NCBI GenBank assembly: GCA_029717555.1
Contig: JAMDHS010000037.1
Coordinates: forward strand, 1-64,000
Direction of reading: 5' to 3'
Source of the DNA: Peribolospora baueri
Taxonomy: Eukaryota
Length of the DNA: 64,000 bases
A model generated the notes under the pieces. That model was not told the origin of the DNA. It was given only the letters and a program-made list of their open reading frames with translations, and ran no database searches. Shown here piece after piece: positions 1-64,000 of the stretch. Within the stretch, counting starts at the first letter, position 1; every line of letters begins with the position of its first letter. Position numbers and translations under genes: made by a program.

Positions 1-122
1 GTACCGCTACACTTTCGCATGCAGAGGCTGCAACGGTAGAGAATGGTACATCTGCACCATAGATAGAGTAACTCTCCCGCTCTCCGACGTTAACTCCATC
101 AGCTGGTTCTCATCAGCGACCA

Positions 123-162
123 GAGCTTTCGGGACTGCCGTCGAGCTTTCGGGACTGCCGTC
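123..162. repeat. 20-bp tandem duplication GAGCTTTCGGGACTGCCGTC x2
   Basis: Two exact adjacent copies (123-142, 143-162). A second direct repeat, GAACGCCGCCTCCGATC, lies at 204-220 and 233-249. Confidence 0.9.
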
Positions 163-553
163 TGATCGATCGGACTGCGGCGGGGAACAAGTAAGTGTGT
201 CACGAACGCCGCCTCCGATCTGGGACTGTCATGAACGCCGCCTCCGATCCAAGATGACACGACTGCCTTGAATATGCCCGACAGGGCCTCCACCTCTCCT
301 TTCCCGAAGCGAAGAATACTTTTGTCATCGCTCAGGTTTCCTCCAGAATGCCCCGTCCAGCATCAGCACCTCTGTCCCAGCCTCCGTCCCATCCTCGTTC
401 CTGTCCTCGTCCCTGTCCCCGACTTGCTTGCTCCTTGCTTTGCGTCGACTTCCGGTGGACCTCCATTCCGTCCTCCGTCCCTCGCTCGTGACCCGACCTG
501 AGTAGGGAAGTCCTCCCTGACAGAGAGTTGCTGGCGGCGTACTCGGGACCGTA

Positions 554-571
554 CCCTAACCCTAACCCTAA
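554..571 (+). repeat. Interstitial telomeric repeat (CCCTAA)3
   Basis: Three perfect CCCTAA units, the complement of the TTAGGG telomere unit common in fungi. Confidence 0.8.
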
Positions 572-852
572 GTCCCGCGCTTTTGGAAATCGGGCCGGGC
601 AGGCCAGGTCGGAATCCGTGGGGAGCTCGGACATTTCGGAGCAGAGTTGTCCCGAAAAGGAAAAGGGAAACTGGCGGCCCGAACAGCCCTGGGGGGCCTG
701 GCTCCCCAGCTCCCCGTAGGCGTTGTTCCTGCGACTCGCTGCTCACAGATTGCGGCTTCGGTCTGGCAAACGGACTCCCAAGCGCTTGCCTTTTTATGTG
801 ATGGGCTCTCGCCATTATGTGACGCTCTGTTCCGTCCGGACACCGTCTCATC

Positions 853-2265
853 ATGCCATCGCCTCCTATCAACGTCGCCGTGCTCGGCTACGGCTTCTCC
901 GCCCTGACGTTCCAGCTGCCATTTATCACCTCTGTATCCGCATTCAAGGTGCACACCATCCTCCAACGTTCCGGAGACTCGTGTCTGCGAGACTTTCCTG
1001 GTGTCAAGAGAGCCACGACTCTCGACGAGATTCTTGAGGATGACGAGGTTGACCTAGTCGTGGTGAGCACCAGAAACGATACGCACGCTGACTATACTCG
1101 TAGATCGCTGGAGGCGGGAAAGCACGGTGAGTGTGTTTTATGCAGTCGGTTTGAGGAACATACCGGCCTGACCTTTGCTGTTGTGGTCCTGTCTCCTCCA
1201 GTCGTCGTCGAGAAGCCCTTCACCAATAAGGCTTCCGAGGCGCTGGAGCTCTGCGAGCTGGCAAAACGGAAAGGGCTTGTTCTCTCCGTATACCATAGTG
1301 AGTCTCTTGGCAGAGATAGAGCCAGAAAGAATTGCGCTGAAAAAAATTCTCGGCACGCGTTGTTCGACAGATCGCCGCTGGGATTCCGACTTTCTGACGG
1401 TCGCCAAGCTCGTCAGAGAAGGGACGATCGGCAAGCCGGTGTTCGTGGACAGTCACTTCGACCGATACGATCCACATCCATCGAATGGCTGGCGTGAAAA
1501 GGACGCCCCAGGCTCAGGCGTTCTTTATGATCTTGGTAGCCATCTGATCGACCAGAGTGAGCGCGCATCAGCACATCGCTTCTAGATGAGATTCACTTTG
1601 GAGTTTTGCTGACAATATCACCAGTGTCTCCTTTCATTGATAGTCATGGCTCTTTTTGGCCGTCCTGCCACTATTACCGCCCACCTCTTCACTGAGCGCG
1701 CTGGGGCTGACGTCCGAGTGGACGACGCTTTCTACGTCTGGCTCGGCTATCCGAAAGAAGGTGTGCAGGTGCTTTGCACGGCTACCTGCCTGAGTGCTTT
1801 CAAACTGCAAAAGCGCTGGCTTATTCGAGGCGCCCAAGGCAGTTATGTCAAGGTGAGGACGATGCTCGATTCTTTCTCCGCTGGCTGATTCGTTTTGTCG
1901 CTCATGCTGGACGACGTCCACATGGGGTTGTTCAGTATGGCAACGACCCACAGGAGGCCAGCCTCATGTCCACTCCGCCGCAATCTCCTGCCTCTCATCA
2001 GGACACGTTTGGTGTCGCCGACCCTTCGAGCTACGGAACCATCACGATGGCGTCGTCCTCGGGTGAGCTGGTCGAGAAATCCTACCCGACGGAACGCGGT
2101 CAATGGGTGGAATTCTACCGCAACGTGGCAGCCGCCATTCAGAAAAACGATCCAACCCTCGTTGCCGTCAAGCCGGAGTCTGCAGCAGAGACCATTGAAA
2201 TTCTGGATCTCGCCAGGAAGAGCGCGGCCGAAGGTGTGACCATTGATGTACCTTCCAAGGCGTAG
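853..2265 (+). CDS. Gfo/Idh/MocA family NAD(P)-dependent oxidoreductase (YdgJ/IolW-like), multi-exon
   Basis: N-terminal Rossmann VAVLGYGFSA, GKHVVVEKP, RRWDSDFLTV and GSGVLYDLGSHLIDQ, joined across GT-AG introns (first intron 1127-1201). Confidence 0.9.
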
Positions 2266-3292
2266 AGCTCTTGCCTTTTTGGGCGTACATAGGCTTTCAG
2301 ATATGTGTTCATGAAAGGTCGGTCTCACGCTACAGAGGCGCAGTTGCTGCAGTGCGCATGCGTCATTGAGTCAACGACGAAGAGAGCATAAGACATCACG
2401 AGCCTATTCGGGCTCAGGCCCGACAGCTCGGCGAAACGGTGCTAAATAACTGGTATGCAACTGGACACTGTTTAACAAGAGCGGTGAAAGAGGAGCAATA
2501 AAGGGACGAGCAGCCGGCGAGCAAGATACGTTGTGGGACGACTTGATTTTGCACGTATATCGCGAATTCCACATTCGTCGCATTCTTATGTTCCGTGAGC
2601 GAAGAGTATGACCTCGCCCATTCAGCCAAGTTTGGAAAATAAACGGAGCAGAGAACAACAACGCCAGCGCTCTCGAGCTGGAAAACAGCGACATTACGAT
2701 ATCTGCCGGGGTGAGATGCCGGGGAACGAAGTGTTACCTTGCTCGGTCTGCCTGCTATCTGCGTACGGAAGGCGGCATCCGCGCGAGCGCAGTTCGCCAA
2801 CCGTGATTCAGGCGGGACCGCTGCTGAGGTGGAGCGCTTGGACCGCAGGACCAGTACACAGCAAAGCGCGGACATCGTTCCATTACATTTCAAGCACCTC
2901 CGGCGTGACTGTTGATCGCGGTCCGTGTCATGCCCGCCAAATATGAAGGCTCGGAGTTTGCTCTTCACTTCGAGTAATCCTCTTACGCTTCCTCCGACTT
3001 ACTTTCGGCTGAACATCGCCTTGCCATATTTGGTAAACCTCGCTTCCTGCCGTCGACTCCGAAGACCCCGGACACCGACGCGACGCCCACTCACGGAGAA
3101 CGTAGATACGTAGATGCCTGGGACATCCCCGCGCGGGGCGTGATCGTACCGCTGGAGTGCAGCACCAAGAAGACAATCGATGAGTGAGCTTTTCCATTTC
3201 AGTCCGAGTCGCAGCCACCAACTCTCCCACCACTTGCTGAATCGCCAGGACAGCCCCTCCCTCGCCCACAGAAAGGTTCTCAAGTCGCAATC

Positions 3293-4319
3293 ATGCCCAA
3301 GCGCCTCTACATTACGTGAGTCCCTAGTCCTGTCGAGCCTGATTGTTCCCTGAAAATGGCTATCTGACCCGGCCGCTTCAAAACGCTCCTTCTGTCGGCA
3401 GTCGCCACGCTCAGGCGGAGCACAACGTCGCTGACGACTACTCGAGTGAGTGAATCGCCCGCCCGAGTTTGTTGGACTGGCCGGCGGATAGAAAGGCCGA
3501 AAAGCAGCTATAGCCTGTACTGAGGTTCCCGACAACCTGCCACCGACGTTATTTTTTCTCTTCGCAGTCCCCGACGCCCCTCTGACCAAGCTCGGACGCG
3601 AGCAAGCGGCTGAGCTACCCACTAAGACAGCTGCCATTCAGGGCGCCGGCGGTGCTCAGCTTCTCGTCACCTCCCCGCTCAAGCGCACCCTGCAGACGAC
3701 GCTGATAGGCTACCCGGACCTGATCAAGCGCCTGCGGGCAGAAGGAAAATTCCCCACCCCCATCGCCCTCCCCCAGCTGCAGGAGGCCAACGCCCACCCG
3801 TGCGATACGGGCTCGGACGCCGCGGTGCTCGAGGCGGACCCTGAATTCAAAGGCGTGGATTTCTCGCTCCTCAAGGAGAACCCCGACTGGACGAGCAAGA
3901 AAGGCTTCTGGGGATCGGACCTCGAGACGCTCCATGCGAGGGCGAAGTGGCTTAGGAGGTGGTTCCGCGATAGGCCCGAGGAGGACATTGTTATCGTTGC
4001 GCACGGTGAGATTCTCAGGTACATGGCGGGCTGGCACCTCGAGGTGAGTTGTAGGTGGTTGTGTGGTTGTGAAGTGGACCTCGAGCTTCGCTGGCCACTT
4101 TTGCCTCGTTTTTACCCTTCTTCGGTAGTTGACGCTCGTTTTTCTGCACATATATCCACCTCTTTGGACCTCCGCCAGCCTTGGAACAACGCAGAGGTGC
4201 GCCTGTTCACCTTCGTGTCGATGGAGGATGAGGAAGCGCTGCTCGAGCCGCTCGAGAAGGTCGCTGTTCTCGGCGGGCCCGAGCCGACGTCGTCCGAGAT
4301 CGGCCACTTCAAGAACTAG
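3293..4319 (+). CDS. Histidine phosphatase (phosphoglycerate mutase-like) family protein, multi-exon
   Basis: Spliced MPKRLYIT-RHAQAEHN (RHx motif), DAPLTKLG, VTSPLKRTLQT, LQEANAHPCDTGS, IVIVAHG, PWNNAEVR. Confidence 0.88.
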
Positions 4320-5138
4320 GCCATTTGATTTGATTTGATTTATGCCACGAGCGTCTCTGTCGCTTCCAAGAAACCGCCAAACCGTCCATTTCATATTCTA
4401 TTTCTCCGAGTCCGTCCTTCAGCATGAATGCCCGCATGGATAGTAGCTAGGCATCGACGGTATGGCAGGTTCAGACAAGCATGTAGATGGCATTAATTTA
4501 GTGGCATAATACAGTCATCGCAGCACCCTGATCTATCCAAGGAACGTCACATAACGCTTGGTCGCGAGTGTTTCGTATCTGTGTCTCGCCGTGGTCGCAT
4601 GGCCTGTTCCCATCAGTCGACGTTAAGATGAGCGAAGAGGCTGATATCGGTGCTGCTTGCACTGACCTAAGACGAGGGAAGAGGGATAGGACGGCTTTCA
4701 ACGAGCGGCTAGAAAGGCGCAAGTGGTTTGCACCGTACCAGAAGCAACAAGAGCTCGCGTAGAAAATGCACCTGTCCTTGGCAAGCCTGAAGGTCTGATT
4801 GCCTTCATAGTCCAAAATCCTCCGTCAAATTGATGTGCAACATGAGAGCAGCGCCGGATTTCCGACCGAGTGGCTGCGGCGGGGAGTCGGACGTGCCGAT
4901 AGCATCGAGCCTTTAATGGCAAGTGTCTTCTCCGCCCTGCGAACGCTACTGTAGGCCGATCGGCCGAACGGCGTCCAAGCGGATCATCTTAGGACGGGGC
5001 TTAGGAGCGCGCACCGACTTGAAGAAGCCGCAAAGACATTCACAGCTCGCCTCGCCCACGCCTCCTCCCACTGTGACACGAAACTTTCTTCCCTCCTCAG
5101 AATCAGCACTTGGCTGCGCTGTCCACACGTTCTTTGAA

Positions 5139-6959
5139 ATGCCTTCCAACGAGTCACGTAACAGCGCCTCTGGCAGTGCGCCTATTCGAGTGGGCCTTGT
5201 TGGAGCGTGAGTGGTCTTGACGTCGGAGGCGGTTTGAGCTGTCTAGAGGGCGGGAGAAGTTCTTCCACGCCGACTACTGACACCGAAACTCTGGACCATT
5301 GCTACCATCATCTTATCTTCGTATTTCCACCGTGCCTTTAGCGGCGAGGTGACACAAGTCATCCACCTGCCCACGCTGCTGCTCCTGCCTCACAATTATC
5401 AGGTCACGGCTATCTGTGACGTAAGCCAGGAGGCGATTGAGCATGTCCAGAAGAAGTTCAAGGTTCCCAAAGCTTTTCTTCAGAGGTGTGTTGTGTGCTT
5501 CCCTTTCCCTTTTCGAGACCTTCGGCTCCTCCCAAACGATATATTGATTCGATCGTCCCTCGGCCCATGCCGTGGTTGCACTTAAGCTCGGAGCTGGTTA
5601 AACAGGATGATGTGGATCTGGTCATGGTTGTTAACTCGGATGAGTATCATGCCAGCTGTGCAATTGAGGCTGCCGACGCCGGGAAGCATGTTTTCATCGA
5701 GAAGCCCATGGCCATGACACGCAAAGATGCCGAGGACATTGAGGCGGCGCGCCTTCGGAACAACGTACATATCTTTATCGGCTACATGCGTCGCTACGCA
5801 CCCGCGTTTGCGGTGTTCCGCAAGCTGGTCGAGGACTCCGGCCCCATCAGGCACTGCATCGTCAAAGACATCATCGGTCCCAAGTAAGTCAGTCGTGTTA
5901 CTTCTACCTGTGACGCGAGGAGGACATGCCTAATCTTGGCCTTCTTTCAATGGCGGACAGTTCCCACTTTGTCGGCCAGAGCGGCACATATCCGGAGAAG
6001 TTCTTCCGCGACATTCCCACTCACCTGGTCGAGGAGAGGGCCGCTCTGGCGCAGGCCATTGTCAAGACCGCTCTCGGGCCGAAGAAAGGAGCCTCCAAGA
6101 GGCTCAACGATGTCTATCGTCTGCTCGGCTCGCTCGGTTCGCACGACCTGAGCCTTATGCGGGAGACCCTTGGCGGTGTGCCTTCGCGTTGCCTCAGCGC
6201 CTTCGCCACCGACGACGGGCTCTTCATCACCGCTCAGCTTGAGTACGAGAACGGCCCAGCCCAGCAGAAGACCCACCCGACTGAGGAAGGTGCTCCGTCA
6301 AGCAGTACGTTCGTAGCCACCTACACGACTGGCATTCATAACGTGAGTGGCCCGAGAGGGAAAGGAACTAGGCTGATTTTCACTGACGTGTTCCATATTG
6401 CACACTTGTCTACGCGGCACCGCCAAAGGTTGGCGTGTTTGACGCATCCATCGAGGTCTTTTGCAGTGACCGCGTCCTTCGAATTGATGTGAGCCGAATC
6501 TCGCTGTTGGGCTTGAATGTTGTCGTGCCTGCTGATCTGAACGTCACTGGCTACTAACTTTTGCCTCACTAACTGCACCACTTCCCCTGGAATGTTTCCT
6601 CGCAGTACGACACTCCCTACGGTTAGTCGCTTGCTCGGCCCGCCTTATGCTGTCCGCTGGCTTGACCTTGCCGAGCGCACCTAGCACCTTGGCTTCTCAC
6701 ACATACCCTTTTATTTTCTTCACACCATTGTCTCCTCTCAGTCAAAGGCCTCCCCATCACCATCTCGGTGAAGGAGAACGACCTATCCAATCCAGGCTCG
6801 TTCAGCGAGAAGATTATCCGGCCGACCTACAAGGATGCTTATACGCAGCAGTTTGAGGACATATTTGCGGCCATCCGCGAGGGGCACGGTCTCAAGACAA
6901 CGCCAAAGGACGCTATGCAGGACCTCACCATTTTCGAGATGATCATGCAAAAGATCTAG
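5139..6959 (+). CDS. Gfo/Idh/MocA family oxidoreductase (inositol-2-dehydrogenase-like), multi-exon
   Basis: IRVGLVGA-GEVTQVIHLP, GKHVFIEKPMA, IGYMRRYAPAF, LGSLGSHDLS, YDTPYVKGLP. Confidence 0.88.
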
Positions 6960-7614
6960 GGGCCCCTGGTAGACTCCGTTGATTATCGAGACTTGTCCGT
7001 ATGTAGAAATAGACGCGGTGCGTGCCTGTCGGTGGATGGAGGATATCTTACATACTGATCCCATCATATGCTTCGGGCGCCGTGCCGAGGACGTCGCGGC
7101 ATTCAGAGAACTTTTCCCCGGTGGAGGTTGAAGGCGCGGTCGGCTGGAGACAGAAGAAAATGGAGACGGGACGTATGTTCATCGTTCAGATCGCGCGCTC
7201 TCACATTACAGCGGGACGGCGACCTGCGCTCTCGGTCGTTCCACGGATGATGTGCTCCGCACGCCGTCGGTGAAAAGGATATGAAGCTCGGAAACAGATG
7301 GACTTTTCGTGCTGAAAATCGCTAGGGTTGCAGCCGGTTGATCGACTGGCATATTCGTTTGAAGAGCTCTACGAAGATGCATGTTTGCCGTCCCACCCGC
7401 CTCGAGAGCGGTCACCGGCTGCGTTGCCCCTTTCCAGGTTCGCTATTACAGGTCCACTGGACCGGCGTGCGGACTATTTTACACCTTTAATGACATTACC
7501 GACAGGAAAGTTGCCAAGAGAAAAACGAATATAAATCATCGCTAAGAGTCCTCCTCAAAGAAGGATATTTGGATATCAACGGTGTGACTCGGACGCATAC
7601 GAAGTTGCTCTCCG

Positions 7615-10600
7615 CTACGGATCCTGGAAGATATCTCCAAATCGGCTGACATCGATACCGATTTCTTTCCAAAACGCGTCCTCCAGTTCAAGCTCAGGAA
7701 CGAGAGACGAATAGTCAAGCAGACTCGGGAACATGGGTTCGCCAATGTCTCCGCCACCGAGGCCAACAGCCCCATGACTGCCCGATGCATTCCGTCCTAC
7801 ACCTAAGCTCAACAGATAAGCGAGGCTGTCGGTATCGTCGATGGCGCTCACATGCTTTTGCGCTGCGAGTGGCTGCGTGGCGCGCAAGAAACCATCCTAT
7901 GATCGATGACCACCGGCAATAGCAGATCAGTAAAGACTCTGCTGATGACAGCACTTGAAAGGTACTCAAGCGGTTGCTCACCTTCATCGTTACTCCCAGG
8001 CGGTACTGCAAGACAAAGTTGTTGCAAAATTACGCGTGAGAGCAAGAGGTGGCAAAGGTGATTGTGAGCCAAGCTTTACAACAGGCATAAGGTGATTCTA
8101 CCTCTGACCTTAGCAGCAGCGGCCCACCACGTCCTGCCGAGGCTCTTTAGGAGCATGACAATACGATCATAACGAGAGAAAGCCTCTTCGGCCAAGCCCT
8201 TGGACTTTGAGTTAAACTCTTGGTAGCTGTCAAAGCAACGAGGCAAGACGTACGCAAAAAGAGGAAAAGTGCGATCGAACACCCATCAGTTGTCCAGTCA
8301 AGTTGCTACGTACAGCGAGGTAGCCAGCTACGATGTCTCGAACTGCGCATGGCTTCCACGTTGCCCAAAGGCGTAACGCAGAACTTTGCTTGCAGTGATG
8401 ATCGGTGAGAAACCACGTCAACAACACTGAAGCCGTTGCATGTGCTCACCTGATCAAAAGCGCGCTAACAGCGGCGAAAACGGTGAAAGGCCAAGAGAAT
8501 CCCAGCCCATGCTGTCTTTCTAACGCTTCGAGCGTGTCCGTGATGGTGGCGGCTGTTCGGCGAGCAATTGCCTGGCTATCCTCTCCGAGTGGACTGGCTC
8601 CCCTCGTCTGTGCGGCTGATGAAGAAGTTGGAGGAGCAAGGTTGACAAATGAACCAAATGTCGCGCCGCTGGCCTGAGACGGGCCGTGCTCTGCAAGGTT
8701 AATACCATTCAATGCATCAGAGGGGTTAGAATGTCTTCGTTGGACCTGCTCCTGCTGCTCTTGCTGTTGAACACGTAACGGATCTTGACATGATCGGGAC
8801 TGCTCGTGGATATCTGCAGAAGCAAAGACAGGGTTGGCAAGCGGTCCCCGCCGTGGAGCTGGGAGGTAGGGACGGTGTAACAGGAGGACGACAGCTTGGT
8901 AATGGAGATAAAGGATTACTGTCGAACGGCCGAACCGAGGCGCCCTTGAAAGACGTCAGCTCTTCCGCAAAGTCTCCGAAGCACGTAGGCAAGATGTAGG
9001 CACAGTTCGAATGTTAGCGGATATTGGCTGGGAAACGTACCGGTCCACATCTCCGCAGGATCGAGCTCGCCCCTCTGTTCCTGCAAATCAATAGGCCAGC
9101 GGAGTGGCCATTCGAGTTGTGAAGGCCATTGTTCGAGCGAAACTTCGATTCGACCCCTCATGTGTGATCTCTGCTGGGGTTCAGCGAGGGGACGTAAAGG
9201 GAAGTCGTTCTCCGGAGGAGGTGGGTAATAGTGACTTCGAACCGTGGTGTCGAGTATGCAGCCCAGCCGAAAATTGGCAGTGCAGACCGCATACACCAAT
9301 GGCGATTCGCCCTCGAAGTCCGATCGCTCTAAAGGCCGCAGTAGTGAAGCGTCATGTCCTTTGCTGTCTCGAACGAAGGCGATGAAGAGACGACGTCAGA
9401 GGAAAGTTCGGACAGCAAGATACAAAGGAACATTTGCTGTGTGTGCACATACATCAGAGCACTCGTCCCTTCAGTCACCGCAGTGAACCGATCGATGGTA
9501 ACAGCACAACACCAAATACGCCGCAGGAGGTTGACGCTTCGGGTGTTGACCGGCGCCTCGTCCGAGCGCGAACTTTCCACCGAGACAGACGGCGTCGTGA
9601 CAGACTGCGAATCGGATGGCGGAGGGCGATGCGCGCCTAACCCCTGCGCAAGACGAATAGCCGTGCTGAGGTGGCCGAGTGAGGTGTTCGAACCGTCCAG
9701 TCCCTCCCAGTGAAGGCCTGATGACCGAGGCCGAGCAGGGAGCACATTTCAAACCCGTCAGCGGTGGATCGTGCCACTAAGAAATGTCTCATGAACGGGC
9801 CTGCTCACTCATCAGCAAACCTGCCTGCACCAAAGCCAGCTTTTCGAATCCGAGTTCCGTGGCGTTGAAGAGAGCCCTGGCCTTCTTGTAATACTTGTCG
9901 GCGCTATTCCTAGACCCGCCGCTGGTGCCAACAATCTCTGGATGGTTAGAATAGCGGGCGCCCATGAGCAAGACAGCGTGAAGGAGAATCAAAGAGGGCA
10001 GCTTCGACCGATCCGGGTCTTGAAGGTCGCGCAAGAAACCTGGACCGTCTATGACGGGGTAAATAGGATGCACTCGGCACATGAAGCTATCGACGAGTGA
10101 CCAAAGCAGCGCGTCATGCGGCAAAGTGAAACATCCCTGCTTGCTGAGATATCGGAGCAAGTCGGGGTCATGCCCCGCCCGCAGGAACGCTCCGTGCCAA
10201 TCGAGAGCGCAGAGCTGTTGCGTCGGATAATCGGGTCGGGGTCGTGGAGAGGGACCAGGAGGCTTCACAATGGCCCGGTAGCCTGCCGTCCGGTTGATGA
10301 TGAGAGCTTTTTCCGACTCTTGCAGTAAAATGCTCAGCGGGTTAGTGCTGCCTATGTAATGGAACGAGGACGCCGTGGAGTGTAGGGCTGTGGAAGCTGA
10401 AGCTCGGCATGAGCGTTGGCGGAAGGAAGAACGATGTTTATTACCGGAAATGGTCAACTTACAAAGCTTCCCAGGATCCGGTTGGGAAAACATATCAGAA
10501 AGGTCCGTTTCGCCATCTGCCTGGCCGCGCTGGTGGGCGGGGTTCGACAGGGGTGGTGGGCGCTCCTGAAATTTATGGTCGCGAGGACTGTCATGACGAG

Positions 10601-11725
10601 GTGGATAATGCGTCTGCGCCGGAATTATCTTGCTAGATTCATCCTGATGCCACAATGGGCCATCGTCGGGCGCGGATGATAGCCCATCTGCATTCCTGTA
10701 ATATGCAGTGCCAGCCGGCGAAATAACTGAAGTGCCGAAGCGATCAACGGCCTGCGCATATTGCGGCTGTGGGGGAACAAGAGGAGGAGACCTGAAGGCA
10801 GCGTTGGCCAATGCGAAAAGACCGTCGTGGGCTGCTGTGTCATCTGCCACGGCTTGGCGAGGTGGAGAAGCCTGTGTCTGAGGCAAGCGCGTGACATTGC
10901 CGCCCTCAGCCGTTGGCATAGCTGGAGACGACAAATCTGTGCGATCCCCCTGAAGACTCTCTCTTGGCGAGGTCCGGGGCATTACGATGTACGGCCTACA
11001 TGAAGGAGCCGATAACACGAGACGCACAGACAGAACGGTACTACGTTTGAGAGGCGATGTCACGACGGTGAAAATCAACACCGAGTGCTGTCACGCACCG
11101 GCAAGGCGTGCCACTTTCGGCGCACTTGAGGCACTTGTTGACGTCGGAGGGCGTCCATCGACCTGAGTTTGTCGAGCGGTCCTCGTCTGCCTCGTTCCCT
11201 GATTGTCTGCCAGCGAACTGACATTTGAGCTTTACGAACAAATCAAGAAGTGAGATTCCTTTCGTAGTTTCTCATGCGATTGTGACGGCGGTATAGTCGT
11301 GGCGACGATAGATGGCATCGTAGGGTCGCTCCGGAGGCATACCTGCTCACCTTCTTCACCCTACAACGCTCACAAGCGGTTATCTTCCGTCTGGATCTCT
11401 CTCGGTCCTTGTCGGGGTCTGAGTTTGCCGACCTCCGGGAGCGCTGACGCCTCTGATCCGAGGCAAAAGTGATGAACATAAGGGAGAGCAGACGATCGTT
11501 GTCGGGCAGGACCACAGTGTACCTCGGGAACGCCTTTGACGCGCGATGCGGGGTTAAGAGATTGTTTGCTGTATGCGGAAGAACAATCCGGACGGGCCGG
11601 ACGAGCGACGGGCTCGGCCGATCATTGCTCTTTTTGCTACCTAGGGTTAGAACCGGGACAGTACCTTCTGAGCCTGCGCGCGAGTGGCTTTTAGCAGAGT
11701 TGAGCGATCTTGCTGATGAAACCAT
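7615..11725 (-). CDS. Zn(II)2Cys6 fungal-specific transcription factor, multi-exon (start uncertain)
   Basis: Spliced CERCRVKKLKC-RWTPSDVNK-CLKCAESGTPC cluster; middle homology region (FMCRVHPIYPVID, LVQAGLLMS, AIRLAQGLGAHR, LLRRIWCCAVTIDR); acidic C-terminus ending FGDIFQDP*. Confidence 0.85.
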
Positions 11726-12506
11726 CCCCTGATACAGGTAGGATGTTCAGCTATGAGCCTGTCTGTCAACTATCCTCGCGGTCACGAGCTCACATCAATG
11801 TGGTGATTTTCGCCCTATTGTACATGCCGTGCAATCCAGATCTCTGCGTACTCAGATGATTCCATCTGACATTGCCATATGTCGTGGAGGCAACACGACG
11901 ATAGTACCGCATCCGTGTCCACACAAGCTCTCGATGTCGAGCGATCCTCCTCCACCGAAGTAGGTCGCGTGTATGTACATGAGCCATGGGCAGGCTGTAT
12001 TCATGATTTCGAGAGCGTTCGGAGACAGGCAGATCGGAAAGAACGAGATTGACGGATGAGGACACGCGTGGGCGGCATGCGTTGCCAGATGAATCTGGAT
12101 CAGATAGATGGTCGCGGAACTCTCGCATCTCGATTTGCTACGGAAAGAATTGGCTTGAGATGAAATGAACTAAGTCCTAAGCTCCCCCTTTAAGATCGAC
12201 AAGGCATCGCATAGCTTTTATGAGCGGCATTTCTGCCGCTCGCGATACCTCGGGTTGCTCGGCCTGGCAGCTGCCGGCGTACTTTTCAGAAAAACCCCTC
12301 AGATGTCTAGCCCAACGCCACGTGGTGTACCCTTGGGCACCTTCATGACGTAGCCCACCCATTATGCCCGCGAGATGTGGGACGACATCGGTGCGAAATT
12401 GGTCAAGACACGTTGGGTGGGCTAGTTTCTCTGCCACACGCGTGAAGGGCTGTTTGGGAATCTCTGGTTGAATACAATGACAAAAAAGTACGACACAGCA
12501 GCTCGT

Positions 12507-14659
12507 CTACGTGGACAATCCAGACGACATCTTCTCGGCCTGGCTGTCAGCCCCGGTTTCGCAGCTCTCTTCCAGGTGCTGTACCTCTGGCCTTTGCTTT
12601 GCTAGGCCGATGCGGGCCGCCACCTGGTCGATCCGGGAACGGTACTCGCGCTCCTCGTCCCACGTCCACCAGCTCTTGGTAGAGAAGAGGGCATCAATGC
12701 TGGGATGAGAGGAAAGGAGAAAAGGATGAGCGTTTCGCTCCTGCATCAAGAAGGGCGGTAGGTGACTCACCTCTCTAAGGTCCTTCGAGAAGTCTCTGGG
12801 TAAATGCAGTAGATGATCGGTACCCACGCAAAATTGAGCGCACCGAAGAGGTAGAAAGTCTTCTCGCTGATGGAAGACAACTGCAGTTCCAACGCGAGAG
12901 GACAGTACGGGCCGTCAGTACTCTCCACCACTTTCTGAACAGGTTGGCGGTGCGAGAGGCCTACCATGACTGGGTTCAAAAGGGTGGCCATGCCGCATCC
13001 AACCGCCCAGCCGCTGACGCCGAACGCGTTGCCTTTGGCTCGCAGTGACGCTGGCCAGAGCTCAGTAGGATACTAAAAAGCGGGTGCGAAGCTTTATAGT
13101 CAGAGTTGATCAGCAAGGTTGCTAAATCGCCTTAATAAACTCACGATAAATGGCACCATCAACCAGGAGCAAGAGAATACGAAAGTGTAGATAAAGAGCA
13201 TGCTAGCGCTGGCAGCACCAAGCTGGGATGCCTTGGCAGGGTTAGATACAAGCGCCTGGTCGAGGCCACCTTGGATGAACATCATGAAGCCCTGGATGAC
13301 CGCGCCGCCCATGAGAAGCTTCCGTCGGCCGACGCGATCCACAAGCTGCGCGGCAACGAATGTGCCGACGATGCCAATCGTGTTGCCGAGTGCGGACAGC
13401 CAGGCGGACTTGGTGGAGCCGTAGCCTGCCTTGGAGTACAGGGTTGGAGAATAGACGGTCACGGCCCCGATACCGTCCCACTGACACATAATCTGCAGGA
13501 AGAATGCCAGGAAGGCTCGGCGTCCGAGGTGCGCTCCGGAAGTCGCCTCGCTATTTCGACCCGACACGATCTGAAGGAAGCTCGGCTGAGTCTCCTTCTC
13601 GTCCTTGACGGCGCTCTTGACCTCATCAAGCTCAGCCTGAACCTCATCTCCGGTGCCTCGGAGAGCGAAGAAGACCTCCTGCGCCTCGTCATCTCGCCCA
13701 GCTTCAACGAGGTATCTCGGGCTCTCCGGCAGGAGATTGATGAACGCCGCGAGCATAAGCGCCGGGATGATCTGGAAAGCGAGTGGGAACCGCCATCGTA
13801 CCTGCGATGTACCCGCTTCCGTATCGGTGTAGCTGAGCCCAAAAGAGAGCCAGTAGGCCGTAGCGATACCGATATAGTTGGCCAGGAAGACGAGAGAGAT
13901 AAGGCTACCGCGGTCGTGGGCAGTAGCTACCTCTGCAGACCAAACTGGGACAATAGCGGTGAGGTGACCGCAACCGATGCCGCTGATGACGCGCGCACAG
14001 ATCATCATATTGCTATTCTGCGCACCCGCCTGGAGCGCTCCGCCAAGAATGCTCCAGAGCGAGCCGACAAAGACACCCCTGATACGGCCGAGCTTATCGG
14101 CAATGTAGCCGCCGATAAAGCAGCCAAAGATGACACCAAGCTATGGCAGAATCGGGTTTGTCGAGTGAACGCATGTGCCATTGATGTGTACGCGGACGTG
14201 CCACACTCACGTAATAGACCGATACGATCCCACCTTGCTTGGTGGTGTTCGTCACTTCGCCGTTCGAGCCGATACCGACCGTCGTCTGGTAATGGGGTGA
14301 CCCGTTGACGCCACCTTCACGCACAAGTTTTAAGCAAAACCACTGAGAGAATATTCTGAGAGAAATGAGGCAGCCACCTTGCAAACTCACCCATTACTCC
14401 TTGATCATAGCCTGCATGAGAAGAGCACGTTAGCACCGACCCAGCAAGGCGAAGCGAGCAAAAAAAACACCAGTGGGATATACCTTCGAAGAAAATGGCC
14501 ATGACTGAGAAGACATTCATGAGGACCATCAACTGGCTGCATAACAAAGCAAGCAAGAAGGGTAAGCATCACAACACCTAGGGAAGTCATCTACCTCAGG
14601 GTCCGCGAGGCTCACGTAGGCGAAAGCCTCTGCCAGAACTTCTTTGTTGCAGCTGTCAT
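12507..14659 (-). CDS. MFS sugar porter family transporter, multi-exon
   Basis: FFEG-YDQGVMG, ARVISGIG, VPVWSAE, WRFPLAFQ, LPESPRYL, VDRVGRRKLL, YPTELWP, YPETSRRTLE. Confidence 0.93.
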
Positions 14660-15165
14660 GCCGGGCAATTAGCTCGTCGAATGCCCGGCGCGGAGATATT
14701 CAGGCGGACCGCGAGCAGGCAGCAGGGCGCAGCTGCGAGAAGAAATGCGACGAGCGCAAGACTGTCACGAGGCCGGCTTGAGGTGGCGACTGCCAGGGTC
14801 GGATGCTGGAGTAGAGTACGGAGGATATGCGCCAGTATGAGAGCGTTGAACTCGGTGAACACCGACGGTTGCCTCCTAGTGACAAGGAGGTCTCTACAGC
14901 TTGCAGGCGTCCGGCTGAGCGAGCTATTGGTTCCAACAGCGCCCTGTGGACATGTCCTTTTATGCTCCAATCGCGTTCTCTCTGGAACGGTCCAGGAGAG
15001 TTGTATATTGCAGCAAAGCGGGACCAATGTAGGTCACAATACAGACCGTTGACGGACGACGACACGGAGCCTGGGCCCAGGGACCCGTTGTCTCGGTGAG
15101 ATCCTTTCTACAGCACTACTACTACCTTGTACTCTGGTGTTTACAGCCGCAGCTGACCGGCTAAA

Positions 15166-15183
15166 CCCCGCGCGGAACCCCGC
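15166..15183. promoter_or_regulatory. Two CCCCGC boxes (CreA/Mig1-like SYGGRG) in the divergent MFS/kinase promoter
   Basis: CCCCGC at 15166-15171 and 15178-15183. The motif is short and function is only inferred. Confidence 0.3.
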
Positions 15184-15551
15184 GGAGCCCCGAGGGAGCC
15201 GTATCACTTCGGCCGAGATTGATTACCAGAAATGGAAGGACAGAGATTGTCTACGAAATATGGCGAGCAGATGTTCGGCCGAAGGCCAAGTCAGAGGAAA
15301 CGCACGGACCCGTATAGACACAGAAGCTGCCTTTTCGAGCTTCACACTCCGGTCACTTCGTCCCCAGTTGTCCCCCACCATACCAGAGGCGGAATCTGTT
15401 GGGTGCCATTTTCAGGGCACGATGCTGATGCTTTTTCGTCCAAATAAAAGGCGAGTCCTTCACATACGTAGCGGTCGACGAACACCGAACACCGTCTTCG
15501 ACTCCGGCCTCATCCCACTTCAATCAAACATTTCTTCGAGAGCTTCCCATC

Positions 15552-17621
15552 ATGTCCGTCCAGACCAAGCCTCTCGACATCAAGGTCATTGGCATGAACA
15601 GCGGTGAGCTCGTGGCTGATGTGGTCATCATTACGCTCTAGCCGGCCTGTTCTCACTCGTCTTCGTCTCAAATATTCCCATTCCCTCGCAGGCACCTCCA
15701 TGGTGAGTTGTGGCTGGCGGACCTCCGTTCCGGCATGGATAACTGCTGAAGAGCAATGGAGTCATCAGGAACTGTTGAGCTCACATGAAGCCCGCCGCTT
15801 TTCAGGATGGTGTCGATTGTGCTCATCTCCACTTTAGGCAAGAATCACCCGACAGCCCGTTGCACATGAAGTTGCTCAACTATGCTGAAATCCCTCTTCC
15901 GGCATGGATCAAGAAGGTGAGTGCGGTGACATGACGCCTGTTCGCAAAAGAGTACCAGTTCGTGATGGCTGCATCCAGTCGACCGAGTGATGACATTCAG
16001 TCACCAATCTGTATGAGCAGCCGCTTCTCAAGATGATCAAGTACAACACGACCACGCCAGAAGAACTTTGTCAGGTCAACTTTCAGCTTGGGGAGGTGTT
16101 CGCCGACGCGGTTCTCCAATTTTGCAAAGATAAGAATATTGATTTGAAGAAGGAGGTGGACCTGATCGGTAATCATGGGCAGACGATTTGGCTTTTAAGG
16201 TGAGCAGGCCGCGGCGCCTACTTGCTGAGATAGAAAGAGATGGTGCTCGCGTGAATTGGCTTTTTAACTGAGTGAGCTCATCTACCTTCCCGTTCGGACC
16301 CATCCAACAGCATGCCTGAAAAGGGCCAGACCAAAAGCGCACTCACCATGGCAGAGCCAGCTGTCATGGCTGCAAAGCTTGGAAAGACGATTACCAACGA
16401 TTTCCGACAGGCGGAACAGGCTGTGGGCAGACAGGGCGCGCCTCTGGCCGCATTCATCGATGCTTTGGCTCTCGAGCATGACCACTTGAATCGGGCGAGT
16501 CAGAACATTGGCGGCATCGGAAACGTCGCGTTCGTACCCAAGAAGACCGAAGGTGGAATCGACCAGGTCTTTGATTTCGATAGTGAGCGGCTTGTGGACG
16601 ATGATTCTGTTGCCTTGACTGAAGAGCAGACTAGCTGACTGGCGAGCACATCGTTCAGCTGGCCCGGGCAACGTTTTCATTGATGCGGCAGTCAGGCACT
16701 TTACAGACGGGGCCAAGGAGTACGACAAGGACGGAGAGATTGGTGCAAAAGGCAAGGTCAACCAGGCCATGGTCGATGAATTTCTAAAGCACCCATATTT
16801 TTCCGTGAGTGTACGCAGGCCGTAAACAGAGGATTGACGCCCTGGCTGATTTTACAACCACGTCAACGTCCATTGGCATGCGATGGTCGACCAATCGTGC
16901 GGACAGACGCCTCCACCGAAGACCACCGGACGGGAGCTGTTCGGAGACGACGTGGCACTCCAGCTCATCGAAAAGGGCCTTGCACAAGGCATGTCTCCGG
17001 AAGACTGCGTAGCCACCATCACCCGAATCACGGCCCAGTCCATTGTAGACCATTACAAGCGATATAGTCCCGGTGAAGGCAAAGACCTGGACGAGATCTA
17101 CATGTGCGGAGGCGGCGCAAAAAATAAGAACATGTGAGATCAATCATATGCCCACGTCGCAACCCATGAGGTTAGCATAGGACGACCACTAATCCTTGTC
17201 ATCCAATCCCGACTGACAGTACAAAGTACATTCAAGAGTCTTTTCCTCAGGCTAGGCTCACCAATCTTGACGAGTGCGGCATTCCTGCGGACGCCAAAGA
17301 GGTGCGCGGACAACTCGATAGAGAAACACAAATGACAGCAGGAGCGCGGGAACCTTTTCGAAGACTGATTTGTCGCAATCTCCTACTCTCTCCCATCAGG
17401 CTATCTCGTTTGGCTGGATGGGTTTGGACACCCTCCTCGGACGCTCCTTGCTCATCCCTCAAAGGGTCGAGACGCAAACTCCATGCGTGCCGGGCAAAAT
17501 CACCCCGGGCAGCAATTACCACGAGCTCATGCAGCAAGTCGTTGACTTTTCACGGGATACTAAGGGATGGCGCGGAACGAATATCCTGCCCCCCGTACGA
17601 AAGCTCGTTATAGATCCATGA
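15552..17621 (+). CDS. LGK: Levoglucosan kinase / anhydro-N-acetylmuramic acid kinase (AnmK) family, multi-exon
   Basis: [94 protein letters not shown]. These motifs closely follow fungal levoglucosan kinase as I recall it. Confidence 0.9.
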
Positions 17622-18902
17622 GACATTAACAGTGGAACAGAGGGTACGTGTAAGGGCCGGAACAGAACTGCAATCGAGTGGATTCCTGTCGTCCCCATTC
17701 TCCATCTCGGTCTCCGATCATCGACCCTGGAACTAGTGTGTCAGTCCTGTTTGTTCATCATCCCGCATAGTATGAGTCATGTGAGACGAGGCAAAATCCG
17801 TGCCATTTCACCATTCCTGTCAACCCTCAACTCCTCTTACCAGCTGTTGACCCGTCCTGGTCTATGTGACTTTGACAGAGATGAAGGAAACCATCACAGG
17901 CACACAATGGCAGCGTATTGAACAACCCCGTTCCATCCCGAATTTGTTGAGTCTGGTTTTAGATAAACGTTATGCCTCACTGTGCTTATTTTCACTGCTA
18001 AGGAAAACTAAATTGCAATGCTGCGCTGGCTTTCGTAGGGATGATCGAGTGCGGTGCGTCCATGCGCCTATACGGGTTCGAAAAGGTTGAATACGTTCGG
18101 TGTCACCTTCACAAGCCCTGTCCAGCAAGATAAGCGTTAAAGCTTCCCTCACAAAGCTTGAATTCCTGGATGTGGAAGTGTTTGTGAAGGCCAACCCCTT
18201 CACCCACCTCTCCAACGATGGTCTCGGAACCCGAACCTTCGAGAAGAGCCTTAACGCTTATCAATACATCTCCTGGTCCTCCTACCATCCAGTAGCTGTC
18301 AAATCGGCCTTTATCAAAGCCGAACTGACGCGGTAATCCGTAACGCGTCAGAACTGGCAGACTACTTATCGGTACGAGATCTCTTCTTCTAGAGACTCCG
18401 AGCACGGGGTTATCCCCCTCGATATCTCAGGAAGGTCTTCCTCAGTCTCAATTACTACGCTCTCCGCGAGCGAGCCCTTTCAGACGCACACCCGGCTGAA
18501 AGAGAAACGAGCGACGCTACGAAACCGCCACCGCGACTCGTGTTCAAAAACCTTTTACAACCCCATCTGGGATGGAGTCGATTTGCGTCCCGTCTGGGAC
18601 CTTTACCTCTCCCAATGGGTTGATCTCGGGTTTGTCCCTCAGGGCACTCGGATCATCAATTGTAAAAGGAAGACACGTAGCCTCGGTGACGTCTTCAACA
18701 CGTCAAACAAGAGATCTATCCAGGGGAGTCGCGTTAAACGCGTGCAGTTGGATTATGACCCTAATCCTAATGAACTAGCCACGCGACTCACCGCAGGTAC
18801 GTCACCTGATCAATCACGTGACACGGCCCTCACGTCCATCCCGACGTGATCCGGTATTTCCACGGTGAAATCTTCGCGACCGCCACAAGAGAGCTGATCG
18901 TT

Positions 18903-18951
18903 GCTGCCTGACGAGCCCTCGGGCGAAACAGCAAAAGCTTTCTGTAGCAGC
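18903..18951 (+). ncRNA. Type I hammerhead ribozyme
   Basis: GCTGC-CTGACGA-GCC(CTCG)GGC-GAAA-CAG(CAAAAGCTTT)CTG-TA-GCAGC: complete catalytic core with three Watson-Crick stems; predicted cleavage after GUA at 18946. Confidence 0.9.
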
Positions 18952-19025
18952 TTGCTCTTTCTTCTCGTGCGGCTTCGTTTTTTGTTCACAGCAACTCCAT
19001 GGCCCCCCCCAGTTGACGACAAAAA

Positions 19026-19041
19026 CCCTAGCCCTAACCCT
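19026..19041 (+). repeat. Degenerate telomere-like repeat CCCTAG-CCCTAA-CCCT at the 3' end of the PLE
   Basis: Follows an A5 run about 75 nt downstream of the hammerhead; CCCTAATCCTAA also occurs at 18759-18770. Confidence 0.55.
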
Positions 19042-19321
19042 CTCCCCGCTCTCCGTTCCGTCATCGCTCCACGTCGGCCTCGTGGATTCACAGAACAGAA
19101 AAAAGATCGTGCAATGCTGTCGAAGACAGATGGAGGGCTTCCTGTGAACCACGCGAGACTTAAAGAGATCGGCTTGTGACGGAAGGTTGAAGGGACAGTA
19201 CGAGTTCTCGACGAAGGTGCATGTTGAAATACAGGAGACAGTGCGATCGCAGGAGGATGATAAATAAAAGGAAGTGGCGCGCTTGACCGATCGAGCACCT
19301 CGTACCTCTCTCATCAAGTCG

Positions 19322-22300
19322 TCAGTGGGCTGCACCCAGGGAATCCAAGTCAAGCTGAAAGAGCTCGGCCCAGTAGGCTAGTGCGTGCTCTGGTGTTTGG
19401 GAGAGTGGTGGTGCGTCTTGTCCAGAAGGGAAAAGCATGGGCCAAGAAGAATCCAGCATGATGCTGGTGCGGGTCGGGTCACCTACCGGTTGAGCAGCGA
19501 TGCGAGGGCCGCTCCCTGCGCTCCCCCCGTCACCGACACCCGCCCTAACGCTACAATCCATAGAGAAGGGAGGATCGGCGTGCCCTTGAGAATAAGGACC
19601 AACGTCGAAAGCCGGGAGGCCCGACGAGATGCCAGGGCCGCATTGCCATGCTGCAGGGCTCGAGAGGTCTACGCCAGCCGAGAAGGGTTGAGGCAAAGGG
19701 CGGATCGATGCCAGGCCCGCGGAGGTGCTGGGTGGGCTGTTACATTGCTCTGCCGAGCTATAAGGCGGAGGTTGAGTCGCAGCTTGCGGATGGGAGCGAG
19801 CAGCCCTAGCACCCAAATGTTCAGCAAAGCGTGAAAATATGAATGGGAGATCTCAGGCATGTTTTTTGAGTAAGAGAACGCGTGGCTGAACTCAGGGCGG
19901 CTGGTCGTTCACTTACCTAGCAAGCTTTTCGAGAACATGAAGTCCCCCTTTGGCCGCCTTAAGTCCTGTCCATCTCTCCGGGATCCGCTCAAATAGGTGG
20001 GCAATAGTGGAGAGATCTTCAAGAGCACTTTCAGCGAGCCGGCTAGACGGCTGAAGGAAGATGATATAAGCCCCCATGACCTGCGAATGAATGGCACGGA
20101 AAAGAAATACAAGGTCGATATCCATCCAGTTCGAGACCCTTCGTTTGATGAGACTTGCAAGGCAGCCGACGAAGTGACTCCGTAGCCACTCACAGCTACG
20201 TGGAAAGTGAAGAAGCATATCTGCCAAAACATGCCGGCACGGACAGAACCTAGCAGATTATGCATAGTTTGCTGTGCTACGGCCACAACCCGCAGTGCCT
20301 CTGCGCAGATCCTCACGCTGGTCTCATTGAGCTGATGGGTACCGGATGAACCTGGAGCAGACGTAAGGTGGGAGCGGTGGAGCAATAGAAGGGTATGATG
20401 CACTTCAATGGCAAGGTTGCATGACTGATGAAAGAGGCGCAGGCTCTTGCTCGTCCCGCTTGCCCCGCTCGTCCGGGTAGCGCCATTAGTCCGTCCTGAT
20501 CGTTCTTTGTCTGGGCCCAAAGGCTCGACATCGACCCGGAACTGAGCTGGCAAGCCGGCGTACCAAGACTGCAGCCTCTCGGTGAAGACATTGACCCGCT
20601 CCTCGCTCCACCCTCGGCCTTGAGTCTCGTCCAGCAGTTGCCGGGCGAACTCGGAGTACTGGCATTGGAGCTCTCGATAGGTCGTCGATGAGGGACAAGT
20701 AAAGCTTGAGATGCGGCAGCTGAAGCTGGTGACAGCAAGGGGTCGACCGAAGATGCCTGAAAGCAGGACGTCCAGGTGAACGATTGCCCACCTGTCCACG
20801 GATACCAGAGAGGTTAAGGTGTGTGCGACCGCGTGAACCAGAATGATGGCGAGCTTGAGAACAGCAGGCTTATGCCATCCTGCTTACCAAAGTCGACGAC
20901 GTATGTCGGCCTCAACGGGGGGGCAGTCAGTGCGAAGATTGTCCGGCTCCACGTGCAGACCGATGGATTGCGCCTGACGCGCGATACTTCCAAGCAAAGG
21001 CCTAATGGAAGAGAGAGATAAAGTCAGCAACGTACAGAAGGCCTGGTGGTAGACCAAATCCGTCCAAGAGCAACTGGGTTGAGCCCTTGCCGCGCCGGCC
21101 TCACCAGAAGCTACTTGCGCGCTCAGTGTTCATCAAGTAGCATCCTACCATTGGGAACGGGGCCAAAGCGAGTAATGTAAAAACTGGATATGCCGTGGAA
21201 TGATGCTTCGCGCTCTTCCCTGTCACTCACCAATGAGCAGCTGAGCATGAATTGTTTGCAGCGTAGGGGAACTGAGAAAGGAGCAGAGACGGAGCGATTG
21301 GTACGTGGCGGACACTGAAGGAGAAAACAAGAAGATGGTGAGGGCGTGCACAGACGACCGCAGCCGGCGTCCACGTCCCGCAAAGTTCGGTAGAGCAGAA
21401 GCGAGCGAACCTGCCTGGCCAGAGGTCAACTCACGGTACAGGTCGGCCTCGAAGTTCACGGGGTCTTCGGCTAGGACCTTGCTGCTGGAGGGAGCGGGAG
21501 CGTCTCGGGCGTTGGCATCATTTGCAGTACGAAAATTCAACAGATCGTTGGCCACCAAACCTTCGTCTCCCGCAACCCTCAAGCCTATGGCAGTATTGTC
21601 GAGGTCGCAGTTGTTTCCCAAGGCACAAATCATGAGGAAGAGAGCAAGCCACGGAAGAGAAACGCGAGACCTTTCCTCGTCGGATCGCCTAAAAAATTCG
21701 CGCGCATTTTGAATGACGCTAGGGATACCGAGTGCGGGGCAGAGAGTTGCAAAATGTTGGGTGAAAGCGTGAACAAGGCTGGAAGCAGGTGGCAGGCGGG
21801 AAATTAGGTTAGAGTCAGGCATTGAAAAGAACTTTGGATTTTCTCGGCTCTTTTTGGCTGACTCACCTTGCCGCTTCGTCGGGCTTAGGGAGTTTCGGCA
21901 GAATCTCATCGATGAAGGCTGGACCGGACGACCAAATCGTGACGAACGGAAAAGTCTCGGCTTCTGAATACAGAAGCCCAGTGACTGCAGTCTGGACGTC
22001 ACGAGTAAGAGCATTGACATCGTCCGCCGTGTTTTTGCTCGCGTTGTCGGGACTATTCTCAGCGCTTCCATGTTCAGGACTGACACTATTAGGGGCGACC
22101 TTTTGAGAAACAGACATCATTGGAAGAGGAATGGACAGGAGCAAAATCAGTGAGACGGAAAGTCGACACACAGACTCGCAATTTCGAAGGTAGCATCCTA
22201 ACAGCTCTTTCTGCACGACCGCCCAATGACTAACCTCTCGGAGGACTGCGCTGGCTGAGACCCCCTCGCCGTAATAGATATGCTGACCGTTGAGATTGCA

Positions 22301-23364
22301 AGGCGCATCAGCGCTGGGCCCGTTGGGCTGAGATGCGTCCGCTTGGGAGGAGGATTGGCAGGACCAGCCGGCTTGCAGGTCAGATGAGATGTTCGACAGT
22401 GGGCGGACATCAGGGTGCAAAGGCGGGCTTGCGGCGCAGCACATGCTCAGCCGCCGGTGATCTGAGCGGTTCAACGTATCGCCCGTCCACTCTGGCTGAA
22501 CGCCGGCTGGTTCGTTGCCAGCAGCGCGGGGAGAACGGCGTGGACTAGACTTATCGCCTTCACGAGTAGTAACAGCTGCCACTGTAGTAGAGTTGCAAGG
22601 GCTCTGCATCATAGCCTCGTCCTCAGGTCCTCTCCATTCCGCCAGCATCCTTAGAGCGGACGCTGCATCTATATCTTCGCCGCGCCCTTCCGCCCGTCCT
22701 AGAGAACTCCTACACCTCCCTGTAGCCATGCCAATAACGGTGCTCGAGGCGGCCCGAAGACTTTCATCTTGCACTTGTTGGGTCTCTCTGCCAGATCCCT
22801 TATCTGTACCAGTGATCGGAACGTTCGGGCTTGACAGGGGCGGACTCGACGGGCTCGCTGCTTGGTGGTACTTCCGCAGTTCGCGGGCAAGCTCTTCGAC
22901 TCTGCGGCGTGAGACGGCCAGTTCTGACTGCAGCCTGCGAACGTCGTAATGCCGTAGGAGCGGCGCGCATGAAGTGGTCAGTGAAACTGGCGCATCACGG
23001 GCAACATGTTACCTCCCTCCTGTACGTTGCCACCCCAGGCCCCTGCCCAGGCTTCCCTCTCTCACCTTCCTAGTTCTGAAGGTTCGCACTCGCTCCATTC
23101 ATCTTCCTCATCCGATTGCTGCTCCCTCTGCTGGTTCTGCTCCTGCTGTTGCTGCTGGCTGTTCTGGCGGACTGACTTGTCTTGCAGCTTGGCATCGTAG
23201 TGACACTCACTCTCCGCACCTGCCTTACTGCAACGTCCGCAACTCGGCCGTGCGCGATCGCAGGCTCGTTTGCCTCGATGGCAAGGTATGCAGGACTTTG
23301 GTATGCGCACCCTCTTCCTCTTCTCTGGGATTCTGGTGGGAGGAGGTTCGGCGTTGCTGGCCAT
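19322..23364 (-). CDS. Zn(II)2Cys6 fungal-specific transcription factor, multi-exon
   Basis: RVRIPKSCIPCHRGKRACDRARPSCGRCSKAGAESECHY; middle homology region (WAIVHLDVLLSGIFGRP, LLLLHRSHL); C-terminus YWAELFQLDLDSLGAAH*. Confidence 0.9.
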
Positions 23365-24246
23365 ATTTGAGCGATGTGATCGATAGATGTGGAGAAGACG
23401 GGGTTGGTGATGGCAGCAGCCAGAATGCGGAGATGTGCGTGGAGCTAAGCTCGCGTGCGGGGGCCTCTCTTCGGCTATAGCGGGGCTTGGCGGAAATTCC
23501 CGTCCCCAGAATTGTCCTCTCCCGCGCCCTGCACGTTATCCGAAATTAATTGTCCTTTCGGATAACTACAGGGGTCACACTAGGAAGGGTTCATAGCACA
23601 AGACTGCCTAGGGAAGAGAGGAGGGCACGAAAAGGAGCCTGATAGAAAGCAGGGCATGGAATGGAGTCCGGCAGGACTCGCAAGAACTTCGCAACACGGA
23701 CAGGATTCTACAATATTCCTTTGCCAACAAGGTCAGCGTGCGGTGTCACGTCACTTTTGCTCAGGGAACGCGCGGCCCGCGCTTAACACCGCAAACGCCA
23801 CGCACCCATGGCGCAAGTACAGTACGGAGCTGACCTCCATGTCGCTAACTCCGCATTGCCCATGAGCTCGGCTTTGCCTGATCTGCTCGGCACCCAAGTA
23901 AGGTAGAGTCAGAGTCAGAGTGTTGTGAAGTCATATATCTCAACACTAAGCCTCGGTCCCCTCGCTCTGGGACGTTACACCTAAATCCGTGAGTTGGAGG
24001 CTAGAACCAAACCAGCAAACGGTGACTTCTCACGATGCGCGCTCTAACCTTCTGACGTGAAGATATACCACAAAGGTTGGCCTGACTGCAATTTTAGATT
24101 CCGCAGGTCAAATGCAATGGACCAGCATGGACCTGCCCTTCTACTTTCGCTCCTAATCGTAGCCTTTCTTACAGCTTACTAGAGAGAATGCTCGATTGAA
24201 AAAGTCATGCGCGCATGTGGCGTGCAGGGACGACCTCAGTGCGCGT

Positions 24247-25920
24247 TTACAACCTGCCGGTCTGCGCTGCTTGAACGGCATGAGCTGCTGCCTCCTTGAA
24301 ATCGTCGTAAGTCGCAATGGGCAGCTTGGAATCTTGCAACTGTCACATCAAGTCCAGAACACGCCCAGTCAGCGGATATGCGTACCGTTCTCATGTTTTC
24401 GGGAGGCGACCGGCGCGTACCAATTTCTTGGCCTCCTCTGCTCCCGTTCCCTTCATCCGCGCCACGATGGGCTGCTTCATGTTGTTCTCGCGCACAGCCT
24501 CAATGATGCCCTGGGCCACAACACTGGCGAGGCATTACGAGGAGTGGTGATAAGCTAATGCTTCCATGCGATATCAGCGCTGCATTGTTGCGACTCACTT
24601 CGTGCGAGTGATTCCGCCGAAAGCTGCGCAGAGATTCGATCAGATAGTTAGACAATTGAGCAACGGCGCAGCGCCGACGCAGCAGGGGCAACGCACTGTT
24701 GATGAAAATCGCCTTCACATCAGGGTCTCGATTGAGCGTTTCCACCGCCAGCCTGGCGTTTGCCTTCGTTGCTCCTCCTCCGCCATCTAAGAAATTGGCG
24801 GACTGGAGTAAAGATACAGGTACCGGAGAATCAGCCCGAAAGAAGAGGGTGAGGAAGAGATGTTAGGGAGCTCACCTTGCCGCCTACTAGGCCTAGGCCG
24901 TCCATTGTTGCCATTGCATTGCCTGCACCATAACCGAAGCAGCCCACATTTCCGCCTGTTTAGACCAATAATTGGTCGAAGATGAGGAAAGCGGGATCAG
25001 AGTCTAGAAGGAAAAGTTCATGGTGCCACTATTGTGCGGGACTGCATAATAGTACTGCGCAACACGCACGAGACGCTTACCGTTGTTCAGCTTGATGTAA
25101 AAAAGGCCACCATCTTCGGCCAGGGCAGCGTTTGCGTTGCGGTTTCGCTTGTCGTAAATCTCCTTCAAGTTGGGCTGGCGATGCAGGGCAAAAGTGTCGA
25201 ACTCAAGGTGTGGGTCCAGCCTATGCGGATAGAAAGTGACATCGGCATCGGCATTGCATGCAGGGCAGACGTGGATAAAATCAAAGACAGCACTCACACC
25301 CTCACTTTTCCATCGTCAATGGAAAGCTTAAAGGTAAACCAAAGTCCCTCTCGCTCGTCAAAAATACGCCAAATGCTCTGAAGCACCTGTGCCGCCTTCC
25401 ACGTGAGGGGCTCAGGAAACGAGAGTCCGGCGAGCTGGGCCGTACGGATGAGGAGATCGAACGCCTGGTCGACGCTGAGCCCATTTCTGAGGTTGATCGG
25501 CAGTTGAATCACCGCCTTTGGCTCCTCCTCTTGGAGACGCATGATCCCCACAGAGCCCGGTCCCAGCTCATCATCCATCAATGAGGGCAATTTGGATGTC
25601 ACGGTACCGAGAAGCGAAGGACCGAAGTGACGGCGGACGCTGTCGTTGGCATCGGTGGGCAGAGCTTGAGGGCGGCGATCGGCATGCAAAAGAATGGAAA
25701 GAGACTTGGCTGTATTATGTGTTGTGCCGCCCTGGTCTGTGTGGTGAGCTGGTACGGGGGCCCCTGTCGATCTCAGAAATTCAATTGCAGAGCCTGCTCG
25801 TAGGTGTACTTGCCTCTTGGACGGCTGCCCTTGTCGCGTCAACGAAACAGCAGAAACTGCTGGTCGGGCGCCTGAGCAGTGCGTTGGCGAGCGAACAAAA
25901 TTAGCGAAGGTGGCGAGCAT
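24247..25920 (-). CDS. Succinyl-CoA ligase beta-subunit-like protein with truncated ATP-grasp domain; putative mitochondrial presequence
   Basis: C-terminal ligase domain GNVGCFGYGAGNAMATMD, ANFLDGGGGAT, DPDVKAIFINTFGGITRTN, PIVARMKGTGAEEAKKL. The N-terminal exon lacks KxQ..GGRGK. Confidence 0.85.
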
Positions 25921-26096
25921 CGGTGTGGATGTATGAAGTCAGACAAGCTATCATGTAGGCTCATGATTGCTTTTGTAAACACTCGCTCCGCAACACCCCG
26001 CTGCCGGTGGCGGTGGAGTTAAGCAACGCGAGCATGGTCACTGATTTGGACGGGGTCTGCGGTCGGCGATAAGTGACGCGCCCCTCGACGCCGGGA

Positions 26097-26105
26097 CGGC
26101 GTTAA
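26097..26105 (+). promoter_or_regulatory. CGGYKTTWA cluster motif in the divergent beta/alpha promoter
   Basis: CGGCGTTAA, with variants CGGCGATAA (26064) and TTAAGCCG (26274). Confidence 0.6.
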
Positions 26106-26313
26106 TAGTAGAGCCGGGCAACTCACCGCATGGCCCTAATCGACTGTTGAGACTCGAGGCTAGCTCCATCAATCTCTTTGCCGATGCCTCGGACACTTGA
26201 TTCAACTTAGAATGCCGAAGTCGCTCACTCATCAAATAGCAGGCGGCCTTTTCGCGGAGTGACAACCAGCAACTTAAGCCGTTCTTTCGACATCATCCTT
26301 CTCACAAGCCAGC

Positions 26314-27876
26314 ATGGTCTTGGGGATCTCAAGCTACGTCCGTGCTGCGACCCACAGTGCCAGACCGCTGGTACGAGATAATTGCCACCAGCAGCTCTTC
26401 CGCGCTTTCAGCACATCGCAACCGGCGCATTCGTATGCAGACACCATCAAGAACGTCGCAGTGGGCCCAGAGTCCAGGGTCATTGTCCAAGGATTCACTG
26501 GTAAAGCGGTGAGCACATCTTCGAGCAGCAGTGCGCGGCATACCCGCCTCCACTATACTGACATTGACTGACACCTTGCTCGGCTCCACTAGAGCACCTT
26601 CCATTCCAAAATCTCGATGGAGATCGGCACCAATATTGTTGGCGGTGTAAGCCCTGCCAAGGGCGGGGCGACCCACCTTGACAGACCGGTCTTCGGGACC
26701 GTTCGCGAGGTCCGTAATCCCCGTGTGCACTTTCGTTCCCCTGACTACGTGCGCGCGGCATCGAATCTCTGAACTATCCTCGCGCACTGTTCACAGGCCG
26801 CCAAGCAGCTGCAGCCGCATGCAACCACTGTCTTTGTACCTCCTCAACTGGCTGCGGATGCCATCATCGAGGCAATCGAAGCCGAGATTCCTCTAATTGT
26901 CAGCGTAGCAGAGGGCATACCTGTCAAAGACCAGATGAGGGCAAGTGTCCGGGCCTCCGCCCCCAGCAGCACGGAGCTCTCAACTTCACTTTTGGCCTTG
27001 TTTTCTTTTGCAGGTCATGTCCGCCCTCCACTCGCAATCAAAGTCTCGCCTGCTGGGCGCCAACTCGCCCGGACTGATGAACCCGTGAGTCCACTCTGGC
27101 TGTGTGATACATAGTGTCACACCTAGCAGAAAAGCTCAACGCGACCTCGTTTTCGTTGACTCAAAAGTGCTGGATGCCGAATGGGCATCTCTCCTCTCAT
27201 TATAGCAAAGCCAGGATGCGTTGGTTCGTGTTGACTCACTGCTACCCGACAAGCACGAGCTTCTTTGCGTGTGCCTCAAACTGTTCACTAACCGTATCAC
27301 ACGTTCGCGTGGATGCTCGTATTTCTCTGAGCGCAGGCATCGCCGCTCGCTCTGGCACCCTTTCTTACGAAGCGGCGTGGGCAACGCGGGGTCTGGGACA
27401 AACCTACATCCTCGGTCTCGGCGGAGACTTTTATCCCGGCACGCGCACGGCCGAAGCGCTGGACTTTTTCATGCAAGATTCGCGGACTGAAGGTGAGCGT
27501 AAAAGACACACGTATCAGATGCAACTAGCCTTCCCCGGTGGCGTCTGGCCATAGTTGACGTGACCCTTCCTCGTGCCCACCAGTCATTGTTCTCGTCGGC
27601 GAGGTAGGCGGCACAATGGAGGAAGAGTGCACCGAGCTACTCCAGAGCAAGTATTGGCAAGATGGTCGGCCCGCTAAGCCCGTGGTTGGCTTCCTCTCGG
27701 GCATGAGCGTCCCGCCCGGCCAAATTTTTGGGCACAGCGGAGCGATCTGGCGCGATGGCATTGCGTCGTCCCACCAGAAAAAGGCGGTGTGGGAGCAGGC
27801 CGGTATTAGAGTCGTTGACACTATTGCGGAGGTAGGGCGCGCAGCGGAGGAAGAACTAGCGAAGCTGAAGGAGTAA
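26314..27876 (+). CDS. Succinyl-CoA ligase alpha-subunit-like protein (divergent paralog), multi-exon
   Basis: [52 protein letters not shown], phospho-His loop [10 protein letters not shown]. One GC-AG intron starts at 26941. Confidence 0.92.
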
Positions 27877-28242
27877 ATAATAGCTGAGAAGAACCCACAC
27901 GACGTCACGCGCCATCTGGAATGTGACAGCATTAGGCTCGGGTTATTCGCAGGGGTCACTTTCACTGGGCAACAAGAGCCACGGGTATACAAACGAGTCT
28001 GTCTAGTCAATGCCGTCACAACTTGATGACTTGATAGAAGGCCTACGCGTATTGTATGTATCGTTCACAAGGAGGTCCTCTCGTGGCCTCGCCGCCGTCA
28101 GTGCGGATTGTAAACACCGCAAAAGCCGTCGAAGAGAGATAGGTGCGGTGGCACAGGCCTGCTCCCGTTAGGCACTTATAGGGCGCTGGGGCCCCAAAAG
28201 CAATAGTTTCGCGGCTACCTTGACCCCGCCTCAACGTTCGAT

Positions 28243-29933
28243 ATGCTTCTTCGCACCTCTCGTATAACATGCGGCGCTTTTCCGGCGACTGTGACACCAG
28301 CTGCACGGCCCTGGCGCAGTGTCCAACACCGCCCGCTAGGCTCACTTGCGAAGCTGAATGAAATAATGGGTACCAGGCAGCCGCCGTTACCACGCCGCTC
28401 GCTTCTTTACGGTGAGTCCGACTGAGCGCGTTTCTAAGTCGTGCTTGCCTAATGCATGTGAATATGACCATCAGTGCCGTCATCATCGGCGAAGCGAATG
28501 GCCTCCGCTGTTAAGCTCGGTACACCCGATACCATTATCTTCGATTTGGAGGACAGCGTCGCGCCGGCCGTGAAGGCTAGCGCGCGACACCAGCTTCAAG
28601 AGGTACTCACTGGTATCGGTCGTTCCCATTCCGACAAGGAGCCGGGAACTAACCAGGCGGCTTACGCCGTCAGGATCAATTCAATGGGCAGCGGACAAGA
28701 GCAAGAAGATCTCCGACTTGTTGTGAGCTGTACAGCAGTCCTCTCAGTCGCAACTTTTCGGTACAAGAACATCATTTTGACCGAGTGTCTTTCATCTCTT
28801 GCCAGCTGGCAAACCCGCTGGTGCGTACTATCATGGTGCCAAAGGTCGATCATCCCGAGCGTCTTGAACACCTTTCCGGCCTACTTCAAGGTATGAAATC
28901 TTCGCCAGCCTCAAGCGGGTGAGTGCTGGTATTCTTCGCAAGATTTTTCCGTGCAAGTCTGACAAAATCTTTGCCTCGTACACGAGACAGCCCCTTGCGC
29001 GTCATCGCTCTCATCGAATCGCCGTTAGGTCTCCTGAACTTGTCCCAGATTGCCTTTTCACCAACACTGCGCACTGCGCAGGCGCAGTTAGACGGTCTGG
29101 CGTATGCGGCCGAAGATCATTGTGCCTCCGCTAGTATCATCCGTGGGCCGGGCGCACTCGAAGTGCTCTTTGCGCGCAGCGCCGTCGTGAACGCCGCTAA
29201 AGCAGCGCGCCTGTCCGCTTTTGATATGGTGTGTTTCCAGTGACTTGATTTTTGCAGTGAGAGCCTTGCTCTTTCTGAACGGTATGTTGTTCTGTGACCT
29301 TGGCGGATCATCGTCGTACCGCCGTAGGTCTGCATTCAGCTTCAGGACCAAGCAGCGCTCGAGTTGGAGGCGAGCCAGGCCAGAAGGCTAGGCTTCGACG
29401 GCAAGGTTTGTAGTTCGCTCGCACGTTGCCGACGCCCACAGTTCAGTTGGTTGCTCACGTTTGCCCCTCGTCGGCCTCGATCGGGCTGCATCTTACTTTC
29501 CGGAGTGCAGCAAGCGGTTCATCCCTCGCAAGTCGACTGCATCAACAGCGCTTTCGTGCCAGGAGCGAACGGTGAGCAACCTTGCATGGGAGTCATATTT
29601 CCGTCAAAACGCGCCATGCTGACTCTGCAATGTGCTCTCCCGAAGAAATCCGTCGCGCAAAATTCATCGTTGAAAGTCTTAAGGGGAAACAAGGTTGTTC
29701 TTCCGGCATTGCCCAGGGCGTCACAGCTCTGACGTACGAACATGCGGATCGAACGGAAACGATCATGGTCGACAAGCCGGTAGTGGAGTGAGTAGTCCCA
29801 ACTTCACGAGGAACTGGGATACAATAGCGTTTTCTGAAGCCCATATGACTTTGCACGTCGCGTGTAAATTCCGTTTCTCGATGGCAGACAGGCGCAGAAG
29901 CTTATCGCAAACGCTGAAACATTCGGACTTTGA
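28243..29933 (+). CDS. CitE/HpcH-HpaI family acyl-CoA lyase (citramalyl-CoA lyase / citrate lyase beta-like)
   Basis: RRSLLY-VP, IIFDLEDSVAP, AVRINS, MVPKV, IALIESPLG, YAAED, AFDMVC, GFDGK-QAVHPSQV, MVDKPV. Confidence 0.9.
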
Positions 29934-30088
29934 GCTGGACTGGCTTCAAGGCAACCTAGGCTGAGCCGGTGATCCGCCGCTTTTACCACCGCCTGCTAAA
30001 CCGGGTGTGTCGTGGGATACAATCATAACTCCTCTTTGAAGTCCCCAGCTCGGGGATATAGTCGGCTGACCCGTAAGGGCCGCATGCA

Positions 30089-30157
30089 TTTTCGGCTTTA
30101 ATTTGTGTTTTCGGCTTTAATCTGTCTTTTCGGCTTTAATTGTCTTTTCGGCTTAAT
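30089..30157. repeat. Tandem array of about 19-bp units each carrying CGGCTT(T)AA
   Basis: TTTTCGGCTTTAAT.. units with cores starting at 30093, 30112, 30131 and 30149. Confidence 0.9.
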
Positions 30158-30401
30158 CCGCCTTGCACTACGCTGCTTACGCCGCACTGTACGTTGTTTA
30201 AGGTTTTGACCTTGTGGTCCAGCACGTACAGTGCGGCCTTGTGCGGCGTTAATGGATAGGCAAAGCGAGCCGTGCAAGAAGGTAGCAAGGGAGTGAGCAA
30301 CGAGGACTTGATATGACGGGGGGACCGGGCCCTGGCCAGTGCACCGAGAAGCTTCCTGTCCATTGTTCGCTGACACTTTTTACTACACTTGCTCCTTTAA
30401 C

Positions 30402-32196
30402 ATGATCGTCCCGTCACGATTTCCACTCTCCGCCTTGAAGCCCTGCTGCACGACACGAGCAATGCTCTGCCGAGCCTATCGGTGCTGGCAGACGGACGTC
30501 AGGCTCATTTCGTCCAGATCGCCTGGCAGAGCAGCATCGCCAGCAGCAACCTCGACATCACAGGTCGGTCTGTCGTCGCCTGTGACCGTTTGGGCGCAAG
30601 AGGCCGCATCACGCGTTCGCAAACAGGACGACGTTGCCGATCTCAACAGAGCTCGGCAGCTCGCCCTTTGTCTACCGCACAGGGCGGCTGTCCCCACTCG
30701 TCCAGGCAAGCAACCTCAGCTGGTAGCCAAAGGTGGAGAGGAAGTCATCGAGATAACAAAAGGGTGTCGGATGCCCAGCGGCGCCTCGTGTGAGCTTTTT
30801 TTTTTTTTTGTTTTGTTTTGGATTATTTTGTTCTTCTCTCTGTTACTATTACTCTATTGTTCTTCATTTTTGTCATTGTTATTCTGGCAAGTTTCAAGTT
30901 GGCGACGGGTTTCCCCCGCTGTCTGAAACTGACGAAGTTTCACAATACTCCACCGCTCTCTGTGTGACATTATAAAGTCACACTTTTCAACCCTCTGCTA
31001 CCAGAGCCTGTGCTAGCGAGCGATGGGACCGAACGTATGTTTGGCCCTCCGGGTGGATACGACCAACGCATGTGGGCTGGCGGGTCCGTGGAGTTCAATT
31101 CCGACAACGTGCTTCGCGTGGGAGACGAAGTGCAATGCGAAGAGAGCGTCGAGAAGGTGACTCGCTCTTGCCTGCTTGGCGGCTCGATAGCACGATTTCG
31201 CCCGTGGGCTTTGGCATTCAGCCTTTTCTTGCAAATCTAACCCCTTTTGCTTCTTCCTTTTGCCCAGGTAGAGCACAAGTCGAGCACAAGCAATGGGAGC
31301 ATGTTGCTAGTCTGGCGCAAGCTCGTGACGAGCAATTCGAATGGTGTCGTATGCACCGAGCGCCGCTGTCACGTTTACCGCAAGCCTCGCCCGCATGCCG
31401 AGATTGACCAGAGTATCAGCCCACGCAAAAAATCTCCTCGTAAGCCCAGACGCTCCCACCCGTACTCTTATCACGAGCGCCATAAATCAGCTTGAAGTTG
31501 CTCATCGCCCTCGCGGCGCTCGTTGACTCCTTCAGCTCAAGAGAGGTCCGCCGACTTCTGCATGCTCTTTCACCCTACACCGGCAACACTTTTCCGCTAC
31601 AGTGCAATTACTTTCAACGCGCACAAAATTCACTTGGACCCCCAATGTGAGAGAAAACGGGCGTCATGTGAATGTTGGCCTTGGGAAAATATACATTTCT
31701 GCACGTATTTGTGACGAAACAAGCGTCGCTGAAACCTTCTCTGCTCTTTTCATCCGAACCCAACACATATGTTGCTCGCAGACTGCCGCGCAGAAGAGGG
31801 CCACCCTGGTGAGTACATGCAACTTGCTCTAACCGCGTGCAGAGCATGACTCGAGATACTCACGGAACAATTTTCCTTCTCTGGCTCTCGCTGCTCCGTT
31901 GGCGCTTCGTAGACTGCCTCGTTCACGGACCACTAACCGCCACCTTGCTCATGTGCCTCATCGACCGTGTGGCCGGCGCTGGGTATCTTCGAAGCTTTAA
32001 GTACCGCGCAAGTTCGCCGCTCGTGGTGGGCCAAAAGGTTACGCTGAACGGGCGCTGGGTGGGAAAAGAGCCGAAAGAAGGCAATCTTCGCCAGGCAGAA
32101 CTGTGGGCTGTTGACGAGCAAGGCCTAACTTGCATGTCTGCAGAAGCGATGATTGAAGACCCTGACAGGCAAATACCTGCGACGTCGTCCGCCTAG
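30402..32196 (+). CDS. Hot-dog fold hydratase, HTD2 / itaconyl-CoA (mesaconyl-C4-CoA) hydratase-like
   Basis: LASDGTE, QRMWAGGSVEF, LFRYSAITFNAHKIHLD, EGHP-DCLVHGPLTATLL, FKYRASSPL; Arg/Ser-rich N-terminus. Confidence 0.88.
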
Positions 32197-32934
32197 TTTC
32201 ACCATGAAGGCTTCAACGGATACTGGACGGCCGTGAGACGCGAACGTTTCACTTCTGTGGGGCCCTTTTTGCGCCAGGACATCGCTACCAACGCCTGTCT
32301 TCGCTTTTTCGAACCCACATGTGTAAACACTCTTCTTCGTGATCTCAACAAGCCAAGGCGCCCACGACTGTAAGAAACGCAGAGACGGATGGCGGTGGAG
32401 TAGCAGCAAGGGGTAATTTACCTTTCTGCGCCCCGCATTCCAGTGTTAAATATTGTGTCCTGGTATTGTGTAACTGGTACATGTCCGTTAGGGAACGCTA
32501 CCTGCATTTGGACCTGTGACTACCTAGAACGTCTTGTTCGTAACGTGCATATTTCGGGTCGCTGAAGTGCAGAGTCGCAAGCGAGAGCGAGCACCGAAAG
32601 ATTGCTGACATGCTAATGTCGTCGCGGAATTCTTCGTCATCGTTGAGCGTGGCAACAAAGGGGCTGCGATCTCAATCTGCACGGCGTGTTTGTTGAACCA
32701 CTCGCAAGAAGGGAACTTTGCAAGAAGCTGTGCCTGTAGCGAGTATGCCGGATTCATACACTCGAATGCGACCTCGTATCTAGTCACGGTCGTGGGTAGG
32801 GAGGGCCCCTGATTCGTGCAGATGAAAGCGTATGGTATTTCTTGGGCACGGTCACGACCACACAGGGAGTTCTTGAAAACTGTGCGCCAATGCCCACCTA
32901 CATCCTTGTCAAGGGGCGCAAGTCGGTTACAGCT

Positions 32935-34937
32935 TTAGCTCACATCGAAGTTAACTGCCTTGATCGTCAGATACTCTTCGATCCCGTATGCACTCCCCTC
33001 TCTTCCGTATCCGCTCTCCTTTACGCCGCCAAATGGAGATTCGCATGCTGAAAGCATGCCCGTGTTCACTCCAACCTGCTCCGCGGCCGGCCGAAGAAAG
33101 AGGGGGGAGGATGGAGGGCAGCGGTTAGTACCACGTGAGAGAAAAACGATTTCAAGACGTAGCGGTAAGGCAGCAGCAAGGCTGTATCGACCTTAGATCT
33201 TAGTTGGCTCACCATCCCAGTCTCGATCCCTTCCGCCATGCGTAACGCGCGGCCAAGGTTAGTTGTGTACACATATCCACCCAAGCCCACGCTTGCGTCG
33301 TTGGCAAGCGCCAGCGCCTCCTCATCGGTGTCAAATGTACGCACTGCAGCGACGGGTCCGAACGTCTCCTCGCGCCAGATCAACATTTGGTCGGTAAGTC
33401 CCGTAACGATCGTGGGGGGAAAAAAGTAGCCACCCTCGAACGGTGTCGTCACGAAAGGTGAGGGGGCCGACCACGCCACCTTCCCGCCCACCTGGAGAGC
33501 CTGCTCAACGTGCGCGCGCGCTTTGTCCACTGCGCGTGCTGAGATGAGTGGGCCGATCACCGAGGTATGGTCGGCGCCGCCGCCAACCTTCATGTTGGCA
33601 AATGCGGCAGCAAGGCGCTGGACGAAAGCGTCATGAATATTGCGCTGCACAAAGATGCGGTTGGCGGCCACACACGTTTGGCCCGCGTTGCGCATTTTGC
33701 TCAAAACGACAGCCGCCACCGCCTTGTCGAGGTCGGCGTCCTCAAAAACAAGCGCGGGTGCGTTTCCACCAAGCTCGAGAGAGAGTTTCTTGAGGGTTTC
33801 TGCGCTCTGCTTGACTAAAAGCTTACCCACACGCGTCGAGCCCGTGAGCGAAATTTTGCGGACGCGAGGGTCGACGCACAGCGCCTCGCCTACTTCGGCA
33901 GTGTTATCCAGAGCAAGGACCACGTTGAGCACGCCTGGCGGGATCCCGCAGCGGAGCGCCAGCTCGCCCAGGGCCAAGGTTGACAGCGGGGTCTCGCCGG
34001 CCGGCTTGAGCACGGTGGTGCAGCCAGCTGCAATTGCAGCGGCCAGTTTACGAGTTGCCATTGCAAGAGGTAGCTGAATTCACGTTTCAAAAGAGGTAAG
34101 AACACGCGGGCTTTTTCTGCCAACTGTGAGCCCTTGCTACGCACGTTCCATGGGCAGAACGCTGCCACTACGCCAATGGGCTGCTTGATCGTCATGATCC
34201 TGCTCGTTGGATTGGCTGCCGGGATGGTGAGACCATACGTGCGCTCTGCCTCGCCGCTGAACCACTCGAGGAACGAGGCAGAATACACAACCTCAGCTTC
34301 CGCTTCCGCACCTGATGCGCTCGTAGGAGACATGCGAGGACAGTAAGTTGAGGCTGTGTGTGAGTAAGGACAAGAGGTTTGGTGTCGAGGAGGAAAAGAG
34401 AAGTCAAATGGGTTGCTCACGAGGCTTTCCATTTTCGGCTACGATTAGCGTCGCAATGTCGGACTTGTGAGCGAGAAGAGCATCGTTGAGGGTGCGGAGC
34501 ATCCGCGCGCGCGATCTGGCAGGAGTCCGTTTGAAGGAGACGAACGCATTGCTTGCCGCATCAATGGCCTTCCGGACATCGGCGGTGTCCATCTCAGGAA
34601 CATCTACCAAGTGCTTGCCGGTGCTGGGGTCTACAATAGAGAGTGGAAAATATGCCAGGCCGGAAACATAATGGGTTATCATCGCGTCTCGGTTTCTGAT
34701 CCCATCGTAGCATCGGTGCAGCTCAGCAAAATCTCGCTTACCCAGTACGGGGAAACGCTTGCGTCCAGTGGCCTCGACCCACTGTCCATTGATAAGTGCC
34801 TTGTCGCGGAAGAGCCCGCCATCCGTGAGCGTAGCGCCAAGCTACAACAAGGGTTAGGGTGAGAGGTGCAGAACCGGCGTCAGAAGCGCAATGCCATTAT
34901 GGTAGATTGGCGAGCCTACTGAACTTACGGTTTCCAT
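32935..34937 (-). CDS. Succinate-semialdehyde dehydrogenase-like aldehyde dehydrogenase (GabD/Uga2 type), multi-exon
   Basis: [74 protein letters not shown]. Confidence 0.93.
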
Positions 34938-35124
34938 GTTGGCGAGAAAAGTACGGATCGTTCAGTACGCAAGCAAGTAAGAGTGCCTGAGCGGGAAGAA
35001 CGCCAGAAGTGTGAGGTAGGTTACGAGCGACTGGTGTCGGAAAGCGGGAACCGTCTCATTAAGCTTCGGGCGTATATAGCGGAGTGGAGGGCCGTTTGCC
35101 CCACACAAGGGTCATGCGGTCGGG

Positions 35125-35308
35125 CGGCGTTAAAGAGGTTATCATAGACGTCGTTGAACATTCACGACGAGTAGCATTCTAGACTAACCCTACCGCGCTA
35201 TTATCCGTCTGCTGATACTCCCTGCTGGACCACTACTCAGCTTAACGCCGCCGCGCACTGGCTCACCTCCCCCGTTGCGGGTCCAAGCGGTTCACGACGT
35301 TAACGCCG
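35125..35308. promoter_or_regulatory. Three CGGCGTTAA motif copies in the divergent SSADH/flavoprotein promoter
   Basis: 35125-35133 (+), 35242-35250 (-), 35300-35308 (-). Confidence 0.7.
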
Positions 35309-35546
35309 CATCTGCCCCAACTTCTGGCTCAGTGAGGCCGGGTCCTGAGCCTCAGGAAGGATCGAGCTGTGCGGGGCCCCGGTTCACTCCATTCCGACGT
35401 CGAGCAAGGCACATTGACAGTACTTAAAGGCTGGCTGCACCTGCGAAAGTTCCATCTCTTCCATCGTCTTCAACTCTACGGAAACCCTTCTTCGGACGCG
35501 AAATTTTATATCTTCCCTTCCATCTTCCTAGCTGATACACGAGACC

Positions 35547-38500
35547 ATGGCAGGTGAGCCATTCACCGTATTCTGTCCCCATGAAGTGCGAGGTAGACAT
35601 ACTTACCACCACCCCTCGCCCCTTTCATTGCAGCTGTCGATTACGATCTTGTGGTTATCGGCTCAGGATTCGCGGGCGTACGTTGGAGTGCTTTTTTTGC
35701 TGTTTTCCCTTGCACGAACAGGATCGCTGATCTATCCCCCGCTTGCTCACCCACATTTGCAGTGTATGACCACACTCAAATTCCTGGAGACGGTACAGGA
35801 GCTGGGGAAGAAGGCCAAGGTTCTGCTTGTCGAAGCAGGAAAGGATGGCGAGCGTTGTGGAGCCTCGTGAGTCAAAAAATAGAGTGCGTAGCACGTTTTG
35901 CCAGTTTCTCACTCGCTTTCTCTATTTGTTCCTCGTACGCCCTATTTATAGGCGTTGGACGGGAGCCTTCGTGAGTCAGGAGACGCTCTAGTGGAGTGCA
36001 GCGACAAGCGTCTGTCTTTGAGCCATGCACCCAGATGATCACACAGCCTAACTGAACGACTTTCTTCCGGCCTCGAATATGCAGCTCCGCCTTGACAACG
36101 ACCTCAACTTTGACAAGGATTGGGTTAAGTACATGCACAAGACGAGCAAAGGCCTTGCAGATCAAGAGTACTGTAAAAAGCTCACTGAAGTTCGTATTCA
36201 ACCTTAAAGCCTACACGCTTGTCACGAATCGTGCTCACATGCTTCACTTTGCTGCGTTCCTAACTTTATTTTGCAGCTCGCCGGCGACACCGCCAGGTAC
36301 ATTGAGGCCAAGGGCGTGAATCTTGTTCGCCATGAGGAAAAGGTCAGCTAGCATCGACCGACTTTTTTTGGGCTGATCCGCTTCTAATCATGCGCTGGCC
36401 TTCTAAACGTACACCCAACGACTTCAAAAAACCACAGCAAGTTGCTCTTGAGTTCGACACGAATGGAGTAGGTCACGACTCGGATGAGGGATTACGTCGA
36501 ACGCGTTCTGATGCTCGTTTCCTTCACTGCCTGTTTTCACTCTGGTTTTAGCATTGTGAGCTTATCGTTCCTATATGGTACATGCGTTGAGACAGGGTGA
36601 AGCCCTTCCATTCACCGTGCTATGCCCTTCTTTTTTCTCGAAACAGTCGTCTTCCCGAAGGGTGGAGGACTTGAGATTGTGACCAAGCTCATGGGTCACA
36701 TTCAGAAATATCCCAACTGTGATGTGTGGTGGGAGACCGCTGCGGAGAAGCTCGTGACGAATGATGAGGGAGCAATCACTGGAGTGGTAGTTCGTGGCAA
36801 GGATGGGAAGCTCAAGAGGGTTACAAGCCACCACGTGATGCTGGCCTGTGGCGGTTTCGAAGGCAACCCCGAAATGCTCACCCAGTACGTCGGGCCAAAC
36901 TCAGGTGAGGAATTTCAAGCAAGCTACGGCGCAGATGACTCTTAAAGCTGCTTCTTTCCACCTTTCCACGCCTAAGTACGCGCTGTTGACTAATACCCGC
37001 CAAATTTTCGCCGATACTTGCAGTGGACCTGCCGCTCATTGCCCCGGGCCTTAAATACGTGAGTTTTGAGCTTGTGCACCCAACCATTGTCCTGGCTCGC
37101 ACAACCATATTTACTAAACAAACAATTTTGTACGCCTGTCGCCTACAGAACCGTGAGTCCTCCTTTGCTGTCTCCCTCTCTCTCCTCTTCTCCACGCTCT
37201 AAAAAAATCCCCGGCGGCTTCATTGTGGCGTAAAAAGCTGACGTACGTTTCCTGCTCAAATCACCCTTTTCCAGAAGGCGCTGGTATTCGAATGGCCAAG
37301 GAGGTCGGCGCTGGGACCTCCGGTTCATACGACGGCATTCACGCCGAACTTGTCGACACTCGATCAAAGAAACCAGATGCAGTCGTATGGGGAAATGGGT
37401 GGGTTATATCTAGTTCACCCTTGCAAGACCCTAGGGTGCGTGTTCACGTCCAGCTCAATTTGGCATTCCTGATCGGGTCGAAACCCCACACCAACCCCGA
37501 TCTTCTAGCTATGGCATATTGGTCGACAAGAACTGCAAGCGCTTCTTTGATGAAGCGCATGCAGAATTGTTTGGATCATTTGAGCTTGCCGCGTACTATA
37601 CTTGGCGCGACGCGCAACAGCAGAGCTGGCTCATATTCGACAAGACCACCTTTGATCACTTCAAGCCTGGTTGGGTAAGTGTGCTCGTGGGCCTACGATC
37701 ATTTCCAGGAACTTTGGTCTACTTAGGAGCGCTCTCGCGTGACAGCTTGCATTCAGCGCATGCACCTTTGTTCTGCAACAGCCGTGACTGCTACGTTTCT
37801 GCATGAAGGGTTAATGCCGATCTAACTGACCACTTCCCTCACTCAGGTCTACGATACGACAGAGGTTCCTCCTGAGGAGGGCAAGACAATCGGCGAACTG
37901 GCTACTAAACTCGGACTTGACCCTCAAAAGCTGGAAGCTACAGTAGCTGAGTTCAACAATGCCTGTGACTCGACGAAACAGCTGAACTTCATGAAGCTCG
38001 ACGGGAAGGGTGAGTAATGGGCGCATAAATCGTGTCCACGTTTCACCACTTCTGACCTCTGCCCTTGTGCCATTTGATGAAGGGACGGAGGGCATTCATC
38101 CGCCCAAGAGCAACTGGGCTGAGCCCCTTTGCAAAGGACCGTTTTATGGCTATCCCCTGACAGCAAACATAACCTTCACTTACGGTGGGCAGCTGCGCTG
38201 TTGGCTCATGCTCGTTGACCTTTATCTCTCACTGAGTCATGTACGACACTGCATACGATCTATTTGTGTGCTGTGCGCTCCCTTTCCTTATAGGCGGCTT
38301 GAAAGCCAACCTGGACACGCAAGTACTCGCCGAAAACGGCTCCGTTATTCAGGGTCTCTACGCAGCTGGCGAGATCCACGGCTTGTGTGAGTAGACGAGC
38401 TAGCAGCTGCCTTCTTTCCTCCGCATGTGGCTTTGATATACGCGCGCGGAACCTGACTTTCCGCCGAACTCTGTTGCAGTCTACCATGAGTACCCTCCCG

Positions 38501-38655
38501 CGACGAGTGGTGAGAACCCGACTCCTCGGATCGCTGTTAGCGACCCTGTACTCACATAGACACATGATTGATTGTTGCGCGTCTGTATCGCAGTCTTGCG
38601 GTCGCTGGCGTTTGGCGGCGTCGCAGGCACTTTCATCGCCAAACAGCTCAAGTGA
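35547..38655 (+). CDS. FAD-dependent oxidoreductase, TcuA/CobZ (tricarballylate dehydrogenase) / fumarate reductase flavoprotein family; very many small exons
   Basis: DLVVIGSGFAG, GASRWTGAFLR, VMLACGGFEGNPEML, NQGAGIRMA, GIHAELVD, YGILVDKNCKRFFDE, PKSNWA, ITFTYGGL, GLYAAGEIHGLFYHEYP. Confidence 0.82.
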
Positions 38656-39749
38656 ACGTACTGGGACCAGTTCTAATCAAACGCAAAGCTGCCGCCTTTT
38701 TTCCTATTCCTCTGTTTCATCGCTACCGACAAATGTTTCTACAAATTTGTTTTGCTCTTTTAAAGTGTTTAGCCTAAGTGAGATATGCTGAATTCTATTC
38801 CGGTCACCGTGTCACATTCTCGTTCGTGAGGCTTGTGGGTGAGAGTGTCTATGTCTGATTGCCCGTGTAGTCCGTTACTGACCTGCAAGAACAGCTCAAG
38901 CTTCGTCATCTTGTTAATGATGACGAGCACGCTGTTCCCGTGGCTATCCCGATCGCCCCAACTCTATCGACATCCGTGACGGGGACTAGCGGGCGATGAA
39001 GTCGTCGGCCATCTGAGCCAGGTCAGCGCTTCTACTGGTTTTACCCGCCAGATCGCTGAGTGGAGAAGAGGACGAGGCTCAATGAGTAACTAGACAGGAT
39101 GCGTGTAGGCTGGTAGCGCGGACTTAGCACGATCCTTCGCATCCACTTCGTCAACGAGAGGGTAAATTGAGTAAGCCGACGTCGTGAGTCCTCGTGAGCT
39201 TGATGTTCTCATCGAACGCTCCGGACCGCACCTGCACTATCGCCTTTACGCCTTGTGGAAATCGGATTGCCGGGATTAGGGTCGTCTTCGCTGACTCGCC
39301 TGTCCACAGTCCTCACTGAGCGTTTTCCTCTGCGGATCTGTGGGAATTCGACCCCTTCGGTGGTATTAGGTGAACGGCCAGAGTAGGGAACATACGCATT
39401 GATAGTCCGAGTGACTGCAGTTGGAAAGGCTCGGTACCAGTCTCCTGATCCCCAGTCTAGTTCGTACTTGCGAGCAGAAGAGCTGCGACGCCCAACAGCG
39501 ATTGGGGGCCTCGAAGCAATGCCGGTAGTTACACCTGCCCCGTTGGGAGCTGCCTGCTTCGTCGGAACCGGCGCGTCAGCAATAGAATTTTTTTCGCCTC
39601 TCCGGGCCTCCCCAAAATCTGTACCCCATTCGACTGATACACGTGTACGCAGATTCCGAAAGTGGCCTCGATTTGCGCTCGCCCGGGCTCCCCGGCACAA
39701 ATAGACCGAATTCTCTAGGACCTCCACACTCCCAATCGACAGCGTAGAG

Positions 39750-39816
39750 GCAATATTCCACTCCACGCTTCCCTCGGCCCACACTTCACTCGGCAGTGCA
39801 ATATTCCACTCCACGC
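39750..39816. repeat. 19-bp direct repeat GCAATATTCCACTCCACGC x2
   Basis: Copies at 39750-39768 and 39798-39816, a partial third near 39824-39834, then a (TGTCG)n microsatellite. Confidence 0.85.
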
Positions 39817-40205
39817 CTCCCCCCGCAGTGCAATACTCAGGAGTGTTGTGTCGTGTCGTGTCGTGTCATCTCGTCGCCATCCTGGTTTGTCAGCTTTCAA
39901 GGCAGACCTCGTCACCGATGCGCCGCTCGCCTCTCTTATAGTACTCTCGGGCTGCACTCATCGCTCAGGTGGATCTGGAGCCTGTATTGCATGTAGCTCG
40001 CACCGGATGACAACCCTTATGCTCAACTCGATATCGTCCCTCGCAGTGCCCAGCACGGGAGCAAATGCAGTTCTTCGGGTAGAGAGGGAGACGAAGGAAC
40101 AGAGTGGGCCGATGCCTCGAGCCAGGCATGTTGGACCGAATCGGACATGGAAAGCGTTGGACACGACCCTCATCCTTACGCCATATTTGAGTTCAGGTCG
40201 CGCGA

Positions 40206-41923
40206 TCAGCGGAGTCCATCGGCAAGCAAACGCAGCCTTTCCAGAACAACGAAGGTGATGATAGTCTGAACAAGTCGATGACGGAGGAGTCCAAGTCAGC
40301 ACCGCCGCGCTACGATAGATAGTTTTCCCCATTTATTACCTACATCAACCTGACTTATGAGCTTACATTTGGCGACAGCCGAATCCATGCGGGTACCCAG
40401 CCGCGGAATAGTCCTCTTGGACCCTGTTCCTTGAGCAAAGCCAAGAGCGCGGCGCGGAAGCTGCTCAGCTGGGTGTTCGATTTCATTGCTCTTGCTTTGA
40501 GAACGCTTTAGTCGAACGGCGTCCACAGTTAACAAAAATATGTGTAAAACAGTTGAAAATTTAGCATAAAACCGCTTGGCGAAGTTGCCAGTGCATGTTT
40601 CCCATGCACATGTAGCAGCGGCTCTTCGCCTCCCATTTCAACGCCTACCGAGCCACTTACTCAAAGGGTGAGGACACGGTTGTCGCGATTGTGCCTGCGC
40701 AGAAAGAAGCACTAAAGTGGAGCTTGATGTCCTCTTCGAGTAGACCACATGATAACAGTAACCCCTTGAAGAAATCATACCTGTCCATGTAAGAGAGCCG
40801 ATAGGTATCGACGGGTCAGAGTGCAACAGCCGAAGAGGCAAAGTCAGCCTTGGTATGCCTACCTTTGTCCACCTCTAAAAAGCGGTACTTACGTTGCAAG
40901 TTGGCTGACATTCATCATTGCCGCCCGCATGGTGTTGGAAACGAGGCCCCGAAAGACGCTGGAAGGTCCCTCCGATTGAATCATTCTGGCCAGAGCATCA
41001 ACGCAGTGCCGATAGTCGTAACGCTGTCCAGGGAGAAACACGCCCGTAAGCCCCGGGCAACGAGTCGAGTGACAGCATGTGCACATAGGTCGGGAAATAA
41101 GGAGAGGTCAAGACGAATCAGCAAGGCGGACGAATAGCAAACCCCAGCAACCCCCAGGGACAGACACCTTTGCTGGGGGCTGATCAATATCTGAAGTCAT
41201 GCGGACCAGTGCAACGTCTGCGGATATTGGTGCAGCGGCGAGTGTATTGTCAGCAGGATAATACATATACTCCAGAGCGCGTTGCATCAAAGTCAAGACG
41301 ACACAGGAGGACGGAGCGCTAAGGCAATGCCTCTGGGTCTTTCTTGTCTTGGGCACCCAATCAAGAGTATGCAGTGCTCACCTGCCGGATTACCGACAAT
41401 CCCACCTGCAACGCCAGCAATCCCGGCACACAGCGCCATTTTCCAGAACGGAGGCGAGTCCCCCGATGTTTGAGAAGACTGGTGTAGTAATTGCTTCAGC
41501 TTTGCGTACGTGCCGAAACTGGAATAATCGCAAAACAGAACGAAAGAGTGAACAATTAGTAGCCTGTAGAAGCGCGATAGCCAGTGGAAGCGCGATAGCC
41601 TGTGGAAGCACGATGCTCCGAGGCTCCGGCCACAGGCGCCCTTCTTATTCTGATTTGGAGTCAAGCAACATTCGACTTTTAGGATACGATTCTTTGCGCT
41701 GTCCTCACCGTGTTACACCGTAAGTCATTTGTCTAAGGAGGCTCGCACTTAAACCTACATATAAGCCCCTCGCGCCGGCAGCTTTTGCCGTGCTGGCGAG
41801 CATTCCAAGAAGCTTGCCTTCTCCATGCCTTGTCTGCATCCTTGTCTTCACCAGGTCGAGCGGGTGGGTACAGCAGGCCGCAATGCAGCCGGAGACACCG
41901 CCAAGCAGGAAGTTGCCTGACAT
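40206..41923 (-). CDS. DIC1: Mitochondrial dicarboxylate carrier (SLC25A10/Dic1-like)
   Basis: THPLDLVKTRMQ, GLSASLLRQMTYGVTR, GNPADVALVRM, RAAMMNVSQLATYD, HFSASFCAG, SPFDVLKAR, WIRLSPNTIITF. Confidence 0.88.
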
Positions 41924-42160
41924 GGTTTGCTGCAAGTCAGTACTGGCAGTATGTTGTCGAAGTTCCAAGGGTGGTTGAGTCTTGATCGCCGCCACAATTT
42001 CCTGGGTGAAGTGGGACGGCTTGGGATCAACGATGGGTGGTATGCGTTGCGACTGGCGATATGACTCTCGCTTTTTAGGAACCACGCCAGTACGACGAAA
42101 ACGACACGACAGCTTTCCTTACCTCTGGCTTTCTCACAGCGGAGAAGCATTGCTGTGCAA

Positions 42161-42339
42161 TAAACGCCGCTTAAGCTGCAGTGCACCATATCATGTGTGA
42201 CTCTGCTGCGTGTTGTGCAAAAGGTAAATCTTAAAGCCGCAGAGGCTGTTACGGCTCTAGTGTTCCCTGCCGTTCGGTTCGGCTTTAACAATTGGCAGAC
42301 GTATCTTCTGTCTTCTGGTCCTGGTCCTAATAAACACCG
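42161..42339. promoter_or_regulatory. Four CGGYKTTWA motif copies upstream of the dicarboxylate carrier
   Basis: TAAACGCCG 42161, TTAAAGCCG 42231, CGGCTTTAA 42280, TAAACACCG 42331. Confidence 0.7.
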
Positions 42340-42460
42340 CGGGCGGCTAGTAGTAAACATGGGATTCCCAGCTTTCCTTAAGAGGGGGGGTAGATGTGTT
42401 TTGTATTCACCAGTGGCGACTCCGTCCTGGGACTGGACGGGAACGCCTGGGCCACGCATC

Positions 42461-43326
42461 TCAGCTCCTACCAGACTTTTGCGATTCGGACGTGGCTTGA
42501 GAACTTGTCGTGGCCAGGCGCTCGTGCTGGGTAGCTTTTTCGACGGGCTATGTGAAAGTAACAGCACGCATCCTGGTCAGTTTTCCATCTCTACCATCCT
42601 CGGAATTCTCCTGCAACGAGAGCGCCATCGCTATCTCACTTGTTCCCATGCGTTGCGGTTGACGGTGAAGATTTCAGCAGCCGGTCTGGGATAGCTGCCA
42701 GCTTCCGTGAGAGCGAACAGGCCGAGTTTTATCACTGTCTTTCCTGGCCGGCTAGGGCCAACAGTGTGAATAGGGGAGCCACACCCGCCGCAGAAGAAAC
42801 GGCTGGTCGTATTACCGCTATGAGTGTCGCTGTCACGGTCTGTAGGGACATTGAGCAAAATACTCCCTTAAGCTTATTGCCGGACCGTAAGTACCATTGA
42901 GGGGAGCAATGGACGCCAGGAGAGCAGGCGCAAGGAATATTACAGCAAGGTAGTAAGGACAATCAATGGGAAAACTCTTACATTCGCGTGGACTGCCCTT
43001 GATCTCGAGATCCTGCAACATCACCACTGTCACTAAGGAGAAGGCTACGAGGCCAGTGCAGAATCCAGGTGGTAGAGTCATTTGGTTAGAAGTGAAATTT
43101 TAGGTCATCTGCCAGCAAGTTCGGCGCTGTATTGTACCTGATCCAGCCGTAGTTTGGCAGTTTCTGCAGTGTAAGGACAGAAGCGCGTGAGCGATCAGGT
43201 GTGCCTCAATGATGAAAAAGGACGCATCGCTCACTTGCAGTGACACACCAAAGGCGTAAGTGGCAAGCTGCCATCCGAGACCGTAACCTGGATGTCACCG
43301 CATAAGCACCTTCCAATGAGAGGCAT
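42461..43326 (-). CDS. GFA / Mss4-like (CENP-V, DUF636) zinc-binding protein, multi-exon
   Basis: GRCLCGDI, VCHC-x-NCQ, RFFCGGCGSPI, KLGLF, EIFTVNRNAW. Confidence 0.85.
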
Positions 43327-44792
43327 GATAGGGTTGAGCCTGGACAAGAACGCCGGACTGGTCGACAGAGGGAGCGGCGCAAGGGATGAGAAGGCAAGCG
43401 CTGAGATCAGGTTTGCTTTGTGCGGGGCAACGGTGGGATGCGCATCGGAGCGAAGCTTCGGCGTATTTATCATAGCTGCCGTACTGCGGCGAGACTCTGT
43501 GACGTAGAGGCACTTCCAAAAACGGTCCAACGTCCTAATCGCCGCCACCTTCAACGATGCCTGCGCAAGCAGCCTAGAGGCTTCGAAGGCACTTACAATT
43601 TCACTCTGGCTGAGAAAAGAAAATGAAAGGAGAAAAACCTGCTTTTCCTAACTAACAGCTCAATGACGGGTCGAGGTTTTCGAGGCGCCGGCCGCCAACG
43701 GTCGCGTTAGGGGCATCTTTTCCTGAAATGGGCCTACATCGTCCTTTGCGATGGCGCTGCTGTGATCGAAGATTTGGCGAGGCGCTCATACCCTGGACTC
43801 CTGGTTTGAGCTTTGGCGATTTCAACACTGTGAGAGCCCGAGGGCCCGACTCTTAAGCCGTCATCCCTGCTTCCATTTCCATATCCTGCTCTTTCTCTTT
43901 TCGACGACAAATCTCTGGTTCCCTCTGGCAGAAAAGACGCACCTTGTTCCCCTGCGGCGGATGCGCGCCTAACCAGGTTGACCCCAAGCCGAATGCGAAC
44001 CAACCACCGGCCTTTGCGCTCGTGACGCACTGTTGTTACGAGTTTGGCGCTCACTCGCGTTGTGACGCTCTGTGGACGAGGCTGAGATGAACGCAAGGTC
44101 GGTTCTTGCGGTATTACCAGCTGAGACGACCTGATAGGCGCGACGGCGTTTACTCGCGCGGCTTTTACTCGCGCGGCTTTGGGAACCCTATCGCCGATGG
44201 AGCGTCACGTGCGGAACAGCAGCTATCCCTGCTCTCCCAATCTCCTCCCCGCAAAAAGCCCACACCTGCGATTGGCCGTCGAGATGGGAGACAAGCCTAT
44301 GGCCGCAGATGAGGAATAGAGTGAGACAGAGGTAGACATGTGTCTCAGAGGAAGGCTCTTTTTTGACTTTGAGCCCTTCCTATCTTCTATACAGGGAACC
44401 ACTGGTCTCTCAACAGGAGCACATGTTTTAATTTTTTTTTTTTTTTCCTTCTCCTTCTCCTTCCCCATCGCGCGCGTATGGTTTGTCTATGAGAAAAGGG
44501 GACCATTTTCACGCATCATGGTGCAAGATGGGCAAGGCGACACAAGGTTAACCGTCCCGGAGGAAAGGACGAATTGAGTGACGTTGGCCAAGGCGCGGAC
44601 GTGAAGGGAAAGTGTGGAAAAGATAGTGATGCATGGATAGAGAGACAGGACACAAATACATATTGACGGACAATAACAGTGCAATGGGGGTGAACGAGCG
44701 ACGACAGAAGCAAAGCTGCAAAGACCCAGACCGAGAAACAAACCGAGGAACAAACCGGAACAAAACAAGCTAAAGAAAGAAAACAAAGACAG

Positions 44793-47364
44793 CTAGAACA
44801 CATACGCGGGGACGCTGACGACGGCGTCGGTGTACGCTGGCGGAGGCACGAGCCATCCCTGGCTATCGTCCTCCACGGTCCCGGACACCGTGCGCGGGCC
44901 CGATTCCGCCGTGGCCGACGACGTGTACACCTCGCTCCAAGTTCGCAGGTATCTCGCCTCTCTCGGCTCCGAAACGCTGCCGATGGTGATTGGCACGAGG
45001 AGCGAGCGGAGCTTGCCTGGGAAACGCGCCCCCTCGGCGGCGGTGCAGACGTACCTGTCCCGAGCCATGCCGGCGTCGACGAGCGTTTTCGGTGGGGGGC
45101 CTGCCCAGGGAGCGGTCAACGCCATCTGCCGGCTCGGAAAGGCGGCGGGAGAGAACCAGTTGGGCTGAGTGCGAGGCATGTGGGGATAGAGGTCATGGAC
45201 CCTCTGCACGTGCGGCGCAAGCGGGCCATCGGCGATGCCAACGTCGACGCAAACGTAAAAGCGCTGGCTGACGTGGAGGTGTCGCTCGGCGTTGGGGGTG
45301 CCCCTGTCCCTGGCGCCTCTGCTCGTAGCCGAGGCGGGAGGAAGGATGATGGAGGAAGAGTAGCCAGCGGTCCACTCTTGGCCCGCGACGCCGCTCCTGC
45401 CGAGGGGCAGACAGAGGTCCTTGACGAGAACCTGAGCCTTTTTCATCGGGTCCACGTCCCCCCTGCCAGCATACTCGATCCAACCCCACCGGCTCACGAC
45501 CTCGCGCTCGGCAATGCACCCCTCCTCATCGCTCGCCTCAAAGACGGCGCGGTCGTCCAAGTGGGCAGCGGAGGGGCGAGAGCGGACAAAGGTGCGAGCG
45601 AGGATGGCAAAGCGAATGTATAGATCCGTCGGCTTGACCGGACGGTCGATGATGCGGAGAGAAATGGGGACAGTCTGGTGAGGGCTGAACGTGGTCGTCG
45701 GCAGACGCGGGGTGATGTGGTGATAGGCGCGCTTGGTCGTCAGCGGCATCGGGCTCGTCACAGCCGGCTCTGCGGTGCCGTCCTGCGTCAGCGACACCAG
45801 TCCGCCCGTTTTGGTGGTGTACAGCCGGGGGGTGGCGGTGAGACCACGGATGAGGGCGGTAAAGAGTCCGGTCGTGTCGTCGGAGGCGCTCGCGTCCAAG
45901 CGCGGCTCCGGCGCGACGTCGGAGCGGTGGTGCAAGGGCGGGAGGTGCGGCTCGGGCGTAGGGAGCGTGACGGGCAGGAGGGTGAAGGGGACGTTGGCCG
46001 TGACGATGGGCGCGTGCTCGGCGCCGAACAGACCAAGCTCCATCCAGTAGACGATCTCGATCTGACCGTTCTCGGCCTTGGAGCACGATGGCGGCAGCTT
46101 GGGCTGAGTGGGGATTTGAACCTGTCAAAGACAGTGAGACGATGTGGTCAGAAATTAGTGTGACGTTGAGACGGACGCGCTGTTCCGCCGCGTGCTCACC
46201 GAGAGGGGAAGAACGTAGGTGCCTGGAGTGAGGCGCTTGCCCTCTTCGGCCTGGCGGACGATCTTGTCCTCGGCGCGGCCTTTGGCAAGTCGTCGGTTCG
46301 CCCAATGGGCCTTAGCGTCCCTGCGCCAGATCTCGAGGCCCTCTCCGAGGTCGACGGTGACGTCCACGAGCGTGCGCTTCAAAGGCCCCTCGGATCCGGG
46401 CGCCGTCACCTCGCCGCGTAGGCCCATTTGGAGGCCCTTAATGTCGTCGAGCAAGAGGCCGCCGAGCATGCGTACGCCGCCATGTTCGATAGACCGGCTC
46501 AGCACGTTGAGCGTGACGAGCGCGTCGACGCGCTGTCCGGGGAAGAAGGCGGGAGGCGGGGGCGGGGGAGTGTCGTCGCTTGCGGCGGCCGAGGCCGCAC
46601 CAGGAGCAGAAAAGGAGACTGACAGGCGGCAAGTCGGGTATCGAGGAAAAGGGTAAGGTTCGGCGATCGACGCCGAGGGCGACCACTGGCTGAGGTCGAC
46701 GCTGCAGGATGGTCGCTTAGAAAGGGAGGAGGAGCGCGCGCTCGCGCTGAGGTTCCAGATCCGTCGACGTCGAGCTTGGCGCTCCGAACAGGCGGCGGGA
46801 GTGATGGTAAACGAAGCAGGAGCGGCCGGAGGTGAAGAGGTTCGGCGGCGCGGGGGAATGCTGGGCGACGGCTCGTCGGGCGCGCGGTTCCCCAGGGAGC
46901 CCGCCAACATGGAACTGGAAAAGTCACCTAAGACGAGGTCAGGGGCCGCGGTGGGGCGCTCGCGACACGAAGACGGCACGTCGTCCACTGCGAGGCCAAC
47001 GTCCGCCCGCCTATCTGGCCGCTCGTTGTCGCCGAGCGCCCTCGGGATGCGTCTGCGGGGCGAGTCTAGAGAGAGGCCATACCGGTGGCCAAAGGGATCC
47101 GACGTGCTGCGAGTCCTGCCTCGGGGGGCGACGCTCGGGGACGGCCGAACGGCGGAGGCGGAAAGGTCCGTGCGCGAGGGCACACGGCGATACGCGTTGC
47201 CGGCGTAGGCGTCGGCAGTCGCATAGGCGAAGGCTTCCGGCGAGAGCGGCGTCTGGGGTCGGGAGCTGGAAGGGGTGGCGGGCGCAGCGCATGGGACGGC
47301 GCCGACGTCGGCCGGAGGAAGGAGCAAGGGCCGTAGATGCGGGGTTGGCCTGCGGAGAGAGGAG

Positions 47365-47395
<31 letters not shown>

Positions 47396-47525
47396 CGGAT
47401 CGTCCAGCGCGGACACGGTCAGCGTCAAGGCGGTGTTCGTCGGACGTGGAGGGCTTCTTGAAGATGGCGGCCAAGCTCGAGCCGACCGAGCGGCCGATGG
47501 CCGAAGGAGGGTGGGGGCAGTTCAT
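44793..47525 (-). CDS. Arrestin-like protein with disordered N-terminus and C-terminal PY motif
   Basis: Two long exons; PGTYVLPLS..PPS arrestin-N-like segment, beta-rich C-terminal domain, terminal PPPAY. Confidence 0.55.
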
Positions 47526-49586
47526 GGCGAGGGCGAAGAAGCGAGTGTGATGAGCGTCGGGGGCTGGGTACGTCGTCTAGGCGCAGGGTAGGTGTCGTCG
47601 GACCGGCTTGGGATGGGGTCACCGACCAGCGGGCAACCTGGTTCTTATACGCGGAGGGGGAGGCCGATGCCGGAGTGGAGGCGGACGAGGGACCTTGCCC
47701 TGCCGCCGCGTTCCTGGGGCCTGAAGGGCAGGAGGCAAGAGGCAAGGGGGCGGGGATGGTGTACGAGGCGTCGGTGTCAACGAAGGCTCCAGCGATCTGT
47801 CGTGGGCGTCCGAGTTTGAGCAAGGGGAAGGCGGGCGGACCTGCCGTTCCGGGAAGACAGGGGAGCAGTGAAGGAGAAAAGGGTTAGAAGAGGGGGAGAT
47901 ATGAAGGAGAAATGTGTGAAGACGGGGAGATAGAAGATGAGGGGGTATAGCGTCCCTGGCCGGCGGCTGCGACGGTGAGAAGAAAGGAGGGCGATGACGA
48001 GGGAGGTGGGAAGAGGGTGAGCGGAGGGACAATGAACGACGGAACGGGTTGGGGTTCAGACGCAGCAGCGTTCACGTTCGCCGGCCATTGTCATATTTGC
48101 CTTTGCTCGGGCCGAGTCGACACGATTACAGTCCAAGCCTTCCTTTCTTCCTTTATCCCTTGCCATGGGGGTCAAGAAGAGAAGGAACAAAGACACGCAG
48201 CCGTCGTCCGTCTTTTCTTTCTCTCTTCCCATCCATGCCCCTCGTCCGCCGCGTGCCGCAGCAACCCCTCGGATCTCGACTCGACTCACCACCAGCGCAA
48301 ACTCGACCCGGATGGTTATTGCTTGCTCAATTTGGACGGGCTAAAAAGTCAAGTCCGAGTTTTGAGTCCGGGCCGTCGGACAGATGATCTTCAGGACGCT
48401 TCGAGCAAGTGGCCGGCCGGGTGGTGACCGGCGCAGGGGTCCGCTCAGGAACCCGATCCAAGTAAGGGCAAGGGGTTAGGGCGGGATGCGGGGGGGGCGC
48501 GAGCGAGCCTCGGGGACGGCTGCGGCGATCGGGCGAGGAGGGCTGGCTGGCTTGCGGGCAGGCTGGCGGGCGGGCGGTTAGTTATTAGCTGTCTGCGCAA
48601 GGTTCGAACAAGGCACGTTGGTTGCGTGAATGCCAGGCAGGGCATGAGGCGTAAAGAGGGACCAGGGCGTGACGCAAGGGGGATTGAGGTTTGAACGACG
48701 ATCGTCCGCGACGGAGGGCGCCCGTTTTGTACGAGTCGAGCATCCGGCGAAGCCAGAGCAGGCCAGGCGAGAGGAGAGAATACGAAATACACGGAGCTAG
48801 ACGCAAAGGATGGACGGATGGAGGCAGAGGCCGCCTCGCCCGCCCCAGCCTCAGCCCCCTAGTCCACTCCCACGTCGTCACCAAGCACGACGAGATGGCA
48901 CAAGGGATGATGAGCGAGCGGCAGGACGAGCAGGGATCGCCCACGTCCATCGCTCTAGCTTTGCACATGAAACGACATAACCCCGCATGTAATGCGCATC
49001 ATATATGATGGCAACATGCACGCTGCGCCCTGTCGACAGCCACTCTCTCGTTGTTGTCTTTTTTTTTCCTCTTTTCTGCCTTGCTCTCCCTTCCCGCGTC
49101 CTCGCACGCCGCACTCCCTACCTCTTCCTCCGCCACGGGCACGGGCATCATTCATTCTGTGGACGGAGGGAACGGAAGTTGTTTGTTCTCGATTTCCCCA
49201 CCTCGGGTCTAGTTGCGCTGGGAAGGGGGATGGCATGGGACGGACGGGATGAGGAGGAGGGGATTATAAGCACTAGCTAATAATTAGTCAGGCGGAACGA
49301 GGTCGAACGACATGGCAACCGCCGCTGGGCTGGGACATCGCTCCGCTCGGCTCGGACGTCGCTCGGCCCCGGAATGGGCAGGGCAAGCAAGGCGGGCCAA
49401 GGCACCGAGACGGGGCACAGCAAAATATTTCCCCCACTCGCCACCAAATTGGCCTCGGTCCGCTCGTCGCTTCGGCCACCCACAGAACGAAACGAAACGC
49501 CTTCCTCTCTACACGCCTCTCCATCTCCCTCGCGCTCAAGCCGCCTTTTCACGCATTCCTCGACTCCACAGACGCCCGAAGCCCCT

Positions 49587-51526
49587 TCAGCCCCACCATG
49601 CTCCATCATCATCATCGACGCAGATCGCCCGGGGCCCGATCGGCTCCTCGACGAAAGACACGGTGCGGTCTATGAATATCCGCACGCCATCCACAGCGCT
49701 CGTCATAAAGTTCCTTTCAAAGCCCACGGCCTCCAAAGAGGGACATGAGTCGGAGAAAACTTGGGCCACCCGTGTTCTGGGCACGCCCGGAAAAGTCAAG
49801 GCGCCTCCCAGGTAAAGAGATCGCAGCCAAGGGAAGTTGCCTTTGCCCAGGGCCGAGGCGAAGGTACGGATGGACTGAGAGGACACCAACGTTTCGGTCA
49901 GGCACGCACGACTGAGATGGACACCAAGGGGCCCGTCAGGCCCTCCTACGCCGGCCATCCGCTCTCAAACACTCACCAGTGCGCCGTCGACGTATTTCAC
50001 CCTTCCCCACAGTTCCAGCTCTTCCAGATGAGGGCACGCCCGGGCAATGCTCCGGAGGAACGAGACGTCCACCTGTCGCGATCCGCCGTGCGGCCACAGC
50101 ATGTCCCCCCTACCGCTGGGCTCCTCTTCCGGATCTCGATACGCCTCGCCGTCCCCCTCCCCAATCTCCTGGGAGTGGACGATGATCCCGAGGCTTCGAA
50201 GCGACGGCAGGCCGAATCCAAGTGGCTCCCCGTGCTCGCCAAAGGGGGCGTTGCGAAGTAATTCGATGGCTTGTGCATTCAAAGAGGAGACGAGGTCGAG
50301 CCGTACGAGGTTCGTACTCGTCCGCATCACACGCCGAGCATCATCGACTTCTCCCTGTGCGAGTGCGAGCGAATGGAAGGTAGCTTGAGCGAGAGAATCG
50401 CATCATGAGCGAAGTGGCATCAGAAAACTCACGACGAAGCGGCGAAGGGATCGAAATGGATTCTTCCCGGTGTGACGCAAAAGGTCACTCAAGTCTGAGT
50501 TATCGCCAAAATCCAATACCTCCAATCTCTCCAAGCTGTTCCAAAACTCCTTTGTCTGCTCTGCCCGCTTCCGGTCGTTGGTTTCGATGTTCCCTTTGAA
50601 TCCGTTCAGAGAGAGCACTCGCAAGTTGGGAAGGCGCAAAGAAAGGAGACCGCCCGGTGCAAATACGTCCAAATAATCCGCAGTGCCGTATGTGCCTTCG
50701 TTCGCAAAGTGGATACGCAGGATACGTAACTTGTCGCATGAGATGTTCGAATAGAGGCGGGAAAGATCAGGCATCGGCCCGCCCTCTACTGGGAGGCGAG
50801 ATCGGACGGTGAAACAGCACACGGCTGCCAGTGAGCCAGCGTTCGAGGGCACGAGCACGAGACGAGGCATCAACTCACCTCTGTGCTCGTAGCGTTCCCA
50901 TCCTCGAATGGAGATCCCCTCCAGCCCCTAAAGGACAACGGACAGCGGTCAACGTAGCTCCACAGATGCCGGCCTCTGTCTCTCACCTCGCAGTCAAACA
51001 GCCCGCTTGTTTCGAACCAACGATCGCTAGTGTCGTCCCAGGCCCCCACATCCACCTCTTTCAACTCTGAGCACTTCTCCCTCAGCAATCGCCACTGCTT
51101 CGGAGAACACACGTCCTCGATAAAGTGATCAAGCGACAAACTGGCAAGGCGCGAGAGTGCGCCCTGGCCGATGAGCCGGAGGAGGGCGTCTCTGCACTCG
51201 GAGTAACGGGGGTCCGTGAACACCAAGCCCGTGACGCGCAGACGCCGAACGACCGTACCGACCGGAGCGCTCCCTCTGTCCGTTCCTTCAGCCGCCTCCT
51301 CGTTCCCCCCTCTCCGGCGTTCCAGCTTGCCCAGCAAGTCAGCGAGCTCCGCCGTCCTCCGCACCCGAATATCTCGATAGAGAAAGTCGGGGACGATGAC
51401 TCGCTCCAGACGACGGCACGTCAGGGCGACGGCGAGCAGATCTCGAGGGCGGCGGAGGTGTTCTGCGATCGAAGCGATCAGCTCGGCCGGAAGGCGATTA
51501 AGGTACGGAGATGGTTCCGCTGTCAT
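49587..51526 (-). CDS. F-box protein with RNI/LRR-like repeats, multi-exon
   Basis: LNRLPAELIASIAEHL..DLLAVALTCRRL; repeated LxxLxL units (LPNLRVLSL, CPHLEELEL, CPSLEAVGF). Confidence 0.8.
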
Positions 51527-51907
51527 TGTCCCCGCGGAGCAGAGAGAAACGTCGTGAATGATCCTTTTTTGTTGGGTGCTTGCTGGTATTCTTCTGCTGA
51601 GCCGCCCTGCTGCCGCAAGGCAGTGACGACCATGAACTCCGGCAACTCGGCGATAGCGCTCTCGGCGTGCCCGTATCGCGAATAGGTCCGGGAAACTCCG
51701 CCACCGCACATCTATCTCCCCGACCAGAGCCAAGCGGCGGACATGAAGGCTGCTCTGATCAAGTCATCCTAGCTACAGGGCCGGCACATCCGAGAGAAAC
51801 CAGATAGAAGCACGTTCTTCGGCAATGTAGGCCAATCCGTCCCGCGCCCACCCGATCACCCCACACCGCGCATTCACACGACCTCCCTCACCACCAACCG
51901 GTAGCAG

Positions 51908-52814
51908 CTACGCCCGCTCTCCGGCGGTCCATTGCCCCACCAGACCCCTCAACCAGGCCGCCTCCTTCTCCATCTCCTCGGCGCTCCGCGGCTTGCGAGC
52001 CTCGTCCGCGTCCACCCTGACCGCGCCCTTCGGACCGTCGTTCATCTCCGGCGGCGGCGGCGGCGTGGGCTGAGAGACGGAGGAATCTGGGGCAGAGAAG
52101 GCGTCAATGTGGCTGTATATCTGGAAGGAGAAGGGGACGTCTGGTCAGCGAAGCCGTGTCGGCGGATTGTGGAAATGAATGAGCGCACCTTGTCCTTGGG
52201 CTCAAAGTCGCCCTCGCGCCTTGGGAAGACGTGCACGTGGAAGTGCGGCACGGTCTGACCGGCTACCGTCCCGTCCTGCTCGTCGACGACCGGAAGACGG
52301 AGAGAGTGAACGGACGGGCACGAGCTGAGCTCTCCGGTCTGCGAGAGGGACGTCGCGGCCGGGGACGGCGGGCCGGCGAACACCTGTACCCACCTGCACG
52401 GCGATGGTCAACCCCTCCGCGCCATACGCCTTCTCCACGACCTTGCCCACTTGCTGTGCGGCGCTGAAGACCGCCGACACTTCCTCCGGCGACAGGTCGG
52501 CGAAACGCAAGACGCGGCGGCGGGAGAGGACGAGTACGTCTTGTCAAACAAAGGCAGCGAGAGGGAGGTAGCAAAATGAGTTTCTGGGACACCTGGAAGG
52601 AAAGGCGGCGCGATTGCACTTGCGCTCGGCACTCACGACCGGGAACGATCGGCTTAAGGTTGACGATGGCGGCAGCGTGCGGGCAGAGGTAGAATGTCTG
52701 ACGGGTGACGTCGAAGGCGCCGAAGGCCACCTTCGCCGACGGCGGCGACGACGACGACGACGACATGAGTCGGCGGTGGGCAAAGGGAGCGACGGAGGAG
52801 AAGACGCGGAGCAT
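51908..52814 (-). CDS. HNT2: HIT family bis(5'-adenosyl)-triphosphatase (Fhit/Hnt2)
   Basis: [45 protein letters not shown]. Confidence 0.9.
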
Positions 52815-53046
52815 GAATGTTCGGTGGTCGTCGAGGCTCGCGTCATTCAGCGGCGGTAATAATGGCTGCGGTTATAATAGCAGATAAATGTCGATCGCTC
52901 GTCTCGTTCATCTCTCTCTCTCTCTCTCGCTTGCTACATCGTCGCTCTCTCGCGGCTGCGATTGATATCACACGTTACAGCGGTGGAATCGTCCAGAAAT
53001 ACATGGATTGAACAGGGAATAGATAGGCAGCGGGTGGAGACCCGCC

Positions 53047-56000
53047 TCAGAAGACCACCGCCGGATCAACGCTCGTGCTCGCGCTCAACAGCCCGGCGGC
53101 GGTGGCGGACGGAATGGATGATGAAGAGGAGGACATGGAAACCGAGTCCGTACGCCCTCGTTGTCGTTGACCTTGATCTTGACCTCGAGCTTGGCCCAGG
53201 CCACGCCCTCGACCTCGACCTTGGGCCTCGGCCAAGGGTGGGCCGCCGTGCGTCTTGAGATGCCTGCTAACCTGGTCCGGGCGGCTGAAGCGCTTCTCGC
53301 AGCCTGGGTGAGGACAAGCAAATGGCCTTTCACCGGTATGGGTTCGCATCTTCCAAGGAGAATGCAAAGGGGAGAAATCGCAGGCAAGCGAGAAACGAAA
53401 TCGCAACCGACGCCGCGGCACGGAGGAGGAAGACAACGACAGCGTAGGTTAAGTCAGGTCAGCTCGTTCCACGACGCAGGGGCTGGCACGTCGTCCCCAC
53501 TCACGTGTTTGGTCAAGTTACTGCTCTCGCTAAACGCCTTTCCGCAACCTGGACGCCTGCAGATAAACGGCTTGTCCCCTGCGTCAAAAAAGTGCAAAGG
53601 GAAAAAGGAAGACGAGACACGCTTTTAGACAAGACTGGACCCGGCCCTCGCAAGCGTCCTCGCGCTCTCACCGCTGTGCACCCTCTTGTGGATCGTGAGC
53701 GCTCCAGCGATGGCAAAGGCCTTGCCGCACCCGGGGTGATCGCAAACGTACGGTCTCTCATTCGTGTGCGTCCGGAGATGCTGCGCGAGCGTATTGGGCT
53801 CTGCGAATCGCTTGTCGCAGCCCGGGTGAGGACAGCGGTGTGGACGATCGCCGGTGTGGGCCATGATGTGCCGCATTACCTTTTGTCGCTGCGCGAACCC
53901 GCCTTTGCCTTTCTTTTTTGCACCTCCTTCCCCCTCTTCCCCCTTTTCACCGTCCTCATCTCGCCGCCCTTTACCGTGCCGATCACACCCTTCCCACCAG
54001 CACTCGTACCAAGCCTTGCCATGCCCGACGTGATCCTCGCTGACGTGCTCCGTCAGGTTGGCTGACGTGGAAAAGACAAGGGAGCAGCCTCTCCACCGAC
54101 ACTGGTGACGTTCCGTTGCGTCCGTCGTGCTCCCTGCCGCTGGGGCCGCGTAAGGTGCCCTCGCGCCGACTTTAGAAAGAGAGGAAGAGCGCGCGGCACC
54201 ATCGGAAGAAACCGCAGCGGCGGAAGGATGGAAGGATGTGTTGAGCACCGACGCGAGGGACCCCTCTCCTCCATCGGCCCCGGCCCCTAGGTGCCCCAGA
54301 TGCTGGGTAAGCAAGTGGTTCAACCCAGCAAAAGGGTCTCCGCAATCGTCCCACTGACACACGTTCACATTCGCCATTGTGGGTGCGCCGGCGGAAGAGA
54401 CGTCCACAGCAGCTCGAAGGGTTCCAGCCTGCGCTCGGGCTTGCCCTTGCGAGCCGACAGACTGGGATACTGGCCAGCCTTGCGTGGGGACGGATGTGGA
54501 CGAGGACCAGAGATGCTGGGCGTTAACGTGCCCGATGAGCGCCTCCATGCTGTCGAACGTCGCGCGGCAGGCGGACCAGTGGCAACTGAACGTCTGCGGC
54601 TCCGACTGCGAGCGAGATTTGCCGTCGGTGGAGGCGATCTGACGGAGTGTCGGCGCCTCAGATATGGCCGGTGAAGAGTGCTGGCCGTTACCGGCTTCCG
54701 TCGTGGCCAGCGTCGTCTGCGACGCATGGTTGCCGACGCCATCTCCGCAAGCGCGTCCGCTGGAATCACACACGGCGCAAGACGATTCGCCGATGGAGGA
54801 CGTGGCCGAAGTGGAAGGGGTGGGCTGCACCGTAGCCTGCGCAAACGAAGCGCACGAGTGGCATAGCATCGCGTCCGCGCAGCAACAGCAGTCCAGCTGA
54901 AGGGAAGCGAGCGACAGAGGGCGAAATCAAGATGATGTTAATTTCAAATTTCCAGAACCACGGGCGAGTCAGACGGCGTGGCGACTGTGAACGGAAGGAC
55001 GAGAGAAGGATAGCAGTACGCACCAACTCCTGCAAGCTAGAGTAGATCCTCCCATCGTTGCCCGACTCGACGCCAGGCTCGCCGATCTTTTCTTCGCGAT
55101 GACCGGGCCAAGCTGACGGCGCCATCGAGGTCGACAAGGTCGTCTCGTTCGTCCCGTCGCAAACGGTGCACGTGCCTCCGGCGGAGAGGACAGAGCCGGT
55201 GTCAGGCGTGCCGTCGCTTTCGGCGGGCGGGGACGAAGAAAAGCGTTGGGACGACGTTGGAGACGACTCGTCTGCGCCTGCACTCGCGGCCATGTCCGGG
55301 CCATCACGAACCATCGCCGTCGTCGTCGGCTGTCCCGCAGACGCAGGAAAGGCGGCCATCGAGAAAGGGGAGAGCCCGGGAGGAGGAGGGATATTGAAGG
55401 CGGGAAGGGTCCAAGCATCGCAAAAGGAGACGCACGTTTGCAACGTCCCTTCGCACGTAGGAGCCAGGAATCCCGCCGAATTGGTGATCGATGTCGCGAA
55501 GCCGTTACGGCCGTTCCTAGAGACATTCTTCGTCGAGCTGGAGCCCGAAACGATCGGGGACTCGCGCGGGCGAGCGTCGTCTGCGGCCATGGGCTCGACA
55601 ATACATCTATCGTCCGCGCAAGGTTGACCGACGACTAGGTTCCACGGACTGTGTGCAGGATTGGAGCTGGACATGGAACCACCTCCGAGGAAGCGCCAGG
55701 CGTCGGAGTAGAGATCGACGGAGGAAGAGGTGGGAAAGGTGCAAGAGGTGGGAACGGCGGTGGAAGCGGCGGCGAAAGCGTCATTACAGGGGCTGTGGTC
55801 GATGTCGCAGGGCGGCTGGTCGCAGCTCTCGTCTGTGCACGGTATGGCCGAGGCCGTCATCGTCGGGAGAACTGCCGGAAGCGCCGCTGTTGATCCGGAC
55901 AGTGCGTGCTGTAGAGGAGGGGCGCAGGAGAGCGCATCGCAGGAGACGAAGTCTGGCAATGTGGTGAGCACGGTGGGCCGAGCGTCCGACAGTCTCTGTC

Positions 56001-56085
56001 GTGAAGATGCCTGGGGAGAGGACGAGCGCGAAAGGCGGCCTGACTGGGCGAGTTTGCGCTTGCGACTGGTTCTGATCTCTTCCAT
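53047..56085 (-). CDS. C2H2 zinc-finger transcription factor, Zap1/ZafA-like
   Basis: Cys/His-rich N-terminus; W-containing fingers (CHWSAC, CQWDDC, CRWRGC, CWWEGC) followed by HTGDRP/HTNERP/HTGERP-linked fingers. Confidence 0.8.
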
Positions 56086-57343
56086 CCTGTCGCACGAACA
56101 ACAGCAGTCGATGTGTGCGACGAGGCGACGAACGTCAAGACGGAGGGGCGAGGAAGACGACGGAGGGACGAGGATAAAGACGGAAGGGCGAGGGAAAAGA
56201 AGAGGACGCAGGCGCAGGAACGAGCGCTGGTCGGGGCAAAACGGTCAGGGAAGACGAGGGGGCGATGACAGGTGGGAGAGGAGGGGAGAGAGAGGAGGAC
56301 GAGCCGGCAACGGGGAAGCAGTGGGACAGGGCCCGAATCGGCGGCGGCATTCGTCGGCCACTACGTGCATGTAGCTCGATTCGGTCTAGGACGTGCCCAC
56401 TGCCGCGTCTGTGCGGCGGTGGTGGATGGAGATGAGCGAGACGCCGAGGAAGGAGACTCAGGGCGGGCGACCGAAGGCGAGCCGGCTGATCCGATCCGAT
56501 CTGATCTCTCTCTCCCACGTACTGGCCTGGCGGAGTGGGAGGAGGGAGGAGGAAGGAGGAAGGGGAGGGGGAAAGAGAAGCGGCGATCAATCAATCAGTC
56601 AGTCGGTCAGTACGACGACGTCCGCCAAGGCCAGGAGGGAAGGGGGCGCTAGTAAGACTACGACGAGGACCGTCGCGGTTACGGCTATCCGTCCGTCGAA
56701 TAACGCCAGCTTAACTGATCAGATAATCGACGTGTCGCCGCAGCAGCACCCTCCCAGTCACCGAGTGTTATGCAAGATCGCTCGCTATAACACTCCAATA
56801 TAGTACAGATACGGACTATACAGGTCCGGTTCTCACGGTCCGACCCGCAGCAGCCAGCGCCCAGCCGTACGACGTCACTCCTCGGGTCGACGCACACAAC
56901 CAGACCGACATGCTTTCGCGCACGAGAACATACTGCATATACATACGTGGCGGCGACGGGCTCGAGCGATGGCAAGACGAGGAATGCGCGCGCCTGCGTG
57001 GTGACAGACGAGAAAGAGGTCGAAACGAATCGAATCGAATCGACCTAAAGGAGGGATCAAAGGGATGATGTGTGAAGCAATAACAGATCGTTGTGCAGAC
57101 TCGGTCGCGAGAAAGACGTGTGTGTGGAGCGCCATGGCGTGGATGCAAGCGATGCAGGGTATGTGGCTGACGTTGATGAATGACGACGATGATCAGACGT
57201 GTCGAGATGGAGGACGGTCCGATATGGAAGCAAGACGTGGTGGTATCGACGAGGCAAGCGAGAAAAAAAATGATCGTCTGACACGGTTGTCGAGGCGTTG
57301 AGGCGTTCGATAGAATCGATTAACGACACCTCGACTGTATTCG

Positions 57344-59640
57344 TCAATCCGGCTGAGCCTGCACGTCGCCCGGGTTTTCGGACGAGGTGGAGTGGGACGT
57401 TGCCGAGACGGGTGGGGCTGATGGTCGGTCCTTCCCGGACGGCCTTGATCGTCCGTCCGTTTCAGATGTCCACGACGAGTGCTCGCCAGGGATAGCCTCT
57501 CCTCTCTTGTTCGTCCCGTCTCGTGCGGCCGATTCCTCTCCGGATGCATGCCCGTTCGCGCTGGCCGTGTCTCCGTTCGCGGCCGCCTCCTTCGATTCCG
57601 AAGACGAGAGCACCGCTCCGCAGCTGCATCTTTCCGGGTTTCGTTTCTTCTTGCCCTTGACCTTGGCGGGCGACGGCGTTGAAGAGGGGGAGAAGCCGAT
57701 GCCATCCGGTGGAACCACCGGAGGCTTCTTCTTCTTCCCTTTGAGCTTTCCGGCGGGAAGGGGAGTCGCCGACTCGGTCGGATCCCGCCGGTCAGCGTCT
57801 CCCTCTGCGCTGCAGCCCTCCTCATCATCGTGCACTTTGCTCTCTAACAGCCCTCCTCCAGCGGCAGCTTTCGCCGCCCGCTCGCTGGCTCGTTTCCGAC
57901 GGTTAACCACCTTTTTCCGGTTCTTGATCGCACGGAGCAGGAGCGACGGCTCGCCGTAGAACAGCTCGTACTCGCAGAAGATGCAGCACCATTCGTCTGG
58001 GAATAGAGAGCAGGTAGTCGTAGGGTGGTCCAGCCCAGGGGCGGCGCTGGAGTGACCGTTGGCATCGTGGTGATGCGCTGGCTCAGAAGGCAAACGAGAG
58101 GGAGTGTAGTTGGCGCGGTGGTGCACGTTGTTCATCGTCGCCTTCTTCCGGCGCGACAGCTTCGGCGGCGGTGGCGGCCCTCCCCCGTTTTTGCCCGCAC
58201 CGCCTGCCTGCCCTGCCTGCCCTGCCTGCTCTGCCTTGAGACCAGTGACCACGCCGGCGCGTTCTCCCTGCCGCGCACCGGCAGATGATACCTGATCGAT
58301 GCCGTTCACAAGCTTCACCGAGCCTCCGCTCTCCTTCGCCTCATTCTTCAATCGCTGCTGCAGAGCGGCCACTTCGACCTCTAGCGCTTTGACCCGGTCG
58401 GCGGTCGGCGACGAGCACACAAAGGTGAATTCGCCGCTGGGACATTGGACCGATGGCTTGGCTTCGTCCTTGGATGGTGCCGCCTTGGGCTTGCTCGCGG
58501 CCGCGAGAGCCTCCTTGTGCGCTAGATAAGCGCGCGTGGCAGCTTGCTGCTTGCGTTCCGACTTGGACAAACGAGGCTTGGTGCGTACTCGCTGCTCCGC
58601 TTCCGCTCGTCTCTCTTGCTCTGACGCCACCAACGCTGCCGTCGAGTCCATCCGCCGCCGAGACAGCCGAGCACGAACTATGCTGCGATGTGCAGCCAGC
58701 CTTCTCTGGCCTTCGCTGACGTGTGCTCGTCGAGGAAGAGACGTGGCTTTGGCGGCCGCCGGCGCATCTAGGGACCGAGGTGGCTCGGGAACGCCTTCGT
58801 CCCGACAACTGGAATCACAGAAGCCGCCGCACTCGGAGCAGTCCTCATGGCCGTCTCTCGAACAGGTGGACCCGTCCCCGCCCAGGCCCCCGTCGGGCCC
58901 TTGAGCAGAGCTTGACCGGGCGCTCTTCCTCTTTTTCGTATTGCCCGAGTTCTCGAGCCAGTCGACGTAGGTGTAGTCCGCCGCTTCATCCTCCCCTTCC
59001 GATTCTGTCTTTTGGACCAAATTGTAGGCGCCGGACAGGCCGTCCGAATGTCGGCCCGCAAAGGGGAAGCTCTGGAAGGAGAACTTGGCCGAGTCGGAGT
59101 ACGGCGTTTGGAGGGGCTTGGCGGTGCCTAGGGTATAGGGGTCGAGGAGGGGAAAGCGGGAGAGGGCGGTGCCGTGAAGAGAGGGAGAAGCGGGAGAGGT
59201 GTACGAGCTCGCGGTAGACAAATCTACCGAGCTTGTCTTGCTCGACGAATCTGCCGCGTGGCTACCGGAGCTGTCCTGGCTGCTGCCAGAAGTGACGCTG
59301 CCAGTGCCAGTGTATGCGGCCGTCTGCGCCTGAGAACGCACGGCGACGGATGTCGGTAGTGGACAAATCCGCCGCCCTGAAGACAAGTGCGATTTGCGAG
59401 GCAGTTCCTGAGCGAAGACGGGCCGCCACAGAGGGGGCCGGCGGGGCAAGGAGGGTGGGCGACACAGAGGAGGCTGAGTGACGAACGAGAAAGAGAACGC
59501 AGGGCCTGAGAGAAAAAAGGCTCGGAGAGGAGCTGTCTTACCTTGATGGGCCGTCCAGAGACGAGCCAGTGCTGGTGGCCCTCCGAGCTGGGGGACGTCC
59601 CGGAGTCGTCGCAGCGTTCGTCGCCCACGAACGACGTCAT
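57344..59640 (-). CDS. Hypothetical protein, low complexity, with Cys motif WCCIFCEYELFYG
   Basis: 701-aa open frame plus a short first exon from the ATG at 59640; basic NLS-like runs, coiled-coil segments and NNVHHRANY. Confidence 0.75.
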
Positions 59641-60241
59641 GTTCGACGACTGGAATGCAGTCGCCGGTGGGAGGGAATGGTATGGCGACGAGGGGTGGAT
59701 GAGAGAATGAAGAGGAGGCGAAACAAGAAAAAGAGATGATCCAAGGGCGTCAAGCAGAGTTGTGGGCGATGGAGGTCTTGTGGATGTCGTCCCCGTCGGG
59801 CTGCCGCCAACCCCGACCGGGTTCGCTTAGGTTGTTTGCCGCGTGCGAATTTGAGCCGCGTCCGGTCAACCCGACGTTGTCGTCACCTGAATCGCTTTCT
59901 TTCTTCTCCTTTCTCGTGGGCACGCATTGCACAAACAAGCACGATATTTTCGCTACGTGACGACGTGAGGTGCCCTGAAGTCCAGCTCAATTCTGGCGAC
60001 CGATAAAGGAAGGGGGTTGGGGTGTCATGTCAAAGGGCTGTCGGCAGGGAGCCCCCACTTACGAGGTCCACTGAGTCTTCCTAAAACCTATTTTTATTTC
60101 TTTTCATTTCCCTCCCTGTGAGGACTTTTGCATTCTTCACCATCACTAAAGAGGACAGACCAGATGATCCACGACCCATGATCCGACAAATACCGGCTCT
60201 ATGCAGAGGGACGGTAACCACGGCGCAACTTCGGGTATCTA

Positions 60242-64000
<3,759 letters not shown>

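Follow-up and report, generated by a model that had tools for sequence, protein, structure and literature searches.

The 49-nt motif at positions 18903 to 18951 of the window, by which we mean the whole 64,000-nt stretch of Peribolospora baueri DNA analysed here, is confirmed at the sequence level as a type I hammerhead ribozyme by its coordinates, by shuffled controls, and by sister copies and related families. We consider it very probable that it belongs to the 3' terminus of a telomere-type (Coprina-like) Penelope element without an endonuclease, and that the window holds a stray, dead copy, most likely without a role at the locus. The features on which the argument depends are as follows.

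15553..17621, + strand: AnmK/levoglucosan-kinase-like gene with introns, upstream of the element; stop codon 17619-17621, start codon as read from the sequence
18127..18849, + strand: 3' remnant of a Penelope-like RT ORF, 5'-truncated after the catalytic core and without a GIY-YIG domain
Near 18335, 18390 and near 18546: lesions of the RT ORF (1-nt deletion, nonsense codon and 1-nt insertion, respectively)
18847-18849, + strand: stop codon of the RT ORF; the ribozyme begins 53 nt later
18888..18962, + strand: distal stem I, with a purine-rich 5' arm, a pyrimidine-rich 3' arm and an internal loop; a private 4-nt deletion at 18887 has made it shorter
18891-94 and 18954-57: stem I extension pairing, GAGC/GCUC
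18903..18951, + strand: type I hammerhead ribozyme
18903-07 and 18947-51: stem I, 5 bp, GCUGC/GCAGC
18908-14: catalytic core box CUGACGA
18915-24: stem II, 3 bp, GCC/GGC with loop CUCG
18925-28: core box GAAA
18929-31 and 18942-44: stem III, 3 bp, CAG/CUG, with a 10-nt loop containing the palindromic AAAGCUUU
18945-46: UA, with cleavage predicted after 18946
18946..18946, + strand: private change at the cleavage position, GUA here and GUC in all nine other copies that cover the site
19021..19040, + strand: element 3' end, an A-run followed by reverse-complement telomeric repeats (CCCTAG CCCTAA) that continue into the CCCT of the flank
19322..23361, - strand: Zn2Cys6 transcription-factor (TF) gene, downstream and convergent; 5' end approximate

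Identification of the hammerhead motif

A type I descriptor, in which CUGANGA, GAAA and UH surround three helices and the fold is open at stem I, has the 18903-18951 site as its sole match when both strands of the window are scanned. Dinucleotide-shuffled windows gave a match in 3 of 300 cases at the loose setting and in 0 of 300 at two stricter settings. Each of the stems, loops, core boxes and distal stem I pairings proposed in the sequence-only reading was recovered in place by the descriptor and a coordinate check. The word "intact" in that reading holds for the core and stems, which fit the consensus, but not for the cleavage position, with its private GUC-to-GUA change at 18946, nor for distal stem I, which is 4 nt shorter. 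Positions in the hammerhead, such as A9 and C17, are numbered by the usual convention.

A search with Rfam hammerhead models, which had been suggested as a check, was run over positions 14000-26000 and had no hammerhead hit at E<=1. Rfam also returns no hammerhead match for L002, a sister copy without changes, and the failure therefore limits membership in an Rfam family rather than the fold. Weak hammerhead-clan matches (E 0.6-9.4) were obtained for four of nine related loci, and none of the nine reached the gathering score of the models. The motif resembles Hammerhead_1 (RF00163), Hammerhead_3 (RF00008) and HH9 (RF02275) in its catalytic core but differs from them in these scores. Free folding yields a minimum-energy structure other than the hammerhead, with z-scores of about 0, which speaks neither for nor against the motif; a loose genome-wide hammerhead pattern (3365 matches vs 1938 for the control) is uninformative.

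Three other variants in the same genome (C157, C197 and C273) have the same core and stem III ends and place CCCTAA 64-77 nt from the hammerhead, and a fourth (C637) is a damaged hammerhead that follows an RT remnant. Near C273 there is RT sequence, an inverted fragment about 400 nt upstream; RT sequence was not found in the stretches around C157 and C197. Among metagenome RT loci, a relaxed descriptor finds a hammerhead in five of 11 (0.035 expected per shuffled set), although this count is post hoc: the first descriptor found three of 11, and stem I was relaxed to 2 bp after motifs had been seen by eye. One further hammerhead, at L089, is recovered if a 1-bp stem III is permitted, and L088 and L091 bear the same hammerhead motif. 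CCCTA lies 62-81 nt past the cut in four metagenome relatives, GUA is the natural triplet in two related elements (L085 and L086), and the exact family pattern matched none of the metagenome stretches. The core is invariant across nine aligned motifs. Pairing is kept while the closing pairs of stem II (GCC/GGC, GUC/GAC, GUU/GAC, GCA/UGC) and stem III (CAG/CUG, CGG/CCG, AAG/CUU) vary, and the loop III palindrome is retained in C273, weak in C157 and missing in C197. The C273 hammerhead stands at one end of an imperfect inverted repeat of ~250 nt (81%; L028:1498-1746).

A Coprina-like Penelope element

Searching the genome (22.7 Mb) with positions 18000-19100 gave 17 element matches, the window included, and homology between the copies spans 18127 to about 19036; no full-length intact copy was found among them. 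The longest sister copies encode a Penelope-type RT (Pfam RVT_1) that is 35-41% identical to 12 aligned homologues; the nearest named homologues come from Phenoliferia and Microbotryum. A GIY-YIG domain is present in only two of 42 longer RT homologues; the Pfam GIY-YIG domain is absent from the ORF pieces of copies C12 and C641, and the GIY-YIG part of P0032 has no match among the 10 loci tested. The Penelope-like origin proposed earlier is accordingly borne out by the RT remnant upstream, the RVT_1 domain of the family, and the 3' hammerhead with its telomeric tail, the CCCTA of which lies 79 nt from the predicted cut in the window copy. The ORF is broken, as had been claimed, by the 5' truncation, two 1-nt indels and the nonsense codon. 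Within its 3' part, the telomere-like sequence CCCTAATCCTA occupies positions 18759-18769 of the window, and copies C117 and C104 start inside it, at 18763.

PMC8557442 and PMC6431247 describe elements of the Athena and Coprina clades that lack an endonuclease and carry a hammerhead beside reverse-complement telomeric repeats. The present family is like them, so far as these descriptions go, in its RT ORF without GIY-YIG, its 3' hammerhead with a short reverse-complement telomeric stretch behind it, its 5'-truncated copies, and the sister copies that lie near telomere tracts. A telomere tract lies 4.1 kb from sister copy C95, whose 5' end points outward, and C37 is near a telomere but reversed. 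Unlike Coprina and Athena elements, the window copy is intergenic, the nearest telomeric tract in the window being 17.6 kb away, and several other copies are also internal. On the features tested (RT, no GIY-YIG, hammerhead plus tail), the element appears Coprina-like.

In the active element, a self-cleaving or end-shaping fold would precede the CCCUAA tail by 60-85 nt, and the tail would anneal to a G-rich 3' DNA end and prime reverse transcription, a process known from the literature whose steps we infer here. One 5'-truncated copy would then have been patched into a probable DNA break in the space that separates two convergent genes, with priming through CCCT microhomology. This copy would have been dead on arrival, with drift of about 2.6% to follow, and most likely has had no role at the locus.

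Decay of the ribozyme and of the rest of the element

The alignment sets the window copy against 13 further matches out of 16, the three not used being C61 (73% identical), C33 and a 58-nt piece of C1. These copies do not all stem from separate insertions, four of them sharing one 3' flank and three another. Nine copies, the window copy among them, span the full ribozyme, which is unchanged in three (C641, C117 and C104) and damaged in the core or stems in five. The damage affects a stem III pair and loop II in C95, two stem I pairs in C37 and core A9 in C1, and consists of an 11-nt deletion in C12 and the loss of 2 nt from GAAA in C113. Private changes in all copies together amount to 9 of 457 sites in the ribozyme and 105 of 4737 in the ORF (Fisher p=0.87), so that the conservation relative to the ORF for which the sequence-only reading had proposed to look shows no excess. 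The flanking UTR, where the count is inflated by homopolymer length changes, has 40 of 1400 (p=0.40 against the ribozyme). In the window copy alone, one of 49 ribozyme sites is privately changed, at the cut site itself, compared with 16 of 723 in the ORF; the earlier contrast between a broken ORF and an unbroken ribozyme leaves no signal in these numbers. Nor do they reveal the conservation above neutral surroundings that is expected of a domesticated ribozyme, although this one-copy test has low power, with ~1.1 changes expected in 49 nt, and a selected copy would look much alike. By these counts, the ribozyme is decaying no more slowly than the remainder of the element copy. As a source of the changes, RIP was rejected, given that C>T/G>A substitutions (76) are not dominant over A>G/T>C (72).

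When all differences are counted, the ribozyme (9 of 457) does fall below the UTR (95 of 1400; p=3e-5), because none of its differences is common to several copies, whereas the ORF has 57 that are shared and the UTR 55. This lack of shared differences points to selection on the ribozyme in the replicating lineage and to none after insertion. The window copy has drifted by about 2.6% since it was inserted. The descriptor survives 58 of 147 possible single substitutions (39%), the GUC-to-GUA change of the window copy being one of these, and the probability that a copy of this age carries no descriptor-breaking substitution is 0.44-0.52 for substitutions alone, with indels left out. The fallback offered earlier, that a small 49-nt target escaped mutation, matches the copy comparison, with a chance of escape of ~0.5; the ribozyme would still fit the consensus because the target is small and not because the host maintains it.

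Predicted activity of the window copy

GUA is one of the two fastest cleavage triplets according to PMC3138052, and the window ribozyme may well have kept its activity despite the GUC-to-GUA change. With this change, however, GUUGCUGC (18900-07) and GUAGCAGC (18944-51) can form a helix shifted by three bases, so that the cleavage dinucleotide is buried in folding models, and it is conceivable, if on balance doubtful, that slippage of stem I has already left the copy catalytically dead or nearly so. In-register pairing of stem I is computed at 0.01 for the window copy vs 0.81-0.84 for a sister over 55 nt, and at 0.00 vs 0.53-0.55 over 94 nt, whereas the bare 49 nt form stem I in the correct register. 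The slipped duplex (8 bp) is favoured at -11.3 vs -8.4 kcal/mol, the minimum-energy structure of 18891-18957 is the slipped fold, and distal stem I has been shortened by the private deletion as well, but the gap that separates it from the active fold is only 0.6-1.2 kcal/mol worse than in the sister. Folds of 229 nt give a mixed order, the gap being 8.5 in the window copy against 10.9 and 5.5 in two sisters, and the folding model omits Mg2+ and core tertiary contacts and assigns a tiny active fraction even to unchanged copies, so the predicted slippage is a hint. A catalytically dead ribozyme would in any case be a sub-case of the explanation that we prefer, a stray dead element copy, and not an alternative to it.

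As a monomer hairpin, helix III is computed to be unstable (+1.8 kcal/mol), whereas the duplex that the palindrome can form is stable (-8.9 kcal/mol). Cleavage could possibly depend on dimers formed through palindromic loop III, and in these models the window ribozyme may still cut in vitro, best as a dimer. PMC4209133 and PMC6765202 (citing Lunse et al.) describe dimer-cleaving hammerheads with a palindromic helix III in Penelope-like elements (PLEs). The present motif is like these, as described there, in its palindromic loop III and predicted intermolecular helix of 8 bp + 2 x 3 bp at -8.9 kcal/mol, but unlike them (2-4 nt loop, mostly animal, tandem) in having a 10-nt loop and occurring as a lone copy. 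For fungal PLEs, PMC4209133 describes type I hammerheads, among which the Serpula lacrymans motif cuts as a monomer at 0.16 per min in 1 mM Mg. Compared by description, the Serpula motif and the window motif both occur in a fungal PLE, have the type I fold, a full core and short stems I and II, and show no obvious canonical loop contact; the fungal motifs in that account have a large helix III, whereas helix III here consists of 3 bp and a palindromic loop.

The copies themselves bear on whether cleavage accompanies insertion. Of the 11 copies that have a 3' end, ten extend across the cut site and not one begins at 18947, from which we infer that the RNAs that were reverse-copied were uncut or rejoined. 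In its account of a lizard Penelope element, PMC11167929 reports a hammerhead that cut only with the element's protein, mutants that still inserted, and an absence of RNA-seq reads ending at the cut site. Three very short 3'-end insertions (L012:1501, C1; L015, C472; L016:226, C195) begin at 18903, where stem I starts, at 18936, which is within loop III, and at 18958, which is 11 nt past the cut. These starts may mark stalls of reverse transcription on the ribozyme fold.

Neighbouring genes and alternative explanations

The upstream gene matches Pfam AnmK (E 3e-13), and for its last exon the match is to levoglucosan kinase 4zxz (E 8.5e-11). The downstream gene matches Zn_clus (E 5.5e-7), and its exon at 19912-20883 matches a Thecaphora TF; its last exon, with a stop near 19322, was inferred from the open frame alone and was not confirmed by homology comparison. 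Positions 823-17621 hold genes for a GFO/IDH/MocA oxidoreductase, a histidine phosphatase, a fungal TF and a sugar transporter, together with the levoglucosan-kinase-like gene, and are possibly a sugar-use cluster for anhydro-sugar catabolism.

The sequence-only reading had suggested that the ribozyme insulates two gene clusters by cutting kinase read-through RNA. The orientations that it gave are correct, the ribozyme having the same sense as the upstream kinase gene (+) and pointing towards the 3' end of the TF gene (-), but we found no positive evidence for insulation. If the host had co-opted the ribozyme, cleavage of read-through RNA at 18946 would limit antisense RNA over the convergent TF gene; the strand and the site between convergent genes are right for this, the core is intact, and GUA is a fast triplet (PMC3138052). 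The cut would nevertheless fall 1325 nt past the kinase stop, and 505 nt of native flank precede the element, which is room for normal polyadenylation; the TF mRNA, from the opposite strand, carries the complement and so could not be cut. In the yeast reporters described in PMC3241649, cleavage alone did not terminate Pol II and the hammerhead 5'-OH was a poor Rat1 substrate, so that collision of polymerases would remain, although cleavage could still shorten the life of read-through RNA and limit dsRNA without stopping the polymerase. Several results given above also tell against co-option: the ribozyme lacks excess conservation, the folding model prefers the slipped, inactive stem I in this copy, and the cut site is present in 10 of the 11 copies that have a 3' end, as expected of uncut RNAs. 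Moreover, helix III is unstable in the monomer (+1.8 vs -8.9 kcal/mol for the duplex), and dimerisation is unlikely for the scarce read-through RNA of a lone copy. We therefore regard co-option as highly improbable. If true, it would make this a domesticated Penelope ribozyme that acts on fungal host gene expression as a boundary between host genes; a limited literature search returned no report of a retroelement ribozyme in such a role, which is weak evidence of absence.

A boundary of another kind would result if the element marked a former chromosome end, attached at a telomere-like end just past the TF gene, with the 17-kb sugar-kinase cluster later joined to its truncated 5' end; the clusters would then be parted by a scar and not, as proposed, by an insulator. 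The element's 5' end faces the contig start, as in telomeric sister C95, and a CCCTAA tract of nearly 3 units lies at 554-570. The 3' flank is purine-poor and CCCT-rich, there is no clear target-site duplication, and copy C12 has unrelated sequences on either side. With the element removed, however, the two stops are ~790 nt apart, an ordinary convergent gap, and the telomeric stretch at the 3' junction is just 4 nt longer than the element's own tail. We think this history unlikely, and prefer the insertion of a stray copy that was dead on arrival. A look-alike shared by the two flanks (9 of 12 positions) is too diverged for the age of the copy to be called a target-site duplication, and positions 17620-18130 have no match in the loci compared. 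At 222-337, near the CCCTAA tract, the window contains a piece of an LTR-like repeat (86% over 124 nt to L031), and a former chromosome end may lie at or close to the start of the window.

Significance and flanks of sister copies

That fungal Penelope elements without an endonuclease carry a 3' hammerhead has been known since 2014, so the window finding in itself matters little. What is gained is a dated series of copies in which constraint on the ribozyme is limited to the replicating element, a collection of naturally occurring versions, differing in the triplet (GUC or GUA) and in whether loop III is palindromic, that could serve in vitro studies, and a sign that most inserted copies derive from uncut RNA, which bears on the function of the ribozyme in these elements.

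The same sequence, which by eye is part of another repeat with LTR-retrotransposon-like features, the repeat that has a piece at 222-337 of the window, directly follows the CCCT tail in C12, C1 and C472 (L004, L012 and L015), and a related one does so in C37 (L006). Either the insertion was amplified together with that repeat or the site is preferred. Copies C95, C113, C117 and C104 (L003, L005, L010 and L011) have one common 3' flank and three different 5' ends, and three of them lead into a region of 129-bp tandem repeats; their shared flank is probably a subtelomeric duplication.

A multi-copy fungal RNA-repair gene adjoins hammerhead remnants in three places. Its 2H phosphoesterase, phosphatase, P-loop kinase and RNA ligase are enzymes that would heal hammerhead ends. 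As a part of the element this gene was rejected, the join at C12 being a short microhomology and other copies of the gene continuing into a ligase domain instead of the element, and the C12 junction looks accidental. The gene lies at the 5' junction of C12 (L031:5250-6944) and, as rearranged pieces, at that of C113 (L005/L073), and it is convergent with C197, ~50 nt from the tail (L067:143-1966).

Follow-up and report, generated by a model that had tools for sequence, protein, structure and literature searches.

A putative nine-gene cluster for degradation of itaconate or a related C5 dicarboxylate, with a divergent SCS-like pair, in a Ustilaginomycotina-type fungus

The locus described here raises the question of what nine neighbouring genes of Peribolospora baueri degrade, and by what means the acid would be activated. 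The window, that is the whole stretch of 64,000 nucleotides of contig JAMDHS010000037.1 that was analysed, has its nearest relatives in the Ustilaginomycotina. An earlier note had listed nine gene families at 19322-43326 and its inventory holds, with 9/9 recovered by Pfam and NCBIfam ORF scans together with PDB matches. The Pfam scan covered 177 stop-to-stop ORFs of at least 70 aa across 18337-44792, with further scans of 128 plus-strand ORFs of at least 30 aa (Pfam) and of 122 ORFs (NCBIfam). The window is intron-rich, and low exon-level scores are explained by the many introns of 70-110 nt that split the cluster genes; the gene models for alpha, beta and CitE were made with our own spliced aligner. 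No gene was detectable at 38800-40650 in the Pfam and NCBIfam ORF scans, and no CoA-transferase domain was seen among the window ORFs scanned, the latter in agreement with what the note had said of this locus.

The nine-gene block is a real cluster, and its route would be a variant, new in form, of a known pathway; no itaconate degradation pathway was found described for Ustilago in the literature. With moderate confidence the cluster is read as pathway-specific and co-regulated, degrading itaconate, or else a branched C5 dicarboxylate close to it, via CoA esters, probably in the mitochondrion, in a Ustilaginomycotina-type fungus. The data show the gene families, the SCS-like genes as paralogs whose adjacency is conserved, the loss of ATP-grasp motifs from the beta-like subunit and a motif restricted to the cluster; from these we infer which acid is degraded, in which compartment, in what direction each step runs and how the CoA ester is formed. 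A carrier would import the acid, an SCS-derived alpha/beta-like heterodimer would form the acyl-CoA, an Ich-type hydratase would convert this to citramalyl-CoA, and a CLYBL/Ccl-type lyase would cleave the latter to acetyl-CoA and pyruvate. The FAD enzyme would act on a C=C / CH-CH bond adjoining a carboxylate. Related compounds may be fed in, or reactive side products dealt with, by the SSADH-like ALDH together with the GFA protein, and the adjacent Zn2Cys6 factor would turn the genes on via CGGCNTTAA sites. A mitochondrial compartment is proposed because the N-termini of alpha, beta and CitE are presequence-like (judged by eye) and the block holds a Mito_carr protein; for A. niger IctA, IchA and CclA predicted mitochondrial targeting sequences are given in an excerpt of PMC6320622. 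According to an excerpt of PMC12290011, no enzymes other than Ich and Ccl are specific to the pathway, and itaconate can be activated by SCS.

The features that bear on regulation are as follows.
19322..23400 (approximate span), minus strand: Zn2Cys6 transcription factor, with Zn_clus at 23182-23295
26097..26105, plus strand: one CGGCGTTAA element, between beta and alpha in their divergent promoter of 393 bp
30089..30252, plus strand: four CGGCNTTAA elements, upstream of the hydratase
35125..35308, unstranded: three CGGCGTTAA elements, between the ALDH and flavoprotein genes in their divergent promoter
42231..42288, unstranded: two CGGCTTTAA elements in the carrier promoter, 300-365 bp ahead of the ATG

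Zn_clus was matched on ORF 23065-23535 (Pfam, E 5.5e-7), with a faint Fungal_trans match (E 0.082) on ORF 20887-21129 and no family on the remaining long minus-strand ORFs of the transcription factor region. The motif CGGCNTTAA has 11 matches where 1.15 are expected, a number reached in 0/100 shuffles. All 11 copies lie within the cluster, at 26097-42288, the other 40 kb of the window being free of the motif, and 10 of the 11 fall in four intergenic promoter regions; with neighbouring matches collapsed, 6/7 sites are in promoters (p 4.8e-7), the best result among 9,996 patterns (Bonferroni 4.8e-3). Of the four copies upstream of the hydratase, three form a 19-bp tandem array (30089-30154) and the fourth is at 30244, and 35295-35308 in the ALDH/flavoprotein promoter reads as the near-palindrome CGACGTTAACGCCG. 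The CitE promoter (27877-28242) has no exact copy, one 1-mismatch variant only. A motif confined to the cluster, and within it mostly to promoters, speaks for co-regulation, with the neighbouring Zn2Cys6 factor as the regulator.

The proposed substrate depends above all on two enzymes.
28243..29933, plus strand: CitE/CLYBL-type acyl-CoA lyase, about 8 exons, approximate model
30402..32196, plus strand: double hot-dog hydratase of the itaconyl-CoA hydratase type, with an approximate start and pieces of its exons in ORFs 30968-31237, 31241-31492, 31496-31711 and 31813-32193

Two lyase exons match HpcH_HpaI/CitE in Pfam (E 9e-9 and 6e-14), and the best solved relative of a lyase exon is CLYBL (5VXC, E 2.2e-6), the human citramalyl-CoA lyase. 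In the alignment with CLYBL both the 'IES' Glu and the 'ED' pair are matched; a Glu and an Asp are conserved in the HpcH/CitE fold as metal ligands. In NCBIfam the RipC_Ccl scores of three lyase exons add up to about 69 bits, an exon-level figure far below the equivalog cut-off of 375, and citE does about as well. All three hydratase exons searched against 177,635 PDB sequences match itaconyl-CoA hydratase (8KHG/8HUC), in colinear order over residues 71-109, 161-190 and 202-252 of its 275 (E 0.032, 4.3e-5 and 0.006), the sole other match being one archaeal dehydratase; Pfam gives FAS1_DH_region only (E 8e-4) and NCBIfam, over 122 ORFs, no family. The colinear exon matches and the place of CLYBL as best solved lyase relative support, at the level of exons, enzymes of the Ich and CLYBL/Ccl kinds, in line with the Ich-type hydratase and CitE-type lyase of the earlier note.

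The same enzyme logic might serve another small hydroxy or unsaturated dicarboxylate, such as mesaconate/beta-methylmalate giving glyoxylate and propionyl-CoA, malate via malyl-CoA, or tricarballylate/aconitate via the TcuA-like enzyme, although we hold this to be rather unlikely. Both CitE-family lyases and MaoC-type hydratases accept a variety of C4-C5 CoA esters, which would allow for such a substrate, as would the similar citE and RipC_Ccl scores and the five flavoprotein exons whose best-named family is TcuA. However, itaconyl-CoA hydratase is, that one archaeal dehydratase aside, the only solved relative found for the hydratase in the PDB, CLYBL rather than a malyl-CoA lyase is the best lyase match, and the malate--CoA ligase model is outscored by sucC on 4/4 beta exons (NCBIfam).

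The itaconate-type reading that we prefer also takes in the following genes.
32935..34937, minus strand: SSADH-subfamily ALDH, about 495 aa, ab initio model, first small exon uncertain
35547..38655, plus strand: soluble FAD enzyme (fumarate-reductase/TcuA group), approximate model of some 14 exons
40657..41923, minus strand: mitochondrial carrier family protein, partial model, ATG at 41923 from translation
42634..43326, minus strand: GFA/CENP-V-type zinc protein, two exons

Aldedh (Pfam) was found on four ORFs of the ALDH gene, and four exons are colinear with TIGR01780 (NCBIfam) at 1-74, 74-130, 129-417 and 410-448, scoring 57.8+67.2+355.6+49.6 bits, or about 530 against a cut-off of 646, an exon-wise sum that underestimates the whole protein; this could be an ordinary GABA-shunt gene. 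The flavoprotein carries FAD_binding_2 (Pfam) and five of its exons are colinear on TcuA NF006130, their summed 162 bits (N-terminal exons outside the scan) lying below the equivalog cut-off of 369. Its nearest solved relative is urocanate reductase 6T85 (E 7e-6), followed by fumarate reductases and KstD, and judged by such matches it is a member of the soluble fumarate-reductase/urocanate-reductase/TcuA group. Mito_carr (Pfam) matches two exons of the carrier (E 1.6e-17 and 2.5e-5), which may resemble Dic1, and GFA (Pfam) matches two exons (E 7.3e-7 and 5e-4) of the last gene, whose computed ATG at 43326 is also the end coordinate of the earlier note. That note had extended the route upstream, from a semialdehyde through methylsuccinate to mesaconate/itaconate, or by desaturation of tricarballylate; this is speculation, with the flavoprotein and ALDH placed at group level only.

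It might be supposed that the neighbourhood is partly accidental, a core of SCS-like pair, lyase and hydratase lying beside unrelated housekeeping genes for a GABA-shunt SSADH, a soluble fumarate reductase, a dicarboxylate carrier and a GFA protein. That the ALDH scores as SSADH and that yeast-type fumarate reductase 2 is among the flavoprotein matches would fit such a view, which we nevertheless consider improbable; against it stand the exact motif copies, three in the ALDH/flavoprotein promoter and two in the carrier promoter, with none in the remaining 40 kb.

In the pathway-specific cluster preferred here, the activation step would fall to a pair of genes that are divergently transcribed from a common 393-bp promoter.
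24247..25920, minus strand: SCS-beta-like subunit with degenerate ATP-grasp domain, seven exons (25298-25920, 25081-25220, 24876-24955, 24697-24802, 24599-24623, 24421-24523, 24247-24339), 389 aa
26314..27876, plus strand: SCS-alpha-like subunit, seven exons (26314-26508, 26593-26709, 26797-26940 with GC donor, 27014-27084, 27168-27223, 27337-27492, 27584-27876), 343 aa

Two of the three guide proteins used in spliced alignment gave one and the same alpha-like model. It follows the sucD profile in order from position 20 to 288 of 291 (NCBIfam) and has 60-71% identity to Ustilaginomycotina orthologs; the ortholog P0066 (residues 8-306) aligns to pig SCS-alpha 6-303 at E 5.9e-89. Its exons carry CoA_binding and Ligase_CoA (Pfam) and the catalytic phosphohistidine-loop His is kept (FGHSGAI), so that the domains and residue that mark SucD/SUCLG1 are all present.

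The beta-like model, from spliced alignment to guide protein P0041, has 45-63% identity to its orthologs. Four of its exons are colinear with sucC profile positions 212-363 (NCBIfam), with no Pfam match on the same four, and its exons match SCS-beta in the PDB. The C-terminal half aligns with SUCLA2 137-392 (E 2.1e-47), Ligase_CoA scored in 4/9 beta orthologs (three complete, one truncated inside it; E 1e-17 to 4e-8) and the overall fold is recovered (Foldseek E 1.4e-22). The N-domain still has an ATP-grasp-like fold (TM 0.61 over 151 residues); the A1 profile of the family is alignable only from canonical residue 129-137 onward, its first ~110 positions giving no alignment to any solved SCS-beta, and ATP-grasp_2 (Pfam) scores at E 0.01 or better in 0/9 beta-like proteins. 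In 4/4 family members set against 3 canonical SucC the Lys strand, Gly-rich loop and EINP are replaced or deleted, with LLHADRRPQ instead of VVKAQ..GGRGK, about 30 residues deleted and FTF(K/D/E) where canonical SucC has EINP. Thus, of what marks SucC/SUCLA2, the C-terminal CoA-ligase domain is present and a sequence-recognisable N-terminal nucleotide site is absent.

The orthologous pair is adjacent in Violaceomyces (PWN51802/PWN51803, on one 49,184-bp contig) and in Sporisorium graminicola (EX895_003988/003989). A housekeeping SCS identity was rejected on the missing ATP-grasp motifs and on this adjacency in two other Ustilaginomycotina, and at sequence level the same evidence supports the SCS genes as a dedicated, divergent paralog pair. 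Such a pair, as proposed in the earlier note, is thus supported, but its role there as a ligase is not, as the beta-like nucleotide site looks degenerate and other activation chemistry must be considered. With the ATP-grasp motifs lost in beta and the catalytic His kept in alpha, ordinary NTP-dependent ligase activity is doubtful, and textbook SCS chemistry, the nucleotide site looking lost, would fail to explain the activation step.

The pair could be non-catalytic here, as a pseudoenzyme, regulator or scaffold, the CoA ester coming from a housekeeping SCS or from a CoA transferase encoded elsewhere. The motif loss, the 0/9 ATP-grasp_2 count and the activation of itaconate that an excerpt of PMC12290011 allows to housekeeping SCS are in keeping with this. 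However, on the alpha side the catalytic His is retained along with complete CoA-binding and ligase domains, the C-terminal domain of the beta-like subunit shows good conservation (E 2e-47 to SUCLA2), and in the remodelled N-domain a set of residues of its own is invariant in all 17 sequences compared, from which selection on a function is argued; we consider a non-catalytic pair very improbable.

For a catalytic pair within the preferred route, a tentative and on balance unlikely proposal is an SCS minus its nucleotide site, acting as a phosphate-dependent, phosphohistidine-mediated CoA transferase. Succinyl-CoA and Pi would charge the alpha His at the CoA/acid site, and the phosphoenzyme would then drive itaconate (or other C5 acid) and CoA to the acyl-CoA, a net succinyl-CoA:itaconate CoA transfer without ATP/GTP. 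If true, the pair would stand for a CoA transferase class new in mechanism, with a Krebs-cycle ligase as its ancestor and conservation across Ustilaginomycotina.

Compared with SucCD and SUCLG1-SUCLA2, the alpha-like subunit matches pig SCS-alpha over its full length and the beta-like C-terminal half aligns with SUCLA2, whereas the beta-like N-terminal part is without canonical ATP-grasp motifs. The mammalian route for itaconate and C5 dicarboxylates uses SUCLG1 with SUCLG2 or SUCLA2, AUH and CLYBL, the SCS being the housekeeping enzyme with an intact nucleotide site and the hydratase of crotonase type. It would share with the proposed route an SCS-type activation first and a CLYBL-type lyase last, but the pair here is a dedicated paralog with degenerate ATP-grasp and the hydratase is of hot-dog type.

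In Aspergillus terreus and A. niger, according to an excerpt of PMC6320622, a mitochondrial CoA ester undergoes Ich-type hydration and citramalyl-CoA lyase then gives acetyl-CoA and pyruvate, with a CoA transferase used and the genes stated to be unclustered. This IctA/IchA/CclA route is likewise fungal and would match the one proposed here in compartment and in step order; the window differs in having an SCS-derived pair beside lyase and hydratase, with no CoA transferase seen, and in adding a transcription factor, carrier, flavoprotein, ALDH and GFA protein. The Pseudomonas/Cupriavidus itaconate-methylsuccinate cluster has ich, ict and ccl with an acyl-CoA dehydrogenase and a methylsuccinate isomerase. 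It uses a CoA transferase and an acyl-CoA dehydrogenase acting on CoA esters, whereas the window has an SCS-like pair, a free-acid-type FAD enzyme and an ALDH. Set beside an excerpt of PMC12290011, the two would be alike in a Ccl and in an Ich that belongs to one fold family (8KHG/8HUC), and in the redox enzymes that, in both, would extend the core route to related C5 acids.

Because the window is eukaryotic DNA with many introns, each some 70-110 nt long, the scans were made on stop-to-stop open reading frames (ORFs). For Pfam these were 177 ORFs of at least 70 aa between 18337 and 44792 and 128 plus-strand ORFs of at least 30 aa, and for NCBIfam 122 ORFs; the scans recovered the full list of gene families that an earlier note on this DNA had named for the nine genes at 19322-43326. 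The genes are listed here, from the domain scans of ORFs unless another basis is given.

Minus strand: Zn_clus transcription factor
24247-25920, minus strand: succinyl-CoA synthetase (SCS)-beta-like, divergent from alpha, NCBIfam sucC 212-363 over four colinear exons
26314-27876, plus strand: SCS-alpha-like, colinear with sucD 20-288 of 291
Plus strand: CitE/HpcH lyase
Plus strand: hot-dog hydratase
Minus strand: aldehyde dehydrogenase (ALDH) of the SSADH subfamily
Plus strand: FAD_binding_2/TcuA-like enzyme (flavoprotein)
Minus strand: mitochondrial carrier, a family-level assignment only
Minus strand: GFA protein, a family-level assignment only

Family assignments come from single exons or from database orthologs, the exon-level scores being individually weak; the SCS-beta-like gene has no Pfam match and its exons match SCS-beta in the PDB weakly. 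A purpose-written protein-guided spliced aligner gave an alpha model of 7 exons and 343 aa, identical with two of three guide proteins and shifted at one intron with the third, a beta model of 7 exons and 389 aa and an approximate lyase model of 8 exons. The hydratase, flavoprotein, carrier, transcription factor and GFA models are approximate, with a crude ab initio chainer used outside the aligner set. The third alpha intron (26941-27013) has an apparent GC donor (GCAAGT) instead of GT, which the frame in the spliced alignment requires. No gene was detected by Pfam or NCBIfam at 38800-40650, about 1.8 kb that separate the flavoprotein from the carrier; neither strand matches any family, and there are short repeated stretches, an example being the peptide words of the SVEWNIA / NIPLHAS type that recur in read-through frames.

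By Pfam on their ORFs the flanks are unlike the cluster in character, with F-box, HIT, C2H2 and tubulin-cofactor-D genes on the right, whilst the left flank (823-17000), whose Fungal_trans gene is a second fungal transcription factor, has the look of a distinct catabolic block of the sugar type.

823-1582 and 5441-5884: two GFO/IDH/MocA oxidoreductases
3492-4316: histidine phosphatase
9332-11090, minus strand: Fungal_trans transcription factor
13103-14140, minus strand: sugar transporter
16276-16635: AnmK-family kinase

Fungal members of the AnmK kinase family include levoglucosan kinase. Between 44000 and 60000 the GC content is 60-66%, against about 55% in the cluster, and both strands carry long ORFs without a Pfam match, among them three on the minus strand.

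46158-47576, minus strand: ORF of 473 aa
54769-56244, minus strand: ORF of 492 aa
57347-59749, minus strand: ORF of 801 aa

Passages of PMC12290011 describe itaconyl-CoA hydratase (Ich) and citramalyl-CoA lyase (Ccl) as the only pathway-specific enzymes of itaconate degradation, and SCS as able to activate itaconate. An Ich-type hydratase and a Ccl-type lyase are both found in the cluster, adjoining each other and the SCS-like pair. When three exons of the hydratase were run one at a time against 177,635 PDB sequences, all of them matched Ich (8KHG/8HUC), in order along its 275 residues, the sole non-Ich match being one archaeal dehydratase with the last exon.

30968-31237, plus strand: hydratase exon ORF, Ich 71-109, E 0.032
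31496-31711, plus strand: hydratase exon ORF, Ich 161-190, E 4.3e-5
31813-32193, plus strand: hydratase exon ORF, Ich 202-252, E 0.006

For the largest lyase exon the best match is the human citramalyl-CoA lyase CLYBL (E 2.2e-6), and the two share the Glu and the Glu-Asp pair in the alignment. The NCBIfam model RipC_Ccl matches three lyase exons and citE scores alike; a homologue search with the CitE exon returned one protein only, P0055, at 45% identity.

No CoA-transferase domain was seen in any scanned ORF, including 120 flank ORFs of at least 115 aa, in agreement with the earlier note, which had remarked on the absence of such an enzyme and had given its role to the SCS-like pair. The alpha-like subunit retains the His loop (FGHSGAI), GEVGG and SRSGTL. 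By its sequence, the beta-like subunit departs from the usual SCS-beta. Pfam ATP-grasp_2 scores in none of nine members of the beta-like family, and the four that score any Pfam domain have the C-terminal Ligase_CoA only. A 17-sequence profile of the family matches solved SCS-beta chains (E 2.1e-47) only from canonical residue 129-137 onwards, with no alignment of its first ~110 positions to any solved SCS-beta. When four members were aligned with three canonical SucC from bacterial metagenome loci, VVKAQ(V/I)H(A/S)G(G/A)RGKAGGV was replaced by (I/L)L(H/S)ADR(R/D)P(Q/K), just past which about 30 residues are missing, and (V/I)E(I/V)NPL by (W)F(T/S)F(K/D/E/T)L, with the Asp that follows retained in three of the four and Ala in the other. 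We take the altered segments to correspond to Lys46, the phosphate-binding Gly-rich loop, the adenine hinge, Glu197 and Asn199 of E. coli SCS. The C-terminal domain is well conserved apart from the segment ahead of its GAG motif, which reads (C/S)FGYGAGNAM in all four beta-like members against (M/I)(V/I)NGAGLAM in two of the three canonical SucC; the segment around this motif presumably lines the succinate site.

Going by predicted structures, the SCS-beta fold survives. A Foldseek search with the AlphaFold model (pLDDT 80) of the ortholog in Violaceomyces finds SCS-beta chains (E 1.4e-22, about 340 columns), and in an Atlas model of residues 33-235 a total of 151 residues superpose on the ATP-grasp domain of a basidiomycete SCS-beta with a TM of 0.61. 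The remodelled domain has invariant residues of its own in the 17-sequence profile (A, R, G, P, three G and two F) and, as far as such conservation can be read, is under selection and not decaying. A malate thiokinase and malyl-CoA lyase reading was rejected, the malate--CoA ligase model scoring below sucC on every beta exon.

An alpha exon search found 30 proteins, 11 with an organism name, and 10 of these are from the Ustilaginomycotina genera Ustilago, Sporisorium, Pseudozyma, Melanopsichium, Testicularia, Violaceomyces, Jaminaea, Parajaminaea, Microstroma and Sympodiomycopsis; lineage was looked up for Violaceomyces, Meira and Jaminaea, and the remaining genera are assumed to belong there. 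The eleventh is a fern record, protein P0006, deposited as Adiantum nelumboides, which shares one 90%-identity cluster with the alpha-like protein of Meira miltonrushii and is probably fungal DNA in a fern assembly. The alpha model is 60-71% identical to these alpha-like proteins, mostly from Ustilaginomycotina, and 44-47% to bacterial SucD, whilst a metagenome scan with protein P0008 as query, from which the canonical SucC were taken, gave 80 loci at about 40% identity, all ordinary bacterial sucD. When HMMER was run exhaustively over 1.84 billion representatives with the beta N-terminal ORF, only 23 proteins came in at E of 1e-3 or below, three of which, long and repetitive, we take as spurious; identity of the beta model to the credible matches is 45-63%, and the orthologs are 369-404 aa long. 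Orthologs of the pair occur in Ustilago, Sporisorium and Pseudozyma. By their accession numbers PWN51802.1 (alpha) adjoins PWN51803.1 (beta-like) on one 49,184-bp contig of Violaceomyces, and EX895_003988 and EX895_003989 are a neighbouring pair in Sporisorium graminicola. The pair looks like a duplicated copy of the fungus's own mitochondrial SCS, because the best solved relatives are mitochondrial enzymes: for the alpha-like subunit pig alpha scores 302 bits and the best bacterial chain 252, and for the beta-like subunit human SUCLA2 scores 165 bits and the best bacterial chain 147.

Read most economically, the cluster would be mitochondrial and dedicated to one pathway, that of itaconate or a closely related C5 compound; the carrier would import the acid, CoA activation would follow, Ich and then Ccl would act in turn, and the adjacent Zn2Cys6 factor would be the switch. 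It is in the activation step that the proposal of the earlier note, a CoA-activating ligase, holds only in part, as a paralog pair does adjoin the Ich- and Ccl-type genes but its nucleotide site is apparently gone with the ATP-grasp motifs. NTP binding may persist in the pair in a form that can no longer be recognised, or with that site gone the pair may be non-catalytic. Nucleotide-independent half-reactions of SCS are known, and the boldest reading is that the pair could run these, moving CoA from succinyl-CoA to the C5 acid. Succinyl-CoA, Pi and the enzyme histidine (E-His) would give E-His-P, succinate and CoA, and the reverse would then take place with another acid; if true, such half-reaction CoA transfer would replace the missing CoA transferase (Ict). 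A conserved SCS paralog that has kept the phosphohistidine subunit and lost the ATP-grasp motifs may reveal new CoA-ester chemistry.

Within the itaconate reading the redox and aldehyde enzymes would widen the substrate range. Five exons of the flavoprotein are colinear on TcuA NF006130, summing to 162 bits against a cut-off of 369, and a search of the Atlas with one exon gave only generic FAD_binding_2 clusters. Among solved structures the flavoprotein comes closest to urocanate reductase, soluble fumarate reductases, flavocytochrome c3 and KstD, enzymes in which a C=C bond beside a carboxylate or carbonyl is reduced or formed. The SSADH-like ALDH gives 530 bits summed over four exons against an NCBIfam cut-off of 646.

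Co-regulation is suggested by a motif, CGGCNTTAA, which came out of scanning seven intergenic regions for k-mers. The 64-kb window holds 11 copies, where 1.15 are expected and the highest count in 100 shuffles was 4, and all 11 lie within 26097-42288. Ten copies fall between genes (four ahead of the hydratase, three in the ALDH-flavoprotein interval, two upstream of the carrier and one in the beta-alpha interval) and the eleventh is inside a predicted flavoprotein intron. With hits within 60 bp merged, and all 9,996 patterns of the same shape with at least 3 sites tested, CGGCNTTAA ranked first, six of its seven sites falling in 6.5% of the window (p 4.8e-7, Bonferroni 4.8e-3). One-mismatch variants are enriched as well, 7 of 39 lying in promoters, and are found upstream of the transcription factor, CitE and GFA; that no exact copy lies upstream of CitE counts against co-regulation. 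Three of the four copies upstream of the hydratase are in a 19-bp tandem array (30089-30154; 3.5 copies, 91% matches, unit TTTTCGGCTTTAATTTGTC, which contains the motif), and this array looks like a multimerised binding site. The sequence at 35295-35308 reads CGACGTTAACGCCG, a near-palindromic site of the CGG-N8-CCG type, the kind bound by Zn2Cys6 dimers. The putative target of the Zn2Cys6 factor is CGGCGTTAACGCCG, and the motif and the adjacent factor make up a testable regulon.

The first reading of this DNA had known of no precedent for the gene combination, and in literature searches, too, no account came up of a fungal cluster joining an SCS-derived pair to Ich and Ccl, of a tricarballylate dehydrogenase in Ustilago or of SCS paralogs in Ustilaginomycotina. 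Ustilago and its relatives are industrial producers of itaconate. According to passages of PMC11626831 (2024), a pathway by which Ustilago degrades itaconate had yet to be described, even though itaconate falls in long cultures. The cluster provides concrete candidate genes for this loss, and their deletion could raise yields. For Aspergillus, passages of PMC6320622 report a route with the CoA transferase IctA and genes that are unclustered, whereas here there is an SCS-like pair and the genes are clustered. The cluster is best read as a known pathway in altered form, and its ATP-grasp-degenerate SCS could be mechanistically new.

Follow-up and report, generated by a model that had tools for sequence, protein, structure and literature searches.

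A promoter-restricted CGG word in a basidiomycete organic-acid gene cluster and its predicted Zn2Cys6 reader

The promoters of an organic-acid gene cluster share the word CGGYKTTWA, which occurs 16 times in the window (the whole stretch of 64,000 nucleotides that was analysed), and our results support the conclusion that this word is non-random, promoter-restricted, cluster-specific and compatible with a Zn2Cys6 binding site. In these 16 sites C never precedes the CGG, and in the resulting form, DCGGYKTTWA, the word is probably the upstream activating sequence on which the in-cluster Zn2Cys6 factor acts, a prediction made from sequence. Cluster-specific Zn2Cys6 binding sites are a textbook principle. 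The regulatory principle is well known and the motif itself is a new instance of it, neither this exact word nor this factor being found in the literature searched; the pathway that the motif marks is more interesting than the kind of motif.

Distribution of the word in the window and the genome

An earlier note had listed 16 matches found by eye and placed all of them in upstream regions. Both statements hold: the 16 listed positions are the only matches in the window (100 dinucleotide shuffles give a mean of 2.0 and a maximum of 5), and all of them fall within 4,455 bp of upstream DNA, which was delimited with the site positions already known and most generously for the GFA gene. This DNA forms seven upstream regions serving nine cluster genes, and the word is present in all seven. 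It is absent from the left 19.3 kb, where a neighbouring sugar cluster of equal GC (~54%) lies, from the window right of 44.4 kb, from the remaining cluster DNA outside upstream regions and from 3,525 bp of downstream or convergent intergenic DNA. A comparable motif of the sugar cluster's own was also sought, and its best score (8.7) lies within the shuffle range. CGGTTTTWA, which the consensus permits, does not occur among the 16 sites.

Within the cluster, the genes for a succinyl-CoA synthetase beta-like subunit with a shortened ATP-grasp domain (beta', 24247..25920, minus strand, 3' end approximate) and an alpha-like subunit (alpha', 26314..27876, plus strand, identified by TIGR01019 matches and alignment with homologues) diverge from a promoter that holds the site CGGCGTTAA (26097..26105, plus strand; ATGs at 176 and 208 bp) and the variant CGGCTTAA (26274-26281, minus strand). 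The gene for a CitE/CLYBL-like C-C lyase, similar to citramalyl-CoA lyase (28243..29791, plus strand, Pfam HpcH_HpaI), follows the site CGGTGTTTA (28111..28119, minus strand) at 123 bp, and CGGCTTTTG precedes this site, creating a CGG-N6-CGG arrangement. Four plus-strand sites (30093, 30112, 30131 and 30244; 30089..30252) lie upstream of the gene for a MaoC/HTD2-type, itaconyl-CoA-hydratase-like hydratase (30402..32196, plus strand, Pfam FAS1_DH_region E 8e-4); the first three form an array that terminates in a CGGCTTAA variant at 30149. Three CGGCGTTAA sites (35125 on the plus strand, 35242 and 35300 on the minus strand; 35125..35308) occupy the divergent promoter of an aldehyde dehydrogenase (ALDH) gene of succinate-semialdehyde-dehydrogenase type (32935..34937, minus strand, Aldedh E 2e-100, TIGR01780 as top family) and the gene for an FAD_binding_2 flavoprotein of the TcuA-like (tricarballylate dehydrogenase-like) subfamily (35547..38655, plus strand). 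Four further sites (42161, 42231 and 42331 on the minus strand, 42280 on the plus strand; 42161..42339) precede the gene for a mitochondrial carrier (40690..41923, minus strand, ATG and 3' end approximate; Pfam Mito_carr, nearest solved chain UCP2 at E 3.6e-15), which we take, by its motifs, to be dicarboxylate-carrier-like.

The gene for a GFA-family protein (42560..43326, minus strand, Pfam GFA E 7e-7, 3' end approximate) is the weakest member of the cluster and a marginal one, because its nearest sites, 44144 and 44159 in a plus-strand array (44139..44180), lie about 820 bp away, at 817 and 832 bp before the ATG; a CGGCTTAA variant (43853-43860, minus strand) is also found upstream of it. 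For the eight other genes the distance from site to ATG, by the ATG calls of this analysis, is 123-418 bp, so that the claim that the motif marks every cluster gene stands for these eight and is marginal for GFA. The three CGGCTTAA variants are present as described earlier, with one more at 52650, beyond the cluster.

An alternative origin of the pattern is chance together with tandem slippage in a low-GC island, the motif having been fitted afterwards. The motif was indeed derived from these very regions, and tandem copies make up 5/16 sites, held in two plus-strand arrays (30089-30154, period 19 bp; 44139-44180, period 15 bp), so that 13 sites are independent after allowing for copies. We regard this explanation as highly improbable, since an exhaustive de novo search with matched shuffles puts the word in first place (score 17.1 against a maximum of 12.78 in 572 shuffles, tandem copies collapsed), since a leave-one-out test predicts five of the seven held-out regions (0.02-0.06 expected per region; the misses are the upstream regions of the factor and the lyase), and since the equal-GC neighbour has no site.

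Genome-wide, the word is not over-represented (497 matches against 679 for a reversed control). The earlier suggestion that the site independently defines cluster membership was therefore overstated, and only the clustering of sites does so. Against the genome background this clustering is distinctive: among the 342 mapped sites (the remaining 155/497, with C before the CGG or reading CGGTTTTWA, were left unmapped), the densest other 21-kb stretch holds at most 4, compared with 16 in the cluster. Equal frequency in unrelated promoters, the outcome named earlier as contrary evidence, is not seen in the controls compared: the word is absent from the promoter of the paralogous beta'/alpha' pair on C51, from the upstream regions of the canonical succinyl-CoA synthetase (SCS) genes, and from the loci where other lyase and hydratase paralogues and three genes for family-III CoA transferases lie.

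The in-cluster factor and known regulators

The factor is encoded on the minus strand (19322..23364, 3' end approximate; Pfam Zn_clus E 5.5e-7), with its DNA-binding domain in the first exon (~23190-23320) and a fungal transcription-factor middle region behind it; the homologue P0153 (PF04082) aligns over 19898-22072. The search for a full-length named orthologue gave a single unnamed match. Its own site, CGGTGTTAA (23783..23791, minus strand), lies 418 bp upstream and represents the minority CGGTG variant, through which autoregulation is possible. This factor is the likeliest binder of the word, with good probability; support comes from its closest genome paralogue, which stands at the head of another catabolic cluster whose promoters carry the same half-site.

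In the proposed mechanism, the zinc cluster would read the CGG, and the flanking arm or linker would read the AT-rich tail. Because the 16 sites show no fixed spacing or orientation (a dimer spacing was sought and none was found), the factor may act as a single molecule, or as a dimer on sites whose second half is degenerate. Activation by an organic-acid ligand would then induce all cluster genes and the factor itself.

Half-sites of the Hap1/Oaf1/Stb5 type read CGG-N3-TNA or CGGNSTTA, and in the Hap1 type TA follows CGG-N3. The consensus agrees with CGG-N3-T-W-A, and the genome carries its 497 copies of the word, which together would fit a broader regulator of this type, encoded elsewhere, that binds the sites and switches on the catabolism of acids or fatty acids, with the in-cluster factor as a target rather than the binder. 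We consider this quite unlikely: CGG-N3-TWA is far less specific (21/51 occurrences in upstream regions), site pairs within 1 kb elsewhere in the genome are at chance level (6 against 4.7 expected), and the genes beside seven such pairs are unrelated in function (helicases, a kinase, a cullin, CPSF, WD40, glycosidase and retroelement genes; frames of at least 120 aa in seven of the eight fetched loci, L020 left out).

Returning to the in-cluster factor, its nearest solved DNA-binding domain is that of Hap1 (E 7.6e-8, over 43 aligned residues, which does not imply orthology; Gal4, 0.15). Saccharomyces Hap1 binds CGG-N6-CGG, according to the part of the source cited here (PMC10954478); a second CGG at N6 occurs in one window site (28111) and is absent in 15/16. 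AmyR recognizes CGG-X8-CGG or CGGAAATTTAA, InuR CGG-X8-CGG and AlcR the half-site TGCGG (PMC12941744, as given in its Table 1). From these sites, and from those of PrnA and XlnR, the window differs by its single half-sites, its lack of fixed spacing and its basidiomycete host. Cluster regulators commonly share sites across the promoters of their cluster, as outlined in the relevant part of PMC6781578; likewise here, in line with the CASSIS principle, a CGG-anchored word is common to the promoters of a cluster containing its regulator.

A close relative (organism B) runs collinear with positions 25512-38863 and differs there by 222 substitutions; with 283 differences beyond those that could be read, two of the 14 sites covered are legible and both are unchanged (0.34 changes expected), which leaves the comparison without power, and 55 gap letters near the factor's site are unplaced. 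A metagenome scan returned 12 loci at 30-45% identity and no close fungal orthologue.

A paralogous factor and a second catabolic cluster

The factor's best genome paralogue, here termed the C646 factor (E 2.7e-8, the next at 3.5e-4, in a DNA-binding-domain search with six candidates scored), shares the segment C.PCHR.KR.CDR with it and heads a second catabolic cluster. In this cluster GCGGCGTTAAGACGG occurs twice and CGGAATTAAGGCGG lies upstream of the C646 factor itself; CGG-N8-CGG is complete in three sites, which contain the same half-site as the window. The strict word is found in 2/5 C646 upstream regions (P 0.003 if 3.8 kb of upstream DNA is counted, 0.04 if 14 kb, both post hoc). The 3.1-kb locus of a third DNA-binding domain with CHRAKR (L057) is free of sites.

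The main rival binder is the C646 factor, which, alone or as a heterodimer, might chiefly read the window sites within one regulon, the C646 cluster providing uptake and upstream oxidation. The recognition segments of the two factors are nearly identical, the half-site CGGCGTTAA lies upstream of the C646 transporter gene and between the C646 aldolase and ALDH genes, and both clusters encode a succinate-semialdehyde-dehydrogenase-like ALDH (53% identity over 198 aa). Moreover, no plasma-membrane transporter appears in the Pfam annotation of the window cluster, and the C646 cluster encodes an MFS transporter of sialate/carboxylate type. The missing uptake transporter predicted earlier has one candidate, located in the C646 cluster. 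We nevertheless judge this rival rather unlikely, as the C646 sites are full CGG-N8-CGG repeats of the AmyR/InuR kind, whereas a second CGG at N8 downstream occurs in 0/16 window sites; the factors are distant beyond the DNA-binding domain (23% between homologue P0153 and the C646 factor), and the window factor appears intact, with a site of its own upstream of the gene. The pair, with half-sites on one side and CGG-N8-CGG on the other, constitutes a small natural experiment in the divergence of Zn2Cys6 specificity.

The proposed pathway marked by the motif

The cluster resembles itaconate/methylsuccinate catabolism in its predicted enzymes, a substrate reading that rests on weak single-exon matches. 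The hydratase has itaconyl-CoA hydratase 8KHG as its best solved match (E 0.005, single exon), with bacterial MaoC-family matches too, and single lyase exons match CLYBL (5VXC, E 2.6e-5), with citE and RipC_Ccl below cut-off; further paralogues of both enzymes exist in the genome. In the proposed route, the cytosolic ALDH and the TcuA-like flavoprotein would yield an unsaturated branched C5 dicarboxylate of the itaconate/mesaconate type, which the carrier would bring into mitochondria, where alpha'/beta' would form its CoA ester; the hydratase would then give citramalyl-CoA and the lyase pyruvate and acetyl-CoA. Alternatively, trans-aconitate or tricarballylate may be broken down via citryl-CoA.

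Aspergillus degrades itaconate through IctA, IchA and CclA, probably in mitochondria, and in A. niger, where the genes are unclustered, a fungal transcription factor with a locus tag adjoining that of ictA is induced, as far as described in the part of PMC6320622 drawn on here. An Ich-like hydratase and a Ccl/CLYBL-like lyase are common to both systems, but the window genes are clustered and co-marked, and the cluster has an SCS paralogue, ALDH, TcuA-like flavoprotein and carrier and no family-III CoA transferase (IctA; PF02515 genes lie on three other contigs). In the Pseudomonas and Cupriavidus itaconate/methylsuccinate clusters the SCS is of the ordinary ATP-dependent type, and an acyl-CoA dehydrogenase, for which the window cluster has no gene, oxidises methylsuccinate in the form of its CoA ester.

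Compared with ADP/GDP-forming succinyl-CoA synthetase, the fold of beta' is the same (Z 19.9 to SucC, 285 aligned, rmsd 10.6 owing to domain placement, in a model of homologue P0132), but a complete ATP-grasp domain, the lid and Glu197 are lacking. In the beta' family the nucleotide-binding domain is ~70 residues short where the lid would lie (41-44 residues, against 111 in SucC) and, in the same model, aligns 132-145 residues to ATP-grasp structures of 204-239 residues; EINP (Glu197, Asn199) is absent in 18/18 beta' family members, and GGRG in place is also lost. These comparisons used HMMER, hhalign and fold comparison, because MAFFT aligned SucC and the N-terminus of beta' unreliably. The genome's canonical beta retains lid, GGRG and EINP, the beta' C-terminal domain retains GAG and FGG, and alpha' retains the Glu208 and His246 motifs (GEVGG, GHSGA). 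The ESM Atlas returned canonical beta families only.

Since lid and Glu197 are lost, His246 would be charged solely from succinyl-CoA and phosphate and would pass its phosphate to the acid (itaconate or mesaconate), and CoA would move along an acyl-phosphate/phosphohistidine route that differs from those of CoA-transferase families I-III. We offer only tentatively, as a somewhat doubtful proposal, that alpha'/beta' is a nucleotide-free CoA transferase in a complete, ligand-induced regulon for branched C5 dicarboxylates, linked to C646 uptake by two paralogous factors sharing one half-site. The literature searched, which included few subscription papers and no supplements, holds no description of the cluster, the motif or the beta' family.

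On genomic grounds, it is chiefly the shared site that speaks for the lid-less SCS paralogue acting together with hydratase and lyase and against its being a decaying copy. A clean pair of factor and site would give a reporter for inducer screening with organic acids, and hence the substrate of an undescribed basidiomycete pathway, and could also be used as a eukaryotic sensor of C5 dicarboxylates.

The neighbours of bacterial flavoprotein relatives point to acid catabolism and to no single substrate: none of 80 loci has a nearby match to the window hydratase or lyase exons, ALDH genes lie nearby in 17/41 close and 6/39 distant loci, and family-III CoA transferases occur in 5/12 loci scanned, one of them with a RipB/Ich-type hydratase.

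CGGYKTTWA in the upstream regions of the cluster

In the window, CGGYKTTWA occurs 16 times on the two strands; shuffled sequence gives 2.0 on average and 5 at most. A recount located every match where the earlier note had placed it, and the claim that all lie in upstream regions held as well: 16/16 sites fall within seven upstream regions (4,455 bp in total) serving the nine genes. Within the cluster, the 3,525 bp of intergenic DNA that lies downstream of genes contains no match. Two tandem arrays account for 5/16 sites as copies, and 13 remain. Measured from the ATGs called in this analysis, the distance upstream to a site is 123-418 bp for eight genes; for GFA, the two sites are 817 and 832 bp away. 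Neither spacing nor orientation is fixed; CGG-N6-CGG is found in 1/16 window sites and CGG-N8-CGG in 0/16.

In a de novo search of all 9-mers with three two-fold degenerate positions, with tandem copies removed and upstream regions delimited when site positions were already known (the widest latitude being taken for GFA), CGGYKTTWA ranked first (13 sites, 7/7 regions, score 17.1). The best pattern over 572 shuffled sets scored 12.78, and any pattern covered all regions in only 5 sets. In leave-one-out analysis, the top motif from six regions matched the held-out seventh in 5/7 cases (0.02-0.06 expected); the two regions missed, those of the TF and the lyase, both have CGGTG variant sites.

Genome-wide, the word has 497 matches in 22.7 Mb, compared with 679 for a reversed control, a frequency that predicts 0.45 sites in the cluster span. 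Among the 342 sites mapped (155 were left out), the densest other 21-kb stretch holds at most 4, against 16 in the cluster, and outside the cluster site pairs within 1 kb are about as common as chance predicts (6 vs 4.7 expected). Because 497 matches exist and 16 are concentrated here, local clustering, and not the word by itself, is the signal. The proposal that the word independently marks cluster membership thus stands for the dense clustering and not for a single occurrence. Several negative controls lack the word: no site occurs in the left 19.3 kb of the window, which equals the cluster in GC and carries its own sugar-catabolic cluster, in the 721-bp shared promoter of a paralogous beta'/alpha' pair on contig C51, which sits outside any such cluster, in canonical SCS upstream regions, or in CoA-transferase, lyase and hydratase paralogue loci, which may fall short of whole promoters.

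Two overlapping opposite-strand sites forming CGG-N8-CCG lie at L013:4329-4342 (G000:C66:24828-24841), in a long open frame without a Pfam match. A perfect inverted repeat of two 10-bp halves around a 10-bp spacer, with outward CGGATAA arms (window 23537-23566), lies some 170 bp in front of the TF and could be the site of a second regulator.

Candidate readers of the site

Zinc-cluster proteins are described as recognising CGG triplets, repeated or as monomers (PMC10954478). The cluster TF has a Zn_clus domain, whose nearest solved structure is Hap1 (E 7.6e-8; Gal4, E 0.15), and an apparently intact middle region. This factor is the likeliest reader and probably binds CGGYKTTWA.

A lyase-family search of the genome uncovered a second catabolic cluster (G000:C646:106300-120700, L048-L050), encoding a sialate/carboxylate-type MFS transporter, an HpaI-type aldolase, an SSADH-like ALDH, a short-chain dehydrogenase (SDR), a glyoxylate-reductase-like enzyme, a TauD/TfdA dioxygenase and a Zn2Cys6 factor. 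Of six candidates scored in the genome, this factor resembles the window DNA-binding domain most closely (E 2.7e-8; next 3.5e-4), and both share C.PCHR.KR.CDR. The C646 cluster has three CGG-N8-CGG sites, GCGGCGTTAAGACGG twice and CGGAATTAAGGCGG upstream of its factor, and holds 3/11 genome matches to this longer pattern. For two strict sites in its 3.8 kb of upstream sequence, P is ~0.003 (0.04 over 14 kb), a post hoc value. Sister factors in clusters with the same half-site favour the cluster TF as reader. The same kinship makes the C646 factor a rival reader or co-reader of the window sites. Two observations count against the argument from half-sites and sister factors: a third DNA-binding domain, with CHRAKR, lies in a 3.1-kb locus without a site, and the strict word is missing from 3/5 upstream regions of C646.

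The interest of the motif derives partly from this paralogous factor pair and partly from the marked pathway. Hap1-, Oaf1- and Stb5-type half-sites read CGG-N3-TNA or CGGNSTTA. A literature search, supplements excluded, found no report of the motif, the cluster or the beta' family. Shared regulator sites in gene clusters are the basis of CASSIS (PMC6781578), and AmyR, InuR and AlcR are listed with comparable CGG words (PMC12941744).

The proposed pathway and its SCS paralogue

By its motifs, the mitochondrial carrier is dicarboxylate-carrier-like; mitochondrial or cytosolic location of the cluster proteins was judged by eye from N-termini. The best solved match of the hydratase is itaconyl-CoA hydratase (E 0.005) and that of the lyase is CLYBL (E 2.6e-5). 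An itaconyl-CoA hydratase and a citramalyl-CoA-lyase-type enzyme are described as the pair defining itaconate degradation, in which SCS can substitute for the CoA transferase (PMC12290011). Whereas the itaconate-degradation genes of A. niger are described as unclustered (PMC6320622), the hydratase and lyase genes are here clustered with an SSADH-like ALDH, a TcuA-like flavoprotein, a mitochondrial carrier and an SCS paralogue. Near bacterial relatives of the flavoprotein, ALDH occurs in 17/41 close loci and family-III CoA transferases in 5/12 loci scanned; the window hydratase and lyase exons matched 0/80 such loci. On this basis, a branched C5 dicarboxylate appears the likeliest substrate, and a tricarboxylate route is a possible alternative.

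The motifs around Glu208 and His246 are both retained in alpha'. Beta' is a member of a conserved family with 41-44 residues at the lid position, against 111 in SucC, and with EINP (Glu197, Asn199) in 0/18 members, unlike the same-genome canonical beta, which has both features. One homologue was modelled (pLDDT 76.5), and only 132-145 residues align to isolated ATP-grasp structures. Studies of SCS place the nucleotide site in the N-terminal domain of beta (PMC2440562), where Glu197 receives the swinging histidine (PMC10342173), and describe a lid that closes over ATP (PMC11494057). Alpha'/beta' might perform nucleotide-free CoA transfer via phosphohistidine; alternatively, the partner of alpha' might be the canonical beta.

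The divergent C51 pair (G000:C51:6100-10000, L036) also has a shortened ATP-grasp domain, the residue of its beta' that corresponds to Glu197 is still acidic, and the pair gives the genome three SCS-like sets. By eye, an exopolyphosphatase-like and a malic-enzyme-like gene flank it. A partial beta' copy close to a contig end (L039:5043-6302; G000:C284, ~198-199.3 kb), 97% identical to window 24201-25541 with ~80 bp missing, looks like a pseudogene fragment.

Relatives and surroundings of the cluster

The window derives from an intron-rich basidiomycete; among named sequences, the nearest homologues of the cluster's SCS-like genes come from Ustilaginomycotina. In Violaceomyces, the counterparts of alpha' and beta' carry successive accession numbers on a contig of equal length, which makes the pairing of these genes old. 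A metagenome scan for the cluster locus found no close fungal locus. In a close relative, 13.4 kb is collinear with the window and differs by 1.7% substitutions; its two readable sites are unchanged against an expectation of 0.34 changes, which gives no power to judge conservation.

The close relatives of the flavoprotein, mostly bacterial plus Saitoella, hint at transfer. Both window clusters lie in a ~54% GC block (window 1-45000) beside 60-67% GC housekeeping-type DNA (45000-60000). The adjoining sugar-catabolic cluster (window 820-17620) encodes two Gfo/Idh/MocA oxidoreductases, a phosphoglycerate-mutase-like protein, a sugar porter, an anhydrosugar (AnmK/levoglucosan-type) kinase and, by eye, a Zn2Cys6-type factor; no strong shared 9-mer was found in it. 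A repeat at window 18127-19035 and 222-337 is 92% and 86% identical, respectively, to contig C12, the longer copy lying between the two clusters. No gene was called in window 38700-40600, which contains a high-copy short repeat at ~39750-39870 (high depth).

Follow-up and report, generated by a model that had tools for sequence, protein, structure and literature searches.

Succinyl-CoA synthetase (SCS) is the classic example of an enzyme with two sites: a loop bearing a phospho-histidine moves between the CoA/acid site, called here site I, and the nucleotide site, called here site II. Fraser et al. are said to have found in 2002 that E. coli SCS mutants at E197-beta are still phosphorylated by succinyl-CoA and phosphate, but not by ATP. 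E197-beta stabilises the phospho-histidine at the nucleotide site (PMC10342173). SCS can also activate itaconate, and some clusters lack the transferase gene (PMC12290011). In the literature searched, in which few subscription journals were covered, there was no account of an SCS beta subunit without an ATP-grasp domain, of a phosphate-dependent CoA transferase of the SCS type, or of a CoA-dependent itaconate degradation cluster in a smut fungus.

The window, a 64,000-nucleotide stretch of DNA from Peribolospora baueri (contig JAMDHS010000037.1), contains two divergent genes for SCS-like subunits, called here beta' and alpha', together with the following neighbors:

21226..23535, minus strand: Zn(2)-Cys(6) transcription factor (PF00172, E 5.5e-7), adjoining the beta' gene
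24247..25920, minus strand: beta' gene, SucC-like, 389 amino acids, seven exons (25920-25298, 25220-25081, 24955-24876, 24802-24697, 24623-24599, 24523-24421, 24339-24247), intact frame, all introns GT..AG, stop codon TAA at 24247-24249
25298..25920, minus strand: beta' exon 1, probable presequence, then the vestigial ATP-grasp domain at residues 38-208
24247..25220, minus strand: beta' exons 2-7, linker and CoA-ligase (PF00549) C-terminal domain
25921..26313, no strand: region between beta' and alpha', 393 bp between divergent start codons
26314..27876, plus strand: alpha' gene, SucD-like, 345 amino acids, seven exons in the gene model (26314-26508, 26593-26709, 26797-26946, 27014-27084, 27168-27223, 27337-27492, 27584-27876), with the motifs GHSGAI, GEVGG and SRSGTLSYE
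28468..29791, plus strand: HpcH/CitE-type acyl-CoA lyase, several exons, PF03328
30968..32196, plus strand: MaoC/hotdog hydratase, itaconyl-CoA-hydratase-like, several exons, with colinear 8khg_A matches

The beta' coding sequence comprises 1170 nt and stays in frame over its seven exons. The ATG at 25920 is immediately preceded by an in-frame stop (ORF 25294..25938). Exon 1 is a single open frame (25920-25298) that closes at a GTGAGT donor, and the six later exons restore the frame. The preliminary description of this DNA, made from the sequence, had called exon 1 uninterrupted and the gene free of stops and frameshifts, and the spliced model agrees on both points. The spliced product was aligned over its whole length with 26 full-length orthologs, and its C-terminal part is 52-68% identical to them over 177-181 of 181 residues. 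Residues 1 to ~37 are, by their composition, likely to be a mitochondrial presequence. Judged by its sequence, beta' is a genuine gene, not a pseudogene, and a member of a conserved basidiomycete family.

Exon 1 was modeled with AlphaFold (pLDDT 80.5), and residues 38-208 of the model superpose on residues 1-211 of E. coli SucC (2scu_B) with a Z score of 12.0 and an rmsd of 2.4 for 135 aligned residues, and comparison of the domain with 6no3_A gives a Z score of 14.0 and an rmsd of 2.1 for 129. The modeled domain is thus a remnant of the ATP-grasp fold (Z 12-14, with 127-135 residues aligned to SucC 1-211/226). The grasp domains of ACLY, ACD and PatZ match it at Z ~10. The structural alignment places the 'VHL...FLRS' start at the SucC N-terminus, where the preliminary description had put it by eye. 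The distance from the helix at 42-51 to the strand at 73-86 is ~21 residues, compared to ~88 in E. coli SucC (residues 16-103). The domain is therefore ~67 residues shorter, close to the 70 or so that had been thought absent, and the missing stretch is where K46 and G52-G55 (the GGRG loop) lie.

Residues were compared in a table of 27 rows of the beta' family and 32 rows of canonical SucC. Forcing a global profile alignment between the first 127 residues of SucC and the family gave columns of zero confidence, and this alignment was not used for residue mapping; for that reason the table is unreliable at positions below E. coli residue 104. K46 and G52-G55 are present in all 32 canonical rows, and their region is absent from the family, where the columns are unreliable or gapped. 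The DR of 'LLHADRR', first taken for the SucC DR motif, is indeed the pair D115/R116 of E. coli and is found in every family and every canonical row (27/27 and 32/32). As was also proposed, the EINP motif is replaced: I-E-I-N-P (196-200) of E. coli becomes W-F-T-F-K in beta', with a one-residue gap. At the position of E197, which is Glu in 32/32 canonical rows, the family has Thr (14 rows) or Ser (13 rows). N199, likewise Asn in 32/32 canonical rows, is Asn in 0/27 family rows, P200 is a gap in 27/27, and D213, an Asp in 32/32 canonical rows, is Asp in only 4/27. We take K46, G52-G55, N199 and D213 of E. coli SucC to be residues of the nucleotide/Mg site.

The Pfam ATP-grasp_2 profile (PF08442), with which the preliminary description had proposed to check its reading, gives exon 1 a score of 12 bits (E 0.16), compared to a cut-off of 29.5, and covers only profile positions 128-191 of 202. 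At E ≤ 0.01 the profile is found in one of the 26 family members (best E 0.0068) compared to 32/32 canonical SucC proteins. Both HMM and profile-profile comparisons detect homology between beta' and SucC from E. coli residue 128 onward only. The central proposal of the preliminary description, an SCS beta subunit without its nucleotide-binding site, is borne out by the deletion of ~67 residues, the replacement of E197, N199 and P200 throughout the family and the sub-threshold Pfam score, and the loss of site II from beta' is well supported. The domain nevertheless carries conserved motifs of its own, ADR, FGPS, GxGxLG and EGxWF, whose role could include the binding of another phosphoryl donor. 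Identity within the N-domain is 30.9% in the family compared to 50.2% in canonical SucC at like C-domain depth. By this measure, constraint on the domain is relaxed, yet not absent, and it evolves faster than its canonical counterpart.

The C-terminal domain is canonical. PF00549 is found in 26/26 family members. The beta' domain aligns with E. coli SucC 128-388 with a probability of 100 (hhalign, E 1.3e-55) and with solved SCS beta chains at E values of 1e-44 to 1e-53. The GAG power helix (G265, A266, G267), the NFLDGGGG residues N285-D288, G290 and G291, and the FGGI loop (F319-G321) are invariant in 27/27 family rows, so that the domain is as intact as had been described. An ortholog model matches 2fp4_B with a Z score of 25.8 over 307 residues, and whole-chain matches with Z scores of 24-26 indicate an SCS-beta-like two-domain fold. 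The family has its own changes in this domain, N264Y, L268N, V263G and V289G (E. coli numbering), and N264 presumably corresponds to the succinate-contacting Asn of pig SCS. The invariant remodeling of the acid pocket (N264Y, L268N) looks like a new specificity rather than decay. The active-site motifs on the CoA side are retained, and with the catalytic His of alpha' the combination envisaged earlier, a kept site I and a lost site II, is recovered.

Alpha' is identical to E. coli SucD in 124 of 287 positions. It retains the catalytic His (GHSGAI), the equivalent of Glu208-alpha (GEVGG) and SRSGTLSYE. The His and the Glu are kept in the window protein, in four aligned alpha' orthologs and in a natural fusion protein. 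In the window protein, in 4/5 aligned orthologs and in the fusion, the basic pair that precedes the His in the phospho-His loop has been lost, as has the GGKG that follows it; the fifth ortholog, P0148, is a canonical alpha subunit. Two Cutaneotrichosporon proteins, P0117 and P0112 (645 and 615 amino acids), are natural beta'-alpha' fusions, and their N-domain is still smaller than that of the window beta'. In Exobasidium the locus tags of the two genes adjoin (CBS101457_000046 for beta' and _000047 for alpha'). These fusions and tags, together with the divergent arrangement in the window, argue for pairing of beta' with alpha'. The two genes probably share a promoter in the 393-bp region.

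An exhaustive phmmer search with exon 1 alone found 23 representatives, whereas a word-indexed search of exon 1 against longer proteins scored none of 1820 candidates. Among the 120 matches listed in a further search (370 at E ≤ 1e-5), the best 40 have PF00549 without PF08442. Species among the matches belong to Exobasidium, Microstroma, Jaminaea, Violaceomyces, Sporisorium, Ustilago and Thecaphora, and independently annotated orthologs with the same architecture are present in more than 15 named species. In a tree sampled without canonical fungal LSC2, the 27 core family rows all fall on the same side of one branch, whose SH-aLRT is 99. The alternative that beta' is a malate thiokinase beta subunit (MtkA) was rejected: P0116, annotated as 'malate-CoA ligase subunit beta', has PF08442, is placed among the canonical rows, and a branch of SH-aLRT 100 divides it from the family. 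Two relatives, P0066 and P0063, whose grasp domain is eroded but of full size, still have E197, indicating that the nucleotide site was lost stepwise, and the loss may be incomplete in some lineages. The data support a family conserved across Basidiomycota and under selection.

The genes downstream of alpha' had escaped the preliminary description. PF03328 is found in the lyase above threshold (E 8.7e-9 and 5.8e-14), and the NCBIfam models RipC_Ccl (6.5e-7) and citE (5.6e-11) match it partially. Searched against the sequences of solved structures, one piece of it matched human CLYBL, the nearest solved protein (5vxc_A, E 2.2e-6), and the pieces 28468-28893 and 29328-29729 had no match. The lyase is indistinguishable from other CitE-like lyases (malyl-CoA, citryl-CoA), and the acid substrate is therefore uncertain. 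The solved itaconyl-CoA hydratase (8khg_A/8huc_A) is the best or only solved match for all three pieces of the hydratase. The matches to 8khg_A are weak singly (residues 71-109, E 0.032; 161-190, E 4.3e-5; 202-252, E 0.006), and they are colinear. PF13452 is below threshold (E 7.9e-4), the NCBIfam scan of the hydratase pieces gave no match, and the nearest protein-atlas clusters are MaoC, Htd2 and 3-methylfumaryl-CoA hydratase. The cluster may be regulated by the Zn(2)-Cys(6) factor. At 3492-4316, 20 kb from beta', there is a gene of the histidine phosphatase family.

Scans of 29 ORF pieces and of 85 of the 152 ORFs of at least 120 amino acids in the window turned up no further ATP-grasp ORF, and the same scans revealed no other activating enzyme for the pathway in the cluster. 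Pfam scans of beta' and of the alpha' pieces gave only Ligase_CoA, CoA_binding and chance-level matches, and no CoA-transferase family, so that the statement that the pair works like a CoA transferase is a mechanistic proposal and not a family assignment. The lyase and the hydratase would form an itaconate-type pathway with a putative substrate, in which alpha'beta' occupies the place where a CoA transferase would sit. These neighbors fit the earlier guess of itaconate as the acceptor.

The best explanation, to which we give a probability of about 0.42 as a whole, is that the locus encodes a mitochondrial SCS-derived alpha'beta' without site II, which carries out nucleotide-independent, phosphate-catalyzed CoA transfer in an itaconate-type cluster. 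Beta' would be the beta-like subunit of this heterodimer. Site I is kept, with the catalytic His and Glu of alpha', the two power helices and a CoA/acid pocket formed with the beta' C-domain, and site II, the ATP-grasp nucleotide/Mg pocket, has been destroyed by the deletion and the E197/N199/P200 replacement. Succinyl-CoA or another acyl-CoA would react with phosphate to give the phospho-His via an acyl phosphate. The freed acid would then be swapped for itaconate or a related C4/C5 dicarboxylate, and the reverse half-reaction would yield a new acyl-CoA and phosphate. The net reaction would be nucleotide-independent CoA transfer with phosphate as the catalyst. The cluster as a whole would convert the acid in three steps, to the acyl-CoA, to citramalyl-CoA and to acetyl-CoA and pyruvate. 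Phosphate-dependent transfer via the phospho-His is itself plausible, at slightly less than even odds. The mitochondrial location, the substrate, the CoA donor and the transferase chemistry of alpha'beta' are putative, and a canonical SCS is assumed to be present in the same organism. We propose, tentatively, that alpha'beta' may be a fourth mechanistic class of CoA transferase, an SCS scaffold minus its nucleotide site that would work through catalytic phosphate and a phospho-histidine. With succinyl-CoA as donor and itaconate or a similar C5 dicarboxylate as acceptor, it would stand at the entry of a basidiomycete mitochondrial itaconate-type catabolic or detoxification cluster, and P0066, P0063 and P0117 would record the stepwise loss.

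Alpha'beta' could still be an NTP-dependent ligase, if its His were phosphorylated from a remodeled N-domain pocket, or in trans by a separate ATP-grasp subunit resembling that of archaeal ACD or by a nucleoside-diphosphate kinase. NDPK phosphorylates SCS and ACLY, split layouts of the five subdomains are known in the superfamily (the ACD chains 4xyl_D and 4yak_D are among the structural matches), and the N-domain has been retained with a remnant of its fold and its own conserved motifs. We consider this unlikely, however, because the K46/G52-G55 region is absent and E197, N199 and P200 are replaced in 27/27 rows, the fused Cutaneotrichosporon proteins make do with even less of the domain, the window ORFs scanned contain no ATP-grasp family, and the phospho-His loop of alpha' has shed its basic pair and GGKG in all but the canonical one of the proteins compared. 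A kept site I and a lost site II would equally suit a phosphate-dependent cleavage, in which acyl-CoA and phosphate give the acid, CoA and a phosphoenzyme, followed by hydrolysis of the phospho-His or acyl phosphate. Such a de facto thioesterase would clear itaconyl-CoA, citramalyl-CoA or a similar ester, and the histidine phosphatase homolog, though 20 kb off, might be connected with it. A lyase/hydratase cluster depends on an acyl-CoA, so that a hydrolase as its first step would make little metabolic sense; the ORFs scanned include no other activating enzyme, and this reading is quite improbable.

The loss of half of the catalytic apparatus and the faster evolution of the N-domain (30.9% compared to 50.2%) could also mean that alpha'beta' is a pseudoenzyme, non-catalytic or regulatory, which might sense CoA or acyl-CoA or serve the lyase and hydratase as a scaffold. 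The invariance of the site I motifs in all 27 beta' rows, the catalytic His and Glu in the window alpha', its four orthologs and the fusion, and an acid pocket remodeled in the same way throughout make this a poor candidate. Least of all do we expect a pseudogene or a gene-model artefact, with a full ATP-grasp domain encoded elsewhere or spliced differently; the chance of this is very small indeed. Exon 1, being a single open frame, has no room for a missing exon in its middle, just 393 bp separate the beta' and alpha' starts, the frame is intact across seven exons, and the same architecture recurs in the independently annotated orthologs.

If phosphate-catalyzed CoA transfer is indeed the function of alpha'beta', a new chemical solution would stand beside the three known classes of CoA transferases, and smut-type fungi would have an enzyme for the activation step that is missing from a CoA-dependent itaconate/C5-dicarboxylate route. 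A natural lineage without the nucleotide site, under selection, would show that a half-reaction can be a complete enzyme. Since some smut-type fungi produce itaconate industrially, the cluster may account for lost product and is a possible point of attack in strain engineering.

Compared to known systems, beta' is closest to the SCS beta subunits (SucC, LSC2, SUCLA2, SUCLG2), with which it shares the C-terminal CoA-ligase domain, the whole-chain fold and an alpha partner with a catalytic His. It differs from them in its grasp domain, which is ~67 residues shorter and in which PF08442 is undetected, in the replacement of E197, N199 and P200, and in an acid pocket changed by N264Y and L268N. The E197-beta mutants of E. 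coli SCS (1jll) are altered at the same position, which is T/S in 27/27 family rows, and 1jll_E is among the structural matches of the beta' models. Unlike these mutants, the family represents a natural, conserved state in which the rest of the site is deleted as well.

The cluster resembles the itaconate degradation systems (Ict-Ich-Ccl, or SCS or SUGCT with CLYBL) in that a putative Ich-like hydratase and a CLYBL/Ccl-like lyase adjoin the activating enzyme. However, alpha'beta' belongs neither to class I nor to class III of the CoA transferases and is no nucleotide-using SCS either, and the system is fungal, clustered and probably mitochondrial. Malate thiokinase (MtkAB) with malyl-CoA lyase likewise presents an SCS-like alpha/beta pair beside a CitE-type lyase, but P0116 carries PF08442 and groups with canonical SucC, and a hydratase has no place in the malate route. 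The members of the NDP-forming superfamily with altered domains (ACD, ACLY and PatZ) are built from the same five-subdomain toolkit. They keep a complete grasp domain, whereas in beta' only a stump of it is left and the rest is that of a standard SCS beta subunit.

The gene for beta', a SucC-like protein, is complete and lies on the minus strand at 24247-25920. Its start is the ATG at 25920, the first after an upstream stop (ORF 25294..25938), and exon 1 is a single open frame with a GTGAGT donor at its end. Six further exons (exons 2-7), joined across GT..AG introns, lead to a TAA stop at 24247-24249, and the coding sequence of 1170 nt specifies 389 residues. Alignment of the spliced protein with 26 full-length orthologues runs from end to end; identity is 52-68% in the C part (over 177-181 of 181 residues) and 24-38% in the N-domain. 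Because of this full-length alignment the exon joints are correct, and the seven-exon gene is free of stops and frameshifts, as the preliminary description had claimed.

The nucleotide-binding part of beta' is greatly reduced. The proposed Pfam ATP-grasp_2 check of exon 1 gave 12 bits (E 0.16), below the cut-off of 29.5 bits, with coverage limited to positions 128-191 of the 202-position profile. When made into a profile, the family (the basidiomycete beta' orthologues, 27 core rows including the window protein) matches solved SCS beta chains with E-values of 1e-44 to 1e-53, the match beginning at SucC residue 128. Profile-profile alignment with 32 canonical SucC sequences, E. coli first, has a probability of 100 over E. 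coli residues 128-388, and the columns added upstream of residue 128 by a forced global alignment are all of zero confidence. AlphaFold modelling of exon 1 (pLDDT 80.5) gives a structure whose residues 38-208 align to E. coli SucC 1-211 (2scu_B: Z 12.0, rmsd 2.4, 135 aligned); the isolated Blastocystis ATP-grasp, 6no3_A, gives Z 14.0 with 129 of 235 residues aligned. After the first helix (42-51) come ~21 residues of poor order, and next a strand carrying D81-R82, which corresponds to E. coli D115-R116 and is retained in 27/27 family rows. The same interval in E. coli comprises ~88 residues, including K46 and G52-G55, and therefore ~67 residues have been lost, in good agreement with the roughly 70 N-terminal residues originally reported absent.

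The replacement of the EINP motif extends to the entire family. In the confidently aligned part, from which these counts are taken, E197 (32/32 in canonical SucC) is Thr or Ser in all 27 rows, N199 is Asn in none, P200 is a gap in 27/27, and D213 is Asp in only four of the 27, the window protein among them (E. coli numbering). In the E. coli structures, ADP-Mg is bound by K46, the Gly loop, N199 and D213. E197-beta is the residue by which the phospho-histidine is stabilised when at the nucleotide site (PMC10342173).

The C-terminal domain is intact, as first described. All 27 rows keep the power-helix GAG, NFLD-GGG and FGGI without change, and PF00549 is detected in 26/26 family members. Five invariant family-specific substitutions near the C-terminal site, N264Y, L268N, V263G, V289G and I318T (E. 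coli numbering), look like an altered acid pocket; N264 is a succinate-contacting position.

The likely partner of beta' is alpha', encoded by its divergent neighbour:

26314-27876, plus strand: SucD-like alpha' gene, 345 residues, 7 exons, 393 bp upstream of beta'

Alpha' is identical to E. coli SucD at 124 of 287 positions and retains the catalytic His (GHSGAI), the Glu of GEVGG, and SRSGTLSYE. Its loops were compared with those of four alpha' orthologues and a beta'-alpha' fusion; the alignment also includes a canonical alpha, P0148, as its fifth protein. Ahead of the His, Q/K-I-F takes the place of the basic pair in the window alpha' and the four orthologues, and L-M-Y does so in the fusion, while the GGKG after the His is missing from all six. 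The GHIH motif is altered throughout and reads PLIIA in the window alpha'; none of the six keeps its first His, and only the fusion keeps the second. The Cys of NCPG is Ser in all except the fusion. The phospho-histidine loop of SCS normally swings to the nucleotide site; the changes in the basic pair, GGKG and GHIH lie in this loop or close to it, and what they mean is inferred.

The pairing recurs elsewhere. Exobasidium rhododendri has beta' and alpha' orthologues with adjacent locus tags (000046 and 000047), and the two Microstroma orthologues list longest contigs of equal length, a hint that they may lie on one contig. P0117 (Cutaneotrichosporon cavernicola, 645 aa) joins beta'-like and alpha'-like parts in one chain, and P0112 (615 aa) is a second natural fusion. 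Their N-domain is even more reduced (~150 residues), and the alpha'-like half keeps the catalytic His. The fusions are a Rosetta-stone link for the pair.

Beta' is no relic but one member of a family: an exhaustive search with exon 1 alone found 23 representatives. Searching with the orthologue P0006 gave 370 matches, 120 of which were listed. The top 40 have PF00549 and no PF08442, and PF08442 is present in most of those listed below them. The sources named are Ustilaginomycotina (Exobasidium, Microstroma, Jaminaea, Violaceomyces, Pseudozyma, Sporisorium, Ustilago, Melanopsichium, Testicularia, Kalmanozyma and Thecaphora), with outliers from Phenoliferia, a cystobasidiomycete and Cutaneotrichosporon. 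In a quick IQ-TREE analysis of the C-terminal part (178 columns; the 32 canonical rows do not include fungal LSC2), the 27 core rows fall on one side of a branch with SH-aLRT 99, and the branch separating these plus four outliers from the canonical rows has a support of 100. In two outliers, P0066 (Phenoliferia sp., 485 aa) and P0063 (358 aa), the N-domain is of full size and E197 is kept, but the Lys46 motif, the Gly-loop motif and N199 are lacking. They may be intermediates, suggesting that the nucleotide site eroded before the deletion. At like C-domain divergence, N-domain identity is 30.9% in the family versus 50.2% in canonical SucC. The constraint on this domain is read as relaxed, not lost: three of its columns do not vary and another 15 hardly do.

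Downstream of alpha' is an HpcH/CitE lyase (PF03328, E 8.7e-9 and 5.8e-14) with partial matches to RipC_Ccl and citE; among solved structures, human CLYBL is its closest relative (E 2.2e-6). Three colinear exon pieces of a hotdog hydratase follow, matching itaconyl-CoA hydratase 8khg (E 0.032, 4.3e-5 and 0.006, each weak singly). A Zn2Cys6 factor adjoins beta'. Further away are:

33069-34841, minus strand: SSADH-like aldehyde dehydrogenase, at least three exon pieces, best NCBIfam match succinate-semialdehyde dehydrogenase (E 3.9e-106 for one piece)
~35600-38800, plus strand: FAD_binding_2 flavoprotein, partial matches to flavocytochrome c / fumarate reductase and tricarballylate dehydrogenase TcuA
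41708-42118, minus strand: mitochondrial carrier repeat (PF00153, E 1.6e-17), separated from the cluster by 10 kb

The flavoprotein might have a dicarboxylate as its substrate, for example methylsuccinate or itaconate, and the carrier is possibly an organic-acid carrier. According to PMC12290011, the itaconate pathway runs from activation through hydration to citramalyl-CoA to cleavage, SCS is able to activate itaconate, and some bacterial clusters have no transferase gene.

At the left end of the window are two GFO/IDH/MocA oxidoreductase genes (823-1582 and 5441-5884) with a gene of the histidine-phosphatase superfamily (3492-4316) between them, all on the plus strand. A sugar/MFS transporter (13103-14140, minus strand; PF00083, E 2.5e-69) is overlapped by an antisense ORF of 389 aa that matches no family, and an AnmK-family (anhydro-sugar kinase-like) fragment lies at 16276-16635 (plus strand, E 3.1e-13). 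Between 44000 and 60000 the G+C content is 0.60-0.665, compared to ~0.55 elsewhere, and many long overlapping ORFs without a Pfam match occur on both strands, e.g. 57347-59749 (minus, 801 aa) and 46158-47576 (minus, 473 aa). A C2H2 zinc-finger (Zap1-like) gene is at 53628-54926 (minus strand).

With site II (the ATP-grasp nucleotide/Mg site) gone and site I (the CoA/acid site with the catalytic His) intact, the reaction acyl-CoA + Pi + His <-> acid + CoA + His-P should still be able to run. Run in one direction with a first acid and in reverse with a second, it would give net CoA transfer with phosphate as the catalyst. E197-beta mutants of E. coli SCS (cf. PDB 1jll) are reportedly phosphorylated by succinyl-CoA + Pi, not by ATP. 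Phosphate-dependent CoA transfer via phospho-His by alpha'/beta' is given a probability of about 0.4, and the newly gathered context supports this idea, put forward in the preliminary description, without proving it.

There are rival explanations. A remaining or trans-acting phosphoryl donor could still serve the His retained in alpha', and is unlikely; no second ATP-grasp ORF was found among 29 ORF pieces or 85 of the 152 ORFs of at least 120 aa in the window. The half-reaction might run only hydrolytically, a slightly less probable course, which the same intact site I would allow. A pseudoenzyme is less probable again. That the short N-domain is an artefact of the gene model is hardly credible, given orthologues of the same extent.

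No description of such an SCS beta was found in the literature searched, most subscription journals being outside its coverage. That alpha'/beta' constitutes a new class of CoA transferase is proposed tentatively, and is more doubtful than the phosphate-dependent transfer itself. Beta' is an SCS beta in its fold, C-terminal domain and partner, whereas its ATP-grasp and nucleotide residues, which define a subunit of an NDP-forming ligase, place it outside that group; by sequence it belongs to none of the CoA-transferase families.
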